Part shown: positions 1-64,000 of the stretch, piece by piece
Numbering within the stretch: position 1 is the stretch's first letter
Layout: the number at the start of each line of letters is the position of its first letter
IMG/VR virus record: IMGVR_UViG_3300021960_000024
Strand: one strand, 5' to 3'
DNA from: an uncultured virus (IMG/VR IMGVR_UViG_3300021960_000024)
Lineage: Duplodnaviria > Heunggongvirae > Uroviricota > Caudoviricetes
Length of the DNA: 64,000 bases
Position numbers and translations under genes: made by a program
The notes under the pieces: generated by a model
Seen by the model: only the letters and a program-made list of their open reading frames with translations
Database searches by the model: none
What the model was told of the DNA's origin: nothing

Positions 1-2
1 GT

Positions 3-143
3 TTAGTAAATTATAAAAAGGGTTTGCAAGTAGACCACGTTGACCGCAATCTAAATAATCTTGCGCCTGAAAATCTGAAGACTTACTGCCCTAATGCACA
101 CAGCGGTAAGACTATGAAGTATGAGGATTATATGCCAAAATGA
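3..143 (+). CDS. 3' end of an HNH endonuclease-like gene (partial)
   Basis: Frame 3 reads LQVDHVDRNLNNLAPENLKTYCPNAHSGKT, an HNH pattern; its stop overlaps the next ATG (ATGA). Confidence 0.65.
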   Translation, partial: LVNYKKGLQVDHVDRNLNNLAPENLKTYCPNAHSGKTMKYEDYMPK

Positions 144-820
144 AAACTCTTGTATTCCAAGTTAATATAAAACCTAACGGAGTCAAAACTTCTGGTAAAA
201 AAAGGTTTGCATACTCCAATTCTCTTTATGGTTTTTCGAATCAAAGAGCTAAAGAGTATGCAGATAAATTTGGTGCAGATTATTTTTGCTTATATAACAC
301 AGATTGGTTAGGAAATGAATATGCACCATGTTATCATACATTGTATGTTTACAAAATGTATGAAAAATATGATAAAATATTATACCTAGATAGTGATGCT
401 GTAATAACAAAGAATTGTCCAAATATTTTTAATTATGATAAATTTTCAGCAGTTTTAGATAATTCAAAACAAACACCATCAGGAAAAGAAAAAAATAAAA
501 GAAAGTTACAAATACACAATCTTCCAGATACACATGATTATTTTTGTAGTGGAGTGATACTGTTTGATAAAAAGTTCTTACAATTAACTGAACAGTATTG
601 GAAAGATGAATTAGATTGTTGGAAAAATATTAAAAATGGTCAACACGACCAATCTGTGTTTAATGTGTTAGTTTCAAAATATTATGGAAAATATAATTTG
701 CTTGATGATGATTGGGGTTCTTGGAGAAAACGGGGCAAATTTATAACTCATTACAGTGGCCCAACACAAACATCAGAATGGACAGAAGAAAAGTTTTTGA
801 AATGGGAAAATAAACTATGA
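140..820 (+). CDS. GT-A fold glycosyltransferase (GT8-like)
   Basis: ILYLDSD DxD motif, YFCSGVILF, HDQSVFN, ITHYSG; AT-rich. Confidence 0.75.
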   Translation: MKTLVFQVNIKPNGVKTSGKKRFAYSNSLYGFSNQRAKEYADKFGADYFCLYNTDWLGNEYAPCYHTLYVYKMYEKYDKILYLDSDAVITKNCPNIFNYDKFSAVLDNSKQTPSGKEKNKRKLQIHNLPDTHDYFCSGVILFDKKFLQLTEQYWKDELDCWKNIKNGQHDQSVFNVLVSKYYGKYNLLDDDWGSWRKRGKFITHYSGPTQTSEWTEEKFLKWENKL

Positions 821-1986
821 AAGTAGCTATTGTTCTAGGACGAGGCCTCGAAGGGTGCGGCGTTACAAAATACACTGTAGAGTTGGAGAGGTGGTTACTC
901 AACAACTCCCATACTCCTATGGTATATGCATCTAAGGATAAAAGGTGGTCTAGGAACGACTCCCATGAGATACAGAATTTGGTTCATGTGCGCTTTGACA
1001 GAGATGATTTTGATGAGGTATATGAGGGCTGTAAATCTTCTGATATAATTATATTCAATTCATTGCCGTCTGTTAATCACAGTAAAAAATGTCAAGATAG
1101 GTTTTCTACACTGTTGGACTTAGGCGTATATAGGGTGTTTATTCAGCATGATCATAACAAGTCTTCACTAAGAAGAAATACATTGCTACAAGATTCTTAT
1201 GAAAAATCAGATATAATATTTGCACACTCCGACACTGGTGATTTTGCAGACATGGTAAATACTCCAAATCTTTTTGATATGAGGAAAATAGATATTCACC
1301 TGATGCAGCCGGGAATATCATTTTCTCACTATGAGGAATATCATAAATCTGTTGAAGATCAAGATATGAAGCATCACAAATGGATAGGTCGGACTGCGAG
1401 ATGGAAAAACTATGACATGATGTTTGACTTCCATAATAAGTATTTAAAAGAATTGGGCCACTTAACCACATTTGAAGGAATAGATAAGAGTCCTATTTTT
1501 ATAGAGTTAAAAAACAGGAATAAGTTTTTTGATGAAGTTGTCTCAGAAATAGACACTGTAGACTTGAAAGATAGATATGGAAAGGATGCGACAGTCTTTG
1601 GTGATTATAACAATAAAGCAATGCTGAATAGGATGTCTAAATGTGGATTTGGCTATCAGCTGTCTTTACTTGAGGACAGATTTATTAAAAAATCCCTAGA
1701 GTTTACTCACTTAGAAATTGTTGCAGTTGGAGCAATACCTGTGTTCAGAAAAGAATACGGGGATATTTGTATTCATCGTTACTATGATAAACCTTTAACA
1801 GAATTAGATAGTGGAACAATATGGCTTTCTAATGACAACATGGAAGAGTGCAGAGATTTGGTGCAAGAGCTGTCTGCTAATGAAGAGCTAAGGAATGAGT
1901 ATAGAGATAAATCATATGATACATATTCTTACTATGACAGCAAATATACTACCCAAGATATGTTTGATAAAATGGAGATGTCATGA
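817..1986 (+). CDS. agt: DNA alpha-glucosyltransferase (T4 AGT-like)
   Basis: RGLEGCGVTK, QHDHNKSSLRRN, WIGRT, RMSKCGFGYQLS, SLEFTHLE and DSGTIW match T4 alpha-glucosyltransferase along the whole length. Confidence 0.9.
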   Translation: MKVAIVLGRGLEGCGVTKYTVELERWLLNNSHTPMVYASKDKRWSRNDSHEIQNLVHVRFDRDDFDEVYEGCKSSDIIIFNSLPSVNHSKKCQDRFSTLLDLGVYRVFIQHDHNKSSLRRNTLLQDSYEKSDIIFAHSDTGDFADMVNTPNLFDMRKIDIHLMQPGISFSHYEEYHKSVEDQDMKHHKWIGRTARWKNYDMMFDFHNKYLKELGHLTTFEGIDKSPIFIELKNRNKFFDEVVSEIDTVDLKDRYGKDATVFGDYNNKAMLNRMSKCGFGYQLSLLEDRFIKKSLEFTHLEIVAVGAIPVFRKEYGDICIHRYYDKPLTELDSGTIWLSNDNMEECRDLVQELSANEELRNEYRDKSYDTYSYYDSKYTTQDMFDKMEMS

Positions 1987-2930
1987 AGCATATAATCGCA
2001 CAGAATGATTATGGTGAGAAAGAGACTTTCGAAAAGTGGAACGGTAAGTTCTATGATGAGTCTGATCTTGATGAGATTATTCATGTAACAGAGGACACTG
2101 TTATCATGCGTCCAGATGCTACACTTGACGGGCCCGGTGTTCCTATTGCTTATGTGGTAACAAACGCATTTCCGAATGATGATATGCGTGATGTTCTCTA
2201 CGGCATCGAAGAATCATCTACCATGCGAGCAAACTGCGCTGGTCCTATTGACCCTGTTGAGATGGCTGCTAAGGGATTGATTGAGGGTGAACACTACAAA
2301 CTTCGATCTCCCAATTCGTACCATGTGAGAGCAAAAAATGGAAAGTGGGGTATGATCGCATATGCCAACGAAATTAATAGTGTAATGATTGGTGCAAAGC
2401 GTGGACGTTTCACAGGAAAAATTAACATATCCAATGAGGAGAGTTGGAAAGCACTGAAACCATTGTGTGTTGATGTTGAACGTGCATTTGAGAAAGCTGC
2501 ACCAGAGATTTACAATAGACAGAAAAGGTTCGCAGAAGAAGCAATCGCACCAGAGCATCGTCATGGTATGATCACCACCCTGAGTGCTAATCGGTACAGT
2601 GCAATGCAGAGTAAAGCCATGGGTGTTCATAGCGATGGGAAGGATGTTGAGTATACAACTATGAGTTGTCATCGACAGGGCGAATACACGGGAGCGTATC
2701 TCTCATTCCCTCGTTGGGGTGTAGGTCTTGATCTCCCAGATAACTGCGTGTGTATTGCAGATTCTAAGAGTTTACACTGTGTTACACCTATTAGTGGTGC
2801 GGGACAGAGGTTCACAACGGTCTGTTATACGGACCTATCTGCAGCCACAATAGGGAATATGGGTAAGTCAGAACGCCTGATTGGCCGGTTTGCGAAAAAA
2901 GAAGTTGGAAGTTTAGAAGACTTTATTTAA
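1983..2930 (+). CDS. TET/JBP-family 2OG-Fe(II) 5-methylpyrimidine dioxygenase
   Basis: HSD (HxD), GAYLSFP, LHCVTPI and RFTTVCY; adjacent to AGT. Confidence 0.8.
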   Translation: MKHIIAQNDYGEKETFEKWNGKFYDESDLDEIIHVTEDTVIMRPDATLDGPGVPIAYVVTNAFPNDDMRDVLYGIEESSTMRANCAGPIDPVEMAAKGLIEGEHYKLRSPNSYHVRAKNGKWGMIAYANEINSVMIGAKRGRFTGKINISNEESWKALKPLCVDVERAFEKAAPEIYNRQKRFAEEAIAPEHRHGMITTLSANRYSAMQSKAMGVHSDGKDVEYTTMSCHRQGEYTGAYLSFPRWGVGLDLPDNCVCIADSKSLHCVTPISGAGQRFTTVCYTDLSAATIGNMGKSERLIGRFAKKEVGSLEDFI

Positions 2931-2963
2931 TTGACACCCATCAAGTTCCATGTTATATAAATA
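2931..2963 (+). promoter_or_regulatory. Overlapping sigma70-like promoter and T4 late promoter
   Basis: TTGACA at 2931; TATAAATA at 2956-2963. Confidence 0.65.
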
Positions 2964-2991
2964 GAATATAACACACACATGGAGCAGTTGA

Positions 2992-4128
2992 ATGTCTAAT
3001 CTCAATCACTATGTACGGCAATTACGCCCCCGTACAGAATCATATACTCCCCATGTTGATAGGATTCAAGACTTATTCATCAATGAAGCATCCTTTAGTC
3101 CTAAAAACTTTCCATCTGATGTGGGAAATAATAAATCTTTTTCTGGGGCTGGTGAAAGAACAACATATGCTCCAACAAATAAATCAACATACAAATATAA
3201 ATCTGGATTTGAAATAGCGAAAAAAACTTCTTTGTATTCTAAAACAGGAAAAGTTATAAAGTCATTAGTTCCTAATGACAGGGTTTATTTTACAATTCCA
3301 GCAACTCTACACAAATCTGATGAATTTGGTGTTCGTGGTAGAAAGACAACCCTTGCTCCAATATCTCTCAAAGGATTTGATAAAAGTGTAGATGGATACG
3401 TTTCAATAAGTGCTGTTATTAAACCTAGTGGTTCTTCTCAAGGAAGAGTTGGGGCTGGATCAAAAACACAAGATATGGTTGCACAGCATGTTATGGAGAT
3501 ATGTCGAAAAAAAGATTTACAATTTTCAAATGATTATAAGATTGCAAAAGCGGGTTCTACAATCCCTGACTTGGTAATGTCAATTGAAAATAAAAGTGTG
3601 CAATTTGAAATAAAAGGTACAAGTAATAGAAAGTCACAAGTTGCTTTTTTTGATAAGTCTGTTAAAAGGTCTGGTCGTAAACCAGAATTGCTTGAAGAAA
3701 TTGCAAATGTATATATTGATACATTAAAGACAAAAGACGGCAGCGTAAAAAAACTTATGTTAAAAGGTGGTTTTCCTAGTACTTTTGTAGGACTTATTGA
3801 TTTTTATAACTCAATAGATTCAAAAATTGGTTTAGCTGGCGATGAAGGTGTAATAAAATCTGGAAAATTACCATCTGATTTTATTACCGATGACACAACA
3901 ATAATGACTAAGATGTATAAAATAATATTGGATCACTTTGAGGAAGGTGGTGATGACTATTTTGTTATTCATAGTAGGTCTGATGATTCTTTTGAAGTAT
4001 ATTTTTTAGATAGAGGAGATAATATATTAAAAATGCCATCATTACCAAAGTTCAAGAGATTTGAGTTGTCAACATATGGGGGTGCTTCGAGTGGTTCTAC
4101 CCGTGTTGGACTTAAAATTAGACTTTAG
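2992..4128 (+). CDS. Hypothetical protein with a possible PD-(D/E)xK nuclease domain
   Basis: PDLVMSIENKSVQFEIKG resembles PD...ExK; late promoter upstream. Confidence 0.45.
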   Translation: MSNLNHYVRQLRPRTESYTPHVDRIQDLFINEASFSPKNFPSDVGNNKSFSGAGERTTYAPTNKSTYKYKSGFEIAKKTSLYSKTGKVIKSLVPNDRVYFTIPATLHKSDEFGVRGRKTTLAPISLKGFDKSVDGYVSISAVIKPSGSSQGRVGAGSKTQDMVAQHVMEICRKKDLQFSNDYKIAKAGSTIPDLVMSIENKSVQFEIKGTSNRKSQVAFFDKSVKRSGRKPELLEEIANVYIDTLKTKDGSVKKLMLKGGFPSTFVGLIDFYNSIDSKIGLAGDEGVIKSGKLPSDFITDDTTIMTKMYKIILDHFEEGGDDYFVIHSRSDDSFEVYFLDRGDNILKMPSLPKFKRFELSTYGGASSGSTRVGLKIRL

Positions 4129-4136
4129 GCTATGAA

Positions 4137-5087
4137 ATGAAAACCTTCAAATCTTTATACGAGGAATTAGATTTCGCACCCACCCACTCATTAAGTTTAT
4201 CAGAACTTATTTTTACTAGGGCAGAAGGTGGATCAGATATGTCAGCCACTTCAGCAAGAAGAGGTGGGCCCGGTTCGCCAGCAAATCATATGTGGCTGCC
4301 TCTATCTGGTTCTATGTTTAAAAGAATATTCCCGAAGGAAGTTAGAGCAACAGTTTTTCATGTAACAAGAATGACTAGTTTTGATCAGTTGTATGAAATT
4401 CAAAACTCAAATCGTTCCATATCTGCATTTACAAATATGGATAGAACACCTATTGTTACAGGTGTACAGGGAGGTAGTGGTCTTGTTATTGAACTGGAAG
4501 GAAACATTCTTGCATCAGCAAAAGAAGACCTTATGTCTATTCCCGAAACATCTGGTAGAAGGATGCTTGGTTTTAATTGGTTCAGAGGTCCGTGGGGTTC
4601 CGATGATGTTGCGAAAATGCAAAAGGGTCTTGAAATACTATTGAAAGTATTAATCAAAAAATATGGAAAGGCCTTTGGTGGAGATGCACCAAAAGGTAAA
4701 GATGATTTTGACAAATGGATGCACATGCATGTGACATATAAAAATTCTAAAGTAAAGAATGCTGGTAGGATAATGCAATCTCTTATAAAGGATTATTTGG
4801 ATGGTGTTGAGAAAGTATTCAAAAAAAATTCCACACAGGTTCAGAATACATTGACTCGTTATATGCAACGCCGCAAAACTGATGATAACTGGGATGAGAT
4901 TGTAATTGATGATTTTGAAATCAAAAAGATATGGATAATAGAGGATGCAGATGAAATGGTGTCTGGTGCTGCTGAAGAGTTTAAATCTAACATAACATCT
5001 ACAAAATTACCAGTTGAGATTATTAATGCCCAGAACATGGAAGCACATGTAAGGGGTGTTGCAATGAAAGCTACAGGTAGGTCATAA
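4137..5087 (+). CDS. Hypothetical protein, possibly capsid-internal
   Basis: N-terminus MKTFKSLYEE resembles the T4 capsid targeting sequence. Confidence 0.55.
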   Translation: MKTFKSLYEELDFAPTHSLSLSELIFTRAEGGSDMSATSARRGGPGSPANHMWLPLSGSMFKRIFPKEVRATVFHVTRMTSFDQLYEIQNSNRSISAFTNMDRTPIVTGVQGGSGLVIELEGNILASAKEDLMSIPETSGRRMLGFNWFRGPWGSDDVAKMQKGLEILLKVLIKKYGKAFGGDAPKGKDDFDKWMHMHVTYKNSKVKNAGRIMQSLIKDYLDGVEKVFKKNSTQVQNTLTRYMQRRKTDDNWDEIVIDDFEIKKIWIIEDADEMVSGAAEEFKSNITSTKLPVEIINAQNMEAHVRGVAMKATGRS

Positions 5088-6691
5088 TGATAACACAATC
5101 AGATTTAAATCAGGTAGAGAAGTTTGCTGATCGGCTGTTCGCAAAGGTTGGTATTGATGTTGAGTTCACTCGACACTTTATGGACAGGGTGAATGATGCT
5201 CGTAATAAGAAAGCTATCACACCTTCTGAACTGACTCGTCTATTCAAGCAGTCTTATTCCAAGTATGGTAAAAAGATAGCACAGCTTGGTCCTGATGCTG
5301 AAGCTGTTATCAATGACATGAAGACGAATATCAATATGCCATTTGTCCTCAACCTCAAAGGAAATGAGTTGGAGTTGGTGGCAAAAACTGTTATGCGTAA
5401 GAAAGATTTCAAGACCTCTGGTCCTAAGTTGTCTTTTGAACAGTTTAGTAATTGTTCACCTTTTGTTCTTTTAGAAGATAAGGGCGGTAAGAACCTTCAC
5501 CTAGAACATCTAGAGGATGAAATCCTTAACTATGGTGTTGATGGTGGTAGAGCTGCACTTGACTTCCTGCGTTCTCTACGAGATATGTTAGCGGGTTCTG
5601 CACGTTCTAGTGTAAACATGACGGTTAAGTGGGACGGTGCGCCAGCAATCTTCGCTGGTGTTGAACCAGAGACAGGTGACTTTTTTGTGGCCAAGAAATC
5701 TGTGTTCAACGTCTCACCCAAATTATACAAGACCACAAAAGAAATTGATGATGATTTATCTGGAGCATTAAATGAAAAGTTTAAAGTTGCACTTAAAGAG
5801 TTTTCTAAGTTGGGTATCAAGGGGGTACTACAGGGTGACCTCATGTTCACTGACGATGTGGAAACAGAGACTATCGATGGCGTCAAGTATTATACTTTTC
5901 AGCCTAACACTATTGTCTATGCTATACCTGTTGATAGCGTATTAGGTAAGACTATCAACAAAGCAAAAGTTGGTATTGTCTGGCACACCACATATACAGG
6001 CGACACCCTACAGGGTATGAAAGCATCATTTGGTGCAGATATTAAGGGGTTAAAAACCCCATCAAGCGTTTGGATGGATGATGCAACCTATAAGGACGCA
6101 TCTGGTAAGGCAACATTTACTGCTAAAGAGACAGAACAAATCACTGCTATACTATCACAAGTTGGTAAAACTTTCAATAAGATCAATGCGAATGGGTTGC
6201 GTAAGTTCCTTACTGTGCAGAACGGTATGACGGGTGCGATTGCTGGTGCATCTCTCAAGACTTACAATAACTCAAAGGTTCGTGCGGGTGAGAAGATTAG
6301 TAATCCTGCCGCACATGCAAAGGGTTATGAGAAGTGGGTGTTTGACTCTATCCAGAAACAGATTGACAAGGTTAAGAGTGACAAGGGTAAGAAGAAATAC
6401 ACTGACATGCAGAAAGAGTATGGCCGTGAAATAAAAAAACACACTCAAAATCTAACACAGATCATCACCTTCCAGAACCTATTGGTTGATGCGAAGATGC
6501 AAATCGTTAATAAACTAAATAGTGTAAAGGGTTTGACCGATACTTTTATTAAGACCTCAAATGGATTTAAGGTGACAAATCCCGAAGGATATGTTGCTAT
6601 TGACAGAATAAGTGGTGGTGCAGTTAAACTGGTGGACCGTATGGAGTTCTCGTTTAACAACTTCACAGCTGTCAAAAATTGGATGAAATAG
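5087..6691 (+). CDS. Conserved phage protein (DUF6267-like) with ligase-type nucleotidyltransferase motifs and an extra N-terminal domain
   Basis: KNLHLEHLED, VKWDGAP (KxDG), QGDLMF, PEGYV, VKLVDR. Confidence 0.6.
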   Translation: MITQSDLNQVEKFADRLFAKVGIDVEFTRHFMDRVNDARNKKAITPSELTRLFKQSYSKYGKKIAQLGPDAEAVINDMKTNINMPFVLNLKGNELELVAKTVMRKKDFKTSGPKLSFEQFSNCSPFVLLEDKGGKNLHLEHLEDEILNYGVDGGRAALDFLRSLRDMLAGSARSSVNMTVKWDGAPAIFAGVEPETGDFFVAKKSVFNVSPKLYKTTKEIDDDLSGALNEKFKVALKEFSKLGIKGVLQGDLMFTDDVETETIDGVKYYTFQPNTIVYAIPVDSVLGKTINKAKVGIVWHTTYTGDTLQGMKASFGADIKGLKTPSSVWMDDATYKDASGKATFTAKETEQITAILSQVGKTFNKINANGLRKFLTVQNGMTGAIAGASLKTYNNSKVRAGEKISNPAAHAKGYEKWVFDSIQKQIDKVKSDKGKKKYTDMQKEYGREIKKHTQNLTQIITFQNLLVDAKMQIVNKLNSVKGLTDTFIKTSNGFKVTNPEGYVAIDRISGGAVKLVDRMEFSFNNFTAVKNWMK

Positions 6692-9600
6692 ATGCGTAGT
6701 TTTAGAGATATCACAGAGGCTAAAGAAACTGTTGTATTTGGATTCGGGCGATTCAATCCAAGCACGATTGGGCATGAGGCCGTTATTGAAAAGATTGCTT
6801 CTGTAGCAAAGGGCAATCCATTCTTCATATATCCTTCACATACTACTGGACCTAAAGACCCCCTAAAGCACTCTTTGAAAATTGCGTGGATGAGGAAGAT
6901 GTTCCCCAAGTACAAGAAGAACATTATTGTAGATAATAAGGCTAAGACTGTCATCAACATTGCTGAGAAACTATACAAGGATGGTTATAAAAATTTAATT
7001 CTTGTGGTGGGAAGCGATAGAGTAAAAGATTTCGATGCCCTATTACAGAGATATAATGATGCACCAGACAAAAAAGGTAATCAGTTATTCAAATTTGATT
7101 CAGTCAAAGTGGTATCTGCTGGAGAGCGTGATCCAGACGCAGATGGCGTTGCCGGGATGTCTGCCAGCAAACTCAGAAAGGCAGCATCAGATGGTAAGTT
7201 TGATGATTTCAAAAAGGGTATCCCCAATACATTGAACGACGCCGATAAGAAGAAATACTATTTTGACGTTCGTAAGGGAATGGGTATTCGTGAAGATCGT
7301 GAAATGGGTGATGACTATGATTCATTGCGTGACGCATACCTCACAGGTAAAATCTGGAACGTGGGTGAAGTTGTAGAGGCAAACGGTGTCAGTGGTGAGG
7401 TTGTTCGTAAGGGTACAAACTATCTCTCATTCGTAGCAGAGGATGGCAAGGTTCATAAGGCATGGTTACATGAGATTGAACTTGATGAAAATGCAGTTTA
7501 TGATAAAGCAAAGTCTGATGGTGCTAAAAAATATAAAGATAGTCTTGGTGGTGAAGAACCTCTGACAGCAGCAAAATCTCCCTTACAGAAATTGAAGGAC
7601 TTTGACAAGTCCAGAGTTGCCGCAGGGAAACCACCCATATTTACAGACAAGAAACCACCTAAGTTTATTCGCATGAAGAAGTCTGGCCAGATGACAATCA
7701 TGAATGTCCCTACTGATGAGATTGATAAATTTGAGAAGAAGGGTTATGAGATCATTGAAGACCTTGTTGGTGTAAAACCAATGAGTGGACCTACAGGACA
7801 AATCTTTGCATTGAAGTCTGAAGAAGTTGAACTTGATGAAGACGCTTCTGTATATAAAAAGACTGCAAGAAAAAATAAAAATGACGTTACATATGCTTTT
7901 GGTAGAACTAAAAAACTAGATGGCCAACCAAAAGAAAAGGGTGGATATTGGGTTTGGAAATTGTCGAAGAATTATGATGGAAAAGTTCGGGGTGGTATTA
8001 GAGACTCATGGGTATATGTTGACAAAGATTTATCTTATTCTGATGCTGTCAAATTAATGAATAAAAAACTTGGACGCAAAGAATTTAAAGAATCAGTTAA
8101 GGGTAAGGATGTTGGATATCCAGATGAATCCGTGAAGATTGGTAAGAAACACTATATCATCTACAAAGGTGGTAGAGAATGGTATGGATATGAAGTAGAC
8201 AAAGAGGGAAACCAGCTTGGAGACTCAGTGTTTGATCCTAAAAAGAGTGAACTGATAAAGATTCTCGCACAAGAAGGTCTTGATGAGCGCAACTACGCTA
8301 AAGAATATGCGAACTACCAAGGAACACCAGAACAGATTGCTCGCCGTTCTTCAAGGAACAAGGCTCGTAGGGCAATGGGTGACAAGGCAGTTAAGGGTAT
8401 GGACGTTGGACATAAAGACAACAACCCAATGAATAATGACCCGAAGAACCTACGCATGGAGAAACCATCTGACAATCGTAGAGAACCACGGTTGCGTGAA
8501 GAAGATGAACTTGATGAGATGGCATGGTATAAAGTAGCACTAGCAAAAATTAGTCAATTGAACCACCCTAAAGATTATGAAAAAATGGTCAAACAATATG
8601 CGACTGATATGAAAAAACCAGAACTAAAAAACAAGACTGCTTCTTATATCGCAGCAAGGATTGCCCAAGAGTATAAGGGTCAGGACGGTAGAAAACTTGT
8701 TCAGTATATCAACAAACTGGTTGATGATGGTAAACTCCCCAAAGAACTCAAGGCAGAATATCAAGAAGAAGAAACAATGCAGACCTTTAGTGATTTCGTT
8801 AAACAGATCAATGAAGTCAAACAGGACAAAGATGTAGATGATAAGGATGGAACACAACCAGCAAAGTACTATGCTGGTGATATGGCCAAGTCTACCAAAT
8901 CCAAGAGGGATGCACACTTCAAAGCAAAGAAGGCTGGTCCTGCTCCCGGCGATGCTTCTGCAAAAACTAAACCATCCACACACACTAAGAAGTTCAAACA
9001 GATGTATGGCGAAGCGTTACCTAAAGATGCAGATCAAGGTGATTACATCGATGATTTCGAGAAGTCAGATGCACCACAGTTTAGGGGTAAGTCTAAAGAG
9101 AAACGCAAGGACATGGCTATCGCTGCATACCTCTCAAAGAATGAGTCTTTCCTAGATAACGTCAGTAGGATGTTGGGTGAGGATGGTCACACTGATGTTG
9201 CGTCTATGAAAAATAAGGTTCAGATTGCTCAAAAAGCATTGATGAAGATGCAAGGTGAACTGACTAAACTTGGTGATGAAGATGATCTACCTACATGGTG
9301 GACAAACAAGGTTGCAACAGCAGTATCTCGTTTGGATGACATGTCTGATTATATTGACACTCAGGTTGAAGATGTGCAACTAGACGAAAAGATTGAAGGT
9401 CTGGTGAAGAAGGCAGATAAGTCTGGTATGCCATACTCTATTCTCAAGAAGGTATATGATCGTGGTATGGCAGCATGGAAAACGGGTCATCGTCCCGGCA
9501 CCACACCACAACAGTGGGCGATGGCGAGGGTCAACTCGTTCGTGACAAAGAGTAGTGGCACTTGGGGTAAAGCAGATAAAGACCTAGCAAAACAGGTTGA

Positions 9601-9964
9601 ACAGATAGAAGAAGCTTGTTGGGTTGGATACAAACAGGTTGGTATGAAAAAGAAGGGTAATAAAGAAGTGCCCAATTGTGTACCAGAAGAGAAAGAATTA
9701 AATGAGTGGGGTGAGATTGAGGAAGAATCAGAATATCAAGGTCGTAAAGTCACTCTAAACAAACCCACAAAGGGTGATGTTAAAAAGTCCAAGGTGTATG
9801 TCAAGAATGAAAAAGGCAATGTAGTCAAGGTCGAGTTCGGTGATCCTAACATGCAAATCCAAAAAGACATTCCATCACGAAGGAAAAGCTTCCGTGCTCG
9901 ACACAATTGTGATAATCCCGGCCCAAAATGGAAAGCAAGATACTGGTCATGCAAAGCATGGTAA
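6692..9964 (+). CDS. Multi-module polyprotein: HxGH-type nucleotidyltransferase domain, then HNH-like and other small modules separated by acidic linkers
   Basis: FGRFNPSTIGH, VVGSDRV, SAGERDPD, MSASKLR; DVGHKDNNPMNN; YDRGMAAWKTGHRPG; ACWVGYKQVG..PNCVP; RKSFRARHNCD..YWSC; linkers EIELDE, EEVELDE, EGLDE, EEDELDE. Confidence 0.75.
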   Translation: MRSFRDITEAKETVVFGFGRFNPSTIGHEAVIEKIASVAKGNPFFIYPSHTTGPKDPLKHSLKIAWMRKMFPKYKKNIIVDNKAKTVINIAEKLYKDGYKNLILVVGSDRVKDFDALLQRYNDAPDKKGNQLFKFDSVKVVSAGERDPDADGVAGMSASKLRKAASDGKFDDFKKGIPNTLNDADKKKYYFDVRKGMGIREDREMGDDYDSLRDAYLTGKIWNVGEVVEANGVSGEVVRKGTNYLSFVAEDGKVHKAWLHEIELDENAVYDKAKSDGAKKYKDSLGGEEPLTAAKSPLQKLKDFDKSRVAAGKPPIFTDKKPPKFIRMKKSGQMTIMNVPTDEIDKFEKKGYEIIEDLVGVKPMSGPTGQIFALKSEEVELDEDASVYKKTARKNKNDVTYAFGRTKKLDGQPKEKGGYWVWKLSKNYDGKVRGGIRDSWVYVDKDLSYSDAVKLMNKKLGRKEFKESVKGKDVGYPDESVKIGKKHYIIYKGGREWYGYEVDKEGNQLGDSVFDPKKSELIKILAQEGLDERNYAKEYANYQGTPEQIARRSSRNKARRAMGDKAVKGMDVGHKDNNPMNNDPKNLRMEKPSDNRREPRLREEDELDEMAWYKVALAKISQLNHPKDYEKMVKQYATDMKKPELKNKTASYIAARIAQEYKGQDGRKLVQYINKLVDDGKLPKELKAEYQEEETMQTFSDFVKQINEVKQDKDVDDKDGTQPAKYYAGDMAKSTKSKRDAHFKAKKAGPAPGDASAKTKPSTHTKKFKQMYGEALPKDADQGDYIDDFEKSDAPQFRGKSKEKRKDMAIAAYLSKNESFLDNVSRMLGEDGHTDVASMKNKVQIAQKALMKMQGELTKLGDEDDLPTWWTNKVATAVSRLDDMSDYIDTQVEDVQLDEKIEGLVKKADKSGMPYSILKKVYDRGMAAWKTGHRPGTTPQQWAMARVNSFVTKSSGTWGKADKDLAKQVEQIEEACWVGYKQVGMKKKGNKEVPNCVPEEKELNEWGEIEEESEYQGRKVTLNKPTKGDVKKSKVYVKNEKGNVVKVEFGDPNMQIQKDIPSRRKSFRARHNCDNPGPKWKARYWSCKAW

Positions 9965-9966
9965 CT

Positions 9967-9982
9967 TATAAATATATAAATA
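9967..9982 (+). promoter_or_regulatory. Two tandem T4 late promoters
   Basis: TATAAATA TATAAATA. Confidence 0.8.
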
Positions 9983-10004
9983 GAATATAATAAAGGAAAA
10001 TCCT

Positions 10005-12074
10005 ATGTCAAATTACAGAAAAACAATGGCCGATGCGCTGCGAGAGATGTATCCTCTTACAGAAGAAACACAGATTGATGAAGCTACAATGAGTTCTTCT
10101 CAGATTGCGAGGTTGAAGAAGGCATATGAACCTATGCGTGATAAGAAAATCAGTACATCAAATGCTGATAAACTTAGCGCAATGATGGACAAGGTGGGTA
10201 AAGACAAAGAAGCACTTATCCAGTTGTTCAAGGCAGATATTCCTTTCGTGAGTCAAAGCGCAGTAACAAAACTTATTACCAAGCACAATATGAAGGGTGC
10301 TGAGATTAATAAGTTGCGGGAAGAAGTTGACCTTGATGAGGTAGGTGGTTCTGCGTTTGGTGGAACGATTGATAAAATTCAAAAGGTTGTTGATGACAAA
10401 CAAGCAACGAAGATTGATGGTGTAATGGTTGATACATTTACCGCATCATTAATTATGAAAATCTGGAACGGGGTGAGCAAACAAAATCAAGACAAGATGA
10501 GGAAAATGAAAGTCACTCAACTTGCTAAGACAGCATATAAATTGGCAGGAATGAAAGAAGAAGTTGACCTTGATGAAGGAACAAAACAGGTTCTTGCTCA
10601 CGGTGGTAAAGGTAAGTATAAAGTAACCAAGGATGGCGACAAAATTGAAATTAAGTTCGGTGGTAAGGTAGTTGGAACTGCTGACTTTGACCGTGGTGCT
10701 GACAGTTTCTTCGTAAGTATCAAAGGTGAGAGGGGTCAGAAGTCTTTTGACGATGCACAGGCAATTGCTGATTATTTCGCAAAGAACAAGATTACAGAAG
10801 AAGTTGACCTTGATGAAGGTAAGATGAACAATGCGACGATGCAAGCAAACAAACCAAGGATTGAAAAAGCAAAAAAACTTATGGGACCATCTACAAGTAG
10901 AAAAGAAGGCATACAGATGGTTGCAAAGGGTATGCCCACTTCAGAAAAAGAGGCTACTAAACTGGTTGATACAGTTATAAAGATGATGCAGAAAAATGAT
11001 TATGTCCCAGAAGAAGTTGACCTTGATGAAAATCTCAATGAAATAAAAAAACATATTGATGATCTTGAGTTTGAGCGCAAGCGTATGACAACCAGCGGTC
11101 AGGAATCTTTAGATAAACTCATTAAGGCAAAAAGTATAAAAGATGCCAGAAAAGCATTTGATGACATGTATGGATACGAATATGACAGAGTTACATCAAG
11201 TGGTCAAGAGAGTATGGTTAAGATTGGTAAAATGTTGGGTATGAAGATGGAAGAAGTTGACCTTGATGAAGATAGTCTTGATGATTTTCAAGACTTTGCC
11301 CGTCTTTATGGTGGGGGTGATGAAATTTATGTTGTAACTCAAGGAAAAGATTCTAATTCACTAAAAGTTATTGGTATAGAAAAAGACCCAAATAAAGCAA
11401 AGAAAATCCGTGATCGTGCTAAAGGTGCGAGAGCAAGTCTTTGGGGTCAGATGAAAAGTTCTCAAAAAGTTCTCAAACTAAAAATTGGTGATCCTGTTAG
11501 TTTTGAAGACTCCAAAAATAAATTATCTTTTATTGAAGAAGTTGACCTTGATGAAGGTAAGATGTCTCAGTTGCACCAGTATATCAAAGACAAGAAGAGC
11601 GCAGAAGAGATTGCGAAACTGATGAAGTTGGATGTCAAAACAGTTAAGTCACTGATGAGCAGTCATCATCCAGAGGATGTTGAAGAGGGTGCTGCAGCTG
11701 ATGCTCGCCGTGCAATGCGTGCTGATCCAGATATGCGACAGAAGTTCTCAAAGGATGTTTCTGCAACTGATGATGACGTAAAGGGCGCATCAAAGAATAT
11801 TATGATGCAGATGCGAAAAGCACAATCACTGAATGGTCGTTTCGATGTTGAGTTTGCTGACGGTAAGAAAGTTAAAATTCCTGCGAAGATGGCTATTGCA
11901 GTTCAGCAGAAATACAATTCTATGAAAAGACCCGCAGAGAAAGAAAAGTTTCAGGCAAAAATTGGAAAGTCTTACAAGGATATGTTGTCTGCACTTAAAG
12001 AAGAACTACAACCCAAGAAAGAATCAATCCTAGAACGGATGAATAGAAAACTCAAGGAGAATAAAGATGGGTAA
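10005..12074 (+). CDS. Modular polyprotein with six EEVDLDE linkers (putative protease-processed internal head protein)
   Basis: EEVDLDE occurs six times, separating mostly unrelated 60-90 aa modules; late promoters and RBS upstream. Confidence 0.7.
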   Translation: MSNYRKTMADALREMYPLTEETQIDEATMSSSQIARLKKAYEPMRDKKISTSNADKLSAMMDKVGKDKEALIQLFKADIPFVSQSAVTKLITKHNMKGAEINKLREEVDLDEVGGSAFGGTIDKIQKVVDDKQATKIDGVMVDTFTASLIMKIWNGVSKQNQDKMRKMKVTQLAKTAYKLAGMKEEVDLDEGTKQVLAHGGKGKYKVTKDGDKIEIKFGGKVVGTADFDRGADSFFVSIKGERGQKSFDDAQAIADYFAKNKITEEVDLDEGKMNNATMQANKPRIEKAKKLMGPSTSRKEGIQMVAKGMPTSEKEATKLVDTVIKMMQKNDYVPEEVDLDENLNEIKKHIDDLEFERKRMTTSGQESLDKLIKAKSIKDARKAFDDMYGYEYDRVTSSGQESMVKIGKMLGMKMEEVDLDEDSLDDFQDFARLYGGGDEIYVVTQGKDSNSLKVIGIEKDPNKAKKIRDRAKGARASLWGQMKSSQKVLKLKIGDPVSFEDSKNKLSFIEEVDLDEGKMSQLHQYIKDKKSAEEIAKLMKLDVKTVKSLMSSHHPEDVEEGAAADARRAMRADPDMRQKFSKDVSATDDDVKGASKNIMMQMRKAQSLNGRFDVEFADGKKVKIPAKMAIAVQQKYNSMKRPAEKEKFQAKIGKSYKDMLSALKEELQPKKESILERMNRKLKENKDG
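10320..11555 (+). repeat. Six identical interspersed 20-nt direct repeats GAAGAAGTTGACCTTGATGA
   Basis: Copies start at 10320, 10557, 10797, 11010, 11250 and 11535; a one-mismatch copy starts at 7820. Confidence 0.95.
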
Positions 12075-12738
12075 GAAATATTTTGACACAAAGGCCGAAA
12101 CCCTTGAATCTTCGATTCTAGGTATTTGGACAGAAGCAGCTAAGAAGGTTGCTGAAACCAATAAGAACAACAAGTCTGATGATGGTGAGGGGTTGGATGC
12201 AGTTCAACCAAAAGCAGTCAAGAAGAAGTTCAAGGATCGTAAGGACAAGGACATCGACAACGATGGCGACACTGATGATTCTGATGAGTATCTTCACAAT
12301 CGTCGTAAGACAGTATCTAAGGCAGTAAAAGGTAAAGTAAAGGATGAAGGTAACGCATTTGGAATGGCACTAAAGGCTGCCAAAGACAAGGGCGAAAAAA
12401 CTTTCGTTGTTGCTGGTAAGACATATGAAGTCAAAGAAGGTTTCGCAGTACCAGAAGATGTTCCTGCAATGGAAGTCGGTACAGACCGTTATCGTGAATA
12501 TGCTGTTGGTCTTACGCCCGGTGAAAATGCTGAGTTTGCAGCTGCACAGGACTTCAAGGTTGCTTCAATGAAGGAAGCACTTGCAAAAGTTTGGGGTTTG
12601 GACGAGAAAGCACTTGACAAATCCTCTAAAGAAGAGTATGATGAAGAAGATGAGGAGCTCAAACCCGTTAAAGGTTCAAAGACCATGACAGGTGGAAAAG
12701 TTGCTAAAGTGGATACTAAACCCAAAATTGATGGTTGA
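12067..12738 (+). CDS. Highly charged hypothetical protein with a DxDxDG loop
   Basis: DIDNDGDTDDSDEYL; RBS AAGGAG. Confidence 0.55.
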   Translation: MGKKYFDTKAETLESSILGIWTEAAKKVAETNKNNKSDDGEGLDAVQPKAVKKKFKDRKDKDIDNDGDTDDSDEYLHNRRKTVSKAVKGKVKDEGNAFGMALKAAKDKGEKTFVVAGKTYEVKEGFAVPEDVPAMEVGTDRYREYAVGLTPGENAEFAAAQDFKVASMKEALAKVWGLDEKALDKSSKEEYDEEDEELKPVKGSKTMTGGKVAKVDTKPKIDG

Positions 12739-12739
12739 A

Positions 12740-13255
12740 ATGAAAAGTTTGTTGGATATGATGGAGGCATCTGGTGATGATCTCCCAGAAATTTATTGTG
12801 ATATGGATCAGGTTCTATGTAACTTTATCGGCCGTGCTGAGGAAGTTATTGGAATGCCCTTTGCTAAGTTCGGTAAGGATGACCGCTGGAACAAGATTAG
12901 GGACACAAAGGATTTCTGGGCAAATCTAGATTGGATGCCGGGTGCAAAACGGTTATATTCTTTTATTCAGAAGTATGACACGCACATCCTTTCTGCTTAT
13001 TCTGATCGTGATGATAACTCTAGGGCGGGTAAGAAAAAGTGGTTGAAGAAGAATACTAAGATTAAACCTCGTAACATCAATCTTGTGAAGAGGGCAGACA
13101 AACAGAAATATGCAACTACTGATGGGAAACCAAACATATTAATTGATGATTATAAGAAGAACATTGTAGAGTGGGAATCTAAGGGTGGTATAGGCGTTTA
13201 CCACACAGAAGTGGGTAAAACCATTGCTGAGTTGAAGCGTCTAGGTTTCAAATAA
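12740..13255 (+). CDS. HAD-family 5'(3')-deoxyribonucleotidase-like protein
   Basis: IYCDMDQVL, ILSA, ILIDD motifs. Confidence 0.8.
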   Translation: MKSLLDMMEASGDDLPEIYCDMDQVLCNFIGRAEEVIGMPFAKFGKDDRWNKIRDTKDFWANLDWMPGAKRLYSFIQKYDTHILSAYSDRDDNSRAGKKKWLKKNTKIKPRNINLVKRADKQKYATTDGKPNILIDDYKKNIVEWESKGGIGVYHTEVGKTIAELKRLGFK

Positions 13256-13302
13256 CCTAAATAAAAGTAAAATCTATTCTTGCAAGAATAAGGAGAAAAA
13301 CA

Positions 13303-13983
13303 ATGCCTTTATGGGGAAATTCGGACGCTGTTGAAGCTAAACCAAAACACTTCACAGACGCTGAGAAATTAAACGTATATGCCACAGAACAAGGTTGGGT
13401 TAAGAAAACAACTGGAACTGGTGGTCGTGCTGGTCGCACACAGGAAGAAGTTATTGTTGCGATTGGTGGTCTAAGTGCCTCTCTGAACCTCGCAGATATT
13501 ACTGCTATTGATTGGAATATCAGTGCATTTGATAAGTCTGATGGCGGCACTTTGAGTGCTACAGTTACCTTCAACGAAGAAGTTGAAGTTGCTACCGATG
13601 GCGGCACACCACACCTTGCTGTTACAAACGGCAACCAAGGAACTGGTTCTGGTCGTGGTCCACACAACCTTCTGTATGTCAGTGGTTCAAGCACGAACAG
13701 ACTCACGTTTGAACTTGCAATTGCTGCCGCTAATGCTGCGACAAACGCAGATGACGTTCTTTCAATCGCAGCAAACGCTCTTGCCTTGAACAGTGGTACA
13801 ATTAACGAAATGTCTCTTGATCACTTTGTTCTAGAGAGTGGAACAAACAATGGTGATCAGGGTGAATTTATCCGACTAGAGGATCAACGTGGTTACTTGA
13901 ACCAAGAAGGAAACACCGTTTCTACAATTACTAACGCAGCTGCAATCGGCAGTGCCGCAGGAACAATTACTGTTGCTGCATAA
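13303..13983 (+). CDS. Virion structural protein
   Basis: MPLWG N-terminus typical of marine T4-like structural proteins; Ala/Thr/Gly-rich; CCTAAATA upstream. Confidence 0.55.
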   Translation: MPLWGNSDAVEAKPKHFTDAEKLNVYATEQGWVKKTTGTGGRAGRTQEEVIVAIGGLSASLNLADITAIDWNISAFDKSDGGTLSATVTFNEEVEVATDGGTPHLAVTNGNQGTGSGRGPHNLLYVSGSSTNRLTFELAIAAANAATNADDVLSIAANALALNSGTINEMSLDHFVLESGTNNGDQGEFIRLEDQRGYLNQEGNTVSTITNAAAIGSAAGTITVAA

Positions 13984-13987
13984 GTTG

Positions 13988-13995
13988 TATAAATA
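13988..13995 (+). promoter_or_regulatory. T4 late promoter
   Basis: TATAAATA. Confidence 0.75.
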
Positions 13996-14031
13996 ACTAT
14001 ATACTATGTCATAATATGAAAAGGAGAAATT

Positions 14032-14280
14032 ATGATCGATCTTGATAAGATTAATGAACGCAAACAAGTTATTGCGAAAGACATTGAAGCGGTTCGGACC
14101 CGTATGGCAGAAGCGCAGAAGAAATTCGCAGAGGACCAATCATTGTTGCAGGCACTTATGGGTGCATATCAGCAGTGTGACGCCTTTGCAAAAGATTTTA
14201 ATGATGATACTCCCAATGAGGAGAGTGATGTAGAGAATAGTGAAGACCTAGAGGATGTAAAACCTGGCGGTACTGACTAA
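14032..14280 (+). CDS. Small coiled-coil hypothetical protein
   Basis: RBS AAAGGAG; late promoter upstream. Confidence 0.6.
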   Translation: MIDLDKINERKQVIAKDIEAVRTRMAEAQKKFAEDQSLLQALMGAYQQCDAFAKDFNDDTPNEESDVENSEDLEDVKPGGTD

Positions 14281-14334
14281 TATCTACAATAGCATTCCCA
14301 CAATTTCGTGGGTTTTTATAAGGAGAAGCCAAAA

Positions 14335-14811
14335 ATGGCAGATAAGAAGATTACAGCCCTAACAGACCTATCGACAGGTATCGCTACAGAAGACCTTTTG
14401 CATGTGATTGATAACCCAACGGGTACACCAATCAACAAGAAGATTTCTGTTGCAAACTTTTTGAACCTTAATCCCGTTCCTCTGGCAACCAACACAGTAG
14501 AAAACATCGTTGAAAACGGTGCAGCCAACCTCGCCAAAGGTATTCACCTTCTTGGTGGTGCAGATGCTGCTTGTGCAGTTACCTTGGCTGACGGTACTGT
14601 AACTGGTCAGCTTCATACGTTTATTGCTAAAGAAGCAGTAACGAATCCACCTACAGTTACTTTGACCACTCCCGGTGGTGCAGGTAATATTGCTACTTTC
14701 AACGCTATTGGTGAAAGTGCAACTTGTCTCTGGACAGGTGCTGCTTGGTACTGGATTGCTCATGCTACAAATGTTACGGGTGATCTTGGAACAGGTCCAG
14801 CGCTTACATAA
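14335..14811 (+). CDS. Virion structural or decoration-like protein
   Basis: [13 protein letters not shown]-terminus; RBS AAGGAG. Confidence 0.55.
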
Positions 14812-14825
14812 TAGTATACTACTTT

Positions 14826-14856
14826 GGTGTGGGGGGCTTGTCCCCCCCGCCATTTT
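14826..14856 (+). terminator. Intrinsic terminator
   Basis: GTGGGGGG-cttgt-CCCCCCCGC hairpin followed by CATTTT. Confidence 0.6.
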
Positions 14857-14873
14857 ACGAATGGGAGAATTAA

Positions 14874-15026
14874 ATGGTTGAAGTTTTATCAGAGGTAAAT
14901 TGGGGCAAGGCAATCGAACCTGTCACCAAAGTTTTTACTAAGAAAAAAGAAGAACCTAAATTCCTTGAAGAACAAATTAGAGATTACTATCCCTGTGACG
15001 TAGAACCGAAGGACGAAGAAAAATGA
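14874..15026 (+). CDS. Small hypothetical protein (50 aa)
   Basis: RBS GGGAG; stop overlaps next ATG. Confidence 0.45.
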   Translation: MVEVLSEVNWGKAIEPVTKVFTKKKEEPKFLEEQIRDYYPCDVEPKDEEK

Positions 15027-15472
15027 AAACATTTAAGAAATTCGTATCCGAAGAAACTTTAGACGAAGCCACATTTCAGACAACTATTGCTTCTCTAAAC
15101 CAAGACATTCCAACAGGTGATTATTCTGATCCCAGAGTTGTGAAGGCGCTTAATTCTTTCGTGGGTACAGTGGCAAGAGCTACAATGGACGGAACAATGA
15201 TCCCTGAGATGGTTGTTGGTAAGATGAGAAATTCTCTAAGTAAGATTGGACTAACCTTTGGTGAAGTCCCAATGATGGAAGGTGAAAGTGGTTCCTTTGA
15301 TTTACCCCTAACCAGTTTTGGTGGTCGTTTCGGTAAAGGTTTGGATACGCCATTTGATGAGTTTGAAGCAGATGACGGTATCTCGCATCAAGTAGAGGGT
15401 GGTCTAAAACTAGTACTAAATTATGAAATGCAAGAGGATAATTCGTGTAGGTTGACTGCTTCTATTCAATAA
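15023..15472 (+). CDS. Hypothetical protein, possibly capsid-internal
   Basis: Starts MKTFKKFVSEETLDE. Confidence 0.6.
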   Translation: MKTFKKFVSEETLDEATFQTTIASLNQDIPTGDYSDPRVVKALNSFVGTVARATMDGTMIPEMVVGKMRNSLSKIGLTFGEVPMMEGESGSFDLPLTSFGGRFGKGLDTPFDEFEADDGISHQVEGGLKLVLNYEMQEDNSCRLTASIQ

Positions 15473-15473
15473 A

Positions 15474-15836
15474 ATGTATGAGAAGATAACTACTAACAAT
15501 TTCATGATGTATGCTATTAAACATTATGAGAATCCACATTGTGAAGGTGAAAAAGAGTTTCATGATGATATGAAGAGGTTTAAGTATATTAAACGTCTAC
15601 TAAAGAAGTATAGAGTGAGTGGAGTATTAAAAGAACGGTTGCTTCTGAACCATATTATTATTCTTAGGAACTTGTTTGGAAATGAGGCATGTGTTACCCT
15701 TTTACTTTTTAAGACACAACCAGAATATCTTGAAGTCTTGAAGTCTTTCCTACTTTTCCTAAATATGATTAATCCAGATGAACTGAACGAAATTGATTTG
15801 GATGAAGGTGTTATAGATATATTAAGGAAAATCTAA
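15474..15836 (+). CDS. Conserved T4-like hypothetical protein
   Basis: YAIKHYENP..EFHDDMKRFKYIKRLL..LKERLLLNH pattern. Confidence 0.7.
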   Translation: MYEKITTNNFMMYAIKHYENPHCEGEKEFHDDMKRFKYIKRLLKKYRVSGVLKERLLLNHIIILRNLFGNEACVTLLLFKTQPEYLEVLKSFLLFLNMINPDELNEIDLDEGVIDILRKI

Positions 15837-16450
15837 TGGGAAGAGCTATAGACTTATTTGTTACATACAGGTTCATAAAACTGCTTGTAACACCATTTGA
15901 CCAGATGCCTGCTTTTAAACTGGGTATTATCGATAAAGACGGTCAAAGAGTGATGGAAAAGACTGTTTCCCGTGGTATGCAACCCACTGACCTCAATACT
16001 GCTGAGAAGAAGAACGCATACACTGTTCTTCACAAACTCGTATTCAACATCAAAAAGATTTTTGGTAAGGTGCCCGGACTTAGGACTAAGTTGGGAACCT
16101 ATGCTGCAGCCCTGTTCCTACTGAAAGATACATTCAAAGAACACGTTGAAGACCCTGATATTTTCGAGAAGGAGTTCATGAAGTATCTCAAAGAAGAGGG
16201 ATACGAGATAGACAACACAATTTCAGAGGAAGTCATTGGATTTGGAGAGGTACTCCCCAAGGGAGAGTACACTCTAGTCAATGATATCCTAAATAGTGAA
16301 GAGGAAGAATTAACTGCTAAGAAGGGTGACAAGGTAGTTGCGTTTGACGATGAAGCACCGTTAGATACAATTCTTGGTATTGACATATTTCCTATTATTC
16401 ATGTTAAGACACAAGAAAAAATATACGTCAGTTTGGAAGACATAAAATGA
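15836..16450 (+). CDS. Conserved T4-like hypothetical protein
   Basis: DLFVTYRFIKLLVTPF..AFKLGIID..HKLVFNIKK. Confidence 0.7.
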   Translation: MGRAIDLFVTYRFIKLLVTPFDQMPAFKLGIIDKDGQRVMEKTVSRGMQPTDLNTAEKKNAYTVLHKLVFNIKKIFGKVPGLRTKLGTYAAALFLLKDTFKEHVEDPDIFEKEFMKYLKEEGYEIDNTISEEVIGFGEVLPKGEYTLVNDILNSEEEELTAKKGDKVVAFDDEAPLDTILGIDIFPIIHVKTQEKIYVSLEDIK

Positions 16451-16795
16451 AAAGCTATCAAAAATTTATGCAAGAAGTCTATAAGTTGCAGCTCATTCGA
16501 GATAAATCTATGGACGTTTTAAAAATTACTGATACTAAGAACCCAAAGACTAAGATAGAAGTTCGTGGCAAAAAGGGTTACGAAATTGATGGATATGACA
16601 AAAAAGATAGACTACATAGTCTTTTAGATAAAATTGGAAAGTCTGCAAACATGAGCGATCTTGTGAATGGAGAGGTTGTGAGTATCAATCCTAAACACCC
16701 AGACGCAAGAATGGCGAACAAGACCCTTGATAAGATTGCAAAATAATGAAAACAAAGGAAAAGATATACGTCAGTTTGGAGGACATAAAATGAAA
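16421..16795 (+). repeat. 32-nt direct repeat flanking ORF 16447-16746
   Basis: ATATACGTCAGTTTGGA(A/G)GACATAAAATGAAA at 16421-16452 and 16764-16795. Confidence 0.9.
16447..16746 (+). CDS. Small inserted hypothetical gene with a capsid-targeting-like N-terminus
   Basis: Starts MKSYQKFMQE; flanked by direct repeats. Confidence 0.6.
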   Translation: MKSYQKFMQEVYKLQLIRDKSMDVLKITDTKNPKTKIEVRGKKGYEIDGYDKKDRLHSLLDKIGKSANMSDLVNGEVVSINPKHPDARMANKTLDKIAK

Positions 16796-17374
16796 CGATG
16801 GACAGAAGTATCGCCTTACAATGGATTAGAAGAAGATGCTCCCGCAAATAATGCCGGTAGTGGCGATGTTGCAATGCCACCTGATGCAGTCAAGAAAAAG
16901 AAGAAGACCCTACTTGACCGTTCCATGATGGACGCTCGCACTAAGGCATATCGTGAACACCGAGCTCGTCTTGAAACTCGCCGTGCAAAACGAGAAGAGA
17001 GAAAGAACAAGAGTAAGTTCATTGAAAAGGTCAAAGAGGAAGTTGCAACTGAGATGGCATATGGTTCTGGACACGATACAGTCAAACCTATGGCTGATAT
17101 TCAACCAGTGAATGCTGCAAAGTCTTCATCTGGATACGAACTGTATCACAAGGACTTCTCTGGTGCTATGCAACACGCATACAAGTTCGCAAAGAGCAAA
17201 GGCGTGATAGTAGACCCTGATGAGATTGATAGTAAGGTTGCGAGTGGTCCAAGAAAACCAAGCAGTGGTAAGACGAACAGTTACATCCTAGATACTAACA
17301 AAAAACAGAAGGTACATATTCAAGTTGCTAATCTCGACAACAAGAGATATGAACTTAACATGTATATTCAGTAA
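16790..17374 (+). CDS. Hypothetical protein
   Basis: RBS GGAGG; EEDAPANNAGSG motif common in T4-like head-region proteins. Confidence 0.6.
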   Translation: MKRWTEVSPYNGLEEDAPANNAGSGDVAMPPDAVKKKKKTLLDRSMMDARTKAYREHRARLETRRAKREERKNKSKFIEKVKEEVATEMAYGSGHDTVKPMADIQPVNAAKSSSGYELYHKDFSGAMQHAYKFAKSKGVIVDPDEIDSKVASGPRKPSSGKTNSYILDTNKKQKVHIQVANLDNKRYELNMYIQ

Positions 17375-17853
17375 TGATTAAAGTTTATCTGTTCCTGATT
17401 ATCATGGGTGTAATAGGTGGCGTAGGTTACGGTGGGTACATATATTACAAGGACACTCAAGAGCGTATTGCTATCCTGACCGAAAACAATGCGAAACTAG
17501 AAGTAGCTGCACAACTGCAAGAAGAAACTATCAATACGATGATTGAGGATGTTCAAAGAAATTCAGAACTAAATAGAGAACTACAAAAAGAATTACAAGT
17601 AGCAGAACAGTATGGTGACCAGTTGCGTAACACTCTGCGAAAACATAACCTAACTCACTTGGCGAATAAGAAACCGGGTTTGATAGAGAAGAGGATGCAA
17701 AATGCGACCAATCGTTTATGGGACGATCTTGCTATTATCACTGACCCTAATGGGGTGCGGCCGGATAATGCCACCGAAGGTGGTGACGGTGACAAAGGTA
17801 GTAAAAACGGAAATTCCGGTAGTAGCAAGACCAAAACAAGTCCAACTAAATGA
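17374..17853 (+). CDS. Putative i-spanin (Rz-like)
   Basis: N-terminal TM helix plus coiled coil; overlaps a lipoprotein gene. Confidence 0.55.
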   Translation: MIKVYLFLIIMGVIGGVGYGGYIYYKDTQERIAILTENNAKLEVAAQLQEETINTMIEDVQRNSELNRELQKELQVAEQYGDQLRNTLRKHNLTHLANKKPGLIEKRMQNATNRLWDDLAIITDPNGVRPDNATEGGDGDKGSKNGNSGSSKTKTSPTK

Positions 17854-18082
17854 CGTTAAGATTTATGTAGTTTCAAAGGTAAACTACGATGAATTTATTA
17901 AGTCATATGAAAAGAAAAATGGAGCGGATTCGTACATTGCGCTATCAGTGAAGGACTACGAAAACCTTAGTCTAAACTTTGCTGAACTGAGACGATATAT
18001 AGAACAACAGAAGCAGATCATTGTCTACTACGAAAATGCAGTAGTACCGAATAAGGAAGAGGAAGATGGGAAAGTTCAATAA
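17702..18082 (+). CDS. Putative o-spanin lipoprotein (Rz1-like)
   Basis: Lipobox-like LTLMGC; overlaps the 3' end of the preceding gene in another frame. Confidence 0.55.
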   Translation: MRPIVYGTILLLSLTLMGCGRIMPPKVVTVTKVVKTEIPVVARPKQVQLNDVKIYVVSKVNYDEFIKSYEKKNGADSYIALSVKDYENLSLNFAELRRYIEQQKQIIVYYENAVVPNKEEEDGKVQ

Positions 18083-18545
18083 TAAAATTTCAGCTGAATT
18101 CCATCCACCTAAGAAGTGGATTCTGGAACGCTCTCTCTCATATCAGAATGAAGAGATTGATGAGGGCGCACTAGAGACAGTTGGTGTGAAATGTCCTGCA
18201 AGTAAGATCACTTGTACTAAGGGATTTGTGACAGACCTTGCTAGTGTACCCCGTGCAATCTGGTGGTTGATTTCTCCGTGGGACATTGCCCGTGCTGCTA
18301 TCATTCATGACCTTCTCTACAAACGTATTCGCCAGTATCGTGAAAAAGAAGGTGTTCTTGATGAACACCCCAATGTATATGAAATTATCAGTAACTACAA
18401 GGCTGCAAAGAAAGCATCAGACAATGTATTTCTGATGGCAATGAAAGACGCTGACCCCGCCATTCCTAAATGGAAGATGTATGCCGCATACTATGCAGTT
18501 GTTCTCTGTGGTCGTTGGTCAATCATTCCAAGGGAAGAAGACTAA
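18066..18545 (+). CDS. DUF1353-like protein
   Basis: GFVTDLASVPR and AAIIHDLLY motifs. Confidence 0.75.
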   Translation: MGKFNNKISAEFHPPKKWILERSLSYQNEEIDEGALETVGVKCPASKITCTKGFVTDLASVPRAIWWLISPWDIARAAIIHDLLYKRIRQYREKEGVLDEHPNVYEIISNYKAAKKASDNVFLMAMKDADPAIPKWKMYAAYYAVVLCGRWSIIPREED

Positions 18546-18721
18546 TGATGTCAGAAGAATGGGGCGTGATCTATTGTAAAAATTGTGGTCATGAGTCGCA
18601 TTGTGGAACAAACAAAATGGTTGATCATCGTGGTTACAGTAGCGATGGTGGAATCATGGGTCAGACAGAAGTCTGCAAATCTTGTCGTTGTACAAAATGT
18701 TCAATACCCGATTGGGGTTGA
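18545..18721 (+). CDS. Small Cys-rich protein
   Basis: CKNCGHESHCG...CKSCRCTKC. Confidence 0.55.
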   Translation: MMSEEWGVIYCKNCGHESHCGTNKMVDHRGYSSDGGIMGQTEVCKSCRCTKCSIPDWG

Positions 18722-18722
18722 T

Positions 18723-19004
18723 ATGTGGGAAATGGTTGAGAGACTTGCCAGTGATCGCCTCTGGTTATACACAAGTATTATTGGTTCATTAGCAGGCGCA
18801 GCAGCTCTTGCATATCTAAGTACCACAAGGATTGGTCTTTGGGGTTATTCTAAGTTTGATGCATTAGTAGATTATTTGGTTGCAAAGTGGGGTTTGAAGT
18901 GGCTTGAGCAACCAGAGGATGCTTGGAGAAAAAGGTATCCAAAGATTACTGAAAAAATCGATGATTTGCAAATGAGAATAGAAAAGATAGAAAAGGAGAA
19001 ATAA
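18723..19004 (+). CDS. Small membrane protein
   Basis: Hydrophobic segment LWLYTSIIGSLAGAAALAYL. Confidence 0.55.
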   Translation: MWEMVERLASDRLWLYTSIIGSLAGAAALAYLSTTRIGLWGYSKFDALVDYLVAKWGLKWLEQPEDAWRKRYPKITEKIDDLQMRIEKIEKEK

Positions 19005-19005
19005 T

Positions 19006-19170
19006 ATGTTTGATTGGATTAAAAACAGAATTATGGAACGTACTTCTTGGGATGGCGGCGCACTTATCGGTGTTGGACTAGTTGTACTATTCCTTGGACC
19101 ATTTGCAAAATATGCTGCAATGGCAGCTATCGCATGGGGTGTTCTAACCATGTTGAAATCTGAGAAGTAA
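19006..19170 (+). CDS. Small two-TM membrane protein (holin-like candidate)
   Basis: MFDWIKNRIMERTSWDGGALIGVGLVVLFLGPFAKYAAMAAIAWGVLTMLKSEK; RBS AAGGAG. Confidence 0.55.
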   Translation: MFDWIKNRIMERTSWDGGALIGVGLVVLFLGPFAKYAAMAAIAWGVLTMLKSEK

Positions 19171-19175
19171 ATATT

Positions 19176-19607
19176 ATGGTAGAGTTGGAGACAGAGGTTA
19201 AACTTCTCAAAAAAGAGTTGCAGGACCAAGCAAAAATACATGACCGTTTGGATGTTGCGATTGAAAAACTAACTGATGTCTCCAACTCTATTCATCGTAT
19301 GCTTGCCGTACATGAAGAGAAGATTGCTCGACAAGAAGAGGCCACCGTAGCAGCAGCTGCTAAACTAGAAATCCGTCGCACAGAATTGACTGCTAAGATA
19401 GACGAATTGCACTCTCGTATCACCACAAACACAAAAGAGATTATGACTGCTGCAGCTCAACAGCACACTGAACAGAACAAAGAGATACAGAAGATTAAGG
19501 ACGAACTTGCTGCAAGGGTGGGCGTCCTAGAGAAATGGCGGCATGTCCTTATCGGATCATCAATCGTCGCAGGATTTATTTTACACAAAATGGTGAATCT
19601 TACTTGA
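19176..19607 (+). CDS. Coiled-coil protein with a C-terminal TM segment
   Basis: AIEKLTDVSNSIHRMLAVHEEKI; C-terminal LEKWR followed by a hydrophobic helix. Confidence 0.65.
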   Translation: MVELETEVKLLKKELQDQAKIHDRLDVAIEKLTDVSNSIHRMLAVHEEKIARQEEATVAAAAKLEIRRTELTAKIDELHSRITTNTKEIMTAAAQQHTEQNKEIQKIKDELAARVGVLEKWRHVLIGSSIVAGFILHKMVNLT

Positions 19608-19632
19608 CATTTTACCATAGACCTGTTATTGT
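19604..19632 (+). promoter_or_regulatory. Sigma70-like promoter, probably giving a leaderless primase mRNA
   Basis: TTGACA-17-TATTGT; ATG 7 nt downstream. Confidence 0.55.
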
Positions 19633-19638
19633 CTATGA

Positions 19639-20634
19639 ATGTCTTATATTGATACAAAATACCTAAACATTATCAGCCCCTATCTTCAGCAGTTCAAGAA
19701 GAAGGGCGATAATCTATGGAACTTCCGTTGTCCCTATTGTGGGGATTCCCAGAAATCACGAATTAAGGCAAGGGGATTTGTCTTCCGTAAGAAGAATGAC
19801 CTGTTCTTCAAGTGTCATAATTGTGGCACTGGTGCGTCTTTAGGTAATCTGATCAAGACAATCGACTCAAAAACCTACAAAGACTATATAATGGAACGAT
19901 ACAAAAAGGGGGTCGAAACTCGCAGTAGTCCCCAGCCGGAGTTCAAATTCAATGCACCAGTGTTTCGCAAAAAGGGTATCCTTGAGGGGCTTAAATCTAT
20001 TAAGAACCTACCTGATGACCACCCAGCGAAACAGATTGTTGAAAGACGAAAACTCCCTGTGGAATCGCTCTCCGATTTGTATCTATGCGAGTCATTTTTT
20101 AAATTCACGAATTCGATAATCAAAGGTAAGTTTCCTTCTTTGGATGGTGATCATCCAAGGTTGCTTATTCCGTTCCGTGGTGAAGATGGTGAGGTGTTTG
20201 CGTATCAGGGTAGAGCCTTTGGTAATGAACAACCTAAGTATATCACCATCAAAATTGATGAAGATCGTGATAAGATTTTTGGTCTGGATAAGGTAGATAA
20301 GAGTAAACCTATTCTTGTTGTTGAAGGACCGTTAGATAGTCTGTTTCTAGATAACTGCATTGCAGTCGCCGGAGCAGACTTTAGTAATATGGAAGGTGAC
20401 CTCACAGTCATCTATGACAATGAACCTAGAAATAAGGAGATCAACAAACAGATAGAGAAGACGATTGATCAGGGGAAAAGCGTATGCCTGTGGCCTGATA
20501 ATATAGAATATAAGGATATCAACGATATGATAATTGCGGGATATTCTAAGAAAGAAATACAAGACATCATAACAAATAACACCTTCTCCGGTGTCGCAGC
20601 AAAGTTGAGGTTCGCAGATTGGAGAAGGATATAG
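19639..20634 (+). CDS. gp61: DNA primase (T4 gp61)
   Basis: NFRCPYCGDS zinc finger, CHNC, YQGR, VVEGPLDSLFL, KDIND. Confidence 0.95.
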   Translation: MSYIDTKYLNIISPYLQQFKKKGDNLWNFRCPYCGDSQKSRIKARGFVFRKKNDLFFKCHNCGTGASLGNLIKTIDSKTYKDYIMERYKKGVETRSSPQPEFKFNAPVFRKKGILEGLKSIKNLPDDHPAKQIVERRKLPVESLSDLYLCESFFKFTNSIIKGKFPSLDGDHPRLLIPFRGEDGEVFAYQGRAFGNEQPKYITIKIDEDRDKIFGLDKVDKSKPILVVEGPLDSLFLDNCIAVAGADFSNMEGDLTVIYDNEPRNKEINKQIEKTIDQGKSVCLWPDNIEYKDINDMIIAGYSKKEIQDIITNNTFSGVAAKLRFADWRRI

Positions 20635-20643
20635 GAGCAAGAA

Positions 20644-22449
20644 ATGGAAGTCGCAACCGCTGAAGTTGTATACCTCGAAACCACAGAAGACTACGTTGGA
20701 ATCAAAATAGACAGAACAAAAGATCAATCTCTATCAGAACAAGCTAAGAAGTTACTTACAGATTACTACCAGACAAAGGATGAGGTATCACCACAACAGG
20801 CATATGCACGAGCAGCGGTTGCGTATTCATATGGTGACATGGACCTTGCCCAACGCATTTACGATTATGTAAGTGACGGGTGGTTCATGTTTGCGTCACC
20901 TGTGTTATCCAATGCTCCTATGCCGGGTGAGAAGGTAAGAGCTCTTCCTATCTCTTGCTTTCTTACATATGTCCCCGATACACTGGAAGGACTGATTGAC
21001 CATTCTGCTGAGTTGCGGTGGTTGTCAGTCAAGGGTGGTGGAGTCGGGGGACATTGGAGTGATGTTCGTGCAGTGTCAGATAAGGCACCCGGACCTATGC
21101 CATTCATTCATACAGTGGACGCTGATATGACCGCATATCGACAGGGGAAGACCCGTAAGGGGTCATACGCTGCATACATGGATGTATCCCACCCTGATAT
21201 TATTGAGTTCCTTAATATGCGTATTCCTACAGGAGATGTCAATCGTAAGAACCTAAATCTGCACCATGCGGTGAATATCACGGATGCATTCATGCGAGCT
21301 GTAGAACGAGATGAGATGTGGGACTTGGTTGACCCTAACGAACAAGATGCCCGTGACAGTATGAAGGCAAGGAAGTTATGGGAGACAATCCTAGAGATTC
21401 GTTATCGCACAGGTGAACCCTATCTAAACTTCATTGATACTGCTAATCGTGCATTACCACAGACCATGAAAGACAAAGGATTAAAGATTAACGGGTCTAA
21501 CCTGTGTAATGAGATTCATCTACCTACCAATGATGACCGCACTGCTGTGTGTTGCTTATCATCTGTCAATCTGGAGAAGTATGACGAATGGAAGGACACA
21601 CCAATGATTCGTGACCTTATTCGATTCCTAGACAACGTACTTCAGTTCTTCATTGACAATTCTGGTGATGAGATTAGTCGTGCTCGTTTCTCTGCTTCAC
21701 AAGAACGATCCCTTGGTTTGGGTGCAATGGGTTGGCATTCCTATCTACACAAGAATCATATTCCTTTTGAGTCCGATACTGCTGCGGTTAAGAACATTCA
21801 AATCTTTGAACATATCAAATCAGAGGCAGTTGCAGAGACATTAAAACTAGCAACAGAAAGTGGTGAGTGTCCAGACATGGAACGCACAGGTCGTCGCAAT
21901 TCCCATCTATTGGCCATTGCACCTAATGCTAACAGTTCTATTATCTGTGGTACATCACCATCTATTGAACCTAGTAAGGCAAATGCATACACGCATAGAA
22001 CCCGTGCTGGTTCACATCTGGTCAAGGACAAGTATCTTGAAGCGGAATTGATGAAGGTAAATAAGAATGATGCGACAACTTGGAGTTCAATCATCACCAA
22101 TGGTGGTTCTGTTCAACATCTAAGTTTTCTGTCACCAGAGGTAAAGAGTATATTTAGGACTGCTATTGAAATTAACCAGAACGCAATCGTAACTCAAGCC
22201 GCAGATCGTCAAAAGTATCTATGTCAGGGTCAGTCTCTAAATATATTCTTTCCATCAGGAGCATCGAAGGTAGACCTACATAAAGTACACTATAATGCTT
22301 GGAAGTTGGGATGTAAGGGGTTGTATTACTTACGAACAGAAACTTCAAACAAAGCAGAGAACGTATCAACCAAGGTAGTGCGTGAAGCACTGAAAGATTA
22401 TGAGACTCAGGCTATGAGTCAAGAGGAGTGTGTTGCGTGTCAGGGATAA
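20644..22449 (+). CDS. nrdA: Ribonucleotide reductase class I alpha subunit
   Basis: PISCF, GSNLCNEI, VCCLSS, AIAPNANSS, LYYLR, C-terminal CVAC. Confidence 0.95.
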   Translation: MEVATAEVVYLETTEDYVGIKIDRTKDQSLSEQAKKLLTDYYQTKDEVSPQQAYARAAVAYSYGDMDLAQRIYDYVSDGWFMFASPVLSNAPMPGEKVRALPISCFLTYVPDTLEGLIDHSAELRWLSVKGGGVGGHWSDVRAVSDKAPGPMPFIHTVDADMTAYRQGKTRKGSYAAYMDVSHPDIIEFLNMRIPTGDVNRKNLNLHHAVNITDAFMRAVERDEMWDLVDPNEQDARDSMKARKLWETILEIRYRTGEPYLNFIDTANRALPQTMKDKGLKINGSNLCNEIHLPTNDDRTAVCCLSSVNLEKYDEWKDTPMIRDLIRFLDNVLQFFIDNSGDEISRARFSASQERSLGLGAMGWHSYLHKNHIPFESDTAAVKNIQIFEHIKSEAVAETLKLATESGECPDMERTGRRNSHLLAIAPNANSSIICGTSPSIEPSKANAYTHRTRAGSHLVKDKYLEAELMKVNKNDATTWSSIITNGGSVQHLSFLSPEVKSIFRTAIEINQNAIVTQAADRQKYLCQGQSLNIFFPSGASKVDLHKVHYNAWKLGCKGLYYLRTETSNKAENVSTKVVREALKDYETQAMSQEECVACQG

Positions 22450-23687
22450 GAGTAGTAACAAAAACAGATTGTCCATTTTGTTCGATGGCAAAGAATTGGT
22501 TGAAGGAACATGCGTTTGAGTATGAAGAAGAGTTGATTGATAATGAAGAGGAACGTCTTGCGTTCTATCAGACAATCAATGGTGCTACCGAAGTGGTAGG
22601 TGAGATGAATACTCGTAGAGTTAATTCTGTTCCTCAAATCTTCATTGATGACAAACGTATCGGTGGGTATGATGAACTAATGAAGGTAGGCGATGATCTA
22701 TTAAAGAAACGTAGTGGTGGTGGACTATTGCAGTTCAGTGAAACCTATAAACCTTTTCACTACCCGTGGGCAGTAGAGATTACCACACGACATGAGAAGG
22801 CACACTGGATTGAGGACGAACTTGATTTGTCAGAAGATGTATCAGATTGGAAGTCCGGTAAGGTCACTCAGGTTGAGAAAGATTACGTCACCAATATTCT
22901 ACGTCTGTTCACACAGTCAGATGTTGCAGTGGGTCAGAACTACTATGACCAGTTCATTCCCAAGTTCAAGAATAATGAAATCCGTAACATGCTTGGTTCC
23001 TTTGCAGCTCGTGAGGGTATTCATCAACGGGCATATGCTCTACTGAATGAGACACTTGGATTACCAGACAGTGAGTACCATGCATTTCTTGAATACAAGG
23101 AGATGGTCAATAAGATTGAGTTCATGCAGGAGTCCGACAATACTACCATGAAGGGGCTAGGACTTGCACTTGCAAAGTCTGTGTTCAACGAGGGTGTTGC
23201 ACTGTTTGCATCATTTGTTATGCTTCTCAACTTCCAACGGTTCGGTAAGATGAAGGGTATGGGCAAGGTTGTCGAGTGGTCAATCCGTGATGAGTCTATG
23301 CATGTCGAAGGAAACGCAAAGGTGTTTCGTCAGTTCTGTGTTGAACACCCCAAGGTGGTTGACGATGATTTCAAGGGAGACATTTATACAATGGCTCGAC
23401 TTGCAGTCAAGTTGGAAGACAAGTTCGTTGACCTTGCTTATAAGATGGGTGAGATTGAAGGTCTAGATGCGTCTGAAGTAAAATCATATATAAGGTATAT
23501 AACAGACAGACGTTTGTTGCAGTTGGGTTTGAAAACCAATTTCAAGGTGAAGGAAAATCCTTTACCTTGGTTAGAGTGGGTACTGAATGGTGCAGATCAT
23601 ACTAACTTTTTTGAGAACCGTGTTACGGAGTATGAGGTGGCAGGATTATCAGGTAACTGGGATGACGCATATGAGGCAGTAGATTGA
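22437..23687 (+). CDS. nrdB: Glutaredoxin fused to ribonucleotide reductase beta subunit
   Basis: N-terminal CPFC, SVPQIF, IGGYDEL; then EGIHQRAY, DESMH, NFFENRVTEY. Confidence 0.93.
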   Translation: MSGIRVVTKTDCPFCSMAKNWLKEHAFEYEEELIDNEEERLAFYQTINGATEVVGEMNTRRVNSVPQIFIDDKRIGGYDELMKVGDDLLKKRSGGGLLQFSETYKPFHYPWAVEITTRHEKAHWIEDELDLSEDVSDWKSGKVTQVEKDYVTNILRLFTQSDVAVGQNYYDQFIPKFKNNEIRNMLGSFAAREGIHQRAYALLNETLGLPDSEYHAFLEYKEMVNKIEFMQESDNTTMKGLGLALAKSVFNEGVALFASFVMLLNFQRFGKMKGMGKVVEWSIRDESMHVEGNAKVFRQFCVEHPKVVDDDFKGDIYTMARLAVKLEDKFVDLAYKMGEIEGLDASEVKSYIRYITDRRLLQLGLKTNFKVKENPLPWLEWVLNGADHTNFFENRVTEYEVAGLSGNWDDAYEAVD

Positions 23688-23836
23688 AACTTATAGTATG
23701 TGAAGAATGTGAAGCTGAGTTTCGTATTAAACATGGGATGGATGATCATTATTATTTTATAAAGTTTTGTGTATTCTGTGGGGGTGAGCTCGCAGAAGAA
23801 CTTGAAGATGAAGTAGAAGAGTACGGTGATGAGTAA
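23684..23836 (+). CDS. Small zinc-ribbon protein
   Basis: CEEC...FCVFCG and an acidic tail. Confidence 0.55.
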   Translation: MKLIVCEECEAEFRIKHGMDDHYYFIKFCVFCGGELAEELEDEVEEYGDE

Positions 23837-24260
23837 TTTTTATATTACTGGAACAAGGAGAGGTCTTGGTCAAGCACTTAGTATATTCTATGACACAGTA
23901 GATACTCTAGAAGAATGTGATGTGTTCATTAATTGTAAGCACGATGGGTTTCAACAAGTTGATCTATTATATAAGGCTGCTGAACTCAACAAACGTATAA
24001 TCAACATAGGGTCAAACTCACCGGATCAACGTGGAAATAGGATTAGAACTTATCCAACTGAAAAAGCAGCACTAGACTTTGCTAACGATCAATTATATTA
24101 TCTAGGAATAGATACGACGATTGTAAGGTTTGGTCGTTTTGATACTGATAGGGTTGCTCATATTGACGCACCAAAAATGACTGTATCATATTGTGTGGGC
24201 GTGATTGATTGGATTCTTAATCAACCATATAGAGTTAAAGACATTACGGTTACACCATGA
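23826..24260 (+). CDS. Minimal short-chain dehydrogenase-like protein
   Basis: ITGTRRGLG, INIGS, YPTEK (YxxxK). Confidence 0.6.
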   Translation: MMSNFYITGTRRGLGQALSIFYDTVDTLEECDVFINCKHDGFQQVDLLYKAAELNKRIINIGSNSPDQRGNRIRTYPTEKAALDFANDQLYYLGIDTTIVRFGRFDTDRVAHIDAPKMTVSYCVGVIDWILNQPYRVKDITVTP

Positions 24261-24412
24261 ACATGTGGAAATATTGGTGTAAGGCAATTGGGTCTAAATC
24301 ATTTGATGAAGATAAAAAAGCAGACAGGGTTGCAATAATCAGGACTGTCTGGGTTATCCTACATATAGTAACGTGTTTTGCTATCATTGCAAACGCTTGG
24401 AGACAATGGTGA
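24257..24412 (+). CDS. Small membrane protein
   Basis: MNMWKYWCKAIG..ADRVAIIRTVWVILHIVTCFAIIANA. Confidence 0.55.
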   Translation: MNMWKYWCKAIGSKSFDEDKKADRVAIIRTVWVILHIVTCFAIIANAWRQW

Positions 24413-24747
24413 AAACGAGTTCAGCAAAGGCAAAAGGTCGTAGATTCCAACAGTGGGTTCGTGATCAGCTGATTGAACAACTTGACGTACATCCAGAGGA
24501 TGTAGAGTCTCGCAGTATGGGTGCAGGGGGTGAAGACCTTATCATGGCCCGTGCTGCGAGAGAGAAGTTTCCGTATTCTATTGAGTGTAAGAACCAAGAA
24601 TCCCTTAATGTGTGGAAATCATACGAACAAGCAGAGTCAAACTCTGGTGATTATGAACCCGTAGTGTTCATTAAACGCAACAACCAAAAACCTCTTGTAG
24701 TGGTTGATGCTGAATATTTCGTTAAATTACACGAAAAATCGTCCTAA
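24406..24747 (+). CDS. PD-(D/E)xK nuclease, Holliday junction resolvase-like
   Basis: KAKGRRFQQWV, GEDL, SIECKNQE. Confidence 0.7.
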   Translation: MVKTSSAKAKGRRFQQWVRDQLIEQLDVHPEDVESRSMGAGGEDLIMARAAREKFPYSIECKNQESLNVWKSYEQAESNSGDYEPVVFIKRNNQKPLVVVDAEYFVKLHEKSS

Positions 24748-24786
24748 ACGAATCGAATAACCTAAATATCCATAGGAGAATACCGT

Positions 24787-25065
24787 ATGGAAATCTTTGG
24801 TGTTATTGCTGAGTTAGGTTTTACCATCACTGCTGTACTAGGTGGTGGTGTTTTTATTGTTATTCTCCTAAAATATATTCTCGCTTCTGTTGTGGATGCG
24901 GCGTCAAATTTGAATATGTTGATTTCGGCGTTGGATAACCGTGTCAAAACTCTTAATAATGAAATTGTACGATTAGATTCTTTGGTATGCCATGTATTGG
25001 GTGTGAAGCCAGATGTCAGAAGGATGTCTGCGGCCGATGGCAAGGAGGATGCCAGAAAGGATTAG
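24787..25065 (+). CDS. Membrane protein preceding the curli-like locus
   Basis: TM helix plus coiled coil; RBS AGGAG; CCTAAATA upstream. Confidence 0.6.
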   Translation: MEIFGVIAELGFTITAVLGGGVFIVILLKYILASVVDAASNLNMLISALDNRVKTLNNEIVRLDSLVCHVLGVKPDVRRMSAADGKEDARKD

Positions 25066-25069
25066 TTGT

Positions 25070-25324
25070 GTGGAAGATATTATTAAAGCGGTTCAAGACG
25101 AAGGTATAACTGTTGTCATGGCTGTTGGTATGGGTTATTTTATATTTTTTATATGGAAGTATGTGACTCAACAAATTTTACCCGCACTCGACAAAGCTAC
25201 GATGACAACTATATCTCTCATTGACAGAGTAAGGATGCTTGATAATGACATGATAAGAATGGACCAGAAAATCAATACGATTCTGGAACTTCGTGACATA
25301 GAAAAGGAGAAGAAGGATGAGTAG
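25070..25324 (+). CDS. Membrane protein resembling the preceding gene
   Basis: TM helix; LIDRVRMLDNDMIRMD resembles ALDNRVKTLNNEIVRLD. Confidence 0.55.
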   Translation: MEDIIKAVQDEGITVVMAVGMGYFIFFIWKYVTQQILPALDKATMTTISLIDRVRMLDNDMIRMDQKINTILELRDIEKEKKDE

Positions 25325-25871
25325 GAACTTTTTCAGTCTAAAAACAGGTCATCATGCTTCTGATGTATTCTTTAAAAATCAGGCAATCTGGCACGATAGT
25401 GATATGCTCAAATCATTCTTGATAGGGGCATTTGTCGGTGCGCTCTTTGCTTTCGGATGTGCATTCCTCTCACCTTCACATGCTGGGGAACTTACTCACA
25501 CATGGAAGTCACCCGCATTTAGTGGTCAGGGATACAGCGCACATGTTTTGACCATTGAGAACCAAGAGTTTTCAAGGTCGCAAGCAATTAGAGAAAAGAA
25601 AGAAGCTGCTGAACGTCAAGCAATACGAGATGCTGCAAATACAAACCTTTCTAAATTTATGAAGAATGTGGAATCAAGAATATATGCACAACTTTCAAAA
25701 CAACTAGTAGATAGTATGTTTGGAGAAGAGGCTTCAACTTCCGGTACAGTTACTTTTGAGGGTACAACAATTAGTTATGTCAAAAGTAGCGAAACCGTAG
25801 ATTTAACGATTGTGGATGCAAATGGTAGTACGACTGTTATCACTGTTCCTGTTGGCGACTTTACTTTCTAG
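25317..25871 (+). CDS. csgF: Curli assembly protein CsgF-like
   Basis: Signal peptide, then ELTHTWKSPAFSG and ESRIYAQLSKQLVDSMFG. Confidence 0.8.
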   Translation: MSRNFFSLKTGHHASDVFFKNQAIWHDSDMLKSFLIGAFVGALFAFGCAFLSPSHAGELTHTWKSPAFSGQGYSAHVLTIENQEFSRSQAIREKKEAAERQAIRDAANTNLSKFMKNVESRIYAQLSKQLVDSMFGEEASTSGTVTFEGTTISYVKSSETVDLTIVDANGSTTVITVPVGDFTF

Positions 25872-26610
25872 TTGTGCGAGCATCCAACCACAGGATGCTC
25901 CTGTACCTAGTACTGTGCCGTTAGTAGATGAACTATACAACATAACACCACCTGAACGTAAGGTGCCGGTTGCGGTGTATAAGTTCAATGACGTAACAGG
26001 ACAAAGAAAATCCAGCTCATCACTTGCATTACTAAGTAGTGCAGTGACACAAGGTGGAGATATATGGTTAATCCAAGCCCTAAAGAAAGCAGGTAAGGGC
26101 GAGTGGTTTCAAGTCATAGAAAGAATGGAACTGGAAAATCTGTTAAAAGAAAGACAGATTATACGAAACACAAGAAAGAACTATGACGGAGATACGGCAG
26201 AAAAGATTAAACCCCTATTGTTTGCGGGAGTATTGCTGACAGGGGGCATAGTTGGGTATGACACCAATACAAGTACAGGTGGTATGGGGGTAAGATATCT
26301 GGGTATTGGTGTATCTGATGAATATCGTAAGGACATGGTAACAGTGGCTTTACGATTAATATCTGTACAGACAGGTGAAGTACTTTTGGCAGTCAGTTCT
26401 CAGAAAACTATTCTGAGTACAAAGTTATCTGCCACAGTGTTTAAATTTTTAGATATGGGAACTAAATTGCTGGAGACTGAAGCAGGGATAACGGACAATG
26501 AGTCCACTACCTACGCTGTGAGAAAAGCAATTGAACAAGCAGTTATTGAAATAATCAAGGAAGGTGAGCAAAAAGAATTATGGAAATTTAAAGAGGAGAA
26601 AATCAAATGA
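25822..26610 (+). CDS. csgG: Curli secretion channel CsgG-like lipoprotein
   Basis: Lipobox LLSSC; VAVYKFNDVTGQRK, SSAVTQG, LENLLKERQIIR, GGIVGYDTN, LRLISVQTGEVL. Confidence 0.92.
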   Translation: MVVRLLSLFLLATLLSSCASIQPQDAPVPSTVPLVDELYNITPPERKVPVAVYKFNDVTGQRKSSSSLALLSSAVTQGGDIWLIQALKKAGKGEWFQVIERMELENLLKERQIIRNTRKNYDGDTAEKIKPLLFAGVLLTGGIVGYDTNTSTGGMGVRYLGIGVSDEYRKDMVTVALRLISVQTGEVLLAVSSQKTILSTKLSATVFKFLDMGTKLLETEAGITDNESTTYAVRKAIEQAVIEIIKEGEQKELWKFKEEKIK

Positions 26611-27290
26611 GAACGAGCATACTTACAATACTCGCTTACTTTGTTATGTGTAGTGTGAGTTATGCGAGCGACGTATACATAACACAGTCTGGTGCGAGCC
26701 TGACTGCAAACATCAATCAAGATGGACAGACCAATAAGTTCGGTGATGATACAACTGATGTTACTCTAACAGGTGACAGCCAGACGTTAGACATTGATCA
26801 GGTTGGTAACACTAACACCATTGCTGCATCTGTTGTCGGTGCAACACAGACATTGACAATAAATCAGACAGGTAATAGTAATACGTCTAACGTATCTGTT
26901 GGTGCTAACTCTGCATCTGATGACAATAGTATTATCCAAACAATCACTGGCAGTTCAAATACAACAACAGTGAACGTGGGTAATAATGCTGCAACCGATG
27001 ATGCTGATATTGATATCACTGCGACAGGCGATAGCAATACTATTACAGTAAATGAAAACAGCACTGCTACAATGGGTGTTGGTGACAAGAAGGTGACGAA
27101 CATCACAGCTATCGGCGGGAGTAATACGATTACATCAACACACACTGGTGCTGCTGATCAAGACACAACTCTTCATCACACTGGTTCATCTAGCACATTT
27201 TCAATTACACAGGGTGGTGCCTATGATGGAGCTGTAGATGTGACAACAGTGGGGTCAAATCACAGTGTTACGATTACTATGGACGATTAG
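26607..27290 (+). CDS. Curlin-like secreted repeat protein
   Basis: Signal peptide; about 23-aa repeats of the form I-x-Q-x-G-x-x-N. Confidence 0.75.
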   Translation: MRTSILTILAYFVMCSVSYASDVYITQSGASLTANINQDGQTNKFGDDTTDVTLTGDSQTLDIDQVGNTNTIAASVVGATQTLTINQTGNSNTSNVSVGANSASDDNSIIQTITGSSNTTTVNVGNNAATDDADIDITATGDSNTITVNENSTATMGVGDKKVTNITAIGGSNTITSTHTGAADQDTTLHHTGSSSTFSITQGGAYDGAVDVTTVGSNHSVTITMDD

Positions 27291-28326
27291 TATCATTCTC
27301 TTTAGTACCAGTGCTTATGGTGCTATTGGAAATGTGGTGAAACACAAAGGGAATGCTTCTGTAGAACGGTCAGGTGAAAACTCTGTTTTGCAAAAGGGTT
27401 CTGATATCGAGTTCAAGGACACGGTGAAAACTGGTAAAGGCGATGTTGGTATCAAGTTTGTTGATGACACCAACGTAGCAGTGAGTGCCCACAGTGCCTT
27501 GGTTATCGATGAGTTTATCTATGACCCTAACTCTAGAAAGGGGTCGAAGTTGGTTATGAATATTGCACTTGGCACGGTGCGTTATGCGAGTGGTAATATT
27601 GCGAAGTTGAATAATCAGAACGTGGACATTCGGACACCAACAGCAAGAATTGGTGTGTTGGGAACGGCGTTCAGTATGACGGTGGATGAGGTTGGTAAGT
27701 CTTTAATTATTCTGTTACCTAATAAAGACGGGACAGTGGGTAAGATATCGGTGGAGACTGATGTAGGACAGGTTATAATGAATCAAGCATTTCAGTCAAC
27801 TGTGGTTGGTACAGGAGAAGCAAAACCATCCAAACCAGTGATACTAGATTTGACACTAGACCAGATTAACAACTTATTGATTATCAAACCACCAAAGAAG
27901 AAACTTATCAAATTGCTTAGTGACTCAAAGGCAAACAAGAATTTACTTGATATTGATTTTCTTGAGTTTGCCGCTTTAGATAAGAATGAGCTAGAGGAAG
28001 ACTTGTTTGAGTTTAACGAGTTGGACATTAACGATTTGGATGTGGAGTTACTAGGTAACATTCTTGACCAGATTGCTCTTGCTTTGGCTCAGTCAGAGTT
28101 GATAGATGGTAGGACAAGTGGATTTAATAAGTCAACACAAGTTAATACACTGGTAGACGGAAACAGCACACGAATCATACGAAGGGTAGGAAACAATACA
28201 ATAGAACTAGACTTGATAAACGACTATGGATATACAATCAACATTACACAGGGTACACCCGTGCCGGAGATAACAACAAGAGATGAAGACGCTTCTAATA
28301 TCATTACTATTACTCAGTCTGACTAA
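27265..28326 (+). CDS. Secreted FecR-domain protein
   Basis: Signal peptide; DTVKTG, IKFVDDT, IRTPTARIGVLGTAF. Confidence 0.8.
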   Translation: MLRLLWTISIILFSTSAYGAIGNVVKHKGNASVERSGENSVLQKGSDIEFKDTVKTGKGDVGIKFVDDTNVAVSAHSALVIDEFIYDPNSRKGSKLVMNIALGTVRYASGNIAKLNNQNVDIRTPTARIGVLGTAFSMTVDEVGKSLIILLPNKDGTVGKISVETDVGQVIMNQAFQSTVVGTGEAKPSKPVILDLTLDQINNLLIIKPPKKKLIKLLSDSKANKNLLDIDFLEFAALDKNELEEDLFEFNELDINDLDVELLGNILDQIALALAQSELIDGRTSGFNKSTQVNTLVDGNSTRIIRRVGNNTIELDLINDYGYTINITQGTPVPEITTRDEDASNIITITQSD

Positions 28327-29068
28327 CATTGCTTTTGCAGGCAATTCAGTTATAATCAATCAAGTTACCACTGGTAATTCGAATAGTATCACTGTGGATG
28401 TAGATGGAAATGATAATGAAATTAATATGAGTCATGGCGGTGGAAACAATACCATCAACATAACACAAGAGGGTAAAGACGGTTACGTTGGATATACTTC
28501 TGCTTGGGGCTCTGGTGCATCATGGGGTGGTGACCTCGACGGCGACAGTAATTCTCTATTGGTAAAACAATTGTGCAATCAATCAACCTGTGGTGGAGAC
28601 AGGTTTGAATTTCACATAAAGGGCGATAGTAATGATGTTGAGTTTTATCAGGGATATACCGTGACAGCTGGCGGTGTTGCTTCGTCTGATACAGTAGAAC
28701 ATGGTGGTCATTCTATAATACTTGATATTCACGGGTCAAGCAATACATTTTTAGGAAGTCAAAGGTCAAATAACTCTGGACATGAACATAGCATGGTGAC
28801 CTATATATACGGAGATAGCAACGATATTTACATGCGACAAGATAGTAACGTGAGTAAAACAATGAACTTGACTGTGAATAACGATACTAATAATATTGAT
28901 ATGGTACAAACTGGTAATGCTGCACACAGTGCTACAGTAACAGTTTCGGGGTCTTACTCAACAACTCTAGACCTAAAACAACAGGGCGGCACAGCACAAT
29001 CGTATAGTCTATCGCAAAGTTGTGCGACAGTGGGGGGATGCAGTGTAAGCGTTACACAAGGGAATTGA
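28283..29068 (+). CDS. Second curlin-like secreted repeat protein
   Basis: Signal peptide; N/G/Q-rich repeats; C-terminal CATVGGCSVSVTQ. Confidence 0.7.
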   Translation: MKTLLISLLLLSLTNIAFAGNSVIINQVTTGNSNSITVDVDGNDNEINMSHGGGNNTINITQEGKDGYVGYTSAWGSGASWGGDLDGDSNSLLVKQLCNQSTCGGDRFEFHIKGDSNDVEFYQGYTVTAGGVASSDTVEHGGHSIILDIHGSSNTFLGSQRSNNSGHEHSMVTYIYGDSNDIYMRQDSNVSKTMNLTVNNDTNNIDMVQTGNAAHSATVTVSGSYSTTLDLKQQGGTAQSYSLSQSCATVGGCSVSVTQGN

Positions 29069-29069
29069 A

Positions 29070-29543
29070 ATGAAAACATTTATTGAGTTTGGCGCCCCAT
29101 GTAATATGAGAGGGTTAGAAACTATCCCATATAGTATTACAAAAGCGAAAAAAGAAGGTTATAGAACAATTGCAATAGACTGTAAGAGCCGAGATTTTCA
29201 TTTCACACCAGAATATATTAAAGTTGTAGACAAAACATATTATAATTATTGGAGTGATGACATAGATATTCCTTTAGCAGATAAATGGATTTCATATGCT
29301 TCACTTGAACATTGTCCTAAAGAAAGAGTTTTAAAAGAGGTTGAAGGTATTGCAAAAAAAGTTAAAGGCAGTGGGGAATTGTCAATTGACTTATCACAAC
29401 ATGTCCACGGGCCGTGGACATACCTAAATAATATACAAACATCTGAATGGATAGATATTATGGATAATTTTTTTATATACATATTTGAAGAAGATTTAGA
29501 CGATGAGATGATATATTTTAGAAATTGTGTGGCGGCGCTATGA
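29070..29543 (+). CDS. Possible SAM-dependent methyltransferase-like protein (AT-rich insert)
   Basis: IEFGA, IAID, SLEH; AT-richer than its neighbours. Confidence 0.4.
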   Translation: MKTFIEFGAPCNMRGLETIPYSITKAKKEGYRTIAIDCKSRDFHFTPEYIKVVDKTYYNYWSDDIDIPLADKWISYASLEHCPKERVLKEVEGIAKKVKGSGELSIDLSQHVHGPWTYLNNIQTSEWIDIMDNFFIYIFEEDLDDEMIYFRNCVAAL

Positions 29544-31591
29544 AAAAGTGGATTATATCATTATCAGTGATTTTAGTATTATGTGGATTGCGTTTTGCAG
29601 ACCCGTGGTTTTTGGACATGGTGCGACTCAAAGCACTAGACCAACACCAACGTAATCAGGAGTCTCTGACTCTCTCTAACCTTGCTACGGTAGAGATCAA
29701 TAATCAAACAATCAGAAAACTAGGTCAGTGGCCGTGGGATCGAAACAGGGTTGCAAACAAAATTATAGAACTCTATCAGGCTGGTGCCTCTATCGTGGTT
29801 GTCCCTATTCTATTTGCAGACCCAGACAGATTTGGTAAAGATGATGCACTTGCCAGAATACTCAAAAAGACTCCTACGGTTATAGGACAGATACCCAGCA
29901 ACGACAAGAGTAACACTGGTGTGGTTCGTGGTGTTGCAACTGTTGGAGAAGACTGGCAACCGTGGGTATACAGTTACCCCGGCGTGGTTGGTCCTATTCC
30001 AGAACTGGCAAAGAGTGCCAATGCGGTTGGTATGATGGTAATCGCACCAGAGAAAGATGGTGTGGTTCGTCGTATGCCTTTGGTTGTTGCAGTGGGCGGG
30101 AAGTTGTATCCATCTATCAGTATGGAAATCCTACGCATGGCTGCGGGGGATATATCGTTTCAGATGAAGACAGGTATTGCTGGTGTGGAGAAACTACGCA
30201 TACCCAAATACAAAATGATTGACACAGATGCTAATGGTAATATCTGGTTGGACTTCAAATGGAAGACACCAGTGTATGCATTACATGAGAAATTACCAGA
30301 CCTCACAGGTAAGATCGTTATACTGAGTATGACTGCTTCTGGTCTAGAAAGTCCCGTAGCAACCCCTGTGGGGGTCATACAGTCGCATAATCTTATAGGT
30401 GCATCACTTGCTACCATGATGACAGGACGCAATATAACCAGACCATTTTGGACTGACCTTGCTGAACTTGCAGTCAGTGGAGTGGGTGCATTGATCTTAG
30501 CATCAGTGGTTCTCACACTCGCATGGTATTTTGGGGCAGTATTACTACCCATTTTTCTTGTTGGATCGTTCTACGGGTCGTCCTACCTCTTTACAGAGTA
30601 CAGTTATCTAGTGGATTGGTCATATCCCGTCCTTACTATGTTTGTGGTCTGGGCCATTGCTGCGTTCTTACGGTTCATGGAAGAATATAAGGAGAAGATG
30701 GAGATCAAGAAACAGTTCGCAGGGTATGCATCACCTACAGTTGTGCGTATGCTACAGGAGAACCCTTCTCTTATTAAAGATGGTATGAAGAAGGAGATCA
30801 GCATTTGCTTCTCTGACCTTCGTGGGTTCACACCGTTGGGTGAGAGTTTTGGTGATGATGTCAAGGGTCTTACTGAAATCATGAATGGGTATATGGATGC
30901 AATCACACAACCTATTTTAGATTCAAATGGCATGGTGATCAAATATATCGGTGATGCGAGTATGCATATTCATAATGCACCTATAGATGACCCAGACCAT
31001 CCAAGGAGCGCAGTCAAAACTGGACTACAGATGTTAGATGCAGTAGTAAAGTTTAACGACAAGATCGTTGCAGAAGGTAAACCACCTATAGGAATGGGTG
31101 CGGGTATCAACACCGGCCTTGGTTATCTTGGAGAGATGGGTTCTACTATGCGACACAGCTACGATGTTCTAGGAGATGCAGTATCGACTGCTGCTAGGAT
31201 TGAGAGCAAGTGTAAGGAATATGGTTGTCTGCTGTTAGTAGGCGAATCCACATATGACTTGACTAAGAATGACTTCTTCTATCTCAAGGTTGATGAACTG
31301 GCAGTGAAGGGTAAGACCATCGGTATTCGTATCTACACCGTCCTGAGTGAAATGGATTGGATGATGAAGAATACCAATTGGGGTATGGCAGAAAACCAGC
31401 ATGAAAGAATGCACGAGTATTATAGCAATCAACAATTTGACCATGCCATTCGTCTATGCAATGATCTGATGAATGAATTTGATGGTAAAATGAGAAACTA
31501 CTATACTATGTGGATAGAAAGGTGTGAGTTCATGAAGACCCAGCCACTAGACAAAGATTGGAACGGTGTGTTCATAGCCACAACTAAATAA
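29540..31591 (+). CDS. CHASE2-domain membrane class III adenylate cyclase
   Basis: GQWPWDR, ILFADPDR, DGVVRRMP (CHASE2); three TM helices; FSDLRGFT, KYIGDA, GINTG, YDVLGDAV, VKGK. Confidence 0.92.
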   Translation: MKKWIISLSVILVLCGLRFADPWFLDMVRLKALDQHQRNQESLTLSNLATVEINNQTIRKLGQWPWDRNRVANKIIELYQAGASIVVVPILFADPDRFGKDDALARILKKTPTVIGQIPSNDKSNTGVVRGVATVGEDWQPWVYSYPGVVGPIPELAKSANAVGMMVIAPEKDGVVRRMPLVVAVGGKLYPSISMEILRMAAGDISFQMKTGIAGVEKLRIPKYKMIDTDANGNIWLDFKWKTPVYALHEKLPDLTGKIVILSMTASGLESPVATPVGVIQSHNLIGASLATMMTGRNITRPFWTDLAELAVSGVGALILASVVLTLAWYFGAVLLPIFLVGSFYGSSYLFTEYSYLVDWSYPVLTMFVVWAIAAFLRFMEEYKEKMEIKKQFAGYASPTVVRMLQENPSLIKDGMKKEISICFSDLRGFTPLGESFGDDVKGLTEIMNGYMDAITQPILDSNGMVIKYIGDASMHIHNAPIDDPDHPRSAVKTGLQMLDAVVKFNDKIVAEGKPPIGMGAGINTGLGYLGEMGSTMRHSYDVLGDAVSTAARIESKCKEYGCLLLVGESTYDLTKNDFFYLKVDELAVKGKTIGIRIYTVLSEMDWMMKNTNWGMAENQHERMHEYYSNQQFDHAIRLCNDLMNEFDGKMRNYYTMWIERCEFMKTQPLDKDWNGVFIATTK

Positions 31592-31610
31592 AAAAAATCA
31601 AAGAAATGTC

Positions 31611-31639
31611 TTGACAGGGGTCAATTTTTAGTGTATAGT
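31611..31639 (+). promoter_or_regulatory. Sigma70-like early promoter
   Basis: TTGACA-17-TATAGT. Confidence 0.7.
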
Positions 31640-31674
31640 ATGCTTGTAGATTGGTTCTAAGGAAAGATATAAAT

Positions 31675-31896
31675 ATGATTATGGATGTATACCTTCACAC
31701 AGCCCTTGCAATGGGTGTTATCGGTGCTGCATATTTTGCAGGAAATTATTTTAGGAATCCAAAGATTGAGGATGTTGTAGAATCGATGCTTGAAACTCTC
31801 GAATCAGAGGGTTATATTAAGACCAAAATGGATAAGGATGGCGACAAGGAGCTTGTTCTTATTGAAGATGTGATAAAAGACCTTGACAAATCCTAA
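31675..31896 (+). CDS. Small membrane-anchored hypothetical protein
   Basis: N-terminal hydrophobic helix; promoter upstream. Confidence 0.55.
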   Translation: MIMDVYLHTALAMGVIGAAYFAGNYFRNPKIEDVVESMLETLESEGYIKTKMDKDGDKELVLIEDVIKDLDKS

Positions 31897-31911
31897 AAAT
31901 TAGTTTATAGT
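31883..31911 (+). promoter_or_regulatory. Sigma70-like promoter (leaderless mRNA)
   Basis: TTGACA-17-TATAGT; ATG at 31918. Confidence 0.65.
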
Positions 31912-31917
31912 TATATA

Positions 31918-32295
31918 ATGAGCGGTATGCATTTATTGCCTGTGTATTATTCGACTACGAATACTCGCAAGCGCAAACAGAAAAAGAAGTCGGCCTCTGT
32001 CCTAGAGGCAGAGCGTCAACACGCAAAGTTTCTCAAGAAGATGGGTATAGGCACTCGTAGCTCAGCTGGAACAGAGCAACGGCCTTCTAAGCCGTGGGTC
32101 ACAGGTTCGAGTCCTGTCGAGTGCGCCAAATTAGAGTCCTGCAAACCTACTTACAATTCTTCTATGTCAAAGAAAGAAGAGAATGTTTATACTGGCACTG
32201 AGATTATAGGTATCGCACAGATGCACAAGTCCAATGCTGTGCCGGTACGAAACAAGAAGTCTGCTGAAGAAGTTGCAAAGATGAGGCGAGGATGA
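31918..32295 (+). CDS. Conserved basic phage protein carrying an in-frame tRNA
   Basis: C-terminal YTGTEIIGIAQMHKSNAVPV motif seen in T4-like phage proteins; frame stays open through the tRNA. Confidence 0.65.
   Translation: MSGMHLLPVYYSTTNTRKRKQKKKSASVLEAERQHAKFLKKMGIGTRSSAGTEQRPSKPWVTGSSPVECAKLESCKPTYNSSMSKKEENVYTGTEIIGIAQMHKSNAVPVRNKKSAEEVAKMRRG
32051..32128 (+). tRNA. trnR: tRNA-Arg(TCT)
   Basis: Acceptor GCACTCG/CGAGTGC, D stem GCTC/GAGC, anticodon arm ACGGC-CTTCTAA-GCCGT, T arm ACAGG-TTCGAGT-CCTGT, encoded CCA. Confidence 0.95.
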
Positions 32296-32684
32296 TCACT
32301 GAAATCTTCGATGATACTTTCAAGCTTGCACAGTCAGTAGAACCTGTTCGTGGTGCAAGGATTGCTGCGGCAGTGGTACGCAAGGGCAAGGTGGTTTCCT
32401 ATGGATACAATCATAAAAAGACACACCCCTTTCAGGCTCAATTTTGCAAGAACAATCATGCAGTGTTTTTTCATGCAGAGGTCCATGCAATCAAGAATGC
32501 ACTCAAGTCAATTGATGTAGAAGACTTGTCTAAGTGCGAACTATATATTGTAAGGGCAAAGAGAGATAAGGCGAACAGAAAATGGATTACTGGTATGTCA
32601 AAACCATGTAGTGGATGCAAAAAGTGCATTGACTTATTTGACCTAAAGAGTGTATACTATTCAAAAGAAGGAGAATTGGTGTGA
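32292..32684 (+). CDS. Zinc-dependent deaminase (CDA superfamily)
   Basis: HAEVHAI and KPCSGC. Confidence 0.8.
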   Translation: MITEIFDDTFKLAQSVEPVRGARIAAAVVRKGKVVSYGYNHKKTHPFQAQFCKNNHAVFFHAEVHAIKNALKSIDVEDLSKCELYIVRAKRDKANRKWITGMSKPCSGCKKCIDLFDLKSVYYSKEGELV

Positions 32685-32884
32685 AAGTTGAAGTGCGTAA
32701 TAATAATGTTGAAAAGGCGATGAGGATTCTAAAGAAGAAGCTCACCGAAGATGGGTTCTTTAATGAACTGCGAGAACGAGAGTTTTACACATCGAAGGGT
32801 GAGAAGAAGCGACACGAACGTGCTGCCTCTAAACGACGGCAGAAACGTAATCTTGAAAAGCGAATGGAAGAACAGGGATATTAA
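32681..32884 (+). CDS. rpsU: Ribosomal protein bS21
   Basis: VEVRNNNVEKAMRILKKK..ELREREFY. Confidence 0.9.
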   Translation: MKVEVRNNNVEKAMRILKKKLTEDGFFNELREREFYTSKGEKKRHERAASKRRQKRNLEKRMEEQGY

Positions 32885-32888
32885 TCCA

Positions 32889-33521
32889 ATGGCACGCAAG
32901 AAGAAGATCACTGCTACTACAGATAATAGTGAGTGGAAAGCACCTAAGAAACGCAAACCCCGCAAACCCATGTCTGATGAACAGAAAGCAGCTGCATCAG
33001 AACGTCTTGTAAAAGCAAGAGAAGCAAAACTTGCTAAGAACCCTGATTATGGTAAGACCAACATACATGAGAGTTTGCGTGGTCTTCCTGATGAACATCA
33101 GCTAAGTCCTGCTAGAGTTAAGAAGTGGATCAAGGTTCAGCAAGATTATGCAAAGTCTGAACGTGCTGCTGTAAGACAAAAGGTAAAGGGCGCAGACGCA
33201 AAACTTGCAGATCATGAGGGGTACATTCGCAATATGCAAAAATACCTTCGTGATGGTGTTTGGGTGGATATGTTCTACGGAGAACAGCAACAAGGTAAGA
33301 TTCGCAACAAATGTGTTGCAATGGCTTACTACTGGTATGGACCACGCAAGGGTCAACCAAAACGAGACGTAGGAACATTCTATCCTGATTTGGGATTGGT
33401 GTGGACACAAGAAATGCTTGAAGAGGAATATGGAAATGAGCGACCAAGAGACGACACCGCCGGAGAACGTGATAAAGGGACCGTGGCTCGCAAAAAGCGG
33501 AAGAAAAGTAAAGCTTCCTGA
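32889..33521 (+). CDS. Conserved basic hypothetical protein
   Basis: KPMSDEQKAAASERLVKARE; GYIRNMQKYLRDG. Confidence 0.65.
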   Translation: MARKKKITATTDNSEWKAPKKRKPRKPMSDEQKAAASERLVKAREAKLAKNPDYGKTNIHESLRGLPDEHQLSPARVKKWIKVQQDYAKSERAAVRQKVKGADAKLADHEGYIRNMQKYLRDGVWVDMFYGEQQQGKIRNKCVAMAYYWYGPRKGQPKRDVGTFYPDLGLVWTQEMLEEEYGNERPRDDTAGERDKGTVARKKRKKSKAS

Positions 33522-33852
33522 TGAGGATGTTATTGCTATGCAACAGGACAGGCAATTCGCTGAGGAACTTACTCAGAGTTTGATGGTCCAGATGATTCAC
33601 ACCATGAGTGAGAATGGTATTGATGTTGGTGCGAAATCTTTTATTCGTGACATGGCAATGGTTATTTCGATGGTGAACGGTTCAATATATAGAGATATGG
33701 AAATGGAACATATAACACAAAAGTTCATGGAAGAATATGTTGATATCAATATTAATGAAGATAATGTCTTTGAGACAGAAGTTGACTTTGAAACAATTAC
33801 TGAACTAGCAAATTTAGTAGAGGAAGATGATGATGACCCAGAAATTTCATGA
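33430..33852 (+). CDS. Acidic hypothetical protein
   Basis: NVIKGPW; RBS GAGG. Confidence 0.55.
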   Translation: MEMSDQETTPPENVIKGPWLAKSGRKVKLPDEDVIAMQQDRQFAEELTQSLMVQMIHTMSENGIDVGAKSFIRDMAMVISMVNGSIYRDMEMEHITQKFMEEYVDININEDNVFETEVDFETITELANLVEEDDDDPEIS

Positions 33853-34504
33853 ACCATTTAGTCCAGCAATTCTAGAGACTGAAGTGACAAAGCGATTTAT
33901 AAAAATCGTTAATGATGTATCTGATGATGTTCTTTCCAGTGAAGAAAAAAGTAAGAAGTGGGATTGGTCAAACCACCTTGTTGGTAAGGTGAGTAAAGAA
34001 GTTCTAATTCCTCTTACTAGTGAAGAAGACAAACAATATCTTCTCAAAACTGTAAAACAGGGATGTCTAGACTATCTGCTTCACATGATTCAGAAGGGGA
34101 GAAATAATCCTTGGACTCGAATGGACTCTGCAAACTGGAATAAAAAACCTACATTAGCTAATATTCATCTAGATCACAGTTGGGTAGTTAGTCAGTATGC
34201 TGGTGAATTCAATCCTTTTCATCACCATAACGGAGATTTCTCTGGTGGTATCTATCTCAAGGTGCCAGAAGGTATGAACGATGAATGGGCAGAAGATTTG
34301 CAAGATCACTATCCTGCAAAGGGTTTGATTGAATTTGCATATGGTGAAACACAATCTTTTAGGTGTGACAATTTGAAATTCAAACCAGAGGTTGGTAAGT
34401 TTCTAGTATTTCCATCTTGGTTGAAACATCTTGTGTATCCCTTCTCTGTAGAAGGTGAACGACGCATGATGGCCTTCAATGCAACCGTTATAAATAATAA
34501 ATAG
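33827..34504 (+). CDS. 2OG-Fe(II) oxygenase
   Basis: FNPFHHH, SGGIYLKVP, VFPSWLKHLVYPF, ERRMMAFN. Confidence 0.8.
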   Translation: MMMTQKFHEPFSPAILETEVTKRFIKIVNDVSDDVLSSEEKSKKWDWSNHLVGKVSKEVLIPLTSEEDKQYLLKTVKQGCLDYLLHMIQKGRNNPWTRMDSANWNKKPTLANIHLDHSWVVSQYAGEFNPFHHHNGDFSGGIYLKVPEGMNDEWAEDLQDHYPAKGLIEFAYGETQSFRCDNLKFKPEVGKFLVFPSWLKHLVYPFSVEGERRMMAFNATVINNK

Positions 34505-34519
34505 AACGAAAGAATAATT

Positions 34520-35365
34520 ATGGCTATTTTAGTTGATATGAACCAGATTTCAGTTGCATCCGTAATGATGCATCTGCACATGACAAAGCAGACCAAACCC
34601 GATGAGGATATGGTCCGTCATATGATCCTCAATTCTCTACGCATGTATCGCATGAGGTTTTGCGATGAGTATGGCGAATTGGTTCTATGTTATGACTCCA
34701 AGCACTACTGGCGTCGGGACTATTACCCTGAGTACAAGCACAGTCGTAAGAAGGGTAGAGAAAAATCCACAAATGATTGGGATGCCATCTTCGAAGTGCT
34801 GAACGCAGTCAAGGCAGAACTGAAAGAGTTCTTTCCCTACAAACATCTTGAGGTGTATGGTGCAGAGGCTGATGATATCATTGCTGCCCTATGTGGTGAG
34901 TTGGAGTTCGACAACGGTAAGACGTTGATCCTGTCAGGCGACAAGGATTTCATTCAGTTGCAGAAGTTCCGTAACGTGACACAATACAGCCCCATCACCA
35001 AGAAGTTTGTTAATGGTGTTGACCCAGATATCTATCTGAGTGAGCATGTTCTAAAGGGTGACAGCAGTGACGGCATTCCAAACGTGTTATCACCAGACAA
35101 TACTTTCGTGGATGGGCTGCGACAGAAACCTCTGAGCAGGAAGAAAATTCAGGCTATGGTTGAGGGAGAGTTTCCTAACGATGAGGTCAAACGAAACTTT
35201 CAAAGAAACAAGAGACTGATTGACCTCAAAGAATCACCACCTGAGTTATTTTTTGATATACTGAAAGAGTATCAAGATGCACCAGATGGTGACCGTAGCA
35301 AACTACTAAATTATTTTACACAGAAGAGGTTGAGAAACCTCGTTGAATCGATAGGAGAATTCTAA
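34520..35365 (+). CDS. rnh: RNase H / 5'-3' exonuclease (T4 rnh)
   Basis: YWRRDYYPEYK, EADDII, SGDKDFIQL, KGDSSDGIPN. Confidence 0.93.
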   Translation: MAILVDMNQISVASVMMHLHMTKQTKPDEDMVRHMILNSLRMYRMRFCDEYGELVLCYDSKHYWRRDYYPEYKHSRKKGREKSTNDWDAIFEVLNAVKAELKEFFPYKHLEVYGAEADDIIAALCGELEFDNGKTLILSGDKDFIQLQKFRNVTQYSPITKKFVNGVDPDIYLSEHVLKGDSSDGIPNVLSPDNTFVDGLRQKPLSRKKIQAMVEGEFPNDEVKRNFQRNKRLIDLKESPPELFFDILKEYQDAPDGDRSKLLNYFTQKRLRNLVESIGEF

Positions 35366-35859
35366 TGGCGATAGACACATATACACGCAGCTTTGCTGAA
35401 ATCTTGACACAGGTTTCCAAGATAAAGACAAAGAAAGAGAAAGTTCAATTTTTGAGGCAGTACCAGACTGATGCACTTCGCATGATCTGCAAGTCGTCTT
35501 TTGACCCAAAAATCGTATGGGAACTACCCGAAGGTGATGTACCATACACACCAAATGATGCACCAGAAGGAACAGAGCATACTTCATTGCAGCAAGAGGT
35601 ACGCCGACTGTATCACTTCATTAAGGGTGGTAATCCTGCTCTAAATCAGAACAAACGTGAAATGATGTTTGTCCAGATGCTTGAGGGTCTTCACAAGGAT
35701 GAGGCAGAACTATTGATTGCTGCAAAGGATAAGACCCTGCATCGTAAGTACAAGGGATTGTCTGATAATGTGGTCAAGGAAGCGTTTGATTGGGATGATG
35801 ATTATGTCCGAATCGAACAAACTCAGTATCCACAGGCAAAAGGACTTGCCGCAGGCTAA
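35365..35859 (+). CDS. Conserved T4-like hypothetical protein
   Basis: LPEGDVPY, KREMMFVQMLEGLH. Confidence 0.7.
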   Translation: MAIDTYTRSFAEILTQVSKIKTKKEKVQFLRQYQTDALRMICKSSFDPKIVWELPEGDVPYTPNDAPEGTEHTSLQQEVRRLYHFIKGGNPALNQNKREMMFVQMLEGLHKDEAELLIAAKDKTLHRKYKGLSDNVVKEAFDWDDDYVRIEQTQYPQAKGLAAG

Positions 35860-35880
35860 CTTTTTTTGAGAATCGTTTAG

Positions 35881-35938
35881 AATCAATGACTTAGCATGTA
35901 CGATTTTTGTTGACAAAGCCTGATTTTTGGTCTATACT
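35881..35938 (+). promoter_or_regulatory. Early promoter with an upstream IHF-consensus site
   Basis: AATCAATGACTTA (WATCAANNNNTTR) at 35881; TTGACA(35910)-17-TATACT. Confidence 0.65.
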
Positions 35939-35970
35939 TAGGTATAAACTGAGAAAACAAAGGAAGAGAC

Positions 35971-36321
35971 ATGAACAACGAAATGAACACCCTGATTGAG
36001 AACATCAAAGAAGATTACCTTAACTGGACCACAATCTGTGCAAACAGTGGTGGTCGAGGTGGACTCAGTGACATCAATAACACGATGATCGCTGAGTTCA
36101 ACGAGAAAATTACCTACAAGATTGGTAATAAGTACATCAAGGTATTTACCGAAGGTGGTAGCGTTTGGGGTTTTGTTGTCAATACCGACAACGACAAGAA
36201 GTTCAAGAAGGGCGACATTCTGAAAGCCGCTGGTTGGGCTGCTCCTGCTCGGAACAAAGCACGGGGAAATATCCTCGACGGTGGTTACACCATCAACTGG
36301 ACTGGCCCTCTTTATCTCTAG
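35971..36321 (+). CDS. Early hypothetical protein
   Basis: KYIKV..SVWGFV..GDILKAAGWAAPARNKARGNI. Confidence 0.7.
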   Translation: MNNEMNTLIENIKEDYLNWTTICANSGGRGGLSDINNTMIAEFNEKITYKIGNKYIKVFTEGGSVWGFVVNTDNDKKFKKGDILKAAGWAAPARNKARGNILDGGYTINWTGPLYL

Positions 36322-36331
36322 GAGATTGATT

Positions 36332-36418
36332 ATGAAGAAGATTGCAACAATCGCTATTGAAACTATGTTCATGTTAACCCTATTTGCGGCAGGGTGGTTT
36401 GCCCTCGTCGCATTTTAG
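36332..36418 (+). CDS. Small hydrophobic peptide (28 aa)
   Basis: RBS AGGAG; MKKIATIAIETMFMLTLFAAGWFALVAF. Confidence 0.5.
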   Translation: MKKIATIAIETMFMLTLFAAGWFALVAF

Positions 36419-36421
36419 GGG

Positions 36422-36450
36422 TTGACAGATTCTATTTCGTGTGTTATAGT
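36422..36450 (+). promoter_or_regulatory. Early promoter
   Basis: TTGACA-17-TATAGT. Confidence 0.7.
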
Positions 36451-36476
36451 AAGATATAATCAAGAGAGATTGAGAT

Positions 36477-36902
36477 ATGAACTACGTCAATGTCATAGGT
36501 GCTACGAAGAAGAAACGTGCTCTCGCTGAGAGTGCCGTTACCTTCTGCATCAGTGAGTTGATGCCTCGTATGCGAACCCTTGAGATTGAACTCAACATCA
36601 AGAATCTCAAGAATGAAGGTGTTGCTGGTTGGTGTTATGAAGGTGACGGTAATCGTGACTTCTACATTGACGTTGATAAAGCACTTGACGATGAGGAGTT
36701 GGTTGAGACTGTGTGTCATGAAATGGTGCATGTGTGGCAGGGTGCCACTCGCAAGATGAAAGACCTTGATGGATTTCGTAAGATGTACATGGGTAAGGTC
36801 TATGATGATACTACTGCATATGATGATGAGCCTTGGGAGATTGAGGCATACGCAATGCAGGGTGGACTATTGGAAAAATTTAAAGAGGAATATGTGATAT
36901 GA
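36477..36902 (+). CDS. HExxH zinc metallopeptidase-like protein
   Basis: TVCHEMVHVWQ...PWEIEAY. Confidence 0.75.
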   Translation: MNYVNVIGATKKKRALAESAVTFCISELMPRMRTLEIELNIKNLKNEGVAGWCYEGDGNRDFYIDVDKALDDEELVETVCHEMVHVWQGATRKMKDLDGFRKMYMGKVYDDTTAYDDEPWEIEAYAMQGGLLEKFKEEYVI

Positions 36903-37084
36903 GTAAGATGAATAACTGGATGATGGACATCGAAGATTTCTGTAATGGATATTTCTTTGATGCACCTGTTCCGAATGACTTCAGTGTTGATGAGATTGTT
37001 GAGGATGTTGGAATGTACTTCAAGAGCAACGAAGCATCTAAGTACGCCAAACAGTATCTCACTGAACAAATGGGTGAAATGTGA
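36899..37084 (+). CDS. Small hypothetical protein
   Basis: RBS GAGG; translationally coupled ORF. Confidence 0.5.
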   Translation: MSKMNNWMMDIEDFCNGYFFDAPVPNDFSVDEIVEDVGMYFKSNEASKYAKQYLTEQMGEM

Positions 37085-37590
37085 ACGGCCTTGAAGCAGC
37101 AATCATTGGATTGATGATTGCAGTCCCTCAACCAAGCACCCCGACAATTGAACCTGATAGGTCTGCCGAGTGTCTTGCACTTAACATGTATCATGAGGCA
37201 AGAGGTCAGGGTATTGCAGGAGAGCTTGCAGTTACCGCTGTCGTATTGAACCGTGTTAATGATAAGAGATACCCTAACACCATCTGTGAGGTGGTAGAAC
37301 AGGGGCCTACACGAGCATCATGGCAGAACCCCCAAGTGAGATACCCTATAAAAAATAGGTGTCAGTTCAGCTGGTTCTGTGACGGCAAGAGTGATACGCC
37401 TCGTAATAAAAAGATATATAATAGGATGTATGGTCTTGCAGGAGCAATTCTAAGTAATGAGATTTCCTTCTTAGATATCACTGGTGGTGCAACGCATTAC
37501 CATGCAGACTATGTATCGCCTGCTTGGGCAAAGACTAAAACGAAGACTGTAGAGATACAGGATCATATTTTTTATCGTTGGGAAAAATGA
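37081..37590 (+). CDS. Cell wall hydrolase (SleB/Hydrolase_2 family)
   Basis: CLALNMYHEARG, VVLNRV, CQFSWFCDG, GATHYHADYVSPAW, HIFY. Confidence 0.9.
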   Translation: MNGLEAAIIGLMIAVPQPSTPTIEPDRSAECLALNMYHEARGQGIAGELAVTAVVLNRVNDKRYPNTICEVVEQGPTRASWQNPQVRYPIKNRCQFSWFCDGKSDTPRNKKIYNRMYGLAGAILSNEISFLDITGGATHYHADYVSPAWAKTKTKTVEIQDHIFYRWEK

Positions 37591-38114
37591 GTCACTTTAG
37601 GTTTATCGAAAGAAACATTGACGTAAGTGATATCCTCGCTGATATAAAGGATGAGGATTGGGCTGTAGCAGGATCACTACAAGGTGCTTCTGGAGATACG
37701 AAACCGTATGGATTTCTACCCCTCACTATGGCTGCGGTTAAACACCCTGACGACGACCCTAAAAAGACTGAACTTCAACAGAACACTCCTATGTACTATC
37801 GTTATCCCGGTATCAGGAAATGGTTGAAGTCTTATAAACTGCACCGACATTCAAGAGCAGCGTTCTTTAGATTGAGGCCAGGCGATACACTAGGTCTGCA
37901 TGTTGATGAAGGTGACTACTATCTGACACGGGACAGGTATCATCTATCGTTGCAGGGTACATATCTGTACACGGTTGAAGATGAGTCACATCAGATTGAT
38001 CCCGGCACATTTTTCTGGTTTGACAACAAACGTCCACATATGTCATATAACAATGGTGATGTTGATAGGCTGACATTTGTGTGGGACGTTCCCAAGGGTA
38101 GGAGAAATCCATGA
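37587..38114 (+). CDS. Asp/Asn beta-hydroxylase-like 2OG-Fe(II) oxygenase
   Basis: LHVDEG, RYHLSL, WFDNKRPH. Confidence 0.75.
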   Translation: MSHFRFIERNIDVSDILADIKDEDWAVAGSLQGASGDTKPYGFLPLTMAAVKHPDDDPKKTELQQNTPMYYRYPGIRKWLKSYKLHRHSRAAFFRLRPGDTLGLHVDEGDYYLTRDRYHLSLQGTYLYTVEDESHQIDPGTFFWFDNKRPHMSYNNGDVDRLTFVWDVPKGRRNP

Positions 38115-38605
38115 TTGAAATATTTGATAATGTTCTGGGTACTAACAAATATGATCAAGAGATATCCCATTTAAAATGGTCATACGAGTATCAACCAATA
38201 ACTCCACCACTACTCAACAAGCACTGGTATTCTGACGGAAAACCTTTCATTGATGACCTGTTCAAAGATTTGGTAGGATCAATCCAATTAGAGGGTTTAG
38301 ATTCCGTTAACTCCTCTTATATTCTTGGCCACACTCATGGGTTGGAACAACAAGCTCATTATGACGCTTGTGACTTCACCATGATATATTATCCAAAACT
38401 GGATTGGCAATCTGATTGGGGTGGTGGAACATTGATTGGTGACACTCTGGTTTCATATGTTGGTGATCGGTTAGTGATTTTCAGTTGTGACCAGATACAC
38501 CAAGGACAACCAATTTCAAAGTATTGTCAGGAATTGCGGCCAATCGTCGTATTTCAATGTAATGCTAAAAGCGCAATGATAGAAAGATTATCATGGCAGA
38601 GGTAA
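38111..38605 (+). CDS. 2OG-Fe(II) oxygenase (prolyl hydroxylase-like)
   Basis: HYD, WQSDWGGGT, RLVIF, IHQG. Confidence 0.75.
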   Translation: MIEIFDNVLGTNKYDQEISHLKWSYEYQPITPPLLNKHWYSDGKPFIDDLFKDLVGSIQLEGLDSVNSSYILGHTHGLEQQAHYDACDFTMIYYPKLDWQSDWGGGTLIGDTLVSYVGDRLVIFSCDQIHQGQPISKYCQELRPIVVFQCNAKSAMIERLSWQR

Positions 38606-38826
38606 TATCACTGACAGACCTGATTGAGTCTAGACTCAAGAAACAACAGGAGATTGAGTATTATCAGGAAACGCTGATAAAACTACAAAGAAAGATTGCT
38701 GAGTTGGATAAGGAAGTTGGTATCACAACTATAATTATTGACATGATTGAGACTGAAAGGGTCTTGACATTAGATGAAAAACAAGGTAAGATGTTATTGT
38801 TGAATTCGAAAAGGAAAGAAGAATGA
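38593..38826 (+). CDS. Small coiled-coil hypothetical protein
   Basis: Part of a continuous run of ORFs. Confidence 0.55.
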   Translation: MAEVISLTDLIESRLKKQQEIEYYQETLIKLQRKIAELDKEVGITTIIIDMIETERVLTLDEKQGKMLLLNSKRKEE

Positions 38827-38857
38827 GCGCTGTTATGGATACGATTGAGGAAATGCA

Positions 38858-39085
38858 ATGAACAAACGACTTGAGAATAAAATTAATCGGTGGTATGGTG
38901 ATGGTATTCGTACCAGAGTATGGCTTGCAAAACACTGGTATAGATGGATTACATTTGGTTGCACTCAACATTATATTGAGAACTGTGGATGTGGTCCTAA
39001 TAATGGTAAGATCGATGACCCTAAAGGGTTTGCTGAAATTGCAGAATATGCATACGATAATTATGGAGATATGTACAAGAAATGA
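38858..39085 (+). CDS. Hypothetical protein
   Basis: RBS GAGG; stop overlaps next ATG. Confidence 0.45.
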   Translation: MNKRLENKINRWYGDGIRTRVWLAKHWYRWITFGCTQHYIENCGCGPNNGKIDDPKGFAEIAEYAYDNYGDMYKK

Positions 39086-39606
39086 ACATATTCTACCTAG
39101 ACCGTGACCCCGTTGTTGCTGCACAGATGATGTGTGATAAGCATGTGGTCAAGATGATACTGGAGAGCGCACAGATGCTCTCCACTGCCCATCGTGTCCT
39201 TGACGGGGATGAGTATGCTGATCGTAAGGGTCTGTATAAACTGGCTCATAAGAATCATCCAAGCACTATCTGGGTTCGTTCCAGTTTGGAAAATTACACA
39301 TGGTTGTACGACCACATGGTTGCTCTTATGGTAGAGTACACTTATCGGTATGGCAAAAACCATGCTACAGAACGGTTGCTTGCACCATTGTTTAAGTCTC
39401 CCAAGAATATGGATTTTGAAACATTCTTTAGTGATCCACCCCAGTGTATGCCCGAAGAGTGCAAAGGTGATGACACGGTGCTTGCTTATCAGAAGTACTA
39501 TATAGTTGAGAAATCAGGCTTTGCCACTTGGAAGAGTAGAGCAGTACCGGAGTGGTTTAATGCAGAGAGAGAGTCATTGGGATTACATGGGGCGACGAAT
39601 GCGTGA
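39082..39606 (+). CDS. Pyrimidine-dimer DNA glycosylase-like protein
   Basis: MNIFYLD, DKHVVKMILESAQMLSTAH, HKNHPSTIW, YRYGKNH. Confidence 0.7.
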   Translation: MNIFYLDRDPVVAAQMMCDKHVVKMILESAQMLSTAHRVLDGDEYADRKGLYKLAHKNHPSTIWVRSSLENYTWLYDHMVALMVEYTYRYGKNHATERLLAPLFKSPKNMDFETFFSDPPQCMPEECKGDDTVLAYQKYYIVEKSGFATWKSRAVPEWFNAERESLGLHGATNA

Positions 39607-39739
39607 GGAGAGAAATTATATGTATGGTAAGGTTGGTCTAACCAGCATGGAGAGAGAATTACTCAGTAGAGTAGAAGAATTAGAACGTAAGGTTTCCTTG
39701 CTTGGTGGTGACCCTAAACAACTGGAGTTAGACGTATAA
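39560..39739 (+). CDS. Small hypothetical protein
   Basis: RBS GGAG; stop overlaps next ATG. Confidence 0.45.
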   Translation: MQRESHWDYMGRRMREERNYMYGKVGLTSMERELLSRVEELERKVSLLGGDPKQLELDV

Positions 39740-40038
39740 TGCCAACATATACATTTTATGATAAAAAGACAGGTAAGGAATGGGATGATATGATGCCTAA
39801 TTCTGAACGTGAAGAGTATCTAAAGGATAATCCACATATCAGTCAAATCCCCGGTGGGTTTGCTTTTGTCGGTGATCATATCATGGGTATGGGACCAAAA
39901 CAAGATGGTGGTATGACAGAGAACCTTCAGCGGATTGCTGAGGCACATCCCGGTTCTGCCCTTGCTGACCGCTATGGGGGTGAGACTACCAAACAACAAA
40001 AAACTCGTGCAGTTCTTAAAAAGCACGGTGTTGTTTAG
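39739..40038 (+). CDS. Conserved T4-like protein (FmdB-like N-terminus)
   Basis: MPTYTF..YLKDNPH..HPGS. Confidence 0.6.
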   Translation: MPTYTFYDKKTGKEWDDMMPNSEREEYLKDNPHISQIPGGFAFVGDHIMGMGPKQDGGMTENLQRIAEAHPGSALADRYGGETTKQQKTRAVLKKHGVV

Positions 40039-40050
40039 TATAAATAGTAT

Positions 40051-40153
40051 TGATGCGGGCGAGAAATCAAACTTCAGCACTGCTGCACAGCGGCAACGGA
40101 AGCTGGGAAGTCACTCCGCCTATGCATCAGAGGGGGGTCCGAACCCCCCTCTC
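40051..40153 (+). ncRNA. Candidate structured small RNA behind a late promoter
   Basis: TATAAATA at 40039; nested helices TGATGC/GCATCA, GGCG/CGCC, ACTTC/GAAGT, AGC/GCT; then hairpin AGAGGGGGG-tccgaa-CCCCCTCT. Confidence 0.5.
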
Positions 40154-40178
40154 ACTACTTTCATAATAAGGATATATA

Positions 40179-40892
40179 ATGGTCAGTGTTAAGAAGAACA
40201 AAGAGATCAATCACAATAATCTAGTATCAGTCAAACCCATCACTGATAATCAGAAAGTGGTTTTTAAATCATTTAAGGATGGTAAGAACCAGTTCCTATT
40301 TGGTGCTGCGGGTACAGGTAAGACTTTTAGTGCATTGTTTCTTGCACTGCAAGCAGTGATGGACTTGAAGACCAAATATGAGAAGGTCATATTGGTTCGA
40401 TCACTTATCCCTACGAGGGAGATTGGTTTCCTGCCGGGTGATGAAGAAGATAAGGCCGCACTGTATCAGGTGCCATATCAGAACATGGTACAGTTCATGT
40501 TTGAACAACCAAATGAACAGGCGTTCAGCAATCTGTATGATCGTCTCAAGGGACAGGGTACACTCTACTTCCTATCAACTTCTTTCCTAAGAGGGTTGAC
40601 ATTTGATAACGCAATCATTATAGTAGATGAATGCCAGAATATGAATTTCCACGAACTTGATACTATTGTCACCCGTGTTGGTCAAGACTCAAAGATTATG
40701 TTCTGTGGTGACTTTGATCAGACTGATTTACAGAGGACAAATGAAAAAAATGGATTACATGACTTCCTCAGAATTCTTGAGGAGATGGAAGAGTTTAACT
40801 GTACTGAGTTTACTATCGGTGATATTGTCCGTAGTGGCTTCGTTCGTAGTTATCTCATTAATAAGATTAAGCTTGGGATAGGAATGGAATAA
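40179..40892 (+). CDS. phoH: PhoH-like ATPase
   Basis: GAAGTGKT, IGFLPG, FLRGLTF, IVDECQN, GDFDQTD, DIVRSG. Confidence 0.93.
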   Translation: MVSVKKNKEINHNNLVSVKPITDNQKVVFKSFKDGKNQFLFGAAGTGKTFSALFLALQAVMDLKTKYEKVILVRSLIPTREIGFLPGDEEDKAALYQVPYQNMVQFMFEQPNEQAFSNLYDRLKGQGTLYFLSTSFLRGLTFDNAIIIVDECQNMNFHELDTIVTRVGQDSKIMFCGDFDQTDLQRTNEKNGLHDFLRILEEMEEFNCTEFTIGDIVRSGFVRSYLINKIKLGIGME

Positions 40893-41335
40893 TGAATTTA
40901 GAACAATTTAGAGAACAACTCGAAATCGACGAGGGAGTTAAATATGAGGTATATAATGACCATCTTGGTTATGCTACTTTTGGCGTCGGCCATTTGGTCC
41001 TTGAGTCTGACCCCGAATACGGTGATCCCATCGGCGCTCCCGTCAGTGAGTCCAGAGTCATTGAGGCCTTCGAACAGGATTGCGAAAACGTCTTGCGAGA
41101 CTGCCACATCCTTTACGAAGACTTTGACGATCTGCCAGAAGAAGCTCAGCAAGTGATTGCTAACATGATGTTCAATATGGGCCGACCTCGCCTGAGTAGA
41201 TTCAAGGGTATGAAACGTGGTGTGGATTCCCGTGATTGGAATGCCGCCGCAGATGAGATGGTTGACTCGGCGTGGTATCGTCAGGTCACCAATCGAGCAA
41301 ATAGACTAGTTGACAGGATTCGTGCTTTGGCATGA
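40892..41335 (+). CDS. Lysozyme (GH24) endolysin
   Basis: DEG..VYNDHLGYATFGVGH, MMFNMG, SAWYRQ..RA. Confidence 0.85.
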   Translation: MNLEQFREQLEIDEGVKYEVYNDHLGYATFGVGHLVLESDPEYGDPIGAPVSESRVIEAFEQDCENVLRDCHILYEDFDDLPEEAQQVIANMMFNMGRPRLSRFKGMKRGVDSRDWNAAADEMVDSAWYRQVTNRANRLVDRIRALA

Positions 41336-41922
41336 CGATATTATCGACTAAAAAATATCTCTTTATTAAAGTGCAGAAAACTGGTGGAACGACTATATTT
41401 AAACAAATGTTGCATCATGATTCTGGTGCTAAAGTTATACAAAGAATTCGAGATGGACAAGCAACTTTTCATGTTGAATCTTCTTGGATAAAAGAAGGTG
41501 TATTTCCAAAATTAGGTTTGGAATGGGATGAGTATTTCAAATTTGGTTTTGTAAGAAATCCTTGGGATAGAGAATTATCAAATTATTTTTACAATGGGGG
41601 AAAATTTAAACCCCCAGAAGATATTTCTTTTAAAGAATGGTTAAATATGAATTTAAGAAAAGACGGACTAATTCATGATCATAACACACCTCAATGTGAT
41701 TATCTAACTGATGTAGATTACATAGCACGGTTTGAGAATTATGATGAAGAAGTTAAATATTTGTTTCCAAAAATATGTGTCGATTGGGCCCAAAATTATA
41801 AGCATTATAACAAGACAGACCATAAACCTTATTGGGAATACTATGATGATGCAGATATAATGAAAGTTCATCAGTGGTATGAGAAAGACATCGAAATGTA
41901 TAATTATGAGTTTGGAGAATAA
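41332..41922 (+). CDS. Sulfotransferase
   Basis: KVQKTGGTTI PAPS loop, FVRNPWDRELSNY, RFEN, YEKDIEMYNY. Confidence 0.8.
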   Translation: MTILSTKKYLFIKVQKTGGTTIFKQMLHHDSGAKVIQRIRDGQATFHVESSWIKEGVFPKLGLEWDEYFKFGFVRNPWDRELSNYFYNGGKFKPPEDISFKEWLNMNLRKDGLIHDHNTPQCDYLTDVDYIARFENYDEEVKYLFPKICVDWAQNYKHYNKTDHKPYWEYYDDADIMKVHQWYEKDIEMYNYEFGE

Positions 41923-42389
41923 TGAAGATTTTAGTGATGGGTCTGCCGGGATCAGGTAAGAGTACATTTGCTGAACCTCTGGCCAAAAGTTTATTTGGTA
42001 TATGGATAAATGCAGATCAAGTAAGAGAGAAATACGATGATTGGGACTTCTCTGATAAGGGACGTATTCGACAATCACAGAGAATGAAACACCTTTCAGA
42101 TGGGGTGGTCATGGCTGGTGGAGTTGCAATTGCAGACTTCATTTGTCCTACAGAAGAAACACGCCGAGAGTTTGACGCAGATTTCATAATATGGATGGCA
42201 ACAATAGGTGTCGGTAAATATGAGGATACCAATAAGATTTTCATAGAACCCGAAGATTATGATATAAGGATAGAAAAATGGATAGATACAAACCAACTGT
42301 TCAAATGCTTGGACGGTTTCAACCATGGCATAAAGGACACAGAGAACTTTTCAAGAGAGCTCACGCAAAGACTGGCCAAGTTGCAATAA
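41922..42389 (+). CDS. cysC: Adenylylsulfate kinase-like P-loop kinase
   Basis: GLPGSGKST, NADQVR, DWDFSDKGRIRQ, DFICP. Confidence 0.7.
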   Translation: MKILVMGLPGSGKSTFAEPLAKSLFGIWINADQVREKYDDWDFSDKGRIRQSQRMKHLSDGVVMAGGVAIADFICPTEETRREFDADFIIWMATIGVGKYEDTNKIFIEPEDYDIRIEKWIDTNQLFKCLDGFNHGIKDTENFSRELTQRLAKLQ

Positions 42390-42607
42390 TGGTTCGACTC
42401 ACTGGTGAGGGATGGTTTGATCAACCAGACGTTATTGCTGATCTTAAAAATCACGGATATGAGTATGATAAGGATTATATTATTATGCACGTTCCGAATA
42501 TAGTGAATATCACATATGGTAGAGATGTTGGGTATGATATTGAGCAAGAACATCTTGGTGAAGAAATAGAAAAGATTTCTGCGACAAGGATTCGTGCGTT
42601 ATCATAG
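42278..42607 (+). CDS. HxGH nucleotidyltransferase
   Basis: LGRFQPWHKGH, YGRDVGY, ISATRIR. Confidence 0.75.
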   Translation: MDRYKPTVQMLGRFQPWHKGHRELFKRAHAKTGQVAIMVRLTGEGWFDQPDVIADLKNHGYEYDKDYIIMHVPNIVNITYGRDVGYDIEQEHLGEEIEKISATRIRALS

Positions 42608-42638
42608 GTTATAAATATATGATAAATGGAGATTAAAT

Positions 42639-42986
42639 ATGACAACTTACACAGTCACAAGAGTTATAACAAGACCTAACACTTCAACTCAATGGCCGAG
42701 GGAAGATTTGGGGTTAAGTGGTGAGGGTCGCATTCTCGAAAATGTTACCATCTCCACTAGTTTTGATAGCGATAATCTAGTGCAAACAAGTAGTTATGTT
42801 TGGGCATCCAAAGCAGATTATATAAACAATCTTCCTAGTGAAGATAACCCCGCCCCTAACTGGATCAAACGGCGGGATCAATATAATACACATATGTCCT
42901 CAAACAACATAACTGGCAGAATTACAGGAGAAGATGGTACAGTTAAGGTTTTTAATAGCTCTAATAATACTTGGGAAGAGGAATAG
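42639..42986 (+). CDS. Late hypothetical protein
   Basis: TATAAATA at 42610; RBS GGAG. Confidence 0.55.
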   Translation: MTTYTVTRVITRPNTSTQWPREDLGLSGEGRILENVTISTSFDSDNLVQTSSYVWASKADYINNLPSEDNPAPNWIKRRDQYNTHMSSNNITGRITGEDGTVKVFNSSNNTWEEE

Positions 42987-42997
42987 AAAATTAAATA

Positions 42998-43714
42998 ATG
43001 TTTAATCATGTAGGGGTGGAGTTGCAACCCATAACAGCAACTAATAAGGACGGTGTTCGTCTATATGAGACACCAGAGGGTAATAAGTATCCATCAATCA
43101 CAACAGTTCTATCAGTCCGTAATAAGAAGGGACTGATGGAGTGGCGTAAGAGGGTAGGTAATGAAGTTGCCAACCATGTAGCACGAACTGCTGCGAATCG
43201 TGGCACTAAGGTTCACCACATGTGTGAAGATTACCTCAACAACATGCCGACCAATTTCCCCAAGGAATGGGCGAAACACAAGAAGAATTTCCTGCCATAT
43301 TGTCTTTTTGGTCAACTTGCAGACAAAGCATTATGCAATATTGATAACATATATGCACAAGAAGCAGGACTCTATAGTGATAAATATAAGGTAGCGGGAA
43401 GGGTTGATTGTATTGCAGAGTACAATGGTGTACCGTCGATTATCGACTTCAAGACATCAACCAAAGAGCGTAAAGACGAATGGAACGAAAGTTATTACAT
43501 TCAGGGTTCTGCGTATGCAGAGATGTTCGGAGAAAGAACTGGCATAGAAATCTCTCAGGTAGTGATTTTAGTAGTAACAGAGGATGGAACTGTCCAAGAG
43601 TTTGTAAGAGACAAACACGAATACCTTGATGCTCTAGTGGAAACCGTTGCAGAATGGAGCAAACAGAATGAAACCTCTAGTAGCAGTACTGGCAGTGTTT
43701 CTGTTAATGGGTAG
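42998..43714 (+). CDS. PD-(D/E)xK exonuclease
   Basis: YPSITTVL, RGTKVH, AGRVDCIAE, IIDFKTS, YYIQ..AYA. Confidence 0.85.
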   Translation: MFNHVGVELQPITATNKDGVRLYETPEGNKYPSITTVLSVRNKKGLMEWRKRVGNEVANHVARTAANRGTKVHHMCEDYLNNMPTNFPKEWAKHKKNFLPYCLFGQLADKALCNIDNIYAQEAGLYSDKYKVAGRVDCIAEYNGVPSIIDFKTSTKERKDEWNESYYIQGSAYAEMFGERTGIEISQVVILVVTEDGTVQEFVRDKHEYLDALVETVAEWSKQNETSSSSTGSVSVNG

Positions 43715-44042
43715 CCAAACCTTAGCGCAAGAAACAATTCCAGAACCACAAGATTTAAAAGAATTTCCAAATTGGATTGTAACACAGAAACCTGTGTTAT
43801 GCGGTCCTGTAAAGGAAGTTATGGATAAGGTCAAAGAGTTTGGTGAAGAATCAATTTCCGCTTGGGTAGATGCAGAACAGAAAAGTGTTGTCATGTCCTA
43901 TATAAATGAAACCACGGGTACAGCCACAGTATTAGAAATACAGGGTAAGTGGGCGTGTATTTTAAGTCAGGGAGTGGGTGGAACTTTACTTTCATTACCA
44001 AAAAAAATTAAAGGAATGCCAATAAAGCACTTGACTTATTAA
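43668..44042 (+). CDS. Secreted hypothetical protein
   Basis: Signal peptide; KPVLC...ACIL. Confidence 0.55.
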   Translation: MKPLVAVLAVFLLMGSQTLAQETIPEPQDLKEFPNWIVTQKPVLCGPVKEVMDKVKEFGEESISAWVDAEQKSVVMSYINETTGTATVLEIQGKWACILSQGVGGTLLSLPKKIKGMPIKHLTY

Positions 44043-44065
44043 TCCCCGTGTGTTATATATAAGAT

Positions 44066-44475
44066 ACAATTTGATGATACGAATTGAATACAGAACTGGA
44101 CGGGGGTGCGATACCCCCCGCCTCCACCAAAAGGAGATTGTCATGAAAGAGATGATATCAGGAGATTCAGATGAAGAATCCTCTAGTAAAAAAAATATCG
44201 GTATTTATGTTTAAGTTATATATTCTTTGGAGTGTATGCGCTGATATTATTCTCATTTCTGGTATCATAGCCTTGTTACTTGGTTATGGTAAAATCTCTT
44301 TTTGATGGGGGCGAAATAGGATCGACAGGCTGGAATAGATGAGTGGAGAATTGTCGGATGACTGCGTTATTGGTCAAATTTCTAAATGCAAACGATAATG
44401 CAAACTATGGAGATTACGCTCTAGCAGCATAATCTTTCGGGGTTCGGTGGGTTCCTTGCAACAGAATACCCACCA
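44066..44475 (+). ncRNA. ssrA: Circularly permuted two-piece tmRNA (alphaproteobacterial type); outer ends approximate
   Basis: Acceptor piece ends GGGGGTGCGATACCCCC-CGCCTCCACCA at 44129; coding piece starts GGGGGCGAAATAGGATCGAC at 44307; G3.U wobble; tag ANDNANYGDYALAA* at 44388-44432; TTGACT promoter at 44031. Confidence 0.92.
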
Positions 44476-44493
44476 CTTTATTCAAAAAGAGTA

Positions 44494-44522
44494 TTGACAA
44501 ATATATAATAACCTGTTATACT
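44494..44522 (+). promoter_or_regulatory. Sigma70-like promoter
   Basis: TTGACA-17-TATACT. Confidence 0.75.
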
Positions 44523-44532
44523 CTGTATATAA

Positions 44533-44581
44533 TGTCACTGATGAGTTTGTGAAATTCAAACGAAACACTTTGTGTCTGACA
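44533..44581 (+). ncRNA. Hammerhead ribozyme (type I)
   Basis: TGTCA-CTGATGA-GTTTG(tgaaatt)CAAAC-GAAA-CAC(ttt)GTG-TC-TGACA: complete core and three helices. Confidence 0.88.
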
Positions 44582-44622
44582 AATATTGTCTAACTTATCA
44601 TCTTGAAAGGATGAATTATACT

Positions 44623-44892
44623 ATGACTAAAACTACGACTAAGACTTCTAAGGTTATTGCCGCTCTCGAAAACGGTACTGAACTTACTGCGAAACAGATT
44701 AGCGCTCGATATGGCGTTAAGAATGTTCGAGCGCTCATGAGCTCACTTCGTATGCAGGGATATCCTGTATATCTCAACAAACGCACTAGTGTGTTTGAAG
44801 GTGAGACTAAGGTTTACAATAAGTATCGTATTGGTAAGCCAACCCGTGCTGTGATTGCTGCTGGTTATCGTGCTCTTGCACAGGGTGTCTGA
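44623..44892 (+). CDS. Small HTH-like DNA-binding protein
   Basis: LTAKQISARYGVKNVRALMSSLRMQGYPVYLN; YRIGKPTRAVIAAGY. Confidence 0.65.
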   Translation: MTKTTTKTSKVIAALENGTELTAKQISARYGVKNVRALMSSLRMQGYPVYLNKRTSVFEGETKVYNKYRIGKPTRAVIAAGYRALAQGV

Positions 44893-44988
44893 TTAACAGA
44901 CTAAATACCACTACTAACGGGTGATGCCGTAATACATCCGTGAGGGGCCAACGGTTAGCCCCTCAACTTTTAAAGGGAGACTAAACAA

Positions 44989-45360
44989 ATGAAGAAACTA
45001 ATGATCGGAGTTGCACTAGCAACTTGTATTTCAAGTGTTGCTATGGCAGAAGAGAAGAAAGTTTCATCTGTTCTACCTAAAATTGACATGTCCTTTGTGA
45101 CTGATACTGAGCGTAATGTAACTCAGGAAACAACCTCTACAAAATTTGGTGTGGTTGCTGGAATTAAGGGATTTGATCTGTCAGTTAAACCATCGTTTAG
45201 CTGGGACGACAGTGAAATTTCTAATGTTGAGTTTTGGGGTGGATATACATTTGATGTGAATGAATCCTTTGGTATTACACCTTATGGTGAAGTCAATTTC
45301 AATAATGATTTTGAAACCGCCGATAAAATTGTCGGTGTTAAGACTGAATATAAGTTCTAA
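44989..45360 (+). CDS. Small outer-membrane beta-barrel-like protein
   Basis: Signal peptide; amphipathic beta strands; C-terminal VGVKTEYKF. Confidence 0.6.
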   Translation: MKKLMIGVALATCISSVAMAEEKKVSSVLPKIDMSFVTDTERNVTQETTSTKFGVVAGIKGFDLSVKPSFSWDDSEISNVEFWGGYTFDVNESFGITPYGEVNFNNDFETADKIVGVKTEYKF

Positions 45361-45372
45361 GACTAAAGGTTA

Positions 45373-45403
45373 CGGGGTTCCTTTCAAAAACCCCCATTTT
45401 TTA
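45373..45403 (+). terminator. Intrinsic terminator
   Basis: GGGGTT...AACCCC followed by a T-run. Confidence 0.6.
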
Positions 45404-45419
45404 TTTTAATGGAGTACAC

Positions 45420-45638
45420 ATGGCACTGAATACTGCAAAGACATTTTCGATGGAAATCGAACGTATTGCAAACGAAAAGAATATCACTCATTTGGAAGCA
45501 GTCCTTGACTATTGCCATCGTCAAGAGATTGAACCCGATACAGTGGGCCGTCTTATTTCCAAGAGTCTCAAAGAGAAGATTGAAGCAAACGCACGGGAAC
45601 TAAACTTTCTTCCAAGACAGGCACAGCTTCCAGTATGA
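45420..45638 (+). CDS. gp33: Late transcription coactivator (T4 gp33)
   Basis: FSMEIE, HLEAVLDYC, SLKEKIEANARELNFL; lies before gp59. Confidence 0.85.
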   Translation: MALNTAKTFSMEIERIANEKNITHLEAVLDYCHRQEIEPDTVGRLISKSLKEKIEANARELNFLPRQAQLPV

Positions 45639-45757
45639 CATATGAACTGAAAGTTCCAAACGGAACATACAGGGCAAATAATTTATTTGTTCTATTCTTC
45701 ACTGTAGTCAAACATAGACTGCATCATTTAATTAAAGACAGGAAGTTTATGGACTGA
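45635..45757 (+). CDS. Small hypothetical protein
   Basis: Coupled by ATGA and TGATG overlaps on both sides. Confidence 0.45.
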   Translation: MTYELKVPNGTYRANNLFVLFFTVVKHRLHHLIKDRKFMD

Positions 45758-45903
45758 TGAAACATCTCAAGGAAAACAACACTAACTATTTTATGCACCT
45801 TGCTCATGCGTGGGTGATGGCTATTGTTCTAATTATTCACGGGGTAATCCCCTGCATTTTAACTGATTGGGTATCGAAGCGTATCTGTAATGGAACCGAT
45901 TGA
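45757..45903 (+). CDS. Small membrane protein
   Basis: MKHLKENNTNYFMHL..IHGVIP. Confidence 0.5.
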   Translation: MKHLKENNTNYFMHLAHAWVMAIVLIIHGVIPCILTDWVSKRICNGTD

Positions 45904-46471
45904 CGTTTATCTAATGTACTGTGCTATGAAAGCACACTTTGGTAAGGGTGACTATGACTTTGTAACATACAAGGGCAAGACTCGTATCAAGAGAGACACC
46001 TTCTATAAACGTAAGGACAGATCGTTCTTCGTAAAACTTTCACGCAAGTACAACACAGAACAAGAAATTCAAAACTACTTTGTATCAAATTTCATCAAGG
46101 ACAAGAAGGGGTATATTGCCAACTTCAATGATGAGAACTACGAGTCATGGAAACTAAAACGACAGGGTTTCTTTGATCTGTTTGAGGTAGAGATGAAACC
46201 TCTTGTAGAAGCGTTTGAGGATTTGTTCACAGTAACGAATGGGCAGCACCCAAAATTAATGAAAGAGTTTCTAGGTGGCCGAGTGTCATTAGAGACATTG
46301 ATCATACTAGATGAGCTGGTCAACTTTGGACCAGATTGGAATAAACAATTAGAGGATGATATCATATGGATTGATTTAGATAATCTGATGAATAATTACG
46401 AAAGGTTCTTGACAATTGATCAAGAACAGTATAAGATAAGACTATTAAAACTCATAGAGGAGTCCAGTTGA
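45890..46471 (+). CDS. gp59: Helicase loader (T4 gp59)
   Basis: YLMYCAMKAHF, YDFVTYKGK, KRKDRSFFVKLSRK. Confidence 0.85.
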   Translation: MEPIDVYLMYCAMKAHFGKGDYDFVTYKGKTRIKRDTFYKRKDRSFFVKLSRKYNTEQEIQNYFVSNFIKDKKGYIANFNDENYESWKLKRQGFFDLFEVEMKPLVEAFEDLFTVTNGQHPKLMKEFLGGRVSLETLIILDELVNFGPDWNKQLEDDIIWIDLDNLMNNYERFLTIDQEQYKIRLLKLIEESS

Positions 46472-46665
46472 TGGATAGAGTAGAGGGGTTCTTTGAGGCA
46501 CGGTGCCGGGAACTAGAAAAAGAAGTGAAGGCAATGCAATTTGTCAACGCTGAGATGTCGGTTAAAAACGACGAACTGTCGGAGCGAGTTAAGACACTTG
46601 CTAATCGCCAACCCACTTGGCCAAAGGGTTATAAACCTCAGCGTAGGTTTAACTCTAACAAGTAG
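46468..46665 (+). CDS. Small coiled-coil protein
   Basis: RBS GAGGAG. Confidence 0.5.
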   Translation: MMDRVEGFFEARCRELEKEVKAMQFVNAEMSVKNDELSERVKTLANRQPTWPKGYKPQRRFNSNK

Positions 46666-46673
46666 ATGGAATA

Positions 46674-46747
46674 GCTGGTATAGTTAAACGGTATAACGAG
46701 GGTTTTGTAAACCTTAATTGAGAGTTCGATTCTTTCTACCAGCACCA
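46674..46747 (+). tRNA. trnT: tRNA-Thr(TGT)
   Basis: Acceptor GCTGGTA/TACCAGC, anticodon arm AGGGT-TTTGTAA-ACCTT, T loop TTCGATT, encoded CCA. Confidence 0.92.
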
Positions 46748-46760
46748 TTTTGGAGATATT

Positions 46761-47426
46761 ATGAAAGTAAGAATGACATCACATTCTACACCAGATAACA
46801 TTATTGGTGTAGATGACGCACAGGAACTCATCGCATATTGTGCGAGGGTATCCAATCCCGGTAACCAGAACAACAAGATCACCAGCGAGAAGCTTATCAA
46901 GTATCTCATCAAGCATAAGCACTGGTCACCCCTAGAGATGGTTAGTGCATGTTTGGAGATTGAGACAACGAGGGACATTGCTCGTCAGATTCTACGACAC
47001 CGATCTTTTTCGTTTCAAGAGTTCAGCCAGCGGTATGCAGACCCTACCAAGGATTTGTCATTTGAGACTAGGGATGCACGTTTGCAAGACCCTAAGAACA
47101 GGCAGAACAGTATCGATCTGAGTGAGGACAACCGCCGACTGAATGAAGATTTTCGAATGAGACAGACGGAGATTATCCGACAAGCTAAAAAGGTCTATGA
47201 GTGGGCCATTTATAATGGTATTGCCAAGGAACAGGCTCGTGCAGTTCTTCCAGAGGGCAACACAGTGTCCCGACTATACATGAACGGTACACTACGCTCA
47301 TGGGTACACTACATTGACCTACGGAGTGCGAATGGTACACAGAAGGAACATCAGGATATTGCGATTGCATGTGCTCGTGAGATTGCAAAGATTTTCCCCC
47401 TCATGACGGATATCAGTAATGTCTAA
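46761..47426 (+). CDS. thyX: Flavin-dependent thymidylate synthase
   Basis: HWSPLE, RHRSFSFQEFSQRY, EQARAVLP. Confidence 0.95.
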   Translation: MKVRMTSHSTPDNIIGVDDAQELIAYCARVSNPGNQNNKITSEKLIKYLIKHKHWSPLEMVSACLEIETTRDIARQILRHRSFSFQEFSQRYADPTKDLSFETRDARLQDPKNRQNSIDLSEDNRRLNEDFRMRQTEIIRQAKKVYEWAIYNGIAKEQARAVLPEGNTVSRLYMNGTLRSWVHYIDLRSANGTQKEHQDIAIACAREIAKIFPLMTDISNV

Positions 47427-48204
47427 GGCAGTAGTAATTGGTAATGGTGAGTCACGCAAGTGGTTCGGTGATAAACAGTATGAGGTGGATGCTGTCACAT
47501 GGGGTTGCAATGCAATCTGGCGTGATGTGATGGTGGACAACCTTGTTGCAGTTGACTATGGTATGCAGCAGGAGATTTACGAATCCAACAATTGGAGAGA
47601 TATTCAGTGCTGGTTTGCAAACTGGACAGTCCTTCCTGCTGATGTAGCAGACATGATGCTTATGGGGTATGACATTCCAGAGACATTCATTCACAAGACA
47701 ACAGGCATTACAGACCGTTGTGTAATATCAGGTAAAGACCCTGTGGGACTCAGTGAAAGGATTGAATCTGCAATTCAACAGTTTCCCCACCTTGATATGA
47801 AAGACCTTCAGATGAAGCTGGAGAAGGATGTTGGACTTTGGATTACATATGTCTATGAGGATGACAACATAAATACGATTGACTTTCCTATTGGATGGTC
47901 AGCGGGTAACACCGCTATGCACCTTGCATGTCAGCAGGGTGCAACAGAGATTTATATATTGGGGTTTGACCTATCATCATATGATGAGCCGTTGAACAAC
48001 ATATATAAAGGGACAGATAATTATCTGCCCAGTGATGCAAGAGGTTTTAATCCAGTGAACTGGCAGAACCAAATGCAAACTGTTTTTAGAGAGTTCAAGG
48101 ATGTTCAGTTTTCTTGGGTAGATGCCAAAGAGGAATTTATTCAAGAAAATAATCTAAGTTACTTGACAAAAGCAGATTTTTGTGATAAAGTGGTAACACT
48201 ATAA
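47419..48204 (+). CDS. Conserved Rossmann-like hypothetical enzyme
   Basis: VVIGNGESR, GCNA, WSAG, IYILGFD. Confidence 0.55.
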   Translation: MSKAVVIGNGESRKWFGDKQYEVDAVTWGCNAIWRDVMVDNLVAVDYGMQQEIYESNNWRDIQCWFANWTVLPADVADMMLMGYDIPETFIHKTTGITDRCVISGKDPVGLSERIESAIQQFPHLDMKDLQMKLEKDVGLWITYVYEDDNINTIDFPIGWSAGNTAMHLACQQGATEIYILGFDLSSYDEPLNNIYKGTDNYLPSDARGFNPVNWQNQMQTVFREFKDVQFSWVDAKEEFIQENNLSYLTKADFCDKVVTL

Positions 48205-48243
48205 ACATACGAAATCGCATATATTTACATAAGGAGAATACAT

Positions 48244-49128
48244 ATGTCGTTAAGTGCGCTCAAGAAGTCCAATTCGTTGGACAAACTGCTTGGTGCAGTC
48301 CAAGCAGAAAACGCCCCCCAAGATAAGAAGTCCTATCAGGATGACCGCCTCTGGAAACCTACGATGGATAAGACCGGCAACGGTTATGCTGTTATTCGTT
48401 TCCTACCCGCAGTAGAGGGTGAGGATATGCCTTGGGCAAAGGTCTGGAACCATGCGTTTCAAGGCCCTACTGGACAGTGGTATATTGAGAACTCTCTCAC
48501 CACCATTGGACAGAATGATCCCGTATCAGAGATGAACTCTGCATATTGGAACTCTGGTGTTGAGTCTGACAAGGAGATTGCCCGTAAACAGAAGCGTAAG
48601 TTGCAGTACTTTGCCAACATCTATGTTGTGCAAGACCCTGCGAATCCTCAGAACGAGGGTAAGGTTATGCTTTATCGTTTCGGTAAGAAAATCTTTGACA
48701 AGTGCATGGAAGCAATGCAGCCTGCATTCCAAGATGAAAGTCCTGTCAATCCCTTCGATTTCTGGGAAGGTGCGAACTTCAAGTTGAAGCTTCGTATGGT
48801 TGATGGTTACTGGAACTATGACAAGTCTGAGTTTGAAGCACCAAGTCCGTTGTTTGATGATGATGACAAGCTGGAAGAGCTTTGGAAGACGCAGTATCCT
48901 CTATCAGAGTTTACTGGGGAATCTAACTTCAAGTCCTACGATGAACTGAAGAAGCGTTTGGATATGGTTCTTTCTGGGACTACCACAGTAGGTAAGGCAA
49001 CAGAGGTGATGGAAGATGCACCTTGGGCTGAACCTAAAGTAGATACAAAACCTACTCCAGCGCCTACTGTTGATACTGATGATGATGGGGACACAATGTC
49101 CTACTTTGAAAAGTTGGCAAACGAGTAA
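48244..49128 (+). CDS. gp32: Single-stranded DNA-binding protein (T4 gp32)
   Basis: GNGYAVIRFLP, WYIENSLTT, PFDFWEGANFKLK, NYDKSEF, acidic tail. Confidence 0.95.
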   Translation: MSLSALKKSNSLDKLLGAVQAENAPQDKKSYQDDRLWKPTMDKTGNGYAVIRFLPAVEGEDMPWAKVWNHAFQGPTGQWYIENSLTTIGQNDPVSEMNSAYWNSGVESDKEIARKQKRKLQYFANIYVVQDPANPQNEGKVMLYRFGKKIFDKCMEAMQPAFQDESPVNPFDFWEGANFKLKLRMVDGYWNYDKSEFEAPSPLFDDDDKLEELWKTQYPLSEFTGESNFKSYDELKKRLDMVLSGTTTVGKATEVMEDAPWAEPKVDTKPTPAPTVDTDDDGDTMSYFEKLANE

Positions 49129-49130
49129 GA

Positions 49131-49162
49131 GAAAGGGGGAACTTCGGTTCCCCCTTTTTTTA
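49131..49162. terminator. Bidirectional intrinsic terminator
   Basis: AAAGGGGGAAC-TTCG-GTTCCCCCTTTTTTT between convergent genes. Confidence 0.9.
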
Positions 49163-49167
49163 TATTT

Positions 49168-51090
49168 TTAGTAAACCTCTCCATAATGGTGGATTCCGCC
49201 ATTTGGAAAACGTGCATACATAGGAACTTGCGGCGGGATGGTTACGCTATTGTGGTTTCCTCCAACCGAGGTTGAATTCACAACAGTGGTGTCAGAACCT
49301 CTTGGAGTATCATTCAGTGTCTTCAATTGTTCAGTGTTGTTCCTCAATTCATCGTTAAGCTCTGGAAGTATGGAACTTGGGTCTTTGATTTGACTCTTAC
49401 GAAGGTTGATCAAGGATTTTCGGACATCTTGAAAGCCCAGCATAAGTTCACGCTCATCCTTTTTATCTATACCTGCTCTAAACGCCGTTGAACTTGACTG
49501 GCCGGAAAACTTTGATTTACCGCCACTACGAATTGATTGGAACGCACTCTGTTCCTCAAGTCGCAAGAGCTTCAAAAATGCACTCTTCTTCTCCGCATCT
49601 AAAGCTTGAAATTCCTTACCAAGCAATTTTGATGAAACACCACCAAATAATTCTTTCAATTGGCCAAGTCGATTTTCCGCACTTCCCTCGAAATGTGTTG
49701 CGGAGATTGCCTCTTTAAATGACTTAGCTATAATAGCCCGAATTTCTGCTGGGCTGCCACCATATACCGCTGCATCCACCGGGGGTTTCTGTTCTAATCT
49801 CTTTTTGACTGCATCGGCAATTATCCTCTGCGCTTCGTTCGCTTTTCTCAGCTGTTCTCTGGCCCGTGGATCATCTGCCCGCTGCTGGCTCCTTTTTCTC
49901 GCTATCTCATCGACGACCTCCTTCCGCCTCTGTTGCTCTGCAGGCGTTTGTTTATCTATATCCTTTATTGCGTCGTTTAATATTTTTGTTTCTGCTTTCG
50001 CCGACCGATCATGAAACCAGTCTATAGCTACGCTTAGTCCATACATCGCCAAGGCCGCCGCAGTAAGACCACCGCCCAACAATCCCAGTCTTCCGAGCAA
50101 ACCAAGTTTAGATGCCTTTGATCCCAATGATGTTGCGGCTTGTCCTGCTGATCCTGCTAAAGTGTCGGTTGCACCTTTGAAAAATAACTTTTTGGCCAGA
50201 GCTCTGATGCCCATTCCAGCAAGTGTAGTGGCCGCCCTTGGACCATAGTAAAGTGCCAGTGCAGTTGCAATTACTCCCCCCACCCCAAATTGTTCATCCA
50301 TAAATTCAAAGAGACTTCTAATTCTTTTGAAACCAGACTCTATTATTCCTGCTACCGTATTCCAATATGGACTCTCTATTAGTTTCGCAAGAGCATATAT
50401 TGCACCCGCACCAAGTAAAGCAAGAAATCCAGCTTTACCTGCTAATTTTGCCGTTTTAAGTATTCCCCCAAGGAAGCCGGTAATTTTACCAAACTGATTT
50501 TTAAAGAATCCATCCCTCCTCTTTTCTTTACTCTCTTTCTCTTTTTCTTCTGACTTTCTCTGTGCTGCGGTCAGCCCTTTGGTAGCAAGAGATTTCATTC
50601 CACTGCCGATCTTCTTGATACCACCACCAAGTTCTTTAAACATATCACCCAGACCTACTTTGAACCCCTGTGTTAATGCCTTTGGAGTAAGAGCTTGCAA
50701 CATTAACTTGAAATCTGATGGTAAAGATTTCTCAGCGCTGATATCACTTGCTTTTTCGGAAAATGCATTGAAACCTGATTTTGGTATGGCAAGGCCAAGA
50801 GTTTTTAAAGGTTCTTTTATATCACCTATGAGTTTTTGTGTTGTTTCTTCACGCTTGGCGGCTTTCTCATCTTCCTTCTTAATTAGAGTATCGGTAGCTT
50901 CATCACGCTTTTTTTCCTCTTCCCACTGTGCAATTTGCCGCTGTGTATTGAGAGTATCGGACAAGATTTCTGGTAGAGCGTTCTTGATTATGTCAGCCTT
51001 GGTGTCATCCTGCTCATTGTCTGAGTGAAGTTTATCCAGTTTTTTATTAGTATCTTTTAAAAGAGATGCTACAATTGAGAGATCAGCCAT
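49168..51090 (-). CDS. Tape-measure / baseplate hub-like protein
   Basis: Long helical Ala/Gly/Lys-rich protein with hydrophobic stretches; follows gp26/gp51-like genes. Confidence 0.55.
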   Translation of the reverse strand: MADLSIVASLLKDTNKKLDKLHSDNEQDDTKADIIKNALPEILSDTLNTQRQIAQWEEEKKRDEATDTLIKKEDEKAAKREETTQKLIGDIKEPLKTLGLAIPKSGFNAFSEKASDISAEKSLPSDFKLMLQALTPKALTQGFKVGLGDMFKELGGGIKKIGSGMKSLATKGLTAAQRKSEEKEKESKEKRRDGFFKNQFGKITGFLGGILKTAKLAGKAGFLALLGAGAIYALAKLIESPYWNTVAGIIESGFKRIRSLFEFMDEQFGVGGVIATALALYYGPRAATTLAGMGIRALAKKLFFKGATDTLAGSAGQAATSLGSKASKLGLLGRLGLLGGGLTAAALAMYGLSVAIDWFHDRSAKAETKILNDAIKDIDKQTPAEQQRRKEVVDEIARKRSQQRADDPRAREQLRKANEAQRIIADAVKKRLEQKPPVDAAVYGGSPAEIRAIIAKSFKEAISATHFEGSAENRLGQLKELFGGVSSKLLGKEFQALDAEKKSAFLKLLRLEEQSAFQSIRSGGKSKFSGQSSSTAFRAGIDKKDERELMLGFQDVRKSLINLRKSQIKDPSSILPELNDELRNNTEQLKTLNDTPRGSDTTVVNSTSVGGNHNSVTIPPQVPMYARFPNGGIHHYGEVY

Positions 51091-51100
51091 GACTTATTCC

Positions 51101-51433
51101 TTACTTCTTAGGTTTGCTGAGTGCTTGTGCGCCAAAGAAAGCTGCGACGATACCGGCAACTGCGATGAAATACACACCCGCCATATCACCAAGAATCTTT
51201 GCTGCTTGATCCATATTGAAGACTGTTGCAAGGACTACGATAATAGGATACAACAACATACCACCAAGAGAGTACCATGCCATTGTGCGCTGTGCATCAC
51301 GCATTGCATCTGCATCCTCAAGTTCCTTACGTTTGAACTCAAGCCACATATCATGTTCTTCTGGGTCAACCTTACCATCGCCATTCGTATCTGCTGGATG
51401 ATGACCTGATGCTTTAATTTCTTCTTCGCCCAT
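51101..51433 (-). CDS. Two-TM membrane protein with a DxNxDG loop
   Basis: DTNGDGKVD; RBS AGGAGG; two TM helices. Confidence 0.6.
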   Translation of the reverse strand: MGEEEIKASGHHPADTNGDGKVDPEEHDMWLEFKRKELEDADAMRDAQRTMAWYSLGGMLLYPIIVVLATVFNMDQAAKILGDMAGVYFIAVAGIVAAFFGAQALSKPKK

Positions 51434-51437
51434 TTGA

Positions 51438-51584
51438 TTACCTCCTTTGTCTTGCAAGTTCTTTTTCTTGGTGTGCTTTCTCATCCTCAAGGTGTTTTAT
51501 CAACAATCCAATATATACTTCTCTCTCCCACGGTAACATATCTTCTAACTCAGTTAAACTATATTTATGGTGTTGCATCATCAT
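51438..51584 (-). CDS. gp51-like small baseplate hub assembly protein (probably a frameshift extension of gp26)
   Basis: MMMQHHKYSLTELEDMLPWEREVYIGLL. Confidence 0.7.
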   Translation of the reverse strand: MMMQHHKYSLTELEDMLPWEREVYIGLLIKHLEDEKAHQEKELARQRR

Positions 51585-51628
51585 AAAATTTGTCTTGTAG
51601 TAATTTACTACGCTGTCGTGAGCCAGCG

Positions 51629-52336
51629 CTACCCTAAAAAACTTTCTAAGCCCTCCAACAATAATTCACTTTTCTTTTTTGTCTTTGGGTTAACTATATC
51701 AATAACGTGTCTCAGTTTTGGCATTGTCTGGAAAAAATTTACAACAGATTCTAGTTGAACTGTATTGAAAGAATCGATGAACTCAACAATCTCATCATAA
51801 GTCATATCAATTCTCTGAATAAGTTCTTCTCCACTCTGAACACTTTCAATACAACTATAAATCATCTGCATCGTCTGCTCAAATTCTCCTACATCATTGT
51901 TTAAGCTTTCAAAGTCTTTCATCATTGGATATCGAAAATTGAGAACAATATCGTCTGTAAGTTTAATACTTTTCGAATGTTCTAAATTCATCTGAATGTT
52001 AATTTCATTCAAATTAATCTCAACCTTAACTCTTGTTTCATCATCATCTGGACAGGTAACTTCAAGTTCTACCTGTTCACCAACAGACTTTGCTCTAATT
52101 TGTAGAAAAATATATTCTATATCAAACATTGGAGATGTTGTCGCATCCACTGATTGAAATGTGCAGTCGGATACCAATCTGGCTATTGATGAAGCAATCT
52201 GTTTTTCATCATTAGATTCTTCAGCAATCATCAGAATCTTTTGTTCTCTGACCAAGAATGGTCTAAATTTAACTTCCTCCTGTGTCGATGGTACTGTTAG
52301 TGTGTATTCATTAGTCTTTAGTTTAGGTAATGCCAT
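51629..52336 (-). CDS. gp26: Baseplate hub assembly protein (gp26-like)
   Basis: MALPK, FRPFLVREQKIL, FDIEYIFLQIRAKSVGE, FFQTMPKL. Confidence 0.85.
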   Translation of the reverse strand: MALPKLKTNEYTLTVPSTQEEVKFRPFLVREQKILMIAEESNDEKQIASSIARLVSDCTFQSVDATTSPMFDIEYIFLQIRAKSVGEQVELEVTCPDDDETRVKVEINLNEINIQMNLEHSKSIKLTDDIVLNFRYPMMKDFESLNNDVGEFEQTMQMIYSCIESVQSGEELIQRIDMTYDEIVEFIDSFNTVQLESVVNFFQTMPKLRHVIDIVNPKTKKKSELLLEGLESFLG

Positions 52337-52353
52337 AATATTTCATCCTTTAA

Positions 52354-53016
52354 TTATCCTAGTTTACTTAACACCCTCGGTATGTTTGCATTGATTGATC
52401 TTTCTGCACCCGATATCACTGTATCAAGAACCTTCTCTAGAAGATTTGGTGGTTGGTTATTAATGTCAAGGGTCTGCCAATATCTATAGTTCATAGTGAT
52501 AGGTATTCGTAAAACATCTGAGGCAGGGGTAGAACTCAGTGATGACGGCCCAATTGATTCTGGATACGCCTCAAATAATCGAATTCCAAAACGTCGAGTA
52601 TTCTGCTGATCCAGAACATAGATATCAACTTCCTTGATATAGTTCTTGTAGTAACCAACTTCCCATCTACCGACATCCCACATTTCTTCTTGCCACTTCT
52701 CAAAAAATACTCTTTCTGAAAGATCACTACTTGCATAAAAAGACATTGCGACTGCGCCTGCAAAGGACATTCCTTTAACCTGTTCTGACTGAATGCCATA
52801 TTGCGAGATATTAGTTTCTTTCGTTACAGCACGCCCCGGCAGTTCTATTGATTCGCAATTCATAGAAACCTTCCTAGCATCCCCTGCACCGGGAGATGTG
52901 ATAATAACCTCATACCGACTTGGGAGTGCATATCCATTTTCACCGTGAAACTCTGACAGGAAATTGTTTAATACGCCAAATGCGGTTGATTCTACAAAAC
53001 TTGCTAGTGTTGCCAT
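52354..53016 (-). CDS. Tail tube initiator / tube-like protein (gp54-like)
   Basis: RYEV, CESIELPG, FFEKW, LFEAYP; synteny. Confidence 0.6.
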   Translation of the reverse strand: MATLASFVESTAFGVLNNFLSEFHGENGYALPSRYEVIITSPGAGDARKVSMNCESIELPGRAVTKETNISQYGIQSEQVKGMSFAGAVAMSFYASSDLSERVFFEKWQEEMWDVGRWEVGYYKNYIKEVDIYVLDQQNTRRFGIRLFEAYPESIGPSSLSSTPASDVLRIPITMNYRYWQTLDINNQPPNLLEKVLDTVISGAERSINANIPRVLSKLG

Positions 53017-53573
53017 TAGATCATTGCCCTCGAATCTTTCCACACCTCTGATGCAGATGCCTTCTTAAACCTTTGCACGGGTAGTAGGGTTGCAATCGTA
53101 AATTCATCTGCATCAATCCTACGAAACTGTGACTTGGTTTGTCCAGCAAGGTATTTGTGTATGGTTGGTCTGATAAGTCGAACACCCTTTAACTTCTGGT
53201 AGTCAACAATTAGCCGAGTAGACTCATCAAATGCGGTGTTGTTAGAGAAATCCACCAAACGGTCAAGTAACTTGATCCTCAGTGGAATAGGTAGGTAGTG
53301 AAAATTGATACCCAGAAATCCATCTGAATATGTCTCTAGTGGCAACACCAGTGGAAATGTGTCATAGTATGGTAGGGTTTTCTTGAACTTTGGGTCATAC
53401 ATAAACATATTCAATTTACCATAGAACGGCTTGTTGTTCCTCTTACCATCCCGTAAGAGGTCAAGTGAACTTGGTGTGCCCAATTCTTTGATCTTTTCTC
53501 TATACCATGCAGTTGACTTTGGGCGACCTTTCGCCTCATCCTTAACTGCTTGCATGTATTTACTAATTGCCAT
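53016..53573 (-). CDS. gp2: DNA end protector protein (T4 gp2)
   Basis: MFMYDPKFK..LPYYDTFPLV, GINFHYLP. Confidence 0.88.
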   Translation of the reverse strand: MAISKYMQAVKDEAKGRPKSTAWYREKIKELGTPSSLDLLRDGKRNNKPFYGKLNMFMYDPKFKKTLPYYDTFPLVLPLETYSDGFLGINFHYLPIPLRIKLLDRLVDFSNNTAFDESTRLIVDYQKLKGVRLIRPTIHKYLAGQTKSQFRRIDADEFTIATLLPVQRFKKASASEVWKDSRAMI

Positions 53574-53577
53574 ATAT

Positions 53578-54021
53578 CTATTTATACGAAATACCTAGAT
53601 GATCTTCAGTTAAAATCTTGAACTCCATACCATTATCTGCACACCATTCTGTTGCATATCGCCATTTAGCATCATTCACACCATAGGTTATAACCTCGTT
53701 CATCCATCGTCTGGTGCGTCTCTTGGGTTCCTTGGGTGGTTTGCACTGCACCTTGGGTTTAACCTCTATGATCATCTTCTTGATTTGACCATCAGCCTGT
53801 TTGACCTTGATGTAGAAATCTGGAAAGTATCTGTGCATACGCCCATCCTTGGGTGATAAATAGGGTATAATGATCTCTTCACTACCCCATTCAATTATGG
53901 ATGTGCTGTTGTCACAGTATACCATAAACTTACGTTCCCAGAGAGAACGATAAATTATGTTCTGTGGATCACCCTTATATTTTTTCGGATTGATCGGCGT
54001 ATATCGACCTTTGTATGACAT
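53578..54021 (-). CDS. gp4: Head completion nuclease (T4 gp4)
   Basis: YRSLWE, WGSEE, HRYFPDF, IEVKP, FKILTE. Confidence 0.92.
   Translation of the reverse strand: MSYKGRYTPINPKKYKGDPQNIIYRSLWERKFMVYCDNSTSIIEWGSEEIIIPYLSPKDGRMHRYFPDFYIKVKQADGQIKKMIIEVKPKVQCKPPKEPKRRTRRWMNEVITYGVNDAKWRYATEWCADNGMEFKILTEDHLGISYK
53579..53586 (-). promoter_or_regulatory. T4 late promoter
   Basis: TATAAATA on the minus strand. Confidence 0.7.
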
Positions 54022-54025
54022 TCGT

Positions 54026-54033
54026 TATAAATA
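54026..54033 (+). promoter_or_regulatory. T4 late promoter
   Basis: TATAAATA. Confidence 0.75.
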
Positions 54034-54062
54034 GTTCCATCAGTGTATAAGGATATTTAGAC

Positions 54063-55190
54063 ATGGCATTAAGAGACGCTTTTGTAAACATAGCAAAGAA
54101 TGCAGCGGCTAGTGCTGCATCAGGTTTGGTCAGTGGAGCTGCTAGTAGTCTAAGATCAGGGTTGGGTGGTTCATCGTCCAGTTCTACATCTAGTCCTCTA
54201 CAAAGTTCATTTAATGCAAAGGCGAAACCAATTCTCATGTATCCAGCTGGACTAGGAACAGATGGTCGCAATTTGAATTACATAATGTTTACACCTATGT
54301 CAGTAGCTCACACTAAATTGAAAAAGAATCTTGGCAAAGGCCCTAACGTGACCGCCCTATTGAACCGAGACGCTGACCAAGGGGGCGGCGGCAACGAATC
54401 TCTTGAGGCTGTACAAGCCAAGGATGTAGCCCTTCGAGCTCAATCTGCTGGTGTTGGGAAGACAAGTTCAATTTATTTGAACAGTCGTGAATTCACCACT
54501 ACCAAAATTCAGAGAACCATAGCATTATATATGCCACCACAATTAAATGTATCATATGGAATGGAATATGCAGAATCAGAGATCAGTGGGTTTTCATCTG
54601 TACTCTATGGTCTTTTTAAGACTTATCAATCAACTGGTGAGCTAGATATCAAAGGACTTCAATCAGGCGAAGCCGCAGAAGTTTTAACACAACAAGCAGC
54701 AAAGATTGTTAACGGTATTCCCGGTCTTAGTGGTGCGAAAGACCTTATCGCAATGGAACGGGGTAAAATTGCAACACCTAAGATGGAACTCATGTTTAGA
54801 GGTGTTTCACGCCGAGAGTTCTCTTTTGCATTTACCTTTTTACCTGAAGATAAACAGGATGCTCAGACCGTACAGGAAATAATTAGAGAATTTAAAATAG
54901 GAATGCATCCAGAATTTGATGCTAACGCTGGTTCAAGATCACAAAAAATTCCTGATATATTCGAAATTGCATACCATCACACAATGGGTCCAAATTTAAA
55001 TTTGCACAGGATAGGAAAGTGTTTTCTGAAAAAAATGGATGTCACTTACGGCGGTGATCAATTCCAAACATTCAAGAGTGATGGCGATGACTACAACGGT
55101 GCCCCTGTTAAAACAACAATATCATTGACTTTTGGTGAAATTACACTTATTGACAAGAATATGGTTTCGCCACAGGTCGGGGGGTACTAA
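54063..55190 (+). CDS. gp48: Baseplate tail tube cap (gp48-like)
   Basis: IALYMP, ELMFRGVSRREFSFAF, CFLKKMDVTY; synteny. Confidence 0.75.
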   Translation: MALRDAFVNIAKNAAASAASGLVSGAASSLRSGLGGSSSSSTSSPLQSSFNAKAKPILMYPAGLGTDGRNLNYIMFTPMSVAHTKLKKNLGKGPNVTALLNRDADQGGGGNESLEAVQAKDVALRAQSAGVGKTSSIYLNSREFTTTKIQRTIALYMPPQLNVSYGMEYAESEISGFSSVLYGLFKTYQSTGELDIKGLQSGEAAEVLTQQAAKIVNGIPGLSGAKDLIAMERGKIATPKMELMFRGVSRREFSFAFTFLPEDKQDAQTVQEIIREFKIGMHPEFDANAGSRSQKIPDIFEIAYHHTMGPNLNLHRIGKCFLKKMDVTYGGDQFQTFKSDGDDYNGAPVKTTISLTFGEITLIDKNMVSPQVGGY

Positions 55191-55191
55191 G

Positions 55192-55734
55192 GTGTATTTT
55201 TCTCAATTCCCTGCGATTGTATATGACTCTGTTGGTAACGGTGACTATAAGGTAGTTACGCATCTACTCAAACGTGTTGCCTTACACAGTAAAGCAAAAT
55301 CTGTGAGTGGACTTTACGACACCTATGATGTTAGGAACGGTGAGACACCAGAGATGATTGCACACAAGTTTTATGGTGAAGCAGATTATCATTGGGTGAT
55401 CCTGTTAGTCAATAACATCACAGACAGGTATCACCAGTGGCCAATGAACACTCGACAGTTTCTTGCACACCTTGCTGAGAGGTATGACAATGTGGATGCA
55501 GTGCATCACTATGAGATTTATCAGGAGTCGGGTGATACCAATGTGAAAATCAATATTGGAACTAGCAATGTAGATACAGATGGTAATACGATTGCAGATG
55601 CAACACTGATCACAAACAGAGAATATGAAGAAGAAAAACAGGATGAAATTAGGAAAATACGACTCCTAGACCCAATCTATCTGGAACAATTTGTTAAGGA
55701 TTTTCAGAGGTTGATTTCTAATACAAAGGATTGA
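55192..55734 (+). CDS. gp53: Baseplate wedge protein (gp53)
   Basis: YFSQFP, GETPEMIAHKFYG, WVILLVNNI, VHHYE. Confidence 0.85.
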   Translation: MYFSQFPAIVYDSVGNGDYKVVTHLLKRVALHSKAKSVSGLYDTYDVRNGETPEMIAHKFYGEADYHWVILLVNNITDRYHQWPMNTRQFLAHLAERYDNVDAVHHYEIYQESGDTNVKINIGTSNVDTDGNTIADATLITNREYEEEKQDEIRKIRLLDPIYLEQFVKDFQRLISNTKD

Positions 55735-55738
55735 TTGA

Positions 55739-57163
55739 GTGTTAACTGGATTGAAAACTGGTGGTGAGTTTAATCTTCTTGAGGCTAAACTGACATTATC
55801 CACAGGAGTAGTTATAGACTTGGTTGATGGTAATAGTATCATGGGGCTTAGTTTGTTTGAAAATATTGAGAGCCATAATATAGATGGGGTTGTGACAATC
55901 CAAGATTCCGTAAATTTAGGGTCAGTCGGTCCTATTATTGGACAAGAATATTTTAGTCTTAAAATTGCAACGCCCGGACTAGATAATAATGAAGAATATA
56001 ATATTGATTTTACTGACAATGCTTTTATGATTACGTCTTTAAAAAGACGTGTTGATGTCGGCAACGGCGTTCAAGCAAACATATTGAGTTTTTCATCAAG
56101 AGAATTGATAACGAATGCTAGACAACGAGTCAGTCGAACTCTGGTAGGAACCTATTCAGATATTGTCAAAACCATGTTGCGAACTGATCTAGACAGTGGT
56201 AAACCATTTTATGTCGAGGATAGTGTAGATAATAAAAAAATTGTTGCTCCAAACATATACCCCTTTGATGTAATAAAAATTGCGACAAAACATGCTATAT
56301 CTAAAAAACACAATGATCCAACATATATTTTTTGGGAATCTATGCGAGGGTTTAATTTTAGAACTCTTGGAAACATGTATTCTAAGACTCCTATCATTAC
56401 ATATCAATACACAATACCGGGCACCAGATATACTGACGGCAAGTTGAATGTTGCATTAGAAACTTCTGCTATAGAAAACTTTACAATAACAGGTACACCA
56501 AATACATTGAGAAATTATAATAGTGGTGCGTATTCCTCAAGTTTGATTGTTCATGATATTATTTCTAAAAGTTATAAAAAACATACATATAACTATATTA
56601 ATAGTTTTGATAATCAAAGACATATAGACAAAGAACTAGCGAGGCCGGTCTTGAATAATATTCCTCTCACACAGGGTGGAGGCAATTTAACATCCTTTCC
56701 CTCAAAACAATATTTAAAACCCACAGTTGGTTTTGGTAATGATCAGTCATATTTGGATGACTCCTATCAATACAATTTTACCTCAGAGAGACTCCCTGAC
56801 ATAATTCAATCTAGAGCTTCACAGATGGTAATGATGGATGGATTGTCGTTGAACATTGATGTCACTGGTAGCACACTTGTGTGTGCAGGCGATATAATTG
56901 GTGTAATAATTCCAAACACCGCAGCAAACATAGAGGGTAATGATACTGAAGACAGTTTATTTAAGGGAAATTTTCTAGTCAAAACTTTACGTCACGATTT
57001 TGATATGGGAGAATCAAGAAGACATACTATGTCAATGCAAGTTGTCAAAGATAGCATGACAAAAAATATTCCATCCCCTGATAACAATTTTGAACCAAAA
57101 CAAAAATCACCGCCGAGAACAATCAAAGAATTTGATGATATCGGTCTATATGATACTCAATAA
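55739..57163 (+). CDS. Baseplate hub / tail protein
   Basis: LFENI, YIFWES..GFNFRTL, GNFLVKTLRH; follows gp53. Confidence 0.6.
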   Translation: MLTGLKTGGEFNLLEAKLTLSTGVVIDLVDGNSIMGLSLFENIESHNIDGVVTIQDSVNLGSVGPIIGQEYFSLKIATPGLDNNEEYNIDFTDNAFMITSLKRRVDVGNGVQANILSFSSRELITNARQRVSRTLVGTYSDIVKTMLRTDLDSGKPFYVEDSVDNKKIVAPNIYPFDVIKIATKHAISKKHNDPTYIFWESMRGFNFRTLGNMYSKTPIITYQYTIPGTRYTDGKLNVALETSAIENFTITGTPNTLRNYNSGAYSSSLIVHDIISKSYKKHTYNYINSFDNQRHIDKELARPVLNNIPLTQGGGNLTSFPSKQYLKPTVGFGNDQSYLDDSYQYNFTSERLPDIIQSRASQMVMMDGLSLNIDVTGSTLVCAGDIIGVIIPNTAANIEGNDTEDSLFKGNFLVKTLRHDFDMGESRRHTMSMQVVKDSMTKNIPSPDNNFEPKQKSPPRTIKEFDDIGLYDTQ

Positions 57164-57357
57164 GGAGAAGTCCATTTATAACACCTCTATATCCAAACAT
57201 CAACAGCGAAAGGAACTTAAAATGGCTAAGACCAAAAATCGTATCAAGAAGATGACATTCCAGACCCAAGAGCGCAAGTTAGATTGCACTCCACTTTCAG
57301 ACAATGATAAATATATTATAGAGATGGCCGGATATAGAAGAGAAGGACGAACACCAA

Positions 57358-58062
57358 ATGAAGACATACAACGAACTACAGGAAGGGTTGCAAGACCCCA
57401 ATATATTTAAAGCATTCTTTCTCGCCGGTGGACCAGGCAGTGGTAAGTCTTTCGTTGTCAGAAAGTCTACCGGCGGTACAGGACTCAAGATAGTCAACTC
57501 TGATGATGTCTTTGAGAAGTATCTCAAAGATGCTGGTCTAGAAATGGACATGACAACGGCAAAGGCTGAGCGTCAGAAGGAACCTAGAGACAAACTGCGT
57601 GATCGAGCAAAAGTGGTGACGCAAAAAAAGCAGGATAACTATGTTGATGGTCGCCTTGGACTCATCATAGATGGCACGGGGCGTGACTATGATAAGATTG
57701 CAAAACAATCAAACGAGCTTAAAAGACTTGGTTACGACACTCACATGATATATGTCAATACCTCGTTGGACGTTGCACTTGCTCGTAATGCAGAGCGTGA
57801 ACGTAAGGTACACGCCTCAATTGCAACAAAATCGTGGAAAGACGTTCAGTCCAACCTTGGTAAATTCAGTCAGCACTTTAGGGGCAACCTGATTATTGTT
57901 GATAATAACGATGTAAAAGTGGATGACGGCACATTGTTCAATAGTGTGTTGAGACAAGTCAGAGGTTTGCTCAGGAAAAAGGTGCGAAATCCTACAGCAC
58001 ATCAGTGGATTGAGATGGAGATGAAGCGCAGAGGCATCACAAAAAAACCCAAGGGATTCTAA
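57358..58062 (+). CDS. Zeta-toxin-like P-loop kinase with a capsid-targeting-like N-terminus
   Basis: MKTYNELQE; FLAGGPGSGKS, VNSDD, IIDGTG, ALARNAERER. Confidence 0.75.
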   Translation: MKTYNELQEGLQDPNIFKAFFLAGGPGSGKSFVVRKSTGGTGLKIVNSDDVFEKYLKDAGLEMDMTTAKAERQKEPRDKLRDRAKVVTQKKQDNYVDGRLGLIIDGTGRDYDKIAKQSNELKRLGYDTHMIYVNTSLDVALARNAERERKVHASIATKSWKDVQSNLGKFSQHFRGNLIIVDNNDVKVDDGTLFNSVLRQVRGLLRKKVRNPTAHQWIEMEMKRRGITKKPKGF

Positions 58063-58099
58063 ATTAGCTATTGACAAAACCTTTTCCGTATGGTAATAT
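58061..58099 (+). promoter_or_regulatory. Early promoter (repeated module)
   Basis: AAATTAGCTA-TTGACA-17-TAATAT. Confidence 0.7.
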
Positions 58100-58128
58100 G
58101 AGTTATACACTGAGAAAAGGAAGACGTT

Positions 58129-58314
58129 ATGATGAATTGCAACTGGATATTTCGTGACCTGATGATCAAGAAGCGGATCATGAGAGAAGCAGGGATTGAC
58201 ATTTCCGAGCTGGAAGTCTGGAAGGATGGTAAAGACCCTGAGAAGCGTATCTCTGAAGCCTTCAAGAAGGCTGGTCTGACGATGCCGAATATGAACAATA
58301 GAGGGATTGCATAA
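58129..58314 (+). CDS. Small early hypothetical protein
   Basis: Promoter and RBS upstream. Confidence 0.55.
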   Translation: MMNCNWIFRDLMIKKRIMREAGIDISELEVWKDGKDPEKRISEAFKKAGLTMPNMNNRGIA

Positions 58315-58517
58315 TGATCCTCACCCTCAAGGGCATCACCAACAAGGGTAAGAACCGAATCAGAGAACACGGAGACAAGTGGGAAGTCCTAAAGCTTCCC
58401 CCCGGCGTTCTGGATATGACCCCAAAACCCTCATTACCCCCCATAAAATCACTGAAAACAGGTGAGTGGCGATGGCTAGATGATGTGAATTTTTCTTGGA
58501 TTCCGAGTCGATTTTAG
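58314..58517 (+). CDS. Small early hypothetical protein
   Basis: KGKNRIREHG; TAATG coupling. Confidence 0.55.
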   Translation: MILTLKGITNKGKNRIREHGDKWEVLKLPPGVLDMTPKPSLPPIKSLKTGEWRWLDDVNFSWIPSRF

Positions 58518-58546
58518 TTGACAGAATCCTTTTCGCATGGTATACT
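58518..58546 (+). promoter_or_regulatory. Early promoter
   Basis: TTGACA-17-TATACT. Confidence 0.75.
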
Positions 58547-58576
58547 TAGGTATAATCGGAAATCAAGAGGTTACAA

Positions 58577-59113
58577 ATGGTTGACAGAATTACGATGAAC
58601 AAGGGTGTTGCTCTTGGATACGGTAATCTAGACAATCTAGAGCTCGTTGGTCGTGCCTTTGGGTACGATATCTACGTTGATAAGGTTGAAAGTACATATA
58701 ACGATATTTGGGTATATGACCGCAATGTGACCAAACGAGTTCGTACTCTCTATGGTGACATGGAAACTCGCTACCGCATTGCTGCAAAGGTGGAGTTGTC
58801 GAGAGAACGTGGTGCATGGCACGTTGACCTACTCAGCGTCGATAGCCGGTACAAGGGTAATAACCTTGCCATCAAGATTTACAAGTTCCTCATGAAGAAA
58901 CTGGATATCACGCTCAAGGCAGGAACCAGCCAGTCTGCTGGTGGACGGTATGTCTGGAACAAACTGTCCAAGACACCCGGCGTTGTAGTCTATGCCAAGA
59001 AGTCGCCCTATTCCAAGGTATTTGACTTCCCCAAGGCAGGGAATCGTGAGTTGATCGGCAAGGTGTTTGACCTGTATGACAGCGATGCAGAAATATTCGC
59101 TGTTGCGGGCTAA
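58577..59113 (+). CDS. GNAT-like acetyltransferase
   Basis: LSVDSRYKGNNLAIKIY (acetyl-CoA motif A), QSAGGRYVW. Confidence 0.6.
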   Translation: MVDRITMNKGVALGYGNLDNLELVGRAFGYDIYVDKVESTYNDIWVYDRNVTKRVRTLYGDMETRYRIAAKVELSRERGAWHVDLLSVDSRYKGNNLAIKIYKFLMKKLDITLKAGTSQSAGGRYVWNKLSKTPGVVVYAKKSPYSKVFDFPKAGNRELIGKVFDLYDSDAEIFAVAG

Positions 59114-59150
59114 ATTAGCTATTGACAAATCATATTCCAGATGGTAATAT
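59112..59150 (+). promoter_or_regulatory. Early promoter (repeated module)
   Basis: AAATTAGCTA-TTGACA-17-TAATAT. Confidence 0.7.
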
Positions 59151-59181
59151 GGGATATAAGATGAGAAACAAAGAGGTTGTT

Positions 59182-59397
59182 ATGGAATTAGGTACGAAAA
59201 TTATTGGTGACTTTGGTGGTTACACTGAACTCTGGAATGGTGAGGTTGTTACAATCAGCCCGATATCGTCATGCCCGGCATTGACTCCAGAAGTCAAGAT
59301 CAAATGGGACGATGGTTCTTATTCTTGGTGTGAGTTGAGTTTTATCAACGCCAATAAAGGAATTGGTTACTTTACAGAGGATGGATATTATGAGTAA
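59182..59397 (+). CDS. Small early hypothetical protein
   Basis: RBS GAGG after the promoter. Confidence 0.55.
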   Translation: MELGTKIIGDFGGYTELWNGEVVTISPISSCPALTPEVKIKWDDGSYSWCELSFINANKGIGYFTEDGYYE

Positions 59398-59599
59398 AAA
59401 CTCGTTTGATGTTTTCAACTCTTCGAAAAGGAAATCGAAAAATAGTTATACTGCGAAGAGGAAAAACAAGATTAGGGACAGGGACATGAGCAAAAAGGAT
59501 GACATGTCTTTCCGTTCGAAAATTAGAATGTGTTCTGATGTCTCGTTTGGTGAGGGAAAATTTGCTAAGAAAAAACTAAGGGAAATACGTTATGGATAA
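59390..59599 (+). CDS. Small basic hypothetical protein
   Basis: Lys/Arg-rich; overlaps both neighbours. Confidence 0.45.
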   Translation: MSKNSFDVFNSSKRKSKNSYTAKRKNKIRDRDMSKKDDMSFRSKIRMCSDVSFGEGKFAKKKLREIRYG

Positions 59600-59894
59600 G
59601 ATTGACGCACTAACGAAGACTCTGCTCTATGAAAAAGTTGCGGTGATACACGCAGCCTTTGAGGACGCACCTACCACGGTTGCGTTTGTAGAGGTTAAGA
59701 AGGACGCAACCATCAACGAGAAGTTAGAGGCGGCGTTTGTGAAGACCAACAGCATCAATGATGGCTGGTGGAACAACGAAGGTGTGACCAAGATGTTTGA
59801 TGGTGGTGCATGTCGCAGCACAAGCATGGGTGACATGGTTTTAATTGGAAACACTAAATACAAGTGTGAAATGACAGGATGGAGTGAAGTGTGA
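59592..59894 (+). CDS. Hypothetical protein
   Basis: TNSINDGWW, RSTSMGD. Confidence 0.55.
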   Translation: MDKIDALTKTLLYEKVAVIHAAFEDAPTTVAFVEVKKDATINEKLEAAFVKTNSINDGWWNNEGVTKMFDGGACRSTSMGDMVLIGNTKYKCEMTGWSEV

Positions 59895-60169
59895 TGATAA
59901 AAGCACTATTGGTCGTAATGACTATGACGGGATCAGAGTATAACGTAAATATGCCTGATATGCAAACATGCATGGAACAAGCAAAAATTGTTTCATCGCA
60001 AGGAATGGCAGCAGCTGAAACTCTTTGTATTCCTCGGGCAGATGAAAGTGCAAGAGTCAGAGAGATTTTTAGTTTATTCGGAAACATGATACAGGAGATG
60101 CAAACTAATGAATTGGGATCGTCTTATAGCAAATGCAAGAACGGCACTAGACAATTGTACACAAACTAA
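59891..60169 (+). CDS. Small secreted hypothetical protein
   Basis: Hydrophobic N-terminus and a Cys pair. Confidence 0.45.
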   Translation: MMIKALLVVMTMTGSEYNVNMPDMQTCMEQAKIVSSQGMAAAETLCIPRADESARVREIFSLFGNMIQEMQTNELGSSYSKCKNGTRQLYTN

Positions 60170-60238
60170 ATCAGAGTGGGGCGTACAGTACTGGTCTAAT
60201 GTCCTAGCGTATCTACTGCGACAGGGACAACGCCTGTC

Positions 60239-60544
60239 ATGATTACCCTCACTGACTCTGCAAGAGACTATCTAAAATCTGTGAGTGACGGAGACTTTGT
60301 GTCCCTCGGCGTAAAGGGCGGGGGATGCTCTGGTATGCAGTATGTATGGGACTTCTCCAAGAACTGGCCAGACGTTGATTGGTCTGACCCCATTGACGAT
60401 GTGCTGGTGATTGACCCTATGGCGGAGATGTTCGTATTGGGGTCAACGATTGACTATGTATCAGAACTTGGTGGTAGTTTCCTCAAGATTATCAATCCAA
60501 CTGCGAGTAGCAGCTGCGGGTGTGGAGAGTCCTTTAACGTATAA
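60239..60544 (+). CDS. iscA: Fe-S cluster assembly A-type carrier (IscA/HesB)
   Basis: GGGCSG and NP...CGCGESF. Confidence 0.9.
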   Translation: MITLTDSARDYLKSVSDGDFVSLGVKGGGCSGMQYVWDFSKNWPDVDWSDPIDDVLVIDPMAEMFVLGSTIDYVSELGGSFLKIINPTASSSCGCGESFNV

Positions 60545-60554
60545 GCGAGAGATT

Positions 60555-60959
60555 ATGAAAATACTGACAAGTGATGAATACATCAAAGATGACCCTGTAA
60601 GACCCACATTATCCTACGCATGGCGTAAGAGTGTGGGTGAAATGTATTATATCGGTGAAGAGGATGACCCTGCCGCTATAGTGTGTGTTGCAATGACAAC
60701 ATATATTCCCAAAGATACAAGAGACATTGCCCTATCTAAAAGAGGGTTGTATGCCATACCTTACACAGTATGGAGCTATAAACCTAAAGCGGGTAGACAG
60801 ATAATTATGGACCTGAGAGATTGGGCCATATACAATGGTTGGGAACGTCTTGTAACCATGTCACCCAATACCGATATGGCACATAATTTTCATACCAAGA
60901 ATGGTGCATTTTTGATCAAACAGAATGAGACAACTAGAAATTATGAATACGCACTATGA
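60555..60959 (+). CDS. Conserved hypothetical protein (GNAT-like C-terminus)
   Basis: IKDDPVRP, YTVWSY, VTMSP..MAHNFHTKNGA. Confidence 0.55.
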   Translation: MKILTSDEYIKDDPVRPTLSYAWRKSVGEMYYIGEEDDPAAIVCVAMTTYIPKDTRDIALSKRGLYAIPYTVWSYKPKAGRQIIMDLRDWAIYNGWERLVTMSPNTDMAHNFHTKNGAFLIKQNETTRNYEYAL

Positions 60960-61369
60960 AGAATAAACATATTGCAGCACATATGAAGTCTGCATTTAAC
61001 TATGCAGAGTGCAGCACAGCAGAACGACTCAAGGTGGGCTGTGTGATCGTCAAGGATGATCGCATCATATCCATAGGATACAACGGTATGCCCTCTGGGT
61101 GGACCAACGTATGTGAGGATGAGGACTTCGTTACCAAACCAGAAGTCCTACACGCAGAAGAGAATGCAATCACCAAGCTCGCAAGGAGCAATGAGTCAGG
61201 TGAGGGTGCAACAGCATTTATTACACATGTCCCTTGCCTTTCCTGTGCAAAACTGTTATACTCATCTGGTATAATAGAGGTGTGGTATACACATCCCTAT
61301 AAGAACACTGAGGGATTGGATTTCCTCAATGAATGTATGATAAAGGTGAATGCGTATGCAAACGATTGA
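60956..61369 (+). CDS. dCMP deaminase
   Basis: IISIGYNG, HAEENAI, PCLSC. Confidence 0.88.
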   Translation: MKNKHIAAHMKSAFNYAECSTAERLKVGCVIVKDDRIISIGYNGMPSGWTNVCEDEDFVTKPEVLHAEENAITKLARSNESGEGATAFITHVPCLSCAKLLYSSGIIEVWYTHPYKNTEGLDFLNECMIKVNAYAND

Positions 61370-62744
61370 ACGAACAACCCTATCAGAGCTGGTAGGTAAT
61401 GAGCAGTATGCACGAAAGGTGCTTCCCTTTATACGAGGGGAGTATTTTTCTGACCGTACTGAGCGCATCGTATTTGAAGAGATACAGAAGTTCGTAGAGC
61501 GATACAATGCACTACCCACTAAGTCAACTCTGGAGATTGAGATTGACTCACGCCGTGATCTGAACGAGGATGACATTCGGCGTGTATTAACGGTGGTGAA
61601 GGAACTAGAAAACGACAAAGATGTGAACTTTGATTGGTTGGTTGAAACCACAGAGAAGTTCTGCAAGGATAAGGCGGTATATAATGCGATTGTTGAAGGA
61701 ATTCAAATCATTGATGGAAAGGATAAGGAACGAGGCCCAGACGCTATCCCAAGCATTCTCACAGATGCCCTTGCTGTGGGTTTCGATAATTCTGTTGGCC
61801 ATGATTACCTGTTGGATGCAGACGCCCGATTTGAGTATTACCATACGATAGAGGAGAAGATACCATTTGATCTGGAATTCTTCAATCGTATCACTAAGGG
61901 GGGATTACCACCCAAGACACTGAACATCGCCCTTGCGGGTACTGGTGTGGGTAAATCCCTGTTCATGTGTCATATGGCAGCGAACTGTATGAATCAGGGT
62001 AAGAACGTATTGTACATCACCCTAGAGATGGCAGAGGAACGCATTGCAGAACGTATTGATGCAAACCTCATGAATGTGTCTATGGAAGACTTGCATAGTT
62101 TACCCAAGACAATGTATGATACCAAGATCAATAAAATCATCAAGGAGACGAATGGACAGTTGGTCATCAAGGAATATCCTACTGCATCCGCACATTCCGC
62201 ACACTTTAGGGGACTAATCAAGGAACTCGCTATCAAGAAGAGTTTCAAGCCAGATATCATCTTCATAGATTATCTGAATATCTGTGCATCATCACGATTC
62301 AAGGGACAAGCAAATGTCAATTCGTACATGTATATCAAGTCGATTGCAGAAGAATTACGAGGACTTGCAGTTGAAACAAACGTCCCTATTATGTCTGCAA
62401 CACAAACGACACGCTCTGGGTTCTCCAATTCCGATGTGGGCCTTGAAGATACCAGTGAGAGTTTTGGACTACCGGCTACTGCTGACCTCATGTTTGCACT
62501 CATTAGTAACGAAGAACTAGAGGCCGCAAATCAGATTGCGGTGAAACAGTTAAAGAACCGATACAATGATCCGACTATGAACAAACGCTTTGTCATTGGT
62601 ATTGATCGTGGAAAGATGCGACTTATGGACCTAGATGAGAGCCAACAGGATGGACTTGCGGATAGTAACCAGACAGAGGAGAAGGATGACTTCGAGTCGC
62701 CCACATTTGACAAGACAGAGTTTGGAGAGGGTTGGAAGGTATGA
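61350..62744 (+). CDS. gp41: Replicative DNA helicase (T4 gp41)
   Basis: AGTGVGKS, ITLEMAEE, IDYLNI, ATQTTR, SESFGLP, KNRY. Confidence 0.95.
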   Translation: MRMQTIERTTLSELVGNEQYARKVLPFIRGEYFSDRTERIVFEEIQKFVERYNALPTKSTLEIEIDSRRDLNEDDIRRVLTVVKELENDKDVNFDWLVETTEKFCKDKAVYNAIVEGIQIIDGKDKERGPDAIPSILTDALAVGFDNSVGHDYLLDADARFEYYHTIEEKIPFDLEFFNRITKGGLPPKTLNIALAGTGVGKSLFMCHMAANCMNQGKNVLYITLEMAEERIAERIDANLMNVSMEDLHSLPKTMYDTKINKIIKETNGQLVIKEYPTASAHSAHFRGLIKELAIKKSFKPDIIFIDYLNICASSRFKGQANVNSYMYIKSIAEELRGLAVETNVPIMSATQTTRSGFSNSDVGLEDTSESFGLPATADLMFALISNEELEAANQIAVKQLKNRYNDPTMNKRFVIGIDRGKMRLMDLDESQQDGLADSNQTEEKDDFESPTFDKTEFGEGWKV

Positions 62745-62904
62745 CCGCATTATGGTATAAATGGTATATTCACCTAAGAGAAGAGGGTTATAGTATAGGC
62801 ACTGCACTTGTAGCTGGATGGTGGAATGCAAGTATAAACGCACAATACTGGACAGAAGGTCCAAAGAAATGGGTTGACAATAGGCCAGATAGGTATTATA
62901 GAGG

Positions 62905-63441
62905 ATGAAAATCATTGACGACTATTTGGATCAGGATGATGTCGATGCACTGAATAACCTGCACATAGAGTATGCGAAGGTACACTGGGTGGGTGCTGCA
63001 TCGAACCCCGACACCAATGCACTGACAAAGATGGTGCATTCAACGTATAACTATATAAAAGACCCTGCATTGGGTGCTACAGCGTGGTATAACGTGCGCC
63101 CAGTGGACCCCGTGTGGCACAGTGACATTCTATCCTATTGTGACGAATATCCCATAAATTCACTGCCTGAGAGTACATTCATCTATTATATGAGGTCACC
63201 AGACAGTGGTGGCCACCTTGAGATAGGTGGTCCAGGCCCTGTATCAGATTGGAAATGCACCACAACATTCGAACCAATACCCAATCGACTGATATACTTC
63301 GATGCAACATTGACGCATAGAGTGCAACCATATGAGGGTAATAGAGTATCAATAGGCATAGTATGGTGGAAGATCACACCAGATAGATATGAAGAGCAGA
63401 AAATAGACGAATACAACGTACTAGAGAGGGTATGGAAATGA
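62905..63441 (+). CDS. 2OG-Fe(II) oxygenase
   Basis: WHSD, GGHL, NRLIYF, HRV, RVSI. Confidence 0.7.
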   Translation: MKIIDDYLDQDDVDALNNLHIEYAKVHWVGAASNPDTNALTKMVHSTYNYIKDPALGATAWYNVRPVDPVWHSDILSYCDEYPINSLPESTFIYYMRSPDSGGHLEIGGPGPVSDWKCTTTFEPIPNRLIYFDATLTHRVQPYEGNRVSIGIVWWKITPDRYEEQKIDEYNVLERVWK

Positions 63442-63731
63442 GCAGAATTGAACCAAACACATATTCATATGTGACAAAAGACGGATATGAACATATGGCT
63501 GTCATGATGGAAGAAGGTAAGTACAAGGGTGTAGCATGGGGTTATACCAAGATAAATCTACCAAAAACAGAAGATGGCCGTGCAGTTCTATCCTTTGAGT
63601 TCGAAATACTGGATAATGCGAAGCTTGAATTTGAGGACATAGATGAGGAAGAGTTCATGAACCTCATGGGTGATATACTCGCTGATCAGATAGATGAACA
63701 GTTAGAGACAGGCAGGGTGAAGTTTGCGTGA
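63432..63731 (+). CDS. Acidic hypothetical protein
   Basis: GKYKGV..Y; MGDIL. Confidence 0.5.
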   Translation: MEMSRIEPNTYSYVTKDGYEHMAVMMEEGKYKGVAWGYTKINLPKTEDGRAVLSFEFEILDNAKLEFEDIDEEEFMNLMGDILADQIDEQLETGRVKFA

Positions 63732-64000
63732 TGAACCTATTCGATATGAACAGTGATAACATTACCATTAACATAGATGGTAAAGACATAGAGATGAAAC
63801 CAACTATATGCTTCGGTAAGGTATATGACAAGTGGGGGGTGAGCAAGTGTGGTAAGTTATGGAGTATAAGATTTAATAGACACATAAAGGGCGTGGCGTG
63901 TTTTATCAGGAGAAAAGATGGTTCGAAAAATATTACATGTATAAAAACTTTCATGTCGGTGCCAAAGGGATTTTGGGAAGATGGTTCTGGTTTACCTCAG

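Follow-up and report, generated by a model that had tools for sequence, protein, structure and literature searches.

The window analysed here, 64,000 nucleotides of an uncultured virus (IMG/VR IMGVR_UViG_3300021960_000024), contains almost no CCWGG sites, and every site left is followed by a C. What removed the others, and what does the flanking base say about modification of the phage DNA? The initial annotation proposed that the host has a CCWGG-cutting system, that only sites overlapped by the phage's own modified GpC are tolerated, and that the composition thus records the target of the modification cluster.

Cytosine modification genes of a Melnitz-like phage

The source of the window is a marine/estuarine myophage of T4 type, similar to Melnitz. 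Contig L002 matches window positions 1-12927 at 100% identity (0 mismatches in 12,927 bases) and reaches 6,580 bases further upstream. The gene order is PolB, C5-cytosine methyltransferase (MT), SNF2/HNH protein, GT8, AGT-type glucosyltransferase and TET. The MT gene is located outside the window, 1.7-2.9 kb upstream of position 1, and three ORFs lie between it and TET.

L002:3667-4872 (end also given as 4875), same strand as TET, C5-cytosine methyltransferase (Pfam PF00145, E 3.4e-52)
L002, between the MT and GT8 genes, SNF2/ResIII-HNH protein
140..820, + strand, glycosyltransferase family 8-like gene (Pfam PF01501, E 3.5e-9)
817..1986, + strand, DNA alpha-glucosyltransferase of the T4 AGT family (Pfam PF11440, E 1.7e-67, full length)
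1983..2930 (L002:8563-9510), + strand, TET/JBP-type 2OG-Fe(II) dioxygenase (Pfam Tet_JBP, E 4.1e-7)

The Tet_JBP score of the TET protein is 29.8 bits, under the gathering score of 34.9, and no PDB sequence matched it at E <= 0.01. The iron ligands H216-x-D218 and H265 and the 2OG-binding R276 are invariant in 10 homologues, and the protein is 56% identical to the Melnitz ORF that adjoins the Melnitz methylase. Four traits of the clusters of Burke et al. 2021 (PMC8256090) are found at this locus: a C5-MT, a TET, their proximity on the same strand and adjacent 5hmC-type glycosyltransferases. As described in that paper, contigs 43 and 14 resemble the window in being marine, in carrying C5-MT and TET on one strand within at most five genes, and in having a pair of glycosyltransferases that includes a T4 5hmC-GT type enzyme. 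Unlike them, the cluster of this phage includes an inserted SNF2/HNH gene. The enzymes of Burke et al. 2021 were assayed in E. coli, and no analysis of site content in a natural phage genome is reported there.

The closest solved homologue of the MT is SpCmoX from Synechococcus phage S-B43 (PDB 8YF3; PMC12783734; E 2.2e-73, full length), a GC-motif specific enzyme; S-B43 and the window phage are members of one family. The reaction of CmoX takes a carboxymethyl group from Cx-SAM and depends on R350, the residue that binds this group (PMC12783734). Alignment to 8yf3_A showed that the MT of the window phage has the catalytic Pro-Cys motif (GSPPC, as well as CENV), but the residue aligned with R350 is Leu (...RIGLMVAP... 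vs ...RVGRMVPP...), and no CmoA partner was found within the 70.6 kb of this genome examined. The close relative L089 carries a CmoX/CmoA cassette at the corresponding locus, with Arg at the R350 position.

Loss of CCWGG and of other palindromes from the window

A recount of CCWGG in the window returned four sites, at 14263, 37878, 57433 and 63232, exactly as first listed. A C is found directly 3' of all four, and the site at 37878 has in addition a 5' G.

14263..14268, + strand, surviving site CCTGGC, in-frame Pro-Gly CCT-GGC in ORF 14032-14277
37877..37883, + strand, surviving site GCCAGGC with both flanks, in-frame CCA-GGC in ORF 37578-38111 (Asp/Arg hydroxylase/cupin-like)
57433..57438, + strand, surviving site CCAGGC, in-frame CCA-GGC in ORF 57358-58059 (P-loop kinase/zeta-toxin-like)
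63232..63237, + strand, surviving site CCAGGC, in-frame CCA-GGC in ORF 62905-63438 (2OG-Fe(II) oxygenase)

The depletion held when computed: a maximal-order Markov model predicts 59.7 sites, and 100 dinucleotide-preserving shuffles of the window averaged 77.9 (sd 8.0), none with fewer than four. For the window plus the 6,580 upstream bases, an order-2 Markov model predicts 94.9. Shuffling synonymous codons 200 times in 82 of the 88 ORFs yielded 61.0 +- 6.2 sites, with a minimum of 39. The sites are avoided by synonymous changes that leave the encoded proteins as they are. As the initial annotation had noticed, Pro-Gly pairs are coded mostly with CCC or CCG (19 and 8 of 31 pairs, compared to 3 with CCA and 1 with CCT), although overall Pro codon use predicts CCA or CCT in 21.8 of them; CCCGGN occurs at its five example positions, all at most one base off. 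While the four survivors are all in-frame CCW-GGC, the other two frames are empty. The share of codons ending in CC, 0.029, predicts about 12 xCC-(A/T)GG pairs among the 414 AGG/TGG codons, and there are none; C-C(A/T)G-G is likewise absent from the window ORFs (17.1 expected).

More than 20 sites are purged, and CCWGG is not special among them. The window has no CGCG (58.7 expected), RGATCY (about 92), AACGTT (20), GTGCAC (18) or GAGACC (29.8), and the most depleted hexamers among those tested are mainly palindromes or sub-words of palindromes. An internal GCY makes a difference: 20 of the 22 GC-rich hexamer palindromes that lack it are absent, and 8 of the 10 that have it are present (Fisher 1.6e-4). 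In the window plus the upstream bases, counts summed over these palindromes are 59 vs 45.4 expected for those with an internal GCY and 8 vs 192.2 for those that lack it, a contrast partly seen in the TET-less phage Mosig too (40 vs 33.6 against 23 vs 69.3). Unshielded GCGC, at 0 vs 27.9, is confounded because CGCG itself is avoided, and TGCGCA alone is independent of CGCG.

The losses could be mutational if the C of unmodified CCWGG-type sites were hypermutable, for instance through host Dcm-type methylation and deamination, and GCY-modified C were not. Survivors and lost sites at orthologous positions do differ by single substitutions (e.g., GCCAGAC, GTCTGGT; 10 positions could be mapped). 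However, many unrelated palindromes stand at zero, including AGATCT and CTTAAG, which have no C-to-T-prone contexts. Moreover, the depletion is palindrome-specific and differs among close relatives; CGCG, absent from the window, is found 16 times in relative L021 (16.2 expected). Zero counts, palindrome specificity and variation among relatives are what selection by site-specific enzymes leaves behind, and a mutational origin is extremely improbable.

The flanking base in relatives and controls

That all four window sites carry a G on the 5' side or a C on the 3' side has a probability of 0.003 to 0.007, given a null share of 0.24 to 0.29. This result is weak taken alone because n is only 4. 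Since palindrome avoidance is general across the phage family, the window by itself would fit restriction-site avoidance unlinked to modification, the CCWGGC flanks being due to chance or to the Gly codon GGC. This reading is contradicted by the relatives and is highly improbable: the flanked share is just 0.29 in the synonymous-shuffle null, whereas all 68 CCWGG sites of the full Melnitz genome (141,548 bp) are flanked (null share 0.24, p about 4e-43), as are 60 of 62 in non-redundant relatives. Among 66 uncultured TET-bearing relatives, whose loci are phylogenetically non-independent, 85 of 89 distinct sites are flanked (null share 0.25). Sorted by number of G/C flanks, CCWGG counts (observed vs expected) were as follows.

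Melnitz: no flank, 0 vs 112.3; one, 52 vs 32.6; two, 16 vs 2.4
Window plus upstream bases: no flank, 0 vs 69.5; one, 3 vs 23.4; two, 1 vs 2.0
51 relatives (TET 71-86% identical): no flank, 2 vs 152; one, 47 vs 57.8; two, 14 vs 5.5

Flanked CCWGG is itself depleted six-fold in the window (4 vs 25.4, Poisson 2e-7), an observation that the proposal of tolerated sites leaves unaccounted for and that counts against the shield discussed below.

The bias is limited to TET-bearing phages. Neither Mosig (unflanked 41 vs 28.7, flanked 16 vs 14.3) nor P-SSM4 (unflanked 35 vs 57.5, flanked 4 vs 9.2) shows it, and in both of them many palindromes are purged, the spectrum being particular to each phage. A search of 50,697 phage records for TET homologues gave four matches, all Melnitz. 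Mosig and P-SSM4 are not among the MT matches listed (40 of 59 records) and are not named in the tally of MT-match organisms, where two organisms are unnamed and one could be Mosig. In S-B43, whose GC-motif modification has been shown experimentally, AGCT (46 vs 108) and GGCC (10 vs 31.5) are depleted with no flank effect in the 50 of 214 kb covered, a pattern that also counts against a shield.

The rule extends beyond CCWGG. Melnitz has no unflanked CCGG (52.5 expected), CTGCAG (39.7) or CTTAAG (33.4), and the flanked forms number 15 vs 16.3, 14 vs 11.1 and 3 vs 9.3, respectively. In the relatives, the flanked fraction is 61/74 for CCGG, 18/20 for CTGCAG, 14/15 for CCATGG and 9/9 for CTTAAG. 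The purge spectrum of Melnitz differs from that of the window (GATC 7 vs 230, GGWCC 0 vs 43). Only a G flank protects; A, C and T have no effect. A G gives no protection before CGCG (flanked 21 vs 44.8, unflanked 46 vs 82.4) or before CATG (flanked 218 vs 338, unflanked 495 vs 608). The G-flank rule thus fails at sites that begin with CG or CA, and the protective context is therefore GC(C/T). The idea that CCWGG is tolerated only under a modified GpC is strongly supported: the flanks bear it out in TET carriers, with nothing similar in TET-less phages. It needs refining in that not any GpC serves, as GCG and GCA flanks fail. In the same way, the flank rule supports a composition that records the modification target, although this target is narrower, GC(C/T), and the record is also kept at CCGG, CTGCAG, CCATGG and CTTAAG.

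Phage TET-linked C5-MTs have a measured specificity of GpC[C/T], as reported in Burke et al. 2021 (PMC8256090), and the protective context equals it. The link between the phage MT and GCY in this lineage is indirect, and composition alone cannot name the modifier; the rule might then be due to endonucleases that do not cut after G, or to a host methylase that protects GCY. Yet the same G-flank rule holds at five unrelated recognition sequences, occurs only in MT/TET carriers and coincides with the specificity measured for this enzyme class, all of which makes such an origin very unlikely.

A predicted shield and its place among known systems

We consider it likely that a predicted GCY-limited cytosine hypermodification shields the restriction sites it overlaps and that sites beyond its reach are purged. 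The DNA is presumably modified at GCY, with the hypermodified form the probable protective one and host endonucleases the probable selective agent; the MT of the window phage would target GC(C/T), and the host would cut CCWGG. In this pathway the MT would methylate the C of GC(C/T) after replication, TET would convert the methylated C to 5hmC, and the two glycosyltransferases would add sugars. A site with a modified C in it would then be safe from the Type II endonucleases that the host population carries. The shielding C may be internal (GGCC, AGCT, AGCGCT) or made by a G before a site beginning with CC or CT (GCCWGG, GCCGG, GCTGCAG, GCTTAAG). CGCG, GTGCAC, TGCGCA, RGATCY, AACGTT and unflanked CCWGG could not be shielded and would have been lost under selection, chiefly by a switch to synonymous codons. 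Modification of one strand would protect partially, and of two fully. Some sites are scarce though shieldable, another point against the shield: flanked GCATGC stands at 0 (10.6 expected) in the window and at 7 (24.8) in relatives, GCTAGC at 1 (8.1) in relatives, and flanked CTTAAG at 0 (4.7) in the window.

The same composition would arise if these palindromes were targets of the phage's own nucleases in unmodified host DNA, much as T4 cuts DNA that contains cytosine, because the phage genome would then have to lack the sites or modify them. This self-immunity predicts the flank rule just as well, and besides the SNF2/ResIII-HNH protein several window ORFs have nuclease domains:

6692-9961, HNH-domain ORF
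24373-24744, PDDEXK_15 ORF
42998-43711, PDDEXK_1 ORF
53581-54021, - strand, TnsA-like ORF

Nevertheless, it is unlikely, as it would require over 20 distinct specificities, the purged set differs among close relatives, as seen for CGCG, and TET-less Mosig and P-SSM4 purge their own palindromes.

The shield by hypermodification has parallels. Bacillus phages such as SPbeta and phi3T encode their own methyltransferases and are not known to avoid the sites that these methylate. As in such classical avoidance, palindromic Type II-like sites are purged synonymously here and sites that the phage's own methyltransferase would cover are retained; unlike it, there is a dose effect with zero, one or two presumably modified strands. 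The three-base context of the presumed protecting mark overlaps foreign sites by one base, so that whether a site is avoided depends on the base next to it. T4 also has an AGT-family glucosyltransferase and uses sugar-decorated 5hmC as an anti-restriction shield, which in the window is predicted. T4 replaces every C before replication by means of dCMP hydroxymethylase, while the route proposed here acts after replication and only at GCY, which would leave most cytosines plain and site purging still necessary.

The nearest cultured relative is Melnitz, a Methylophilales phage (MZ577095-98; PMC9004378), with amino acid identities of 66% for gp32, 73.7% for MT and 56% for TET; it shares a syntenic curli/cyclase block and the same flank rule. 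Where its description (PMC9004378) touches on possible protection, a type II DNA methylase is the sole one mentioned, and a term search of the full text found neither TET nor palindrome in the relevant sense. The Melnitz host has a streamlined genome, an observation that goes against the shield. Since the pattern is found in a phage-host pair in culture (Melnitz with OM43 strain H5P1), the idea is directly testable.

A preprint later in the Burke line (10.1101/2023.12.21.572611) considers broad restriction protection unlikely because the modification is GpC-limited. In contrast, the site statistics offer evolutionary evidence, at single-base resolution, for protection by a GpC-limited TET-type hypermodification, and they also show that site avoidance covers the remaining gap. 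On balance, we favor the view that, in an abundant marine myophage clade, sugar hypermodification added after replication and confined to GCY works as an anti-restriction shield, paired with purging of all sites it cannot cover, and that close relatives swap TET- and CmoX-type cassettes at one locus. If so, flank-conditional counts alone would give the in vivo modification motif, expose graded protection by one or two modified strands, and reveal more than 20 restriction specificities deployed collectively by marine host populations with small genomes. Applied to uncultured viral contigs generally, such counting could recover modification motifs as well as the restriction pressure exerted by hosts.

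Scarcity of CCWGG and of other palindromes

The initial annotation had counted four CCWGG sites, at 14263, 37878, 57433 and 63232, and both the count and the positions were borne out over the 64,000 bases. The expected number was 77.9 ± 8.0 in dinucleotide-preserving shuffles of the window, 59.7 under a maximal-order Markov model of the window, 94.9 under an order-2 model of the window plus upstream sequence, and 61.0 ± 6.2 (minimum 39) in 200 synonymous-codon shuffles that left the protein sequences unchanged. The depletion is therefore present, all four null models being far above the observed value. The synonymous shuffles used 82 of 88 greedy ORFs; the six excluded are minus-strand ORFs with no Pfam hits inside a plus-strand gene block. 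The argument from codon choice also held: 27 of 31 Pro-Gly pairs use CCC or CCG, although 70% of all Pro codons are CCA or CCT, and the five example positions that had been listed were all correct. CCWGG is likewise missing from the two remaining reading frames (0 each), where about 12 (an estimate derived from codon counts) and 17.1 were expected. In place of whole-genome counts, we used the window, relatives, and the upstream sequence of the IMG/VR contig L002, which is identical to positions 1-12927 and adds 6,580 bases upstream.

The scarcity of CCWGG is one case among many purged palindromes.

Purged words in 70,580 bases (window plus L002 upstream sequence), observed vs expected
CGCG: 0 vs 58.7
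AACGTT: 0 vs 20.0
GTGCAC: 0 vs 18.1
TGCGCA: 0 vs 15.6
GGTACC: 0 vs 14.3
RGATCY: 0 vs about 92
GAGACC (BsaI-type): 0 vs 29.8

The purges differ among phages: GATC (7 vs 230 expected) and GGWCC (0 vs 43) in the cultured OM43 phage Melnitz, ACGT (0 vs 63) in Mosig, and CCGG (0 vs 9.8) and GCGC (0 vs 11.9) in Prochlorococcus phage P-SSM4. They vary even between near relatives, as CGCG occurs 16 times vs 16.2 expected in the related contig L021. This pattern is one of lineage-specific selection, as restriction enzymes would give. In the same 70,580 bases YACGTR is also absent and CCTCC occurs 14 times vs 60.8 expected. That each related phage (L001, L078, L079 and L080) has its own purge spectrum was unexpected where hosts have very small genomes.

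The flank rule in relatives and its context

All four surviving sites are followed by C, as had been noticed; one of them has a G on its 5′ side as well. Taken by themselves, the four sites of the window give a weak result (p = 0.003, n = 4). The decisive evidence is the flank rule in relatives. Among 66 loci bearing a TET/JBP-type dioxygenase (76 loci minus L002 and nine distant ones), a G stands directly 5′ or a C directly 3′ of 85 of the 89 distinct CCWGG sites (null share 0.25), whereas the TET-less phages Mosig and P-SSM4 have no such bias. Sites with either flank, which places a GC(C/T) (GCY) cytosine over the site, are called shielded.

CCWGG sites, observed vs expected (order-2 Markov; repeated 16-mers masked, leaving 222,015 of 480,422 bases; counts pool phylogenetically related loci)
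TET-bearing relatives: unshielded 2 vs 156.7; shielded 60 vs 66.0
Melnitz, complete genome: unshielded 0 vs 112.3; shielded 68 vs 35.0
Mosig, without TET: unshielded 41 vs 28.7; shielded 16 vs 14.3
P-SSM4, without TET: unshielded 35 vs 57.5; shielded 4 vs 9.2
Distant TET group, about 49% identity: unshielded 10 vs 20.2; shielded 7 vs 7.3

The rule covers further sites starting with CC or CT. The flanked share in relatives is 61/74 for CCGG, 18/20 for CTGCAG, 14/15 for CCATGG and 9/9 for CTTAAG, and in Melnitz 15/15 for CCGG, 14/14 for CTGCAG and 3/3 for CTTAAG. The distant TET group lacks the flank effect at CCWGG and has it at CTGCAG (unshielded 0 vs 4.2 expected, shielded 6 vs 1.5). TET-less close relatives were sought through 80 PolB-anchored loci, most of whose contigs stop too near PolB to show whether the cluster is present; two of these relatives, L089 and L116, have neither TET nor any CCWGG. 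Mapping of orthologous CCWGG sites gave only 10 positions and is anecdotal.

In P-SSM4 (bases 1-50000), 37 of 39 CCWGG sites follow an A or precede a T (37 vs 46.1 expected with such a flank, 2 vs 20.6 without; binomial 9e-5). P-SSM4 encodes other methyltransferases, and its sites may be tolerated under a flank condition of a different kind.

The effective flank is G only, and G before CGCG or before CATG brings no benefit; therefore, the protective context is G-C-(C/T). Added specificity upstream of the G was looked for, and none was convincing. In the measurements of Burke et al. (PMC8256090), phage methyltransferases associated with TET acted mainly at GpC[C/T], and two glycosyltransferases added mono- and disaccharides to the 5hmC that resulted. 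The proposal that CCWGG is tolerated only under the phage's own GpC modification is supported by the flank rule, but the context is GCY, not any GpC, and many sites are concerned, not one.

Sites with an internal GCY were examined in the 32 hexamer palindromes that have four or more G/C. The 10 with GCY occur 59 times vs 45.4 expected (two absent) and the 22 without it 8 times vs 192.2 (20 absent); the contrast in absence has a Fisher value of 1.6e-4, or 7.5e-4 after dropping words containing CGCG. The corresponding counts are 65 vs 59.6 and 29 vs 325 in Melnitz, with a milder contrast in Mosig (40 vs 33.6 and 23 vs 69.3). Because the TET-less Mosig partly shows it, this evidence is supportive only and ranks below the flank test. 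Not every shieldable site is present: GCATGC, GCTAGC and, in the window, CTTAAG are lacking. In 50 of the 214 kb of Synechococcus phage S-B43, an independent case of a GC-modified phage, there is no flank effect and CCWGG is not depleted; AGCT and GGCC are.

The flanks of GCGC (unshielded 0 vs 27.9 expected) were dropped as independent evidence, since CGCG occurs in three of the four unshielded classes and its avoidance confounds the signal.

The modification cluster and its possibly exchangeable locus

Pfam matches to gp32, gp59 helicase loader, DnaB-like helicase, T4 baseplate proteins, PhoH, ThyX, RNR and many 2OG oxygenases identify the window as a T4-type marine myophage. The closest cultured relatives are four records of Methylophilales (OM43) phage Melnitz, classed under Kyanoviridae (gp32 66% and TET-like ORF 56% identical; curli/FecR/cyclase block syntenic). 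Megablast of 20000-26000 against 50,697 phage records gave no matches; the stretch occurs in 20 runs, which come from estuary, marine and seawater metagenomes. The gene order across L002 and the window is RimK, PolB, C5-methyltransferase (MT), SNF2/ResIII-HNH protein, GT8, AGT-family glucosyltransferase, TET. The modification cluster presumed by the initial annotation therefore exists, but its methyltransferase sits beyond the window.

Genes of the cluster
L002, upstream of the window: C5-cytosine methyltransferase (PF00145, E 3.4e-52)
L002:4936-6723, upstream of the window: 595-aa protein resembling SNF2/ResIII helicases, its C-terminal part weakly matching HNH, between MT and GT8
140-820: GT8
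817-1986: AGT-family glucosyltransferase (E 1.7e-67)
1983-2930: TET, whose HxD...H and 2OG arginine are kept in 10/10 aligned homologues

In Melnitz, MT adjoins TET directly, with no gene between them.

Other features observed in the window
6692-9964 (+): 1,090-aa ORF with mixed Pfam matches (cytidylyltransferase-like, short Gp23 stretch, HNH_3, DUF5824), which may be a fusion or host a homing-endonuclease/intein-like insertion
25810-31591 (+): CsgG-like, FecR-like and CHASE2-adenylate/guanylate cyclase genes, syntenic with the Melnitz curli-type block
32051-32128 (+): tRNA-Arg(TCT)
41332-42389 (+): sulfotransferase-family ORF beside an APS-kinase-like P-loop ORF, a possible sulfation module
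44037-44523 (+): phage-encoded tmRNA, tag peptide ANDNANYGDYALAA; Melnitz has a tmRNA at the syntenic position
46674-46747 (+): tRNA-Thr(TGT)

The closest solved homologue of the MT is SpCmoX of S-B43 (8YF3, E 2.2e-73), described in PMC12783734 as a GC-motif-specific cytosine C5-carboxymethyltransferase. The MT has SPPC and a Leu at the position where CmoX needs Arg350; by the criterion given there, it is not a CmoX. Its TET partner argues for plain methyl transfer as the predicted activity. The Melnitz MT is 73.7% identical, and neither Mosig nor P-SSM4 was found among the 40 listed of 59 MT-matching records or in the organism tally, whose unnamed remainder could include Mosig. At E <= 1e-30 there are 1,533 MT homologues, with no informative names among the 120 matches listed.

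The stretch from PolB to DUF6267 varies among close relatives. L089 is 91% (PolB), 96% (RimK) and 92% (DUF6267) identical in amino acids to the window genome, and between PolB and the homologue of 5087-6688 (L089:4166-7150) it encodes a CmoX-type C5-carboxymethyltransferase (8yf3_A, E 1.3e-143; diagnostic Arg350 present), a CmoA homologue and a 367-aa ORF. This cassette replaces MT/SNF2-HNH/GT8/AGT/TET, with no TET or glycosyltransferase genes. The locus looks like an exchangeable cytosine-modification island. Three other related contigs (L086, L087 and L116) carry C5-methyltransferases that are 38-43% identical.

Proposed graded protection and its meaning

CCWGG observed/expected by number of flanks (0, 1, 2)
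Window plus upstream: 0, 0.13, 0.5
51 relatives: 0.01, 0.81, 2.5
Melnitz: 0, 1.6, 6.7

The rise of the ratio with flank number is consistent with a modified single strand protecting in part and modification of both strands protecting fully. In the lineage of the window flanked CCWGG is purged as well (4 vs 25.4 expected, p = 2e-7), and most of its closest relatives have none. This extra purge possibly came from cassette instability at the PolB-DUF6267 locus.

The interpretation in the initial annotation is supported and, with graded protection added to the GCY context and the range of sites, sharpened; the modification itself is predicted. That phages avoid restriction sites, and that they methylate DNA for protection, has long been established. 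What is new is avoidance that depends on whether a site overlaps a short modification motif by one base, and no earlier account of this pattern was found in the literature searched (phage site avoidance, 5mYOX, Melnitz, cyanophage/pelagiphage palindromes). An anti-restriction role of TET-type hypermodification is left open or doubted in published work (10.1101/2023.12.21.572611). The site pattern is evolutionary evidence for that role.

Follow-up and report, generated by a model that had tools for sequence, protein, structure and literature searches.

Cytosine hypermodification by phage pathways built on a C5-methyltransferase (C5-MTase) and a TET-family dioxygenase has already been published as a class, disaccharide products included (Burke 2021; Pyle 2023). 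The second-sugar transferases of this class are GT8-like enzymes according to Burke et al. (PMC8256090) and the preprint by Pyle et al. (10.1101/2023.12.21.572611). In contigs 14, 43 and 87 of Burke et al., which the preprint assigns to subclass I, a C5-MTase and a TET with an HxD..H..R signature accompany two successive glycosyltransferases, the GT8-like one first, and the first sugar, beta-Glc or GlcNAc, comes from a GT-A enzyme. In Burke clade II/B the MTase gene follows a DNA polymerase, 5hmC is formed in E. coli and the specificity is GpC[C/T] (PMC8256090). All GT-B enzymes in the Pyle study belong to subclass III, and the tested ones, GT53, GT66 and GT94, resemble T4 beta-GT only at E-values of 1e-5 to 1e-7. 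T2 and T6 differ in that a dCMP hydroxymethylase replaces all C, and an alpha-glucosyltransferase is paired with TAGT (beta-glucosyl-HMC-alpha-glucosyltransferase, PF20691), which extends alpha-Glc-hmC to gentiobiosyl-hmC. O'Toole et al. report a C5-MT in only 6% of 5mYOX pathways, most of which were inferred to make 5hmU.

Here we describe a gene cluster at the start of a 64,000-nucleotide stretch of DNA (the window) from an uncultured virus (IMG/VR record IMGVR_UViG_3300021960_000024). What sets it apart from the published pathway is a T4-type DNA alpha-glucosyltransferase (AGT) in what is probably the first-sugar slot, the exchange of its GT8 gene for TAGT among relatives, and a candidate clamp-binding tail on its TET. 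An earlier note, made from the sequence alone, had recognised three ATGA-coupled genes for a GT8-like transferase, a T4-type AGT and a TET/JBP dioxygenase, and both the ORFs and the Pfam families bear this out (Table 1). The ATGA overlaps lie at 140-143 (helicase-HNH/GT8), 817-820 (GT8/AGT) and 1983-1986 (AGT/TET).

Table 1. Features at the start of the window.
Feature	Position	Strand	Basis or remark
Helicase-HNH gene, 3' end (HNH part)	1..143	+	Frame open past base 1; full gene is L079:3540-5327
GT8-family GT-A glycosyltransferase, 226 aa	140..820	+	PF01501 (Glyco_transf_8), E 3.5e-9
T4 DNA alpha-glucosyltransferase (AGT) orthologue, GT-B, 389 aa	817..1986	+	PF11440, E 1.7e-67
Candidate internal clamp-binding motif N-L-F-D in AGT	1267..1278	+	Alignment with T4 AGT
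TET/JBP-family Fe(II)/2-oxoglutarate 5-methylpyrimidine dioxygenase, 315 aa	1983..2930	+	PF12851, E 4.1e-7
Candidate gp45 sliding-clamp-binding tail GSLEDFI, TET C-terminus	2907..2927	+	Pattern as in DNA polymerase C-terminus GTLEDFFG

The window itself lacks a C5-MTase, both in its ORF list and in a Pfam scan of 34 window ORFs, and the earlier note had guessed that one might lie just upstream. This is indeed the case in contig L079, which is 100% identical to window positions 1-7983 and has the gene order DNA polymerase, C5-MTase, helicase-HNH, GT8, AGT, TET. Its 402-aa MTase (PF00145, E 3.4e-52; L079:2271-3479) occupies 2914 to 1706 bases before window base 1, and the start of the MTase gene is overlapped by PolB (L079:1-2274). 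Contig L190 likewise has DNA polymerase and C5-MTase directly upstream of the cluster, and the catalytic SPPC and ENV motifs are kept in both contigs. A stop interrupts the MTase in one further record, L182, which has 1 change over 8200 bases; the gene is intact in L079 and L190. The C5-MTase and TET of L079 run in parallel with three genes between them, which places them within the five-gene distance used by Burke et al. Across 76 TET loci, many of them incomplete, an MTase is present in 54 and often adjoins the TET, and in L043 the two are fused. The nearest record, G001 (48.6 kb, 33% complete), begins at window base 1, and about 69 kb of the phage genome are covered in total. The gene between C5-MTase and GT8 encodes a 595-aa ResIII-type helicase (PF04851, E 4.1e-8) with an HNH domain (HNH_3, E 0.0044); its Atlas cluster is annotated ResIII+HNH at 0.96, and it is a variable passenger of the cassette. 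PADLOC returned no match for GT8, AGT, TET or helicase-HNH, and the helicase/TAGT stretch had no DNA match among cultured phages.

The AGT scores 228.5 bits against PF11440 (cut-off 25), covering profile positions 1-353 of 355, matches phrog_2888 at E 9.4e-84, and aligns over residues 1-384 with the solved T4 AGT (1xv5, E 5.7e-77). Identity to T4 a-gt is 37%, and the motifs RGxEGCGVTK, QHDH, WxGRT and LExTH are common to both. Orthology to T4 AGT is thus observed, and the protein is probably the first-sugar enzyme on 5hmC, with UDP-glucose as the expected donor and an alpha linkage as the expected product. The partner genes of AGT differ between close and distant clusters. Among 14 close clusters, TET is present in 10 and a thymidylate-synthase-type gene in none within the fetched flanks; among 56 distant clusters, the thymidylate-synthase-type gene is present in 43 and TET in none. 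In a quick tree of 48 of the 72 rows (32 of the 56 distant clusters), a branch with SH-aLRT 99 separates the 14 close clusters from the others; membership of the close group had been set by identity to the query.

In profile searches, GT8 and AGT are above the Pfam cut-offs and the window TET is below its own (29.8 bits against Tet_JBP, cut-off 34.9); relatives in the same alignment exceed it (L125, 44.2; L025, 35.4; Melnitz, 44.4 bits). The residues H216-x-D218, H265 and R276-x3-V280-x-Y282 are kept in 7/7 aligned sequences, and Burke et al. give the same spacing for the V1900/Y1902 pocket of hTET2 (PMC8256090). Profile and motifs together suggest a TET-family enzyme that would oxidise 5mC to 5hmC. 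A search of GTDB genome contigs gave no TET relative. The cultured Methylophilales phage Melnitz (EXVC044M) has a similar arrangement in its genes 4-6, namely polymerase, C5-MTase (75% identical) and TET (56-58%) (MZ577097; PMC9004378), and by gp32 it is also the nearest cultured phage (66%). The annotation of the Melnitz TET is 'hypothetical', and the word 'dioxygenase' does not occur in the text of the paper (PMC9004378). Unlike the window phage, Melnitz is not among the AGT matches listed by organism name, and downstream of its TET come unassigned or kinase-like genes.

The GT8 motifs D84-x-D86 and H169-D170-Q171 are invariant in 6/6 aligned sequences. GT8 is a retaining glycosyltransferase family. 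The predicted model (pLDDT 68) has LgtC (2.0e-7) and the PBCV-1 capsid glycosyltransferase (4.7e-7) as best Foldseek matches, and GlyE is also matched. All six GT8 loci examined contain an MTase, and in each GT8 precedes a further glycosyltransferase, which is AGT, TAGT or a GT-like gene without assignment. GT8 and TAGT replace each other precisely: between L079 and L058 the flanks are 94% identical before and 98% after the exchanged gene, and between L122 and L120 they are 88% and 94% identical. In 36 merged groups of close AGTs, the gene preceding AGT is TAGT in 11, GT8 in 6, helicase-HNH in 5, TET in 1 and another gene in 8, with 5 truncated; many close AGT loci have no GT8, which is therefore dispensable in the kin of this phage. 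The exchange with TAGT and the analogy with published GT8-like GT-I enzymes, of which GT14-I and GT43-I accept alpha-Glc-hmC as substrate (PMC8256090), make it likely that GT8 adds the second sugar.

The cluster thus shares with subclass I a GT8-like glycosyltransferase followed by a second one, both adjoining MTase and 5mYOX, and with clade II/B the polymerase upstream of the MTase. Where subclass I has a GT-A first-sugar enzyme, a GT-B orthologue of AGT with expected alpha linkage is found here, so the cluster is a variant that would operate like subclass I. In contrast to the Burke/Pyle clusters, TET comes after the glycosyltransferases and the helicase-HNH gene intervenes. The combination of an AGT orthologue with an extender is that of T2/T6, and close relatives of the window cluster carry exactly AGT and TAGT; the differences are that the extender here is GT8 and that 5hmC would come from MTase and TET acting on DNA at selected sites.

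The C-terminus of the TET resembles that of the DNA polymerase. The tail pattern occurs in 54/57 TETs and 49/57 polymerases vs 6/944 other proteins, numbers to be read with the pattern having been defined after the tails were seen and the counted relatives not being independent. Among 91 window ORFs of at least 100 aa, the TET is the only one with the pattern. Short hydrophobic/acidic motifs at the C-terminus or in a loop are also the gp45-binding epitopes of T4/RB69 gp43, gp55, gp33 and T4 ligase (PMC2988020; PMC6212786); unlike in those ligands, the candidate motif here sits on a base-modifying dioxygenase and binding is predicted. Complex prediction used the pair of a relative, L025 (TET 83% identical), rather than the clamp of the window phage, and gave a score of 0.74 for L025 TET residues 283-317 with L025 gp45, with 0.02 for the best of 3 controls; at least 97% of contacts recur between runs, and partner pLDDT is at least 50. 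The mark applied to this score is reached by 116/157 solved and 2/215 mismatched pairs and is a rough one, own alignments having been used here, and the pass may derive from the solved RB69 clamp-peptide structure. A variable loop of AGT holds a second candidate site, N-L-F-D, which lies opposite S-L-F-D-D in the alignment with T4 AGT. A similar motif occurs in the same loop of 50/72 AGTs (shuffled loops: mean 7.9, maximum 18), suggesting that this loop could be a clamp site. T4 AGT co-purifies with gp45, and in T4 the glucosylation share of AGT is set by promoter strength, not by clamp binding (PMC13216743). Motif and complex model together make clamp docking a likely prediction, and since the TET carries a polymerase-type candidate clamp tail, the sugar coating may be laid during DNA copying. 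The C-terminal tail is absent from GT8 (0/6) and the clade-II MTase (0/54), so the clamp model applies to some enzymes of the line and not to all.

Two other readings bear on the role of GT8. GT8 and AGT could be parallel first-sugar enzymes that split the 5hmC sites between them, with a mix of monosaccharides and no disaccharide as product. T4 itself uses two parallel enzymes, its alpha- and beta-GT, and TAGT, the replacement of GT8, is also found with TET in loci without AGT (9 rows), where it presumably adds the first sugar. We nevertheless regard this division of labour as unlikely: the published GT8-like GT-I enzymes work on glycosylated hmC, GT8 is the sole glycosyltransferase in 0/6 loci, and the TAGTs that precede AGT (10/10) are on one side of a branch, with the 9 solitary ones apart (SH-aLRT 94, with a long-branch warning). 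Alternatively, GT8 may not act on DNA at all but on a capsid protein or host surface glycans, as part of a hypervariable locus, leaving alpha-Glc-hmC as the only DNA product. Its fold matches, its missing clamp tail and its absence from many close AGT loci would fit such a role, which we consider quite improbable given that the DNA-active GT14-I and GT43-I have the same fold matches in the Pyle study (10.1101/2023.12.21.572611), that 6/6 GT8 loci are MTase cassettes and that GT8 is swapped gene-for-gene with TAGT.

The origin of the hydroxymethylated base can also be read differently from the 5mC route. Phage thymine dioxygenases exist and are the inferred majority, and a helicase-HNH gene stands between MTase and TET here, so that the dioxygenase might act on thymine, the AGT product being alpha-glucosyl-5hmU, the anomer of base J, and the C5-MTase an unrelated neighbour. 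Against this very unlikely scenario are the frequency of MTase in TET loci (54/76, often adjacent) and the MTase-TET fusion; moreover, the predicted T-dioxygenase cluster has no adjacent C5-MT, four motifs of the window TET/MTase family are missing from the supplements of the T-dioxygenase paper, and T4 beta-GT is reported to glucosylate duplex 5hmU only if mispaired with G (PMC4111573). Finally, AGT could receive 5hmC made at the nucleotide level, as in T4, by a dCMP hydroxymethylase encoded outside the known portion of the genome. Such a gene partners AGT in the 43/56 distant clusters, and the coverage of this phage is about 69 kb; it is present in 0/14 close clusters within the fetched flanks, PF00303 has no match in G001, Melnitz or Mosig, and the window thymidylate synthase is ThyX, which leaves a nucleotide-level source highly improbable. 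The preferred reading remains that 5hmC arises from 5mC on DNA.

Composition was scanned in the window as well. GCC and GCT are low (0.81 and 0.80). A deamination footprint of GpC[C/T] methylation was rejected as not specific: the codon-controlled values of the window are -0.2 (z -1.3) on the sense and -1.26 (z -7.4) on the antisense strand, and MTase-free cyanophages give -1.2 to -1.6 and -0.5 to -1.2. Six-bp palindromes with GCY are not avoided (75 seen vs 67 expected), and other C-containing 6-bp palindromes are (368 vs 732, 24/44 absent, p 0.001). For this restriction-site sparing, Melnitz gives a ratio of 0.95, pooled TET loci 1.11 and three cyanophages 0.24-0.37, yet Mosig, a phage lacking C5-MTase and TET, gives 0.96. 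CGCG is absent from the window (0 vs 42 expected in shuffles); helicase-HNH as a CGCG cutter was discarded, since the stretches of Melnitz and Mosig likewise have 0 CGCG and since the tetranucleotide is present in relatives with the helicase-HNH gene (L004, L006). The stretch is present in two RNA libraries as contigs whose depth tracks that study's own DNA run and hence is no evidence of transcription, and a promoter scan of the window found 18 sites vs 18.5 in shuffles.

The route from 5mC via 5hmC and alpha-glucosyl-hmC to a second sugar, put forward in the earlier note, is a putative chemistry compatible with all sequence tests run. We propose that the cluster belongs to an uncultured marine T4-like (Melnitz-like) myophage whose DNA would be protected by sequence-limited cytosine modification. 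The upstream C5-MTase would methylate cytosines, presumably at GpC[C/T] as in Burke clade II, and TET would convert 5mC to 5hmC, a route that the sequence comparisons make very probable. AGT would then attach glucose in alpha linkage, like T4 AGT, and alpha-glucose is, with equally good reason, the expected first sugar; GT8 would add a second sugar, for which Glc and GlcNAc are the likeliest candidates. TET, and probably AGT too, would dock on the gp45 sliding clamp via a polymerase-type tail or loop, so that modification would be done on newly copied phage DNA. Taken as a whole, these four steps with clamp docking are the account that we favour, with some reserve. More tentatively, and with the balance of probability against it, this AGT lineage may have left the nucleotide-level hmC of T-even phages and been grafted onto MTase/TET, with TET and AGT riding gp45 in a fork-coupled manner that confines them to phage DNA; the GT8 cap would be a second, probably alpha-linked sugar giving a disaccharide unlike the gentiobiose of T2/T6, and wild populations would swap between GT8, TAGT and nothing in an arms race with defences reading alpha-Glc-hmC (Brig1, BapA).

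If correct, this scheme unites in one system the alpha-glucosyltransferase of T-even phages and the TET route, which are usually treated as separate. Clamp docking would explain the choice of phage over host DNA and the pace with replication; the rationale of post-replicative hypermodification has been called a mystery by O'Toole et al. As cultured Melnitz carries the MTase-TET pair, the first two steps and the clamp idea are testable on virion DNA. BapA is unable to strip gentiobiosyl-hmC, and the cap-gene swaps would be natural near-isogenic pairs for asking which glycan escapes alpha-Glc-specific defences. For the widespread marine phage group to which this virus would belong, alpha-Glc-hmC together with a new disaccharide would be expected at selected sites under this scheme.

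The modification cluster at the start of the window is real and was correctly read in the earlier note, which had proposed three coupled genes for a glycosyltransferase (GT8), a T4-type DNA alpha-glucosyltransferase (AGT) and a TET/JBP 5-methylpyrimidine dioxygenase (TET); the Pfam families are as it read them, and successive genes are joined by ATGA overlaps where it had placed them. A further overlap, at 140-143, joins the GT8 start to an HNH-bearing frame that enters from base 1. Directly past the TET stop, ahead of a 378-aa ORF at 2992, the window carries TATAAATA (2956-2963), the T4 late-promoter consensus. The window AGT aligns end to end with the solved T4 AGT (E 5.7e-77), and TET residues H216, D218, H265, R276, V280 and Y282, which Burke et al. 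(PMC8256090) name for phage TETs, are kept in 7/7 aligned sequences.

Genes of the modification cluster in the window
Gene	Position	Strand	Pfam match
GT8	140-820	+	GT8, E 3.5e-9
AGT	817-1986	+	AGT, E 1.7e-67
TET	1983-2930	+	Tet_JBP, E 4.1e-7, under cut-off

A C5-methyltransferase (MTase) had also been guessed upstream of base 1, and one (PF00145, E 3.4e-52) is indeed found there in L079, a locus identical to window 1-7983 that adds 5.2 kb upstream in the order family-B polymerase, C5-MTase, 595-aa ResIII helicase-HNH, GT8, AGT, TET. A second locus, L190, agrees at 100% across 7007 bases, and X8, a contig obtained in a different study, reads from GT8 into AGT and shows 3 differences over 1619 bases. 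In L182, one of three near-identical records, a single differing base (within 3033-3049) places a stop in the ENV motif of the MTase, which is either an assembly error or a rare variant.

The window belongs to a marine T4-like myophage. The nearest cultured relative of its gp32 is that of OM43 phage Melnitz (66%), followed by cyanophages and pelagiphage Mosig (58%), and CsgF/CsgG are present as in Melnitz. Melnitz also has polymerase, MTase and TET in the same order, with an MTase 75% and a TET 56-58% identical to those of the window phage. This TET/JBP gene, the unannotated gene 6 after the C5-MTase (L084:5208-6194, MZ577097; PF12851, 44.4 bits), offers in a cultured phage a direct route to virion-DNA testing. 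Elsewhere in the window, within 25317-31591, the curli-pore genes CsgF and CsgG precede a gene with a FecR domain, a pair of low-complexity genes that match no Pfam family and look curlin-like by eye, and a CHASE2 adenylate/guanylate cyclase; Melnitz is described in PMC9004378 as having csgF/csgG without csgA/B. A 1090-aa ORF (6692-9964) matches major capsid protein Gp23 at residues 354-392 (E 1.3e-5) and ends in DUF5824.

Clusters of this kind are already known; new here is the combination of enzymes, alongside a predicted docking on the clamp that can be tested. In its genes it agrees with, and would work like, the C5-MT/TET clusters of Burke 2021 (PMC8256090). Its two-glycosyltransferase layout matches subclass I of Pyle (10.1101/2023.12.21.572611), but the putative first-sugar enzyme here is a GT-B AGT. 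No report of AGT with TET was found in the literature searched, mostly outside subscription papers; neighbourhoods of this kind may be listed in Burke's supplement, in the supplements and the figure and table images of Pyle, or in Iyer et al. 2013. The terms 'AGT' and 'alpha-glucosyltransferase' are absent from the main text of Pyle, and PF11440 does not occur in those O'Toole 2026 supplements that could be read (PMC13229309).

Across 76 TET loci, a redundant set with many partial members, MTase occurs in 54, a P-loop kinase in 15, the T6-type second-sugar enzyme (TAGT) in 14 and AGT in 12. L043:1552-3603 encodes a natural C5-MTase-TET fusion of 683 aa, its TET part 79% identical to the window TET. 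Between MTase, TET and glycosyltransferase genes, L002-L082 show a hypervariable slot, occupied either by ResIII helicase-HNH genes or by various 330-600-aa genes that match no family; these may be nucleases that are mobile or that cut host DNA.

AGT neighbourhoods were compared in 159 loci (the best 80 of 265 viral and best 80 of 345 metagenome matches), which form 70 clusters at 95%. Among these best matches, TET accompanies AGT in 10 of the 14 close clusters (at least 53% identity to the window AGT) and in 0 of the remaining 56; a thymidylate-synthase-type gene occurs in 0 of the 14 and in 43 of the 56. In a quick tree (48/72 rows), a single branch (SH-aLRT 99) separates the 14 from all others; they lie within the thymidylate-synthase-linked clusters, and T4 and Cronus AGT fall across the midpoint root. 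Since the close group was picked by identity, it is the difference in neighbouring genes that counts as independent evidence; most simply, AGT would have moved once from the nucleotide-level system to the MTase/TET route. The distant clusters show a separate feature, a divergent C5-MTase-like gene (for example L083:2185-3375; PF00145, E 1.1e-16; motif CPCAGLS) present in 54/56 of them among the same best matches, mostly directly after AGT, in phages with a dCMP-hydroxymethylase-type gene and without TET. Such an enzyme is unexpected in phages that should have hmC in place of C, and might target residual C or hmC.

GT8 is a retaining family. All 6 GT8 loci compared are MTase cassettes with GT8 upstream of another glycosyltransferase. 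L079 and L058, which has a TAGT of the T6 second-sugar enzyme family in place of GT8, are 94% alike as far as the helicase stop, do not match in the stretch that follows, and are 98% alike once AGT begins; the L122/L120 pair shows the same clean exchange. The slot before AGT holds TAGT in 11 of 36 merged groups, GT8 in 6 and no glycosyltransferase (helicase-HNH, TET or other) in 14, and is truncated in 5, so that the cap is optional. Two GT8 cassettes (L092:3690-5085, L093:3459-6080) also carry small methyltransferases and an unassigned 307-aa glycosyltransferase-like gene, which suggests methylated sugars on DNA.

The TET ends in GSLEDFI and the phage polymerase in GTLEDFFG, tails of the type that PMC2988020 describes as gp45-binding (sliding-clamp) epitopes of T4 gp43, gp55 and gp33. 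A pattern written after these tails were seen, and searched in the last 14 residues, occurs in 54/57 distinct TETs, 49/57 polymerases, 9/21 TAGTs, 1/109 AGTs, 0/6 GT8s, 0/54 clade-II MTases and 6/944 other proteins; TET is its sole bearer among 91 window ORFs of 100 aa or more. The tail type also occurs in 59/63 of the divergent C5-MTase-like proteins. An internal AGT loop holds a similar motif in 50/72 (shuffles, mean 7.9), and T4 AGT co-purifies with gp45, its glucosylation share not being set by that binding (PMC13216743). For the natural TET-gp45 pair of L025, whose TET is 83% identical to that of the window, complex prediction gives 0.74, against at most 0.02 in 3 controls, with at least 97% of contacts shared between runs, partner pLDDT of at least 50, and contacts centred on Leu312, Phe315 and Phe316; the score mark is reached in 116/157 solved and 2/215 mismatched pairs. 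Because an RB69 clamp-peptide complex is already solved, the prediction shows likeness, not binding, and clamp docking is a predicted feature open to test. In the literature searched, mostly outside subscription papers, no phage TET was described as carrying a clamp tail.

Together, these genes would form a stepwise route, in which the MTase, whose gene is present, would mark C, TET would make 5hmC, AGT, judging by orthology, would add alpha-glucose and GT8 would add a second sugar, with TET and AGT predicted to sit on the clamp. To four rival accounts, namely glycosyltransferases acting in parallel, a GT8 acting on something other than DNA, a thymine substrate and a hidden hydroxymethylase, we give jointly about a third of the probability. 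Window 1-64000 plus L079:1-5184 strongly avoids sites of restriction type: CGCG occurs 0 times and CCWGG 4 times versus about 60, and AT-only palindromes are not avoided. The absence of 24/44 C-containing non-GCY 6-bp palindromes is consistent with protection of just part of the cytosines. GCY sites are spared in the window, but likewise in Mosig, which is without these genes, so that sparing is no proof of specificity. The modification by the stepwise route likely serves escape from restriction, and the cap is likely an answer to defences reading alpha-Glc-hmC, such as Brig1 and BapA (PMC13216743; 10.64898/2026.02.25.707755).

Follow-up and report, generated by a model that had tools for sequence, protein, structure and literature searches.

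The question raised by the ORF at 10005..12074 of the 64-kb stretch of DNA analysed here (the window) is why one short nucleotide sequence recurs unchanged six times within a single coding sequence, and what keeps its copies identical. The host genome of this ORF is that of a T4-like marine myophage. Exact copies of the element, GAAGAAGTTGACCTTGATGA, were found on the plus strand at 10320, 10557, 10797, 11010, 11250 and 11535, at distances of 237, 240, 213, 240 and 285 nt, each divisible by 3, and all six are translated in frame to EEVDLDE within the 689-aa ORF. With a one-mismatch copy at 7820 and a two-mismatch copy at 8498, the window contains eight matches with at most two mismatches, against 0.01 expected, and none of 100 shuffled sequences reached eight. 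Copies 3 and 6 have 30 nt in common, ending in GAAGGTAAGATG, and the 21st base is the same in five of the six copies (copy 1 has GAG). The sister record G001, a 48.6-kb fragment that is 33% complete, has the same eight repeat sites as the window. The six-copy in-frame repeat is confirmed as real, and the search recovered every position and spacing given in a preliminary description of this locus, together with the near-copy at 7820 and the 30-nt identity, and added the copy at 8498, which that description does not list. The seven modules that the repeats separate had been called unrelated there, and an all-against-all blastp detected no mutual similarity among them (best E 0.13); they are not diverged tandem duplicates, and the mutual likeness that marks the units of a tandem-repeat protein built by duplication was not seen. 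The claim that the identity of the copies exceeds the demands of the peptide and of codon bias also held. Under the codon usage of the window, the probability of these six codons is 0.0064 per copy and 6.7e-14 for six of six, and the probability that six copies agree on any codon choice is 9.3e-12; the codon counts across the family, given below, agree.

The ORF is preceded by two abutting TATAAATA motifs on the plus strand (9967-9974 and 9975-9982), 23 nt upstream of the ATG, which we take to be the T4-type late-promoter consensus. The motif occurs 10 times in the window against 3.4 expected, a number reached by none of 100 shuffles, and other copies stand upstream of genes annotated as baseplate (54026) and gp2-like (53579, minus strand). 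The encoded chain starts with a CTS-like leader of 14 aa, MSNYRKTMADALRE (10005..10046, +), which ends in L-R-E and belongs to a set of conserved N-termini. The leader opens module 0 (aa 1-105; 10005..10319; pI 9.5), whose aa 24-105 represent one of the two widely conserved modules. Along the plus strand there follow linker 1 (10320..10340, EEVDLDE, 21st base G), module 1 (aa 113-184; 10341..10556; pI 9.9), linker 2 (10557..10577), module 2 (aa 192-264; 10578..10796; pI 9.4), linker 3 (10797..10817), module 3 (aa 272-335; 10818..11009; pI 10.0), linker 4 (11010..11030), module 4 (aa 343-415; 11031..11249; pI 8.9), linker 5 (11250..11270), module 5 (aa 423-510; 11271..11534; pI 9.4), linker 6 (11535..11555) and module 6 (aa 518-689; 11556..12071; pI 9.7), the linkers being those located by the repeat search. 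Linker 3 and the 9 nt that follow it, GGTAAGATG (Gly-Lys-Met), make up a joint of 30 nt that is repeated exactly at linker 6, and the last 33 nt of module 3 form with linker 4 a joint of 54 nt. In module 6, three helices (aa 518-554) are followed by a disordered region, which contains the degenerate linker EDVEE (11673-11687, +), and by a core at aa ~597-667, which is the most conserved part of the family. All seven modules are basic (pI 8.9-10.0); with the linker tail attached, four of the seven turn near neutral or acidic.

The adjacent genes are of related composition. The upstream ORF (1090 aa; 6692..9964, +) is modular and carries three further linkers, HEIELDE (7469-7489), EEVELDE in the canonical E form (7820-7840) and EDVQLDE (9368-9388), as well as EEDELDE at 8498-8518, all on the plus strand. 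Its modules comprise a cytidylyltransferase-like N-terminus, a piece resembling the N-terminal region of the major capsid protein, DUF5824 and a weakly matched HNH-like module (HNH_3, 20.9 bits, under the cut-off of 24.8). The modules of the downstream ORF (223 aa; 12067..12738, +) occur inside the linker-bearing polyproteins of relatives. One of them, 'EGNAFGMALKAAK..TFVVAGKTYEV', is fused directly behind the module-0 homologue in loci L034, L038 and L079, and the Melnitz homologue of this ORF contains EEVELDE, encoded by the canonical 21-mer.

The preliminary description proposed that the repeat is a DNA recombination joint, and this is supported comparatively by the way in which the ends of near-identical islands pile up at linkers. 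Among islands of DNA at least 93% identical, 84 of 147 unique ends lay no more than 6 nt from a linker, whereas 200 randomisations gave a mean of 10.3 and a maximum of 19. Where an island had unrelated flanks on both sides (n = 33), both ends were at linkers in 17 cases, one end in nine and neither in seven. L058 is 92.7% identical to the window over 10320-10581, with linkers 1 and 2 as the edges of the island, and its module-0-like part stands downstream of module 1, that is, in swapped order. Similarly, linkers 2 and 3 bound the island of 97.0% identity between L063 and the window (10557-10819), and module 2 is present twice in L063 (98.6% and 78% aa identity). L048 matches the window at 98.5% over 11010-11271, with flanking parts at 67%, and module 4 of L071 and L083 is a 98.0% match. 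Module 5 was matched only in L026 and L028 (100%), which are other records of the same phage. The 30-nt joint also occurs at 100% in L015, L024, L040, L048, L071, L075 and L083, and the 54-nt joint (10977-11030) stands behind other modules, at 87-98%, in L017, L034, L038, L040, L048, L062, L076, L079, L082, L092 and L094.

The two conserved modules also change their places. Module 0 gave 36 tblastn matches; the syntenic protein of HTVC008M has the homologous part at aa ~222-312, and L045 and L048 have only aa 1-22 and aa 1-24 of it, respectively, in common with the window. Module 6 gave 45 matches, with DLDE|ASARA preceding the core in relatives, and in Melnitz the core lies at the N-terminal end of its protein. 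The conserved modules thus stand in different order in these two cultured relatives. Module content likewise varies among relatives, contradicting the fixed content that the preliminary description had named as evidence against its reading. The linker-encoding 20 nt, locally extended to 30 or 54 nt, were shown by this sequence comparison to be joints for the in-frame exchange, reordering, duplication and movement of modules, both inside one gene and across three neighbouring ones. The position of breakpoints at module borders may be due in part to the removal by selection of recombinants with a broken module, and not to where the crossover took place. Moreover, the loci are metagenomic contigs; chimeras of strains joined at a cassette that they have in common could raise the count of combinations but could not create shared cassettes. 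In Logan contigs, joints were seen at linkers (10581>11536, 10826>11535 and 11029/11030>11534/11535) along with loose ends at 10578, 11030 and 11535. The short sides of these joints (22-32 nt) barely exceed the repeated linker, so their placement is ambiguous, and they were not counted as deletions or excisions.

The silent positions of the linker were followed in a family sample anchored on the module-6 protein core and not on the repeat (174 relatives, 80 kept, 46 non-redundant loci). It yielded 144 linkers, spread over 39 of the 46 loci, with the canonical 20-mer in 95. Leucine is encoded by CTT in 127/134 (background 0.32), valine by GTT in 126/130 (background 0.54) and Asp4 by the non-preferred GAC in 44/49 (background 0.28), whereas the seventh codon stays near background (GAA in 116/144 vs 0.72); the 21st base varies freely, and the edge of conservation is sharp at base 20. 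At identical residues the linkers share the same codon in 481 of 510 cases (0.94), compared with 0.54-0.68 for modules below 85% aa identity. Linkers of one locus were identical in 44 of 142 pairs against 24.9 in shuffles, a value reached by 1 of 2000 shuffles; when the window was left out, the signal weakened to 34 of 127 pairs, with 22.8 in shuffles, 33 of 2000 of which attained the observed number. Outside the clade, 11 contigs with two to three sites each gave a weak signal of homogenisation, one of them having a private variant twice and the rest showing scattered drift. In a degenerate scan of IMG/VR with CTN leucine codons, the canonical E form accounted for 32 of 86, the GAC form for four and the GAT form for four, among the matches listed. 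The linker is a clade-wide element, and variants with one to three silent changes are tolerated. In HTVC008M and Melnitz the L-D-E sites are kept in other codons, for example TTAGACGAA, which indicates that the gene can function without the exact 20 nt. The linkers of Melnitz include EEVELDE in gene_21 and EEIEIDE in gene_20, and those of HTVC008M include EQLDE and EIDE.

The repeat had also been taken for a protease cleavage site; this reading is well supported, though indirectly, by the known cutting rule, which the linker fits, and by the genomic context. T4 gp21 is described as cutting after L/I-x-E (PMC9026906, section 2.5). The 689-aa ORF contains, as a match of sequence, six L-D-E motifs and the L-R-E of its leader. 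The maturation sites predicted in the capsid proteins of four relatives read L-x-E↓A/I, and since these sites need only L-x-E, the conservation of all seven linker residues is not explained by a protease alone. Peptidase_S77 (PF03420) was present in four of five related records, the exception being the 33%-complete G001. Neither a protease nor a capsid gene was found among the 69 scanned ORFs of the window, which is part of a genome, or in G001, and we therefore infer the cognate protease from relatives. In G003 the genes are ordered as portal, a 523-aa polyprotein gene, a 96-aa ORF, protease, scaffold and capsid protein, and the 523-aa gene includes homologues of window modules 0 and 1 and of the module-6 core. 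In G002 the place between portal and protease is taken by a linker-bearing gene of 241 aa, which is similar in its C-terminal part to the module-6 core. These gene positions and the two TATAAATA motifs upstream of the ORF point to a late-expressed head gene. Leaders of the form M-x-x-Y-x-K-T-M were represented by 27 distinct N-termini, with L-x-E at residues 12-14 in about two thirds (18); the variants diverge into different modules after about residue 16, and the leader has no sequence likeness to the T4 CTS. The literature search, which included parts of PMC7029224, retrieved no virion proteome of the window phage, HTVC008M or Melnitz.

The results are probably best explained by a late precursor polyprotein of the head interior, in which the linkers are both predicted head-protease sites and exchange joints. 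A 14-residue leader ending in L-R-E, which would direct the chain to the prohead core, precedes seven small basic modules, unrelated to one another, with the acidic EEVDLDE between them. A prohead protease of the T4 type (Peptidase_S77) would cut after the Glu of each L-D-E and free the modules, which may then be DNA-associated and possibly injected cargo, like the internal proteins of T4. The exchange may be carried out by the phage's own homologous recombination acting on short identities, and repeated exchange with gene conversion would hold the joint identical at silent sites, as in concerted evolution, a joint that drifted falling out of the exchange pool. If the linker is all that the protease recognises and the modules act independently, any in-frame combination would be viable, which would result in an evolvable array of cargo without a dedicated recombinase. 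Recombination patches under 50 bp are mentioned in Arbiol et al. (2010; PMC2839356). Since 20 nt is short for homologous recombination of the T4 type, a helper activity is possible.

Other explanations address either the nucleotide identity or the fate of the protein. The identity might be ordinary, the outcome of strong selection on the peptide combined with the codon preference of a late gene expressed at a high level, or else of recent common descent. GAA, GTT, CTT and GAT are the commonest of their codon families in these loci, and many IMG/VR contigs are closely related, as the collapse of 80 loci to 46 indicates. This is, however, highly improbable in view of the low probability per copy (0.0064), of the minority codon GAC at Asp4 beside a seventh codon that drifts at background, and of linkers that remain identical next to modules with codon sharing of only 54-68% at identical residues. 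It is just as hard to believe that the array or the mosaics are artefacts of metagenome assembly. Repeats do invite misassembly, and Logan contigs break around linkers, but the same six-copy order is found in the window, in G001 and in two further IMG/VR records (L026 and L028), six sequencing runs hold 0.95-0.99 of the words of the window (two of them possibly its source), the linker is shorter than a read, and isolate genomes are reordered as well. A contig of run X16 also has module 4 joined to the module-6 core as in L048, connecting 11271 to 11697 with a side of 39 nt. That the 20 nt are kept for a function as nucleic acid, such as a nuclease or recombinase site or an RNA or translation signal, and not through plain homology, seems unlikely. 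The sharp edge at base 20 and the dominant non-preferred codon do resemble a site more than a peptide, the neighbouring polyprotein has its weakly matched HNH-like module, and the same question was posed for PeSLs in the portion of Arbiol et al. (2010; PMC2839356) that bears on it. Against such a function, the repeat region had no Rfam match, and the 61-nt stretches around the six copies gave no common fold and no attC-like hairpin (z-scores -1.88 to +1.22). The other codons used in HTVC008M and Melnitz and the tolerated silent changes speak in the same direction, and the 69 window ORFs scanned (PHROGs for all 69, Pfam for 32) gave no match to a family that bears the name integrase or site-specific recombinase.

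A different possibility is that the chain stays uncut as a multidomain protein, with the heptapeptide as a flexible spacer or a binding tag (for a scaffold, DNA mimicry or charge balance) and with exchange still taking place at the linker. This view, which we regard as doubtful although deserving attention, draws on the capsid-protein sites of relatives, where the EEV context is missing and the longer motif may therefore serve another role, and on the loss of basic character of four of the seven modules when the tail is attached. It does not agree well with a motif that ends exactly in the L/I-x-E rule, with a leader ending in L-x-E before variable cargo, as in the T4 internal proteins, or with the location of a homologous-module gene beside the protease in G003 and of a short linker-bearing gene likewise in G002; the free reordering of modules also fits parts that act separately. 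A far-reaching extension of the exchange model, quite unlikely when all its parts are taken together, would make the frozen 20-mer a dedicated site read by a phage activity. The HNH-like module of the neighbouring polyprotein, for instance, would nick or bind it, two-linker cassettes would loop out as circles and re-enter any linker in frame, and the modules would be injected for counter-defence or host takeover. In that case abundant ocean phages would share, for their virion cargo, an integron analogue that is decoded by a protease and operates either without a recombinase or with the help of a nuclease.

The polyprotein reading can be compared with several known systems. The T-even internal proteins, as presented in PMC9026906 (sections 2.5, 2.6 and 3.1) and in parts of PMC12373910, are unrelated, mostly basic cargo whose common part is a short CTS leader ending in a gp21 site. 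They are packed in the head, injected and variable from phage to phage, their loci differing in gene number, order and identity (PMC9026906; PMC12373910, same parts), and the conserved flanks of these loci have been proposed as recombination points (Repoila 1994, as related in a passage of PMC2839356). The IPI, IPII, IPIII and Alt loci resemble the present one in variable basic cargo and in a leader, putative here, that ends in the cut motif. In T-even phages, however, each cargo has its own gene, leader and regulatory flanks, whereas here up to seven cargoes are fused behind one leader, and the joint lies within the coding sequence, is itself the predicted cut site and would remain as a C-terminal tail on every piece. 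Neither Pfam nor PHROGs revealed any sequence similarity to the T4 internal proteins. In the PeSL cassettes of T4-type phages (Arbiol et al., 2010; PMC2839356; see also Comeau et al., 2014; PMC4122927), small variable genes lie between short conserved repeats, at which the phage's own recombination shuffles them; excised mini-circles were demonstrated by Arbiol et al. A PeSL consists of an intergenic early promoter and a stem-loop terminator, while the linker is coding, bound to the frame and without a common stem-loop.

In phiKZ, 201phi2-1 and SPN3US, a relative of gp21 processes many of the proteins inside the head, cleaving behind the Glu of a three-residue motif (S/A-x-E or A-x-E) at several sites per chain; these cuts mostly remove propeptides from single proteins, and the cited portions of PMC5694885 and PMC9026906 describe neither a repeated nucleotide-identical linker nor an exchange of cassettes at the sites. 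Polyvalent proteins combine many unrelated domains in one chain delivered with the DNA, with proteolytic release and rapid domain turnover (Iyer et al., 2017; PMC5512222, in part). The 689-aa chain likewise has several unrelated modules, but the defining features of polyvalent proteins, known conflict domains and an embedded peptidase, were not found here with Pfam and PHROGs, and release would be by the head protease acting in trans. The comparison with integrons, made in the preliminary description, stands as an analogy only. In both, a repeated site delimits units that are unrelated to one another and that are gained, lost and reordered there. Integron units, however, are promoterless genes and not in-frame protein modules, and the window offered no IntI-type tyrosine recombinase (69 ORFs, by named family), no other integrase or site-specific-recombinase family and no attC-like hairpin at the linker. 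In the T-even tail-fibre adhesins gp37/gp38, recombination takes place at short conserved His-box and glycine-rich motifs, which stand in frame on either side of variable segments. Those motifs lie in one folded receptor-binding protein, whereas the linkers are predicted cut sites between independent modules.

The injected internal proteins of T4 are the classic virion cargo that disarms host defences. In an abundant marine T4-like group, cargo genes of a comparable kind would be fused into polyproteins, and the locus appears akin to the T-even internal-protein cassettes and new in its in-frame polyprotein form. The literature search found no description of in-frame linker cassettes, and the search for the linker motif found no relevant paper, the EEVELDE match being a food-science article. 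The suggestion that the system is undescribed thus holds for the in-frame form and has to be set against a close precedent in the T-even loci. Taken as a whole, the preliminary interpretation is partly supported. One short element appears, from the sequence evidence, to have the double role of head-protease cut site and DNA crossover point, which would let the gene gain, lose and relocate unrelated modules and yet stay intact. On this reading, SAR11-type and related hosts should receive small basic proteins drawn from a large pool. The succession of leader, module and linker may be a natural design rule for packing foreign proteins into phage heads, and the frozen silent sites would offer a clean and quantifiable example of a coding microhomology under concerted evolution.

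The modules themselves, candidate effectors in the preliminary description, were searched for signs of function. The 689-aa protein had no match in Pfam or PHROGs, matched only parts of six records in the phage collection (14-15% covered), and 11 kb compared with the same collection by megablast gave one match of 87 nt. Its ESM Atlas model reached a pTM of 0.20 and a pLDDT of 0.57, with viral hypothetical proteins throughout as neighbours (best score 0.78). The AF2 model of module 6 had a mean pLDDT of 71, with residues 1-37 and 80-150 confident, and no PDB match in Foldseek at E <= 0.001. Its three-helix part may resemble a LuxR-type HTH domain, a hint only (probability 0.41 over 52 columns). 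A Pfam family was absent in 55 of 70 linker-bearing ORFs, and the others contained DUF5824, CTP_transf_like, one Zeta_toxin/AAA_33 and one Gp23 piece.

Six exact copies of the 20-nt repeat GAAGAAGTTGACCTTGATGA were found on the + strand of the window, at 10320, 10557, 10797, 11010, 11250 and 11535, and all of them encode the acidic heptapeptide EEVDLDE (the linker) inside a single ORF of 689 aa (10005..12074). The distances between them (237, 240, 213, 240 and 285 nt) are each divisible by three, and copies 3 and 6 have 30 nt in common. With further copies carrying one mismatch (7820) and two mismatches (8498), the window holds eight matches against 0.01 expected, a number reached in 0 of 100 shuffles. 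The in-frame repeat array claimed in the preliminary description was thus borne out, as was the unrelatedness of the modules between the linkers. The seven modules (0-6) had no mutual similarity in blastp (best E 0.13); therefore, they are not diverged duplicates, and that explanation was ruled out. No family in Pfam or PHROG matched the 689-aa ORF. The GAAGGTAAGATG stretch after linkers 3 and 6 (10817-10826 and 11555-11564) resembles a Shine-Dalgarno-type purine run followed by ATG. Both modules behind these linkers start with Gly-Lys-Met, the same 30 nt occur in seven other loci, and internal initiation of such modules, or their origin as separate genes, is possible. For the beginning of module 6 (…KSAEEIAKLMKLDVKTVKSLM…; 11556-11666, aa 518-554), a three-helix unit was predicted with confidence (pLDDT 76-86); it resembles a helix-turn-helix, and a LuxR-type DNA-binding domain (probability 0.41) was the sole structural hint.

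The linkers are more alike in nucleotides than their peptide demands, as had also been proposed. With the codon usage of the window, the probability of these six codons is 0.0064 for one copy and 6.7e-14 for all six. The exact 20-mer was found in 92 IMG/VR stretches, always in frame within a long ORF; as these had been chosen via the repeat itself, a second sample was drawn by protein, using the aligned module-6 core (174 relatives, 80 kept, 46 non-redundant loci). In 39 of the 46 loci it contained 144 linkers, 95 of which carry the same 20 nt, with residue 4 as either Glu (GAA, E form) or Asp (GAC, D form). The prevailing codons were GAA at Glu1 (136/143), Glu2 (136/140) and Glu7 (116/144), each with a background share of 0.72, GTT at Val (126/130; 0.54), CTT at Leu (127/134; 0.32), GAT at Asp6 (128/133; 0.72) and the minority codon GAC at Asp4 (44/49; 0.28). 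Because of these codon-by-codon counts against background, bases 1-20 of the linker are regarded as frozen and base 21 as free. It is highly improbable that codon bias or plain descent explains this identity, since codon preference would not choose GAC at Asp4, and identical residues share the codon at 481 of 510 linker positions but in only 54-68% of cases between window modules and their homologues (modules below 85% identical). The excess of GAC over GAT at Asp4 argues for a single origin of the D form, which would then have been copied. A modest sign of local homogenisation was also observed: after removal of one ascertained copy per locus, 44/142 linker pairs within loci were identical, against 24.9 after shuffling among loci (reached in 1 of 2000 shuffles), and 34/127 against 22.8 without the window (33 of 2000). 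The six GAC copies of the window are the extreme case. The frozen 20-mer is dispensable for the gene to work, because the (L/I)-D-E sites of the phages HTVC008M and Melnitz are maintained with different codons, Melnitz having only one canonical copy; drifted copies occur as well.

Homologues of the window modules were found in other combinations and orders among relatives, and cassette-sized islands of near-identical DNA stop exactly at linkers. The island at 11010-11271 is 98.5% identical to the relative's locus L048, with adjoining parts at 67%; the one at 10557-10819 is 97% identical to L063, where the module is present twice; and the one at 10320-10581 is 92.7% identical to L058, in which the module-0 homologue lies downstream and not upstream as in the window. 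Among 64 non-redundant loci, islands with 93% identity or more were examined for ends that abut unrelated sequence, and 84 of 147 unique ends lay within 6 nt of a linker (null mean 10.3, maximum 19 in 200 randomisations). Where the sequence on either side was unrelated (33 islands), a linker was present at both ends in 17 cases, at one end in nine and at neither in seven; as linkers with more than three changes went unrecognised, both sets of counts are lower bounds. Some joints exceed 20 nt; those that include Gly-Lys-Met reach 30 nt, and those that take in the end of module 3 reach 54 nt. The arrangement in isolate genomes agrees with module movement: the C-terminal core of the window is placed near the N-terminus in the Melnitz protein, and within the HTVC008M protein module 0 falls in the C-terminal half. 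The idea of the repeat as a recombination joint for cassette shuffling is therefore well supported. That the array or the mosaics are an assembly artefact is scarcely credible, given the same array in independent records and the agreement of isolate genomes. That the 20-mer acts directly as nucleic acid, for instance as a site read by a helper enzyme, is quite unlikely: the shortness of 20 nt for homologous exchange leaves room for a helper, but neither Rfam nor folding gave support, and relatives manage without this sequence.

The linker ends in L-D-E, and T4 gp21 cuts after Glu at L/I-x-E, dividing core proteins into pieces and stripping leaders off internal proteins (passages of PMC9026906 and PMC5694885). 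At the position of T4 gp23 maturation, the capsid protein of four relatives reads L-x-E|A/I. Four of five related records contain a Peptidase_S77 gene; the window and the 33%-complete sister record G001 lack one, and the cognate enzyme is accordingly a presumed one. In the related record G003, a 523-aa gene with counterparts of modules 0 and 1 and of the module-6 core follows the portal gene and precedes a 96-aa ORF, the head maturation protease, scaffold and capsid protein. At the matching position G002 has a linker-bearing gene of 241 aa; its C-terminal part, judged by eye, is like the module-6 core. The T4 core proteins gp67 and gp68 are located at this portal-protease position. The 689-aa ORF starts with the leader MSNYRKTMADALRE; the M-x-x-Y-x-K-T-M leader exists in 27 distinct versions, about two thirds with L-x-E at residues 12-14, which soon diverge into different modules, an arrangement that resembles the pattern of the T4 capsid-targeting sequence. 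Each of the seven modules is basic (pI 8.9-10.0), a property to be expected of proteins located between packaged DNA. In a relative's linker-bearing polyprotein (L074:1290-3539:-, aa 235-405), a Zeta_toxin/AAA_33 kinase-like module (37 bits) is among the few with a known fold family. The linker is a likely, sequence-predicted protease cleavage site, and the modules would be cut apart, packaged and injected; that the multidomain chain stays uncut is unlikely.

Among known systems, the T-even internal-protein loci come closest. Their unrelated, often basic cargoes have only the gp21-cut CTS leader in common, the loci vary by phage in gene number, order and identity, and their conserved flanks were proposed as crossover points (PMC9026906; Repoila et al. 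1994, as related in PMC2839356, PMC3012670 and PMC12373910). Here, in contrast, the putative cargoes are fused in one frame behind one leader. T4-type phages also shuffle small genes at short repeats as PeSL cassettes, which form circles (PMC2839356), many head proteins of giant phages are cut at x-x-E motifs (PMC5694885), and polyvalent proteins provide the wider concept of delivered multi-domain chains (passages of PMC5512222). Unlike in these systems, the joint is coding sequence, predicted cut site and crossover point at once, with silent sites frozen. A literature search, with supplements outside its scope, gave no description of in-frame fused cargo with a coding joint. The overall reading first put forward is partly supported: joint and shuffling have good backing, the protease site is likely, "integron-like" holds only as an analogy, and the modules are candidate effectors.

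The window comes from the genome of a T4-like marine myophage and encodes homologues of gp32, gp41, gp59, gp61, ribonucleotide reductase, gp2 end protector, gp4 head closure protein and baseplate hub and wedge proteins. The closest named genomes, Pelagibacter phage HTVC008M and Methylophilales phage Melnitz, gave partial matches only. CsgF- and CsgG-like genes (25317-26610; Pfam 71 and 193 bits) correspond to a curli-type cluster already described in pelagimyophages (passages of PMC7029224). Two abutting TATAAATA motifs lie 5' of the 689-aa ORF, and the motif also precedes baseplate and gp2-like genes. It is the T4 late-promoter consensus.

Both flanking genes are part of this system as well. 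In the upstream ORF of 1090 aa (6692-9964), EEVELDE coded by the canonical 21-mer is accompanied by HEIELDE, EEDELDE and EDVQLDE, and the downstream 223-aa ORF has modules that are fused into linker-bearing chains of relatives. Directly ahead of EEVELDE, a short piece (…PMSGPTGQIFALKS; 7751-7867, aa 354-392) aligns with the N-terminal part of the major capsid protein (Pfam Gp23, positions 20-56; 25.2 bits). In L082:454-3132:- (aa 229-292) the match covers Gp23 positions 19-78. The piece may mimic the scaffold-binding part of the capsid protein, drawing the chain into the prohead. An HNH-like module (8372-8521, aa 561-610; PHROG HNH endonuclease families, E 3.7e-5 and 1.4e-4; Pfam HNH_3 20.9 bits, cut-off 24.8) is located at the EEDELDE linker (8498-8518), just 5' of it. 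DUF6267 (5087-6691; 349 bits) and the cytidylyltransferase-like domain of the upstream ORF are in separate genes here; both lie on the profile phrog_455 (positions 21-341 and 419-683), and are therefore fused in other phages.

Elsewhere in the window, a GT8 glycosyltransferase, a DNA alpha-glucosyltransferase (228 bits) and a Tet/JBP-like 2OG-Fe oxygenase (29.8 bits, under its cut-off) at 140-2930 probably form a DNA hypermodification cluster. Two dCMP-deaminase-like genes (32292-32684 and 60956-61369) and two endonuclease-V-like genes (38111-38605 and 62905-63441) are also present. A 688-aa protein (29525-31591) combines a CHASE2 sensor with adenylate/guanylate cyclase domains (Pfam 123.8 and 61.5 bits), and its gene is adjoined by a FecR-like ORF (27265-28326).
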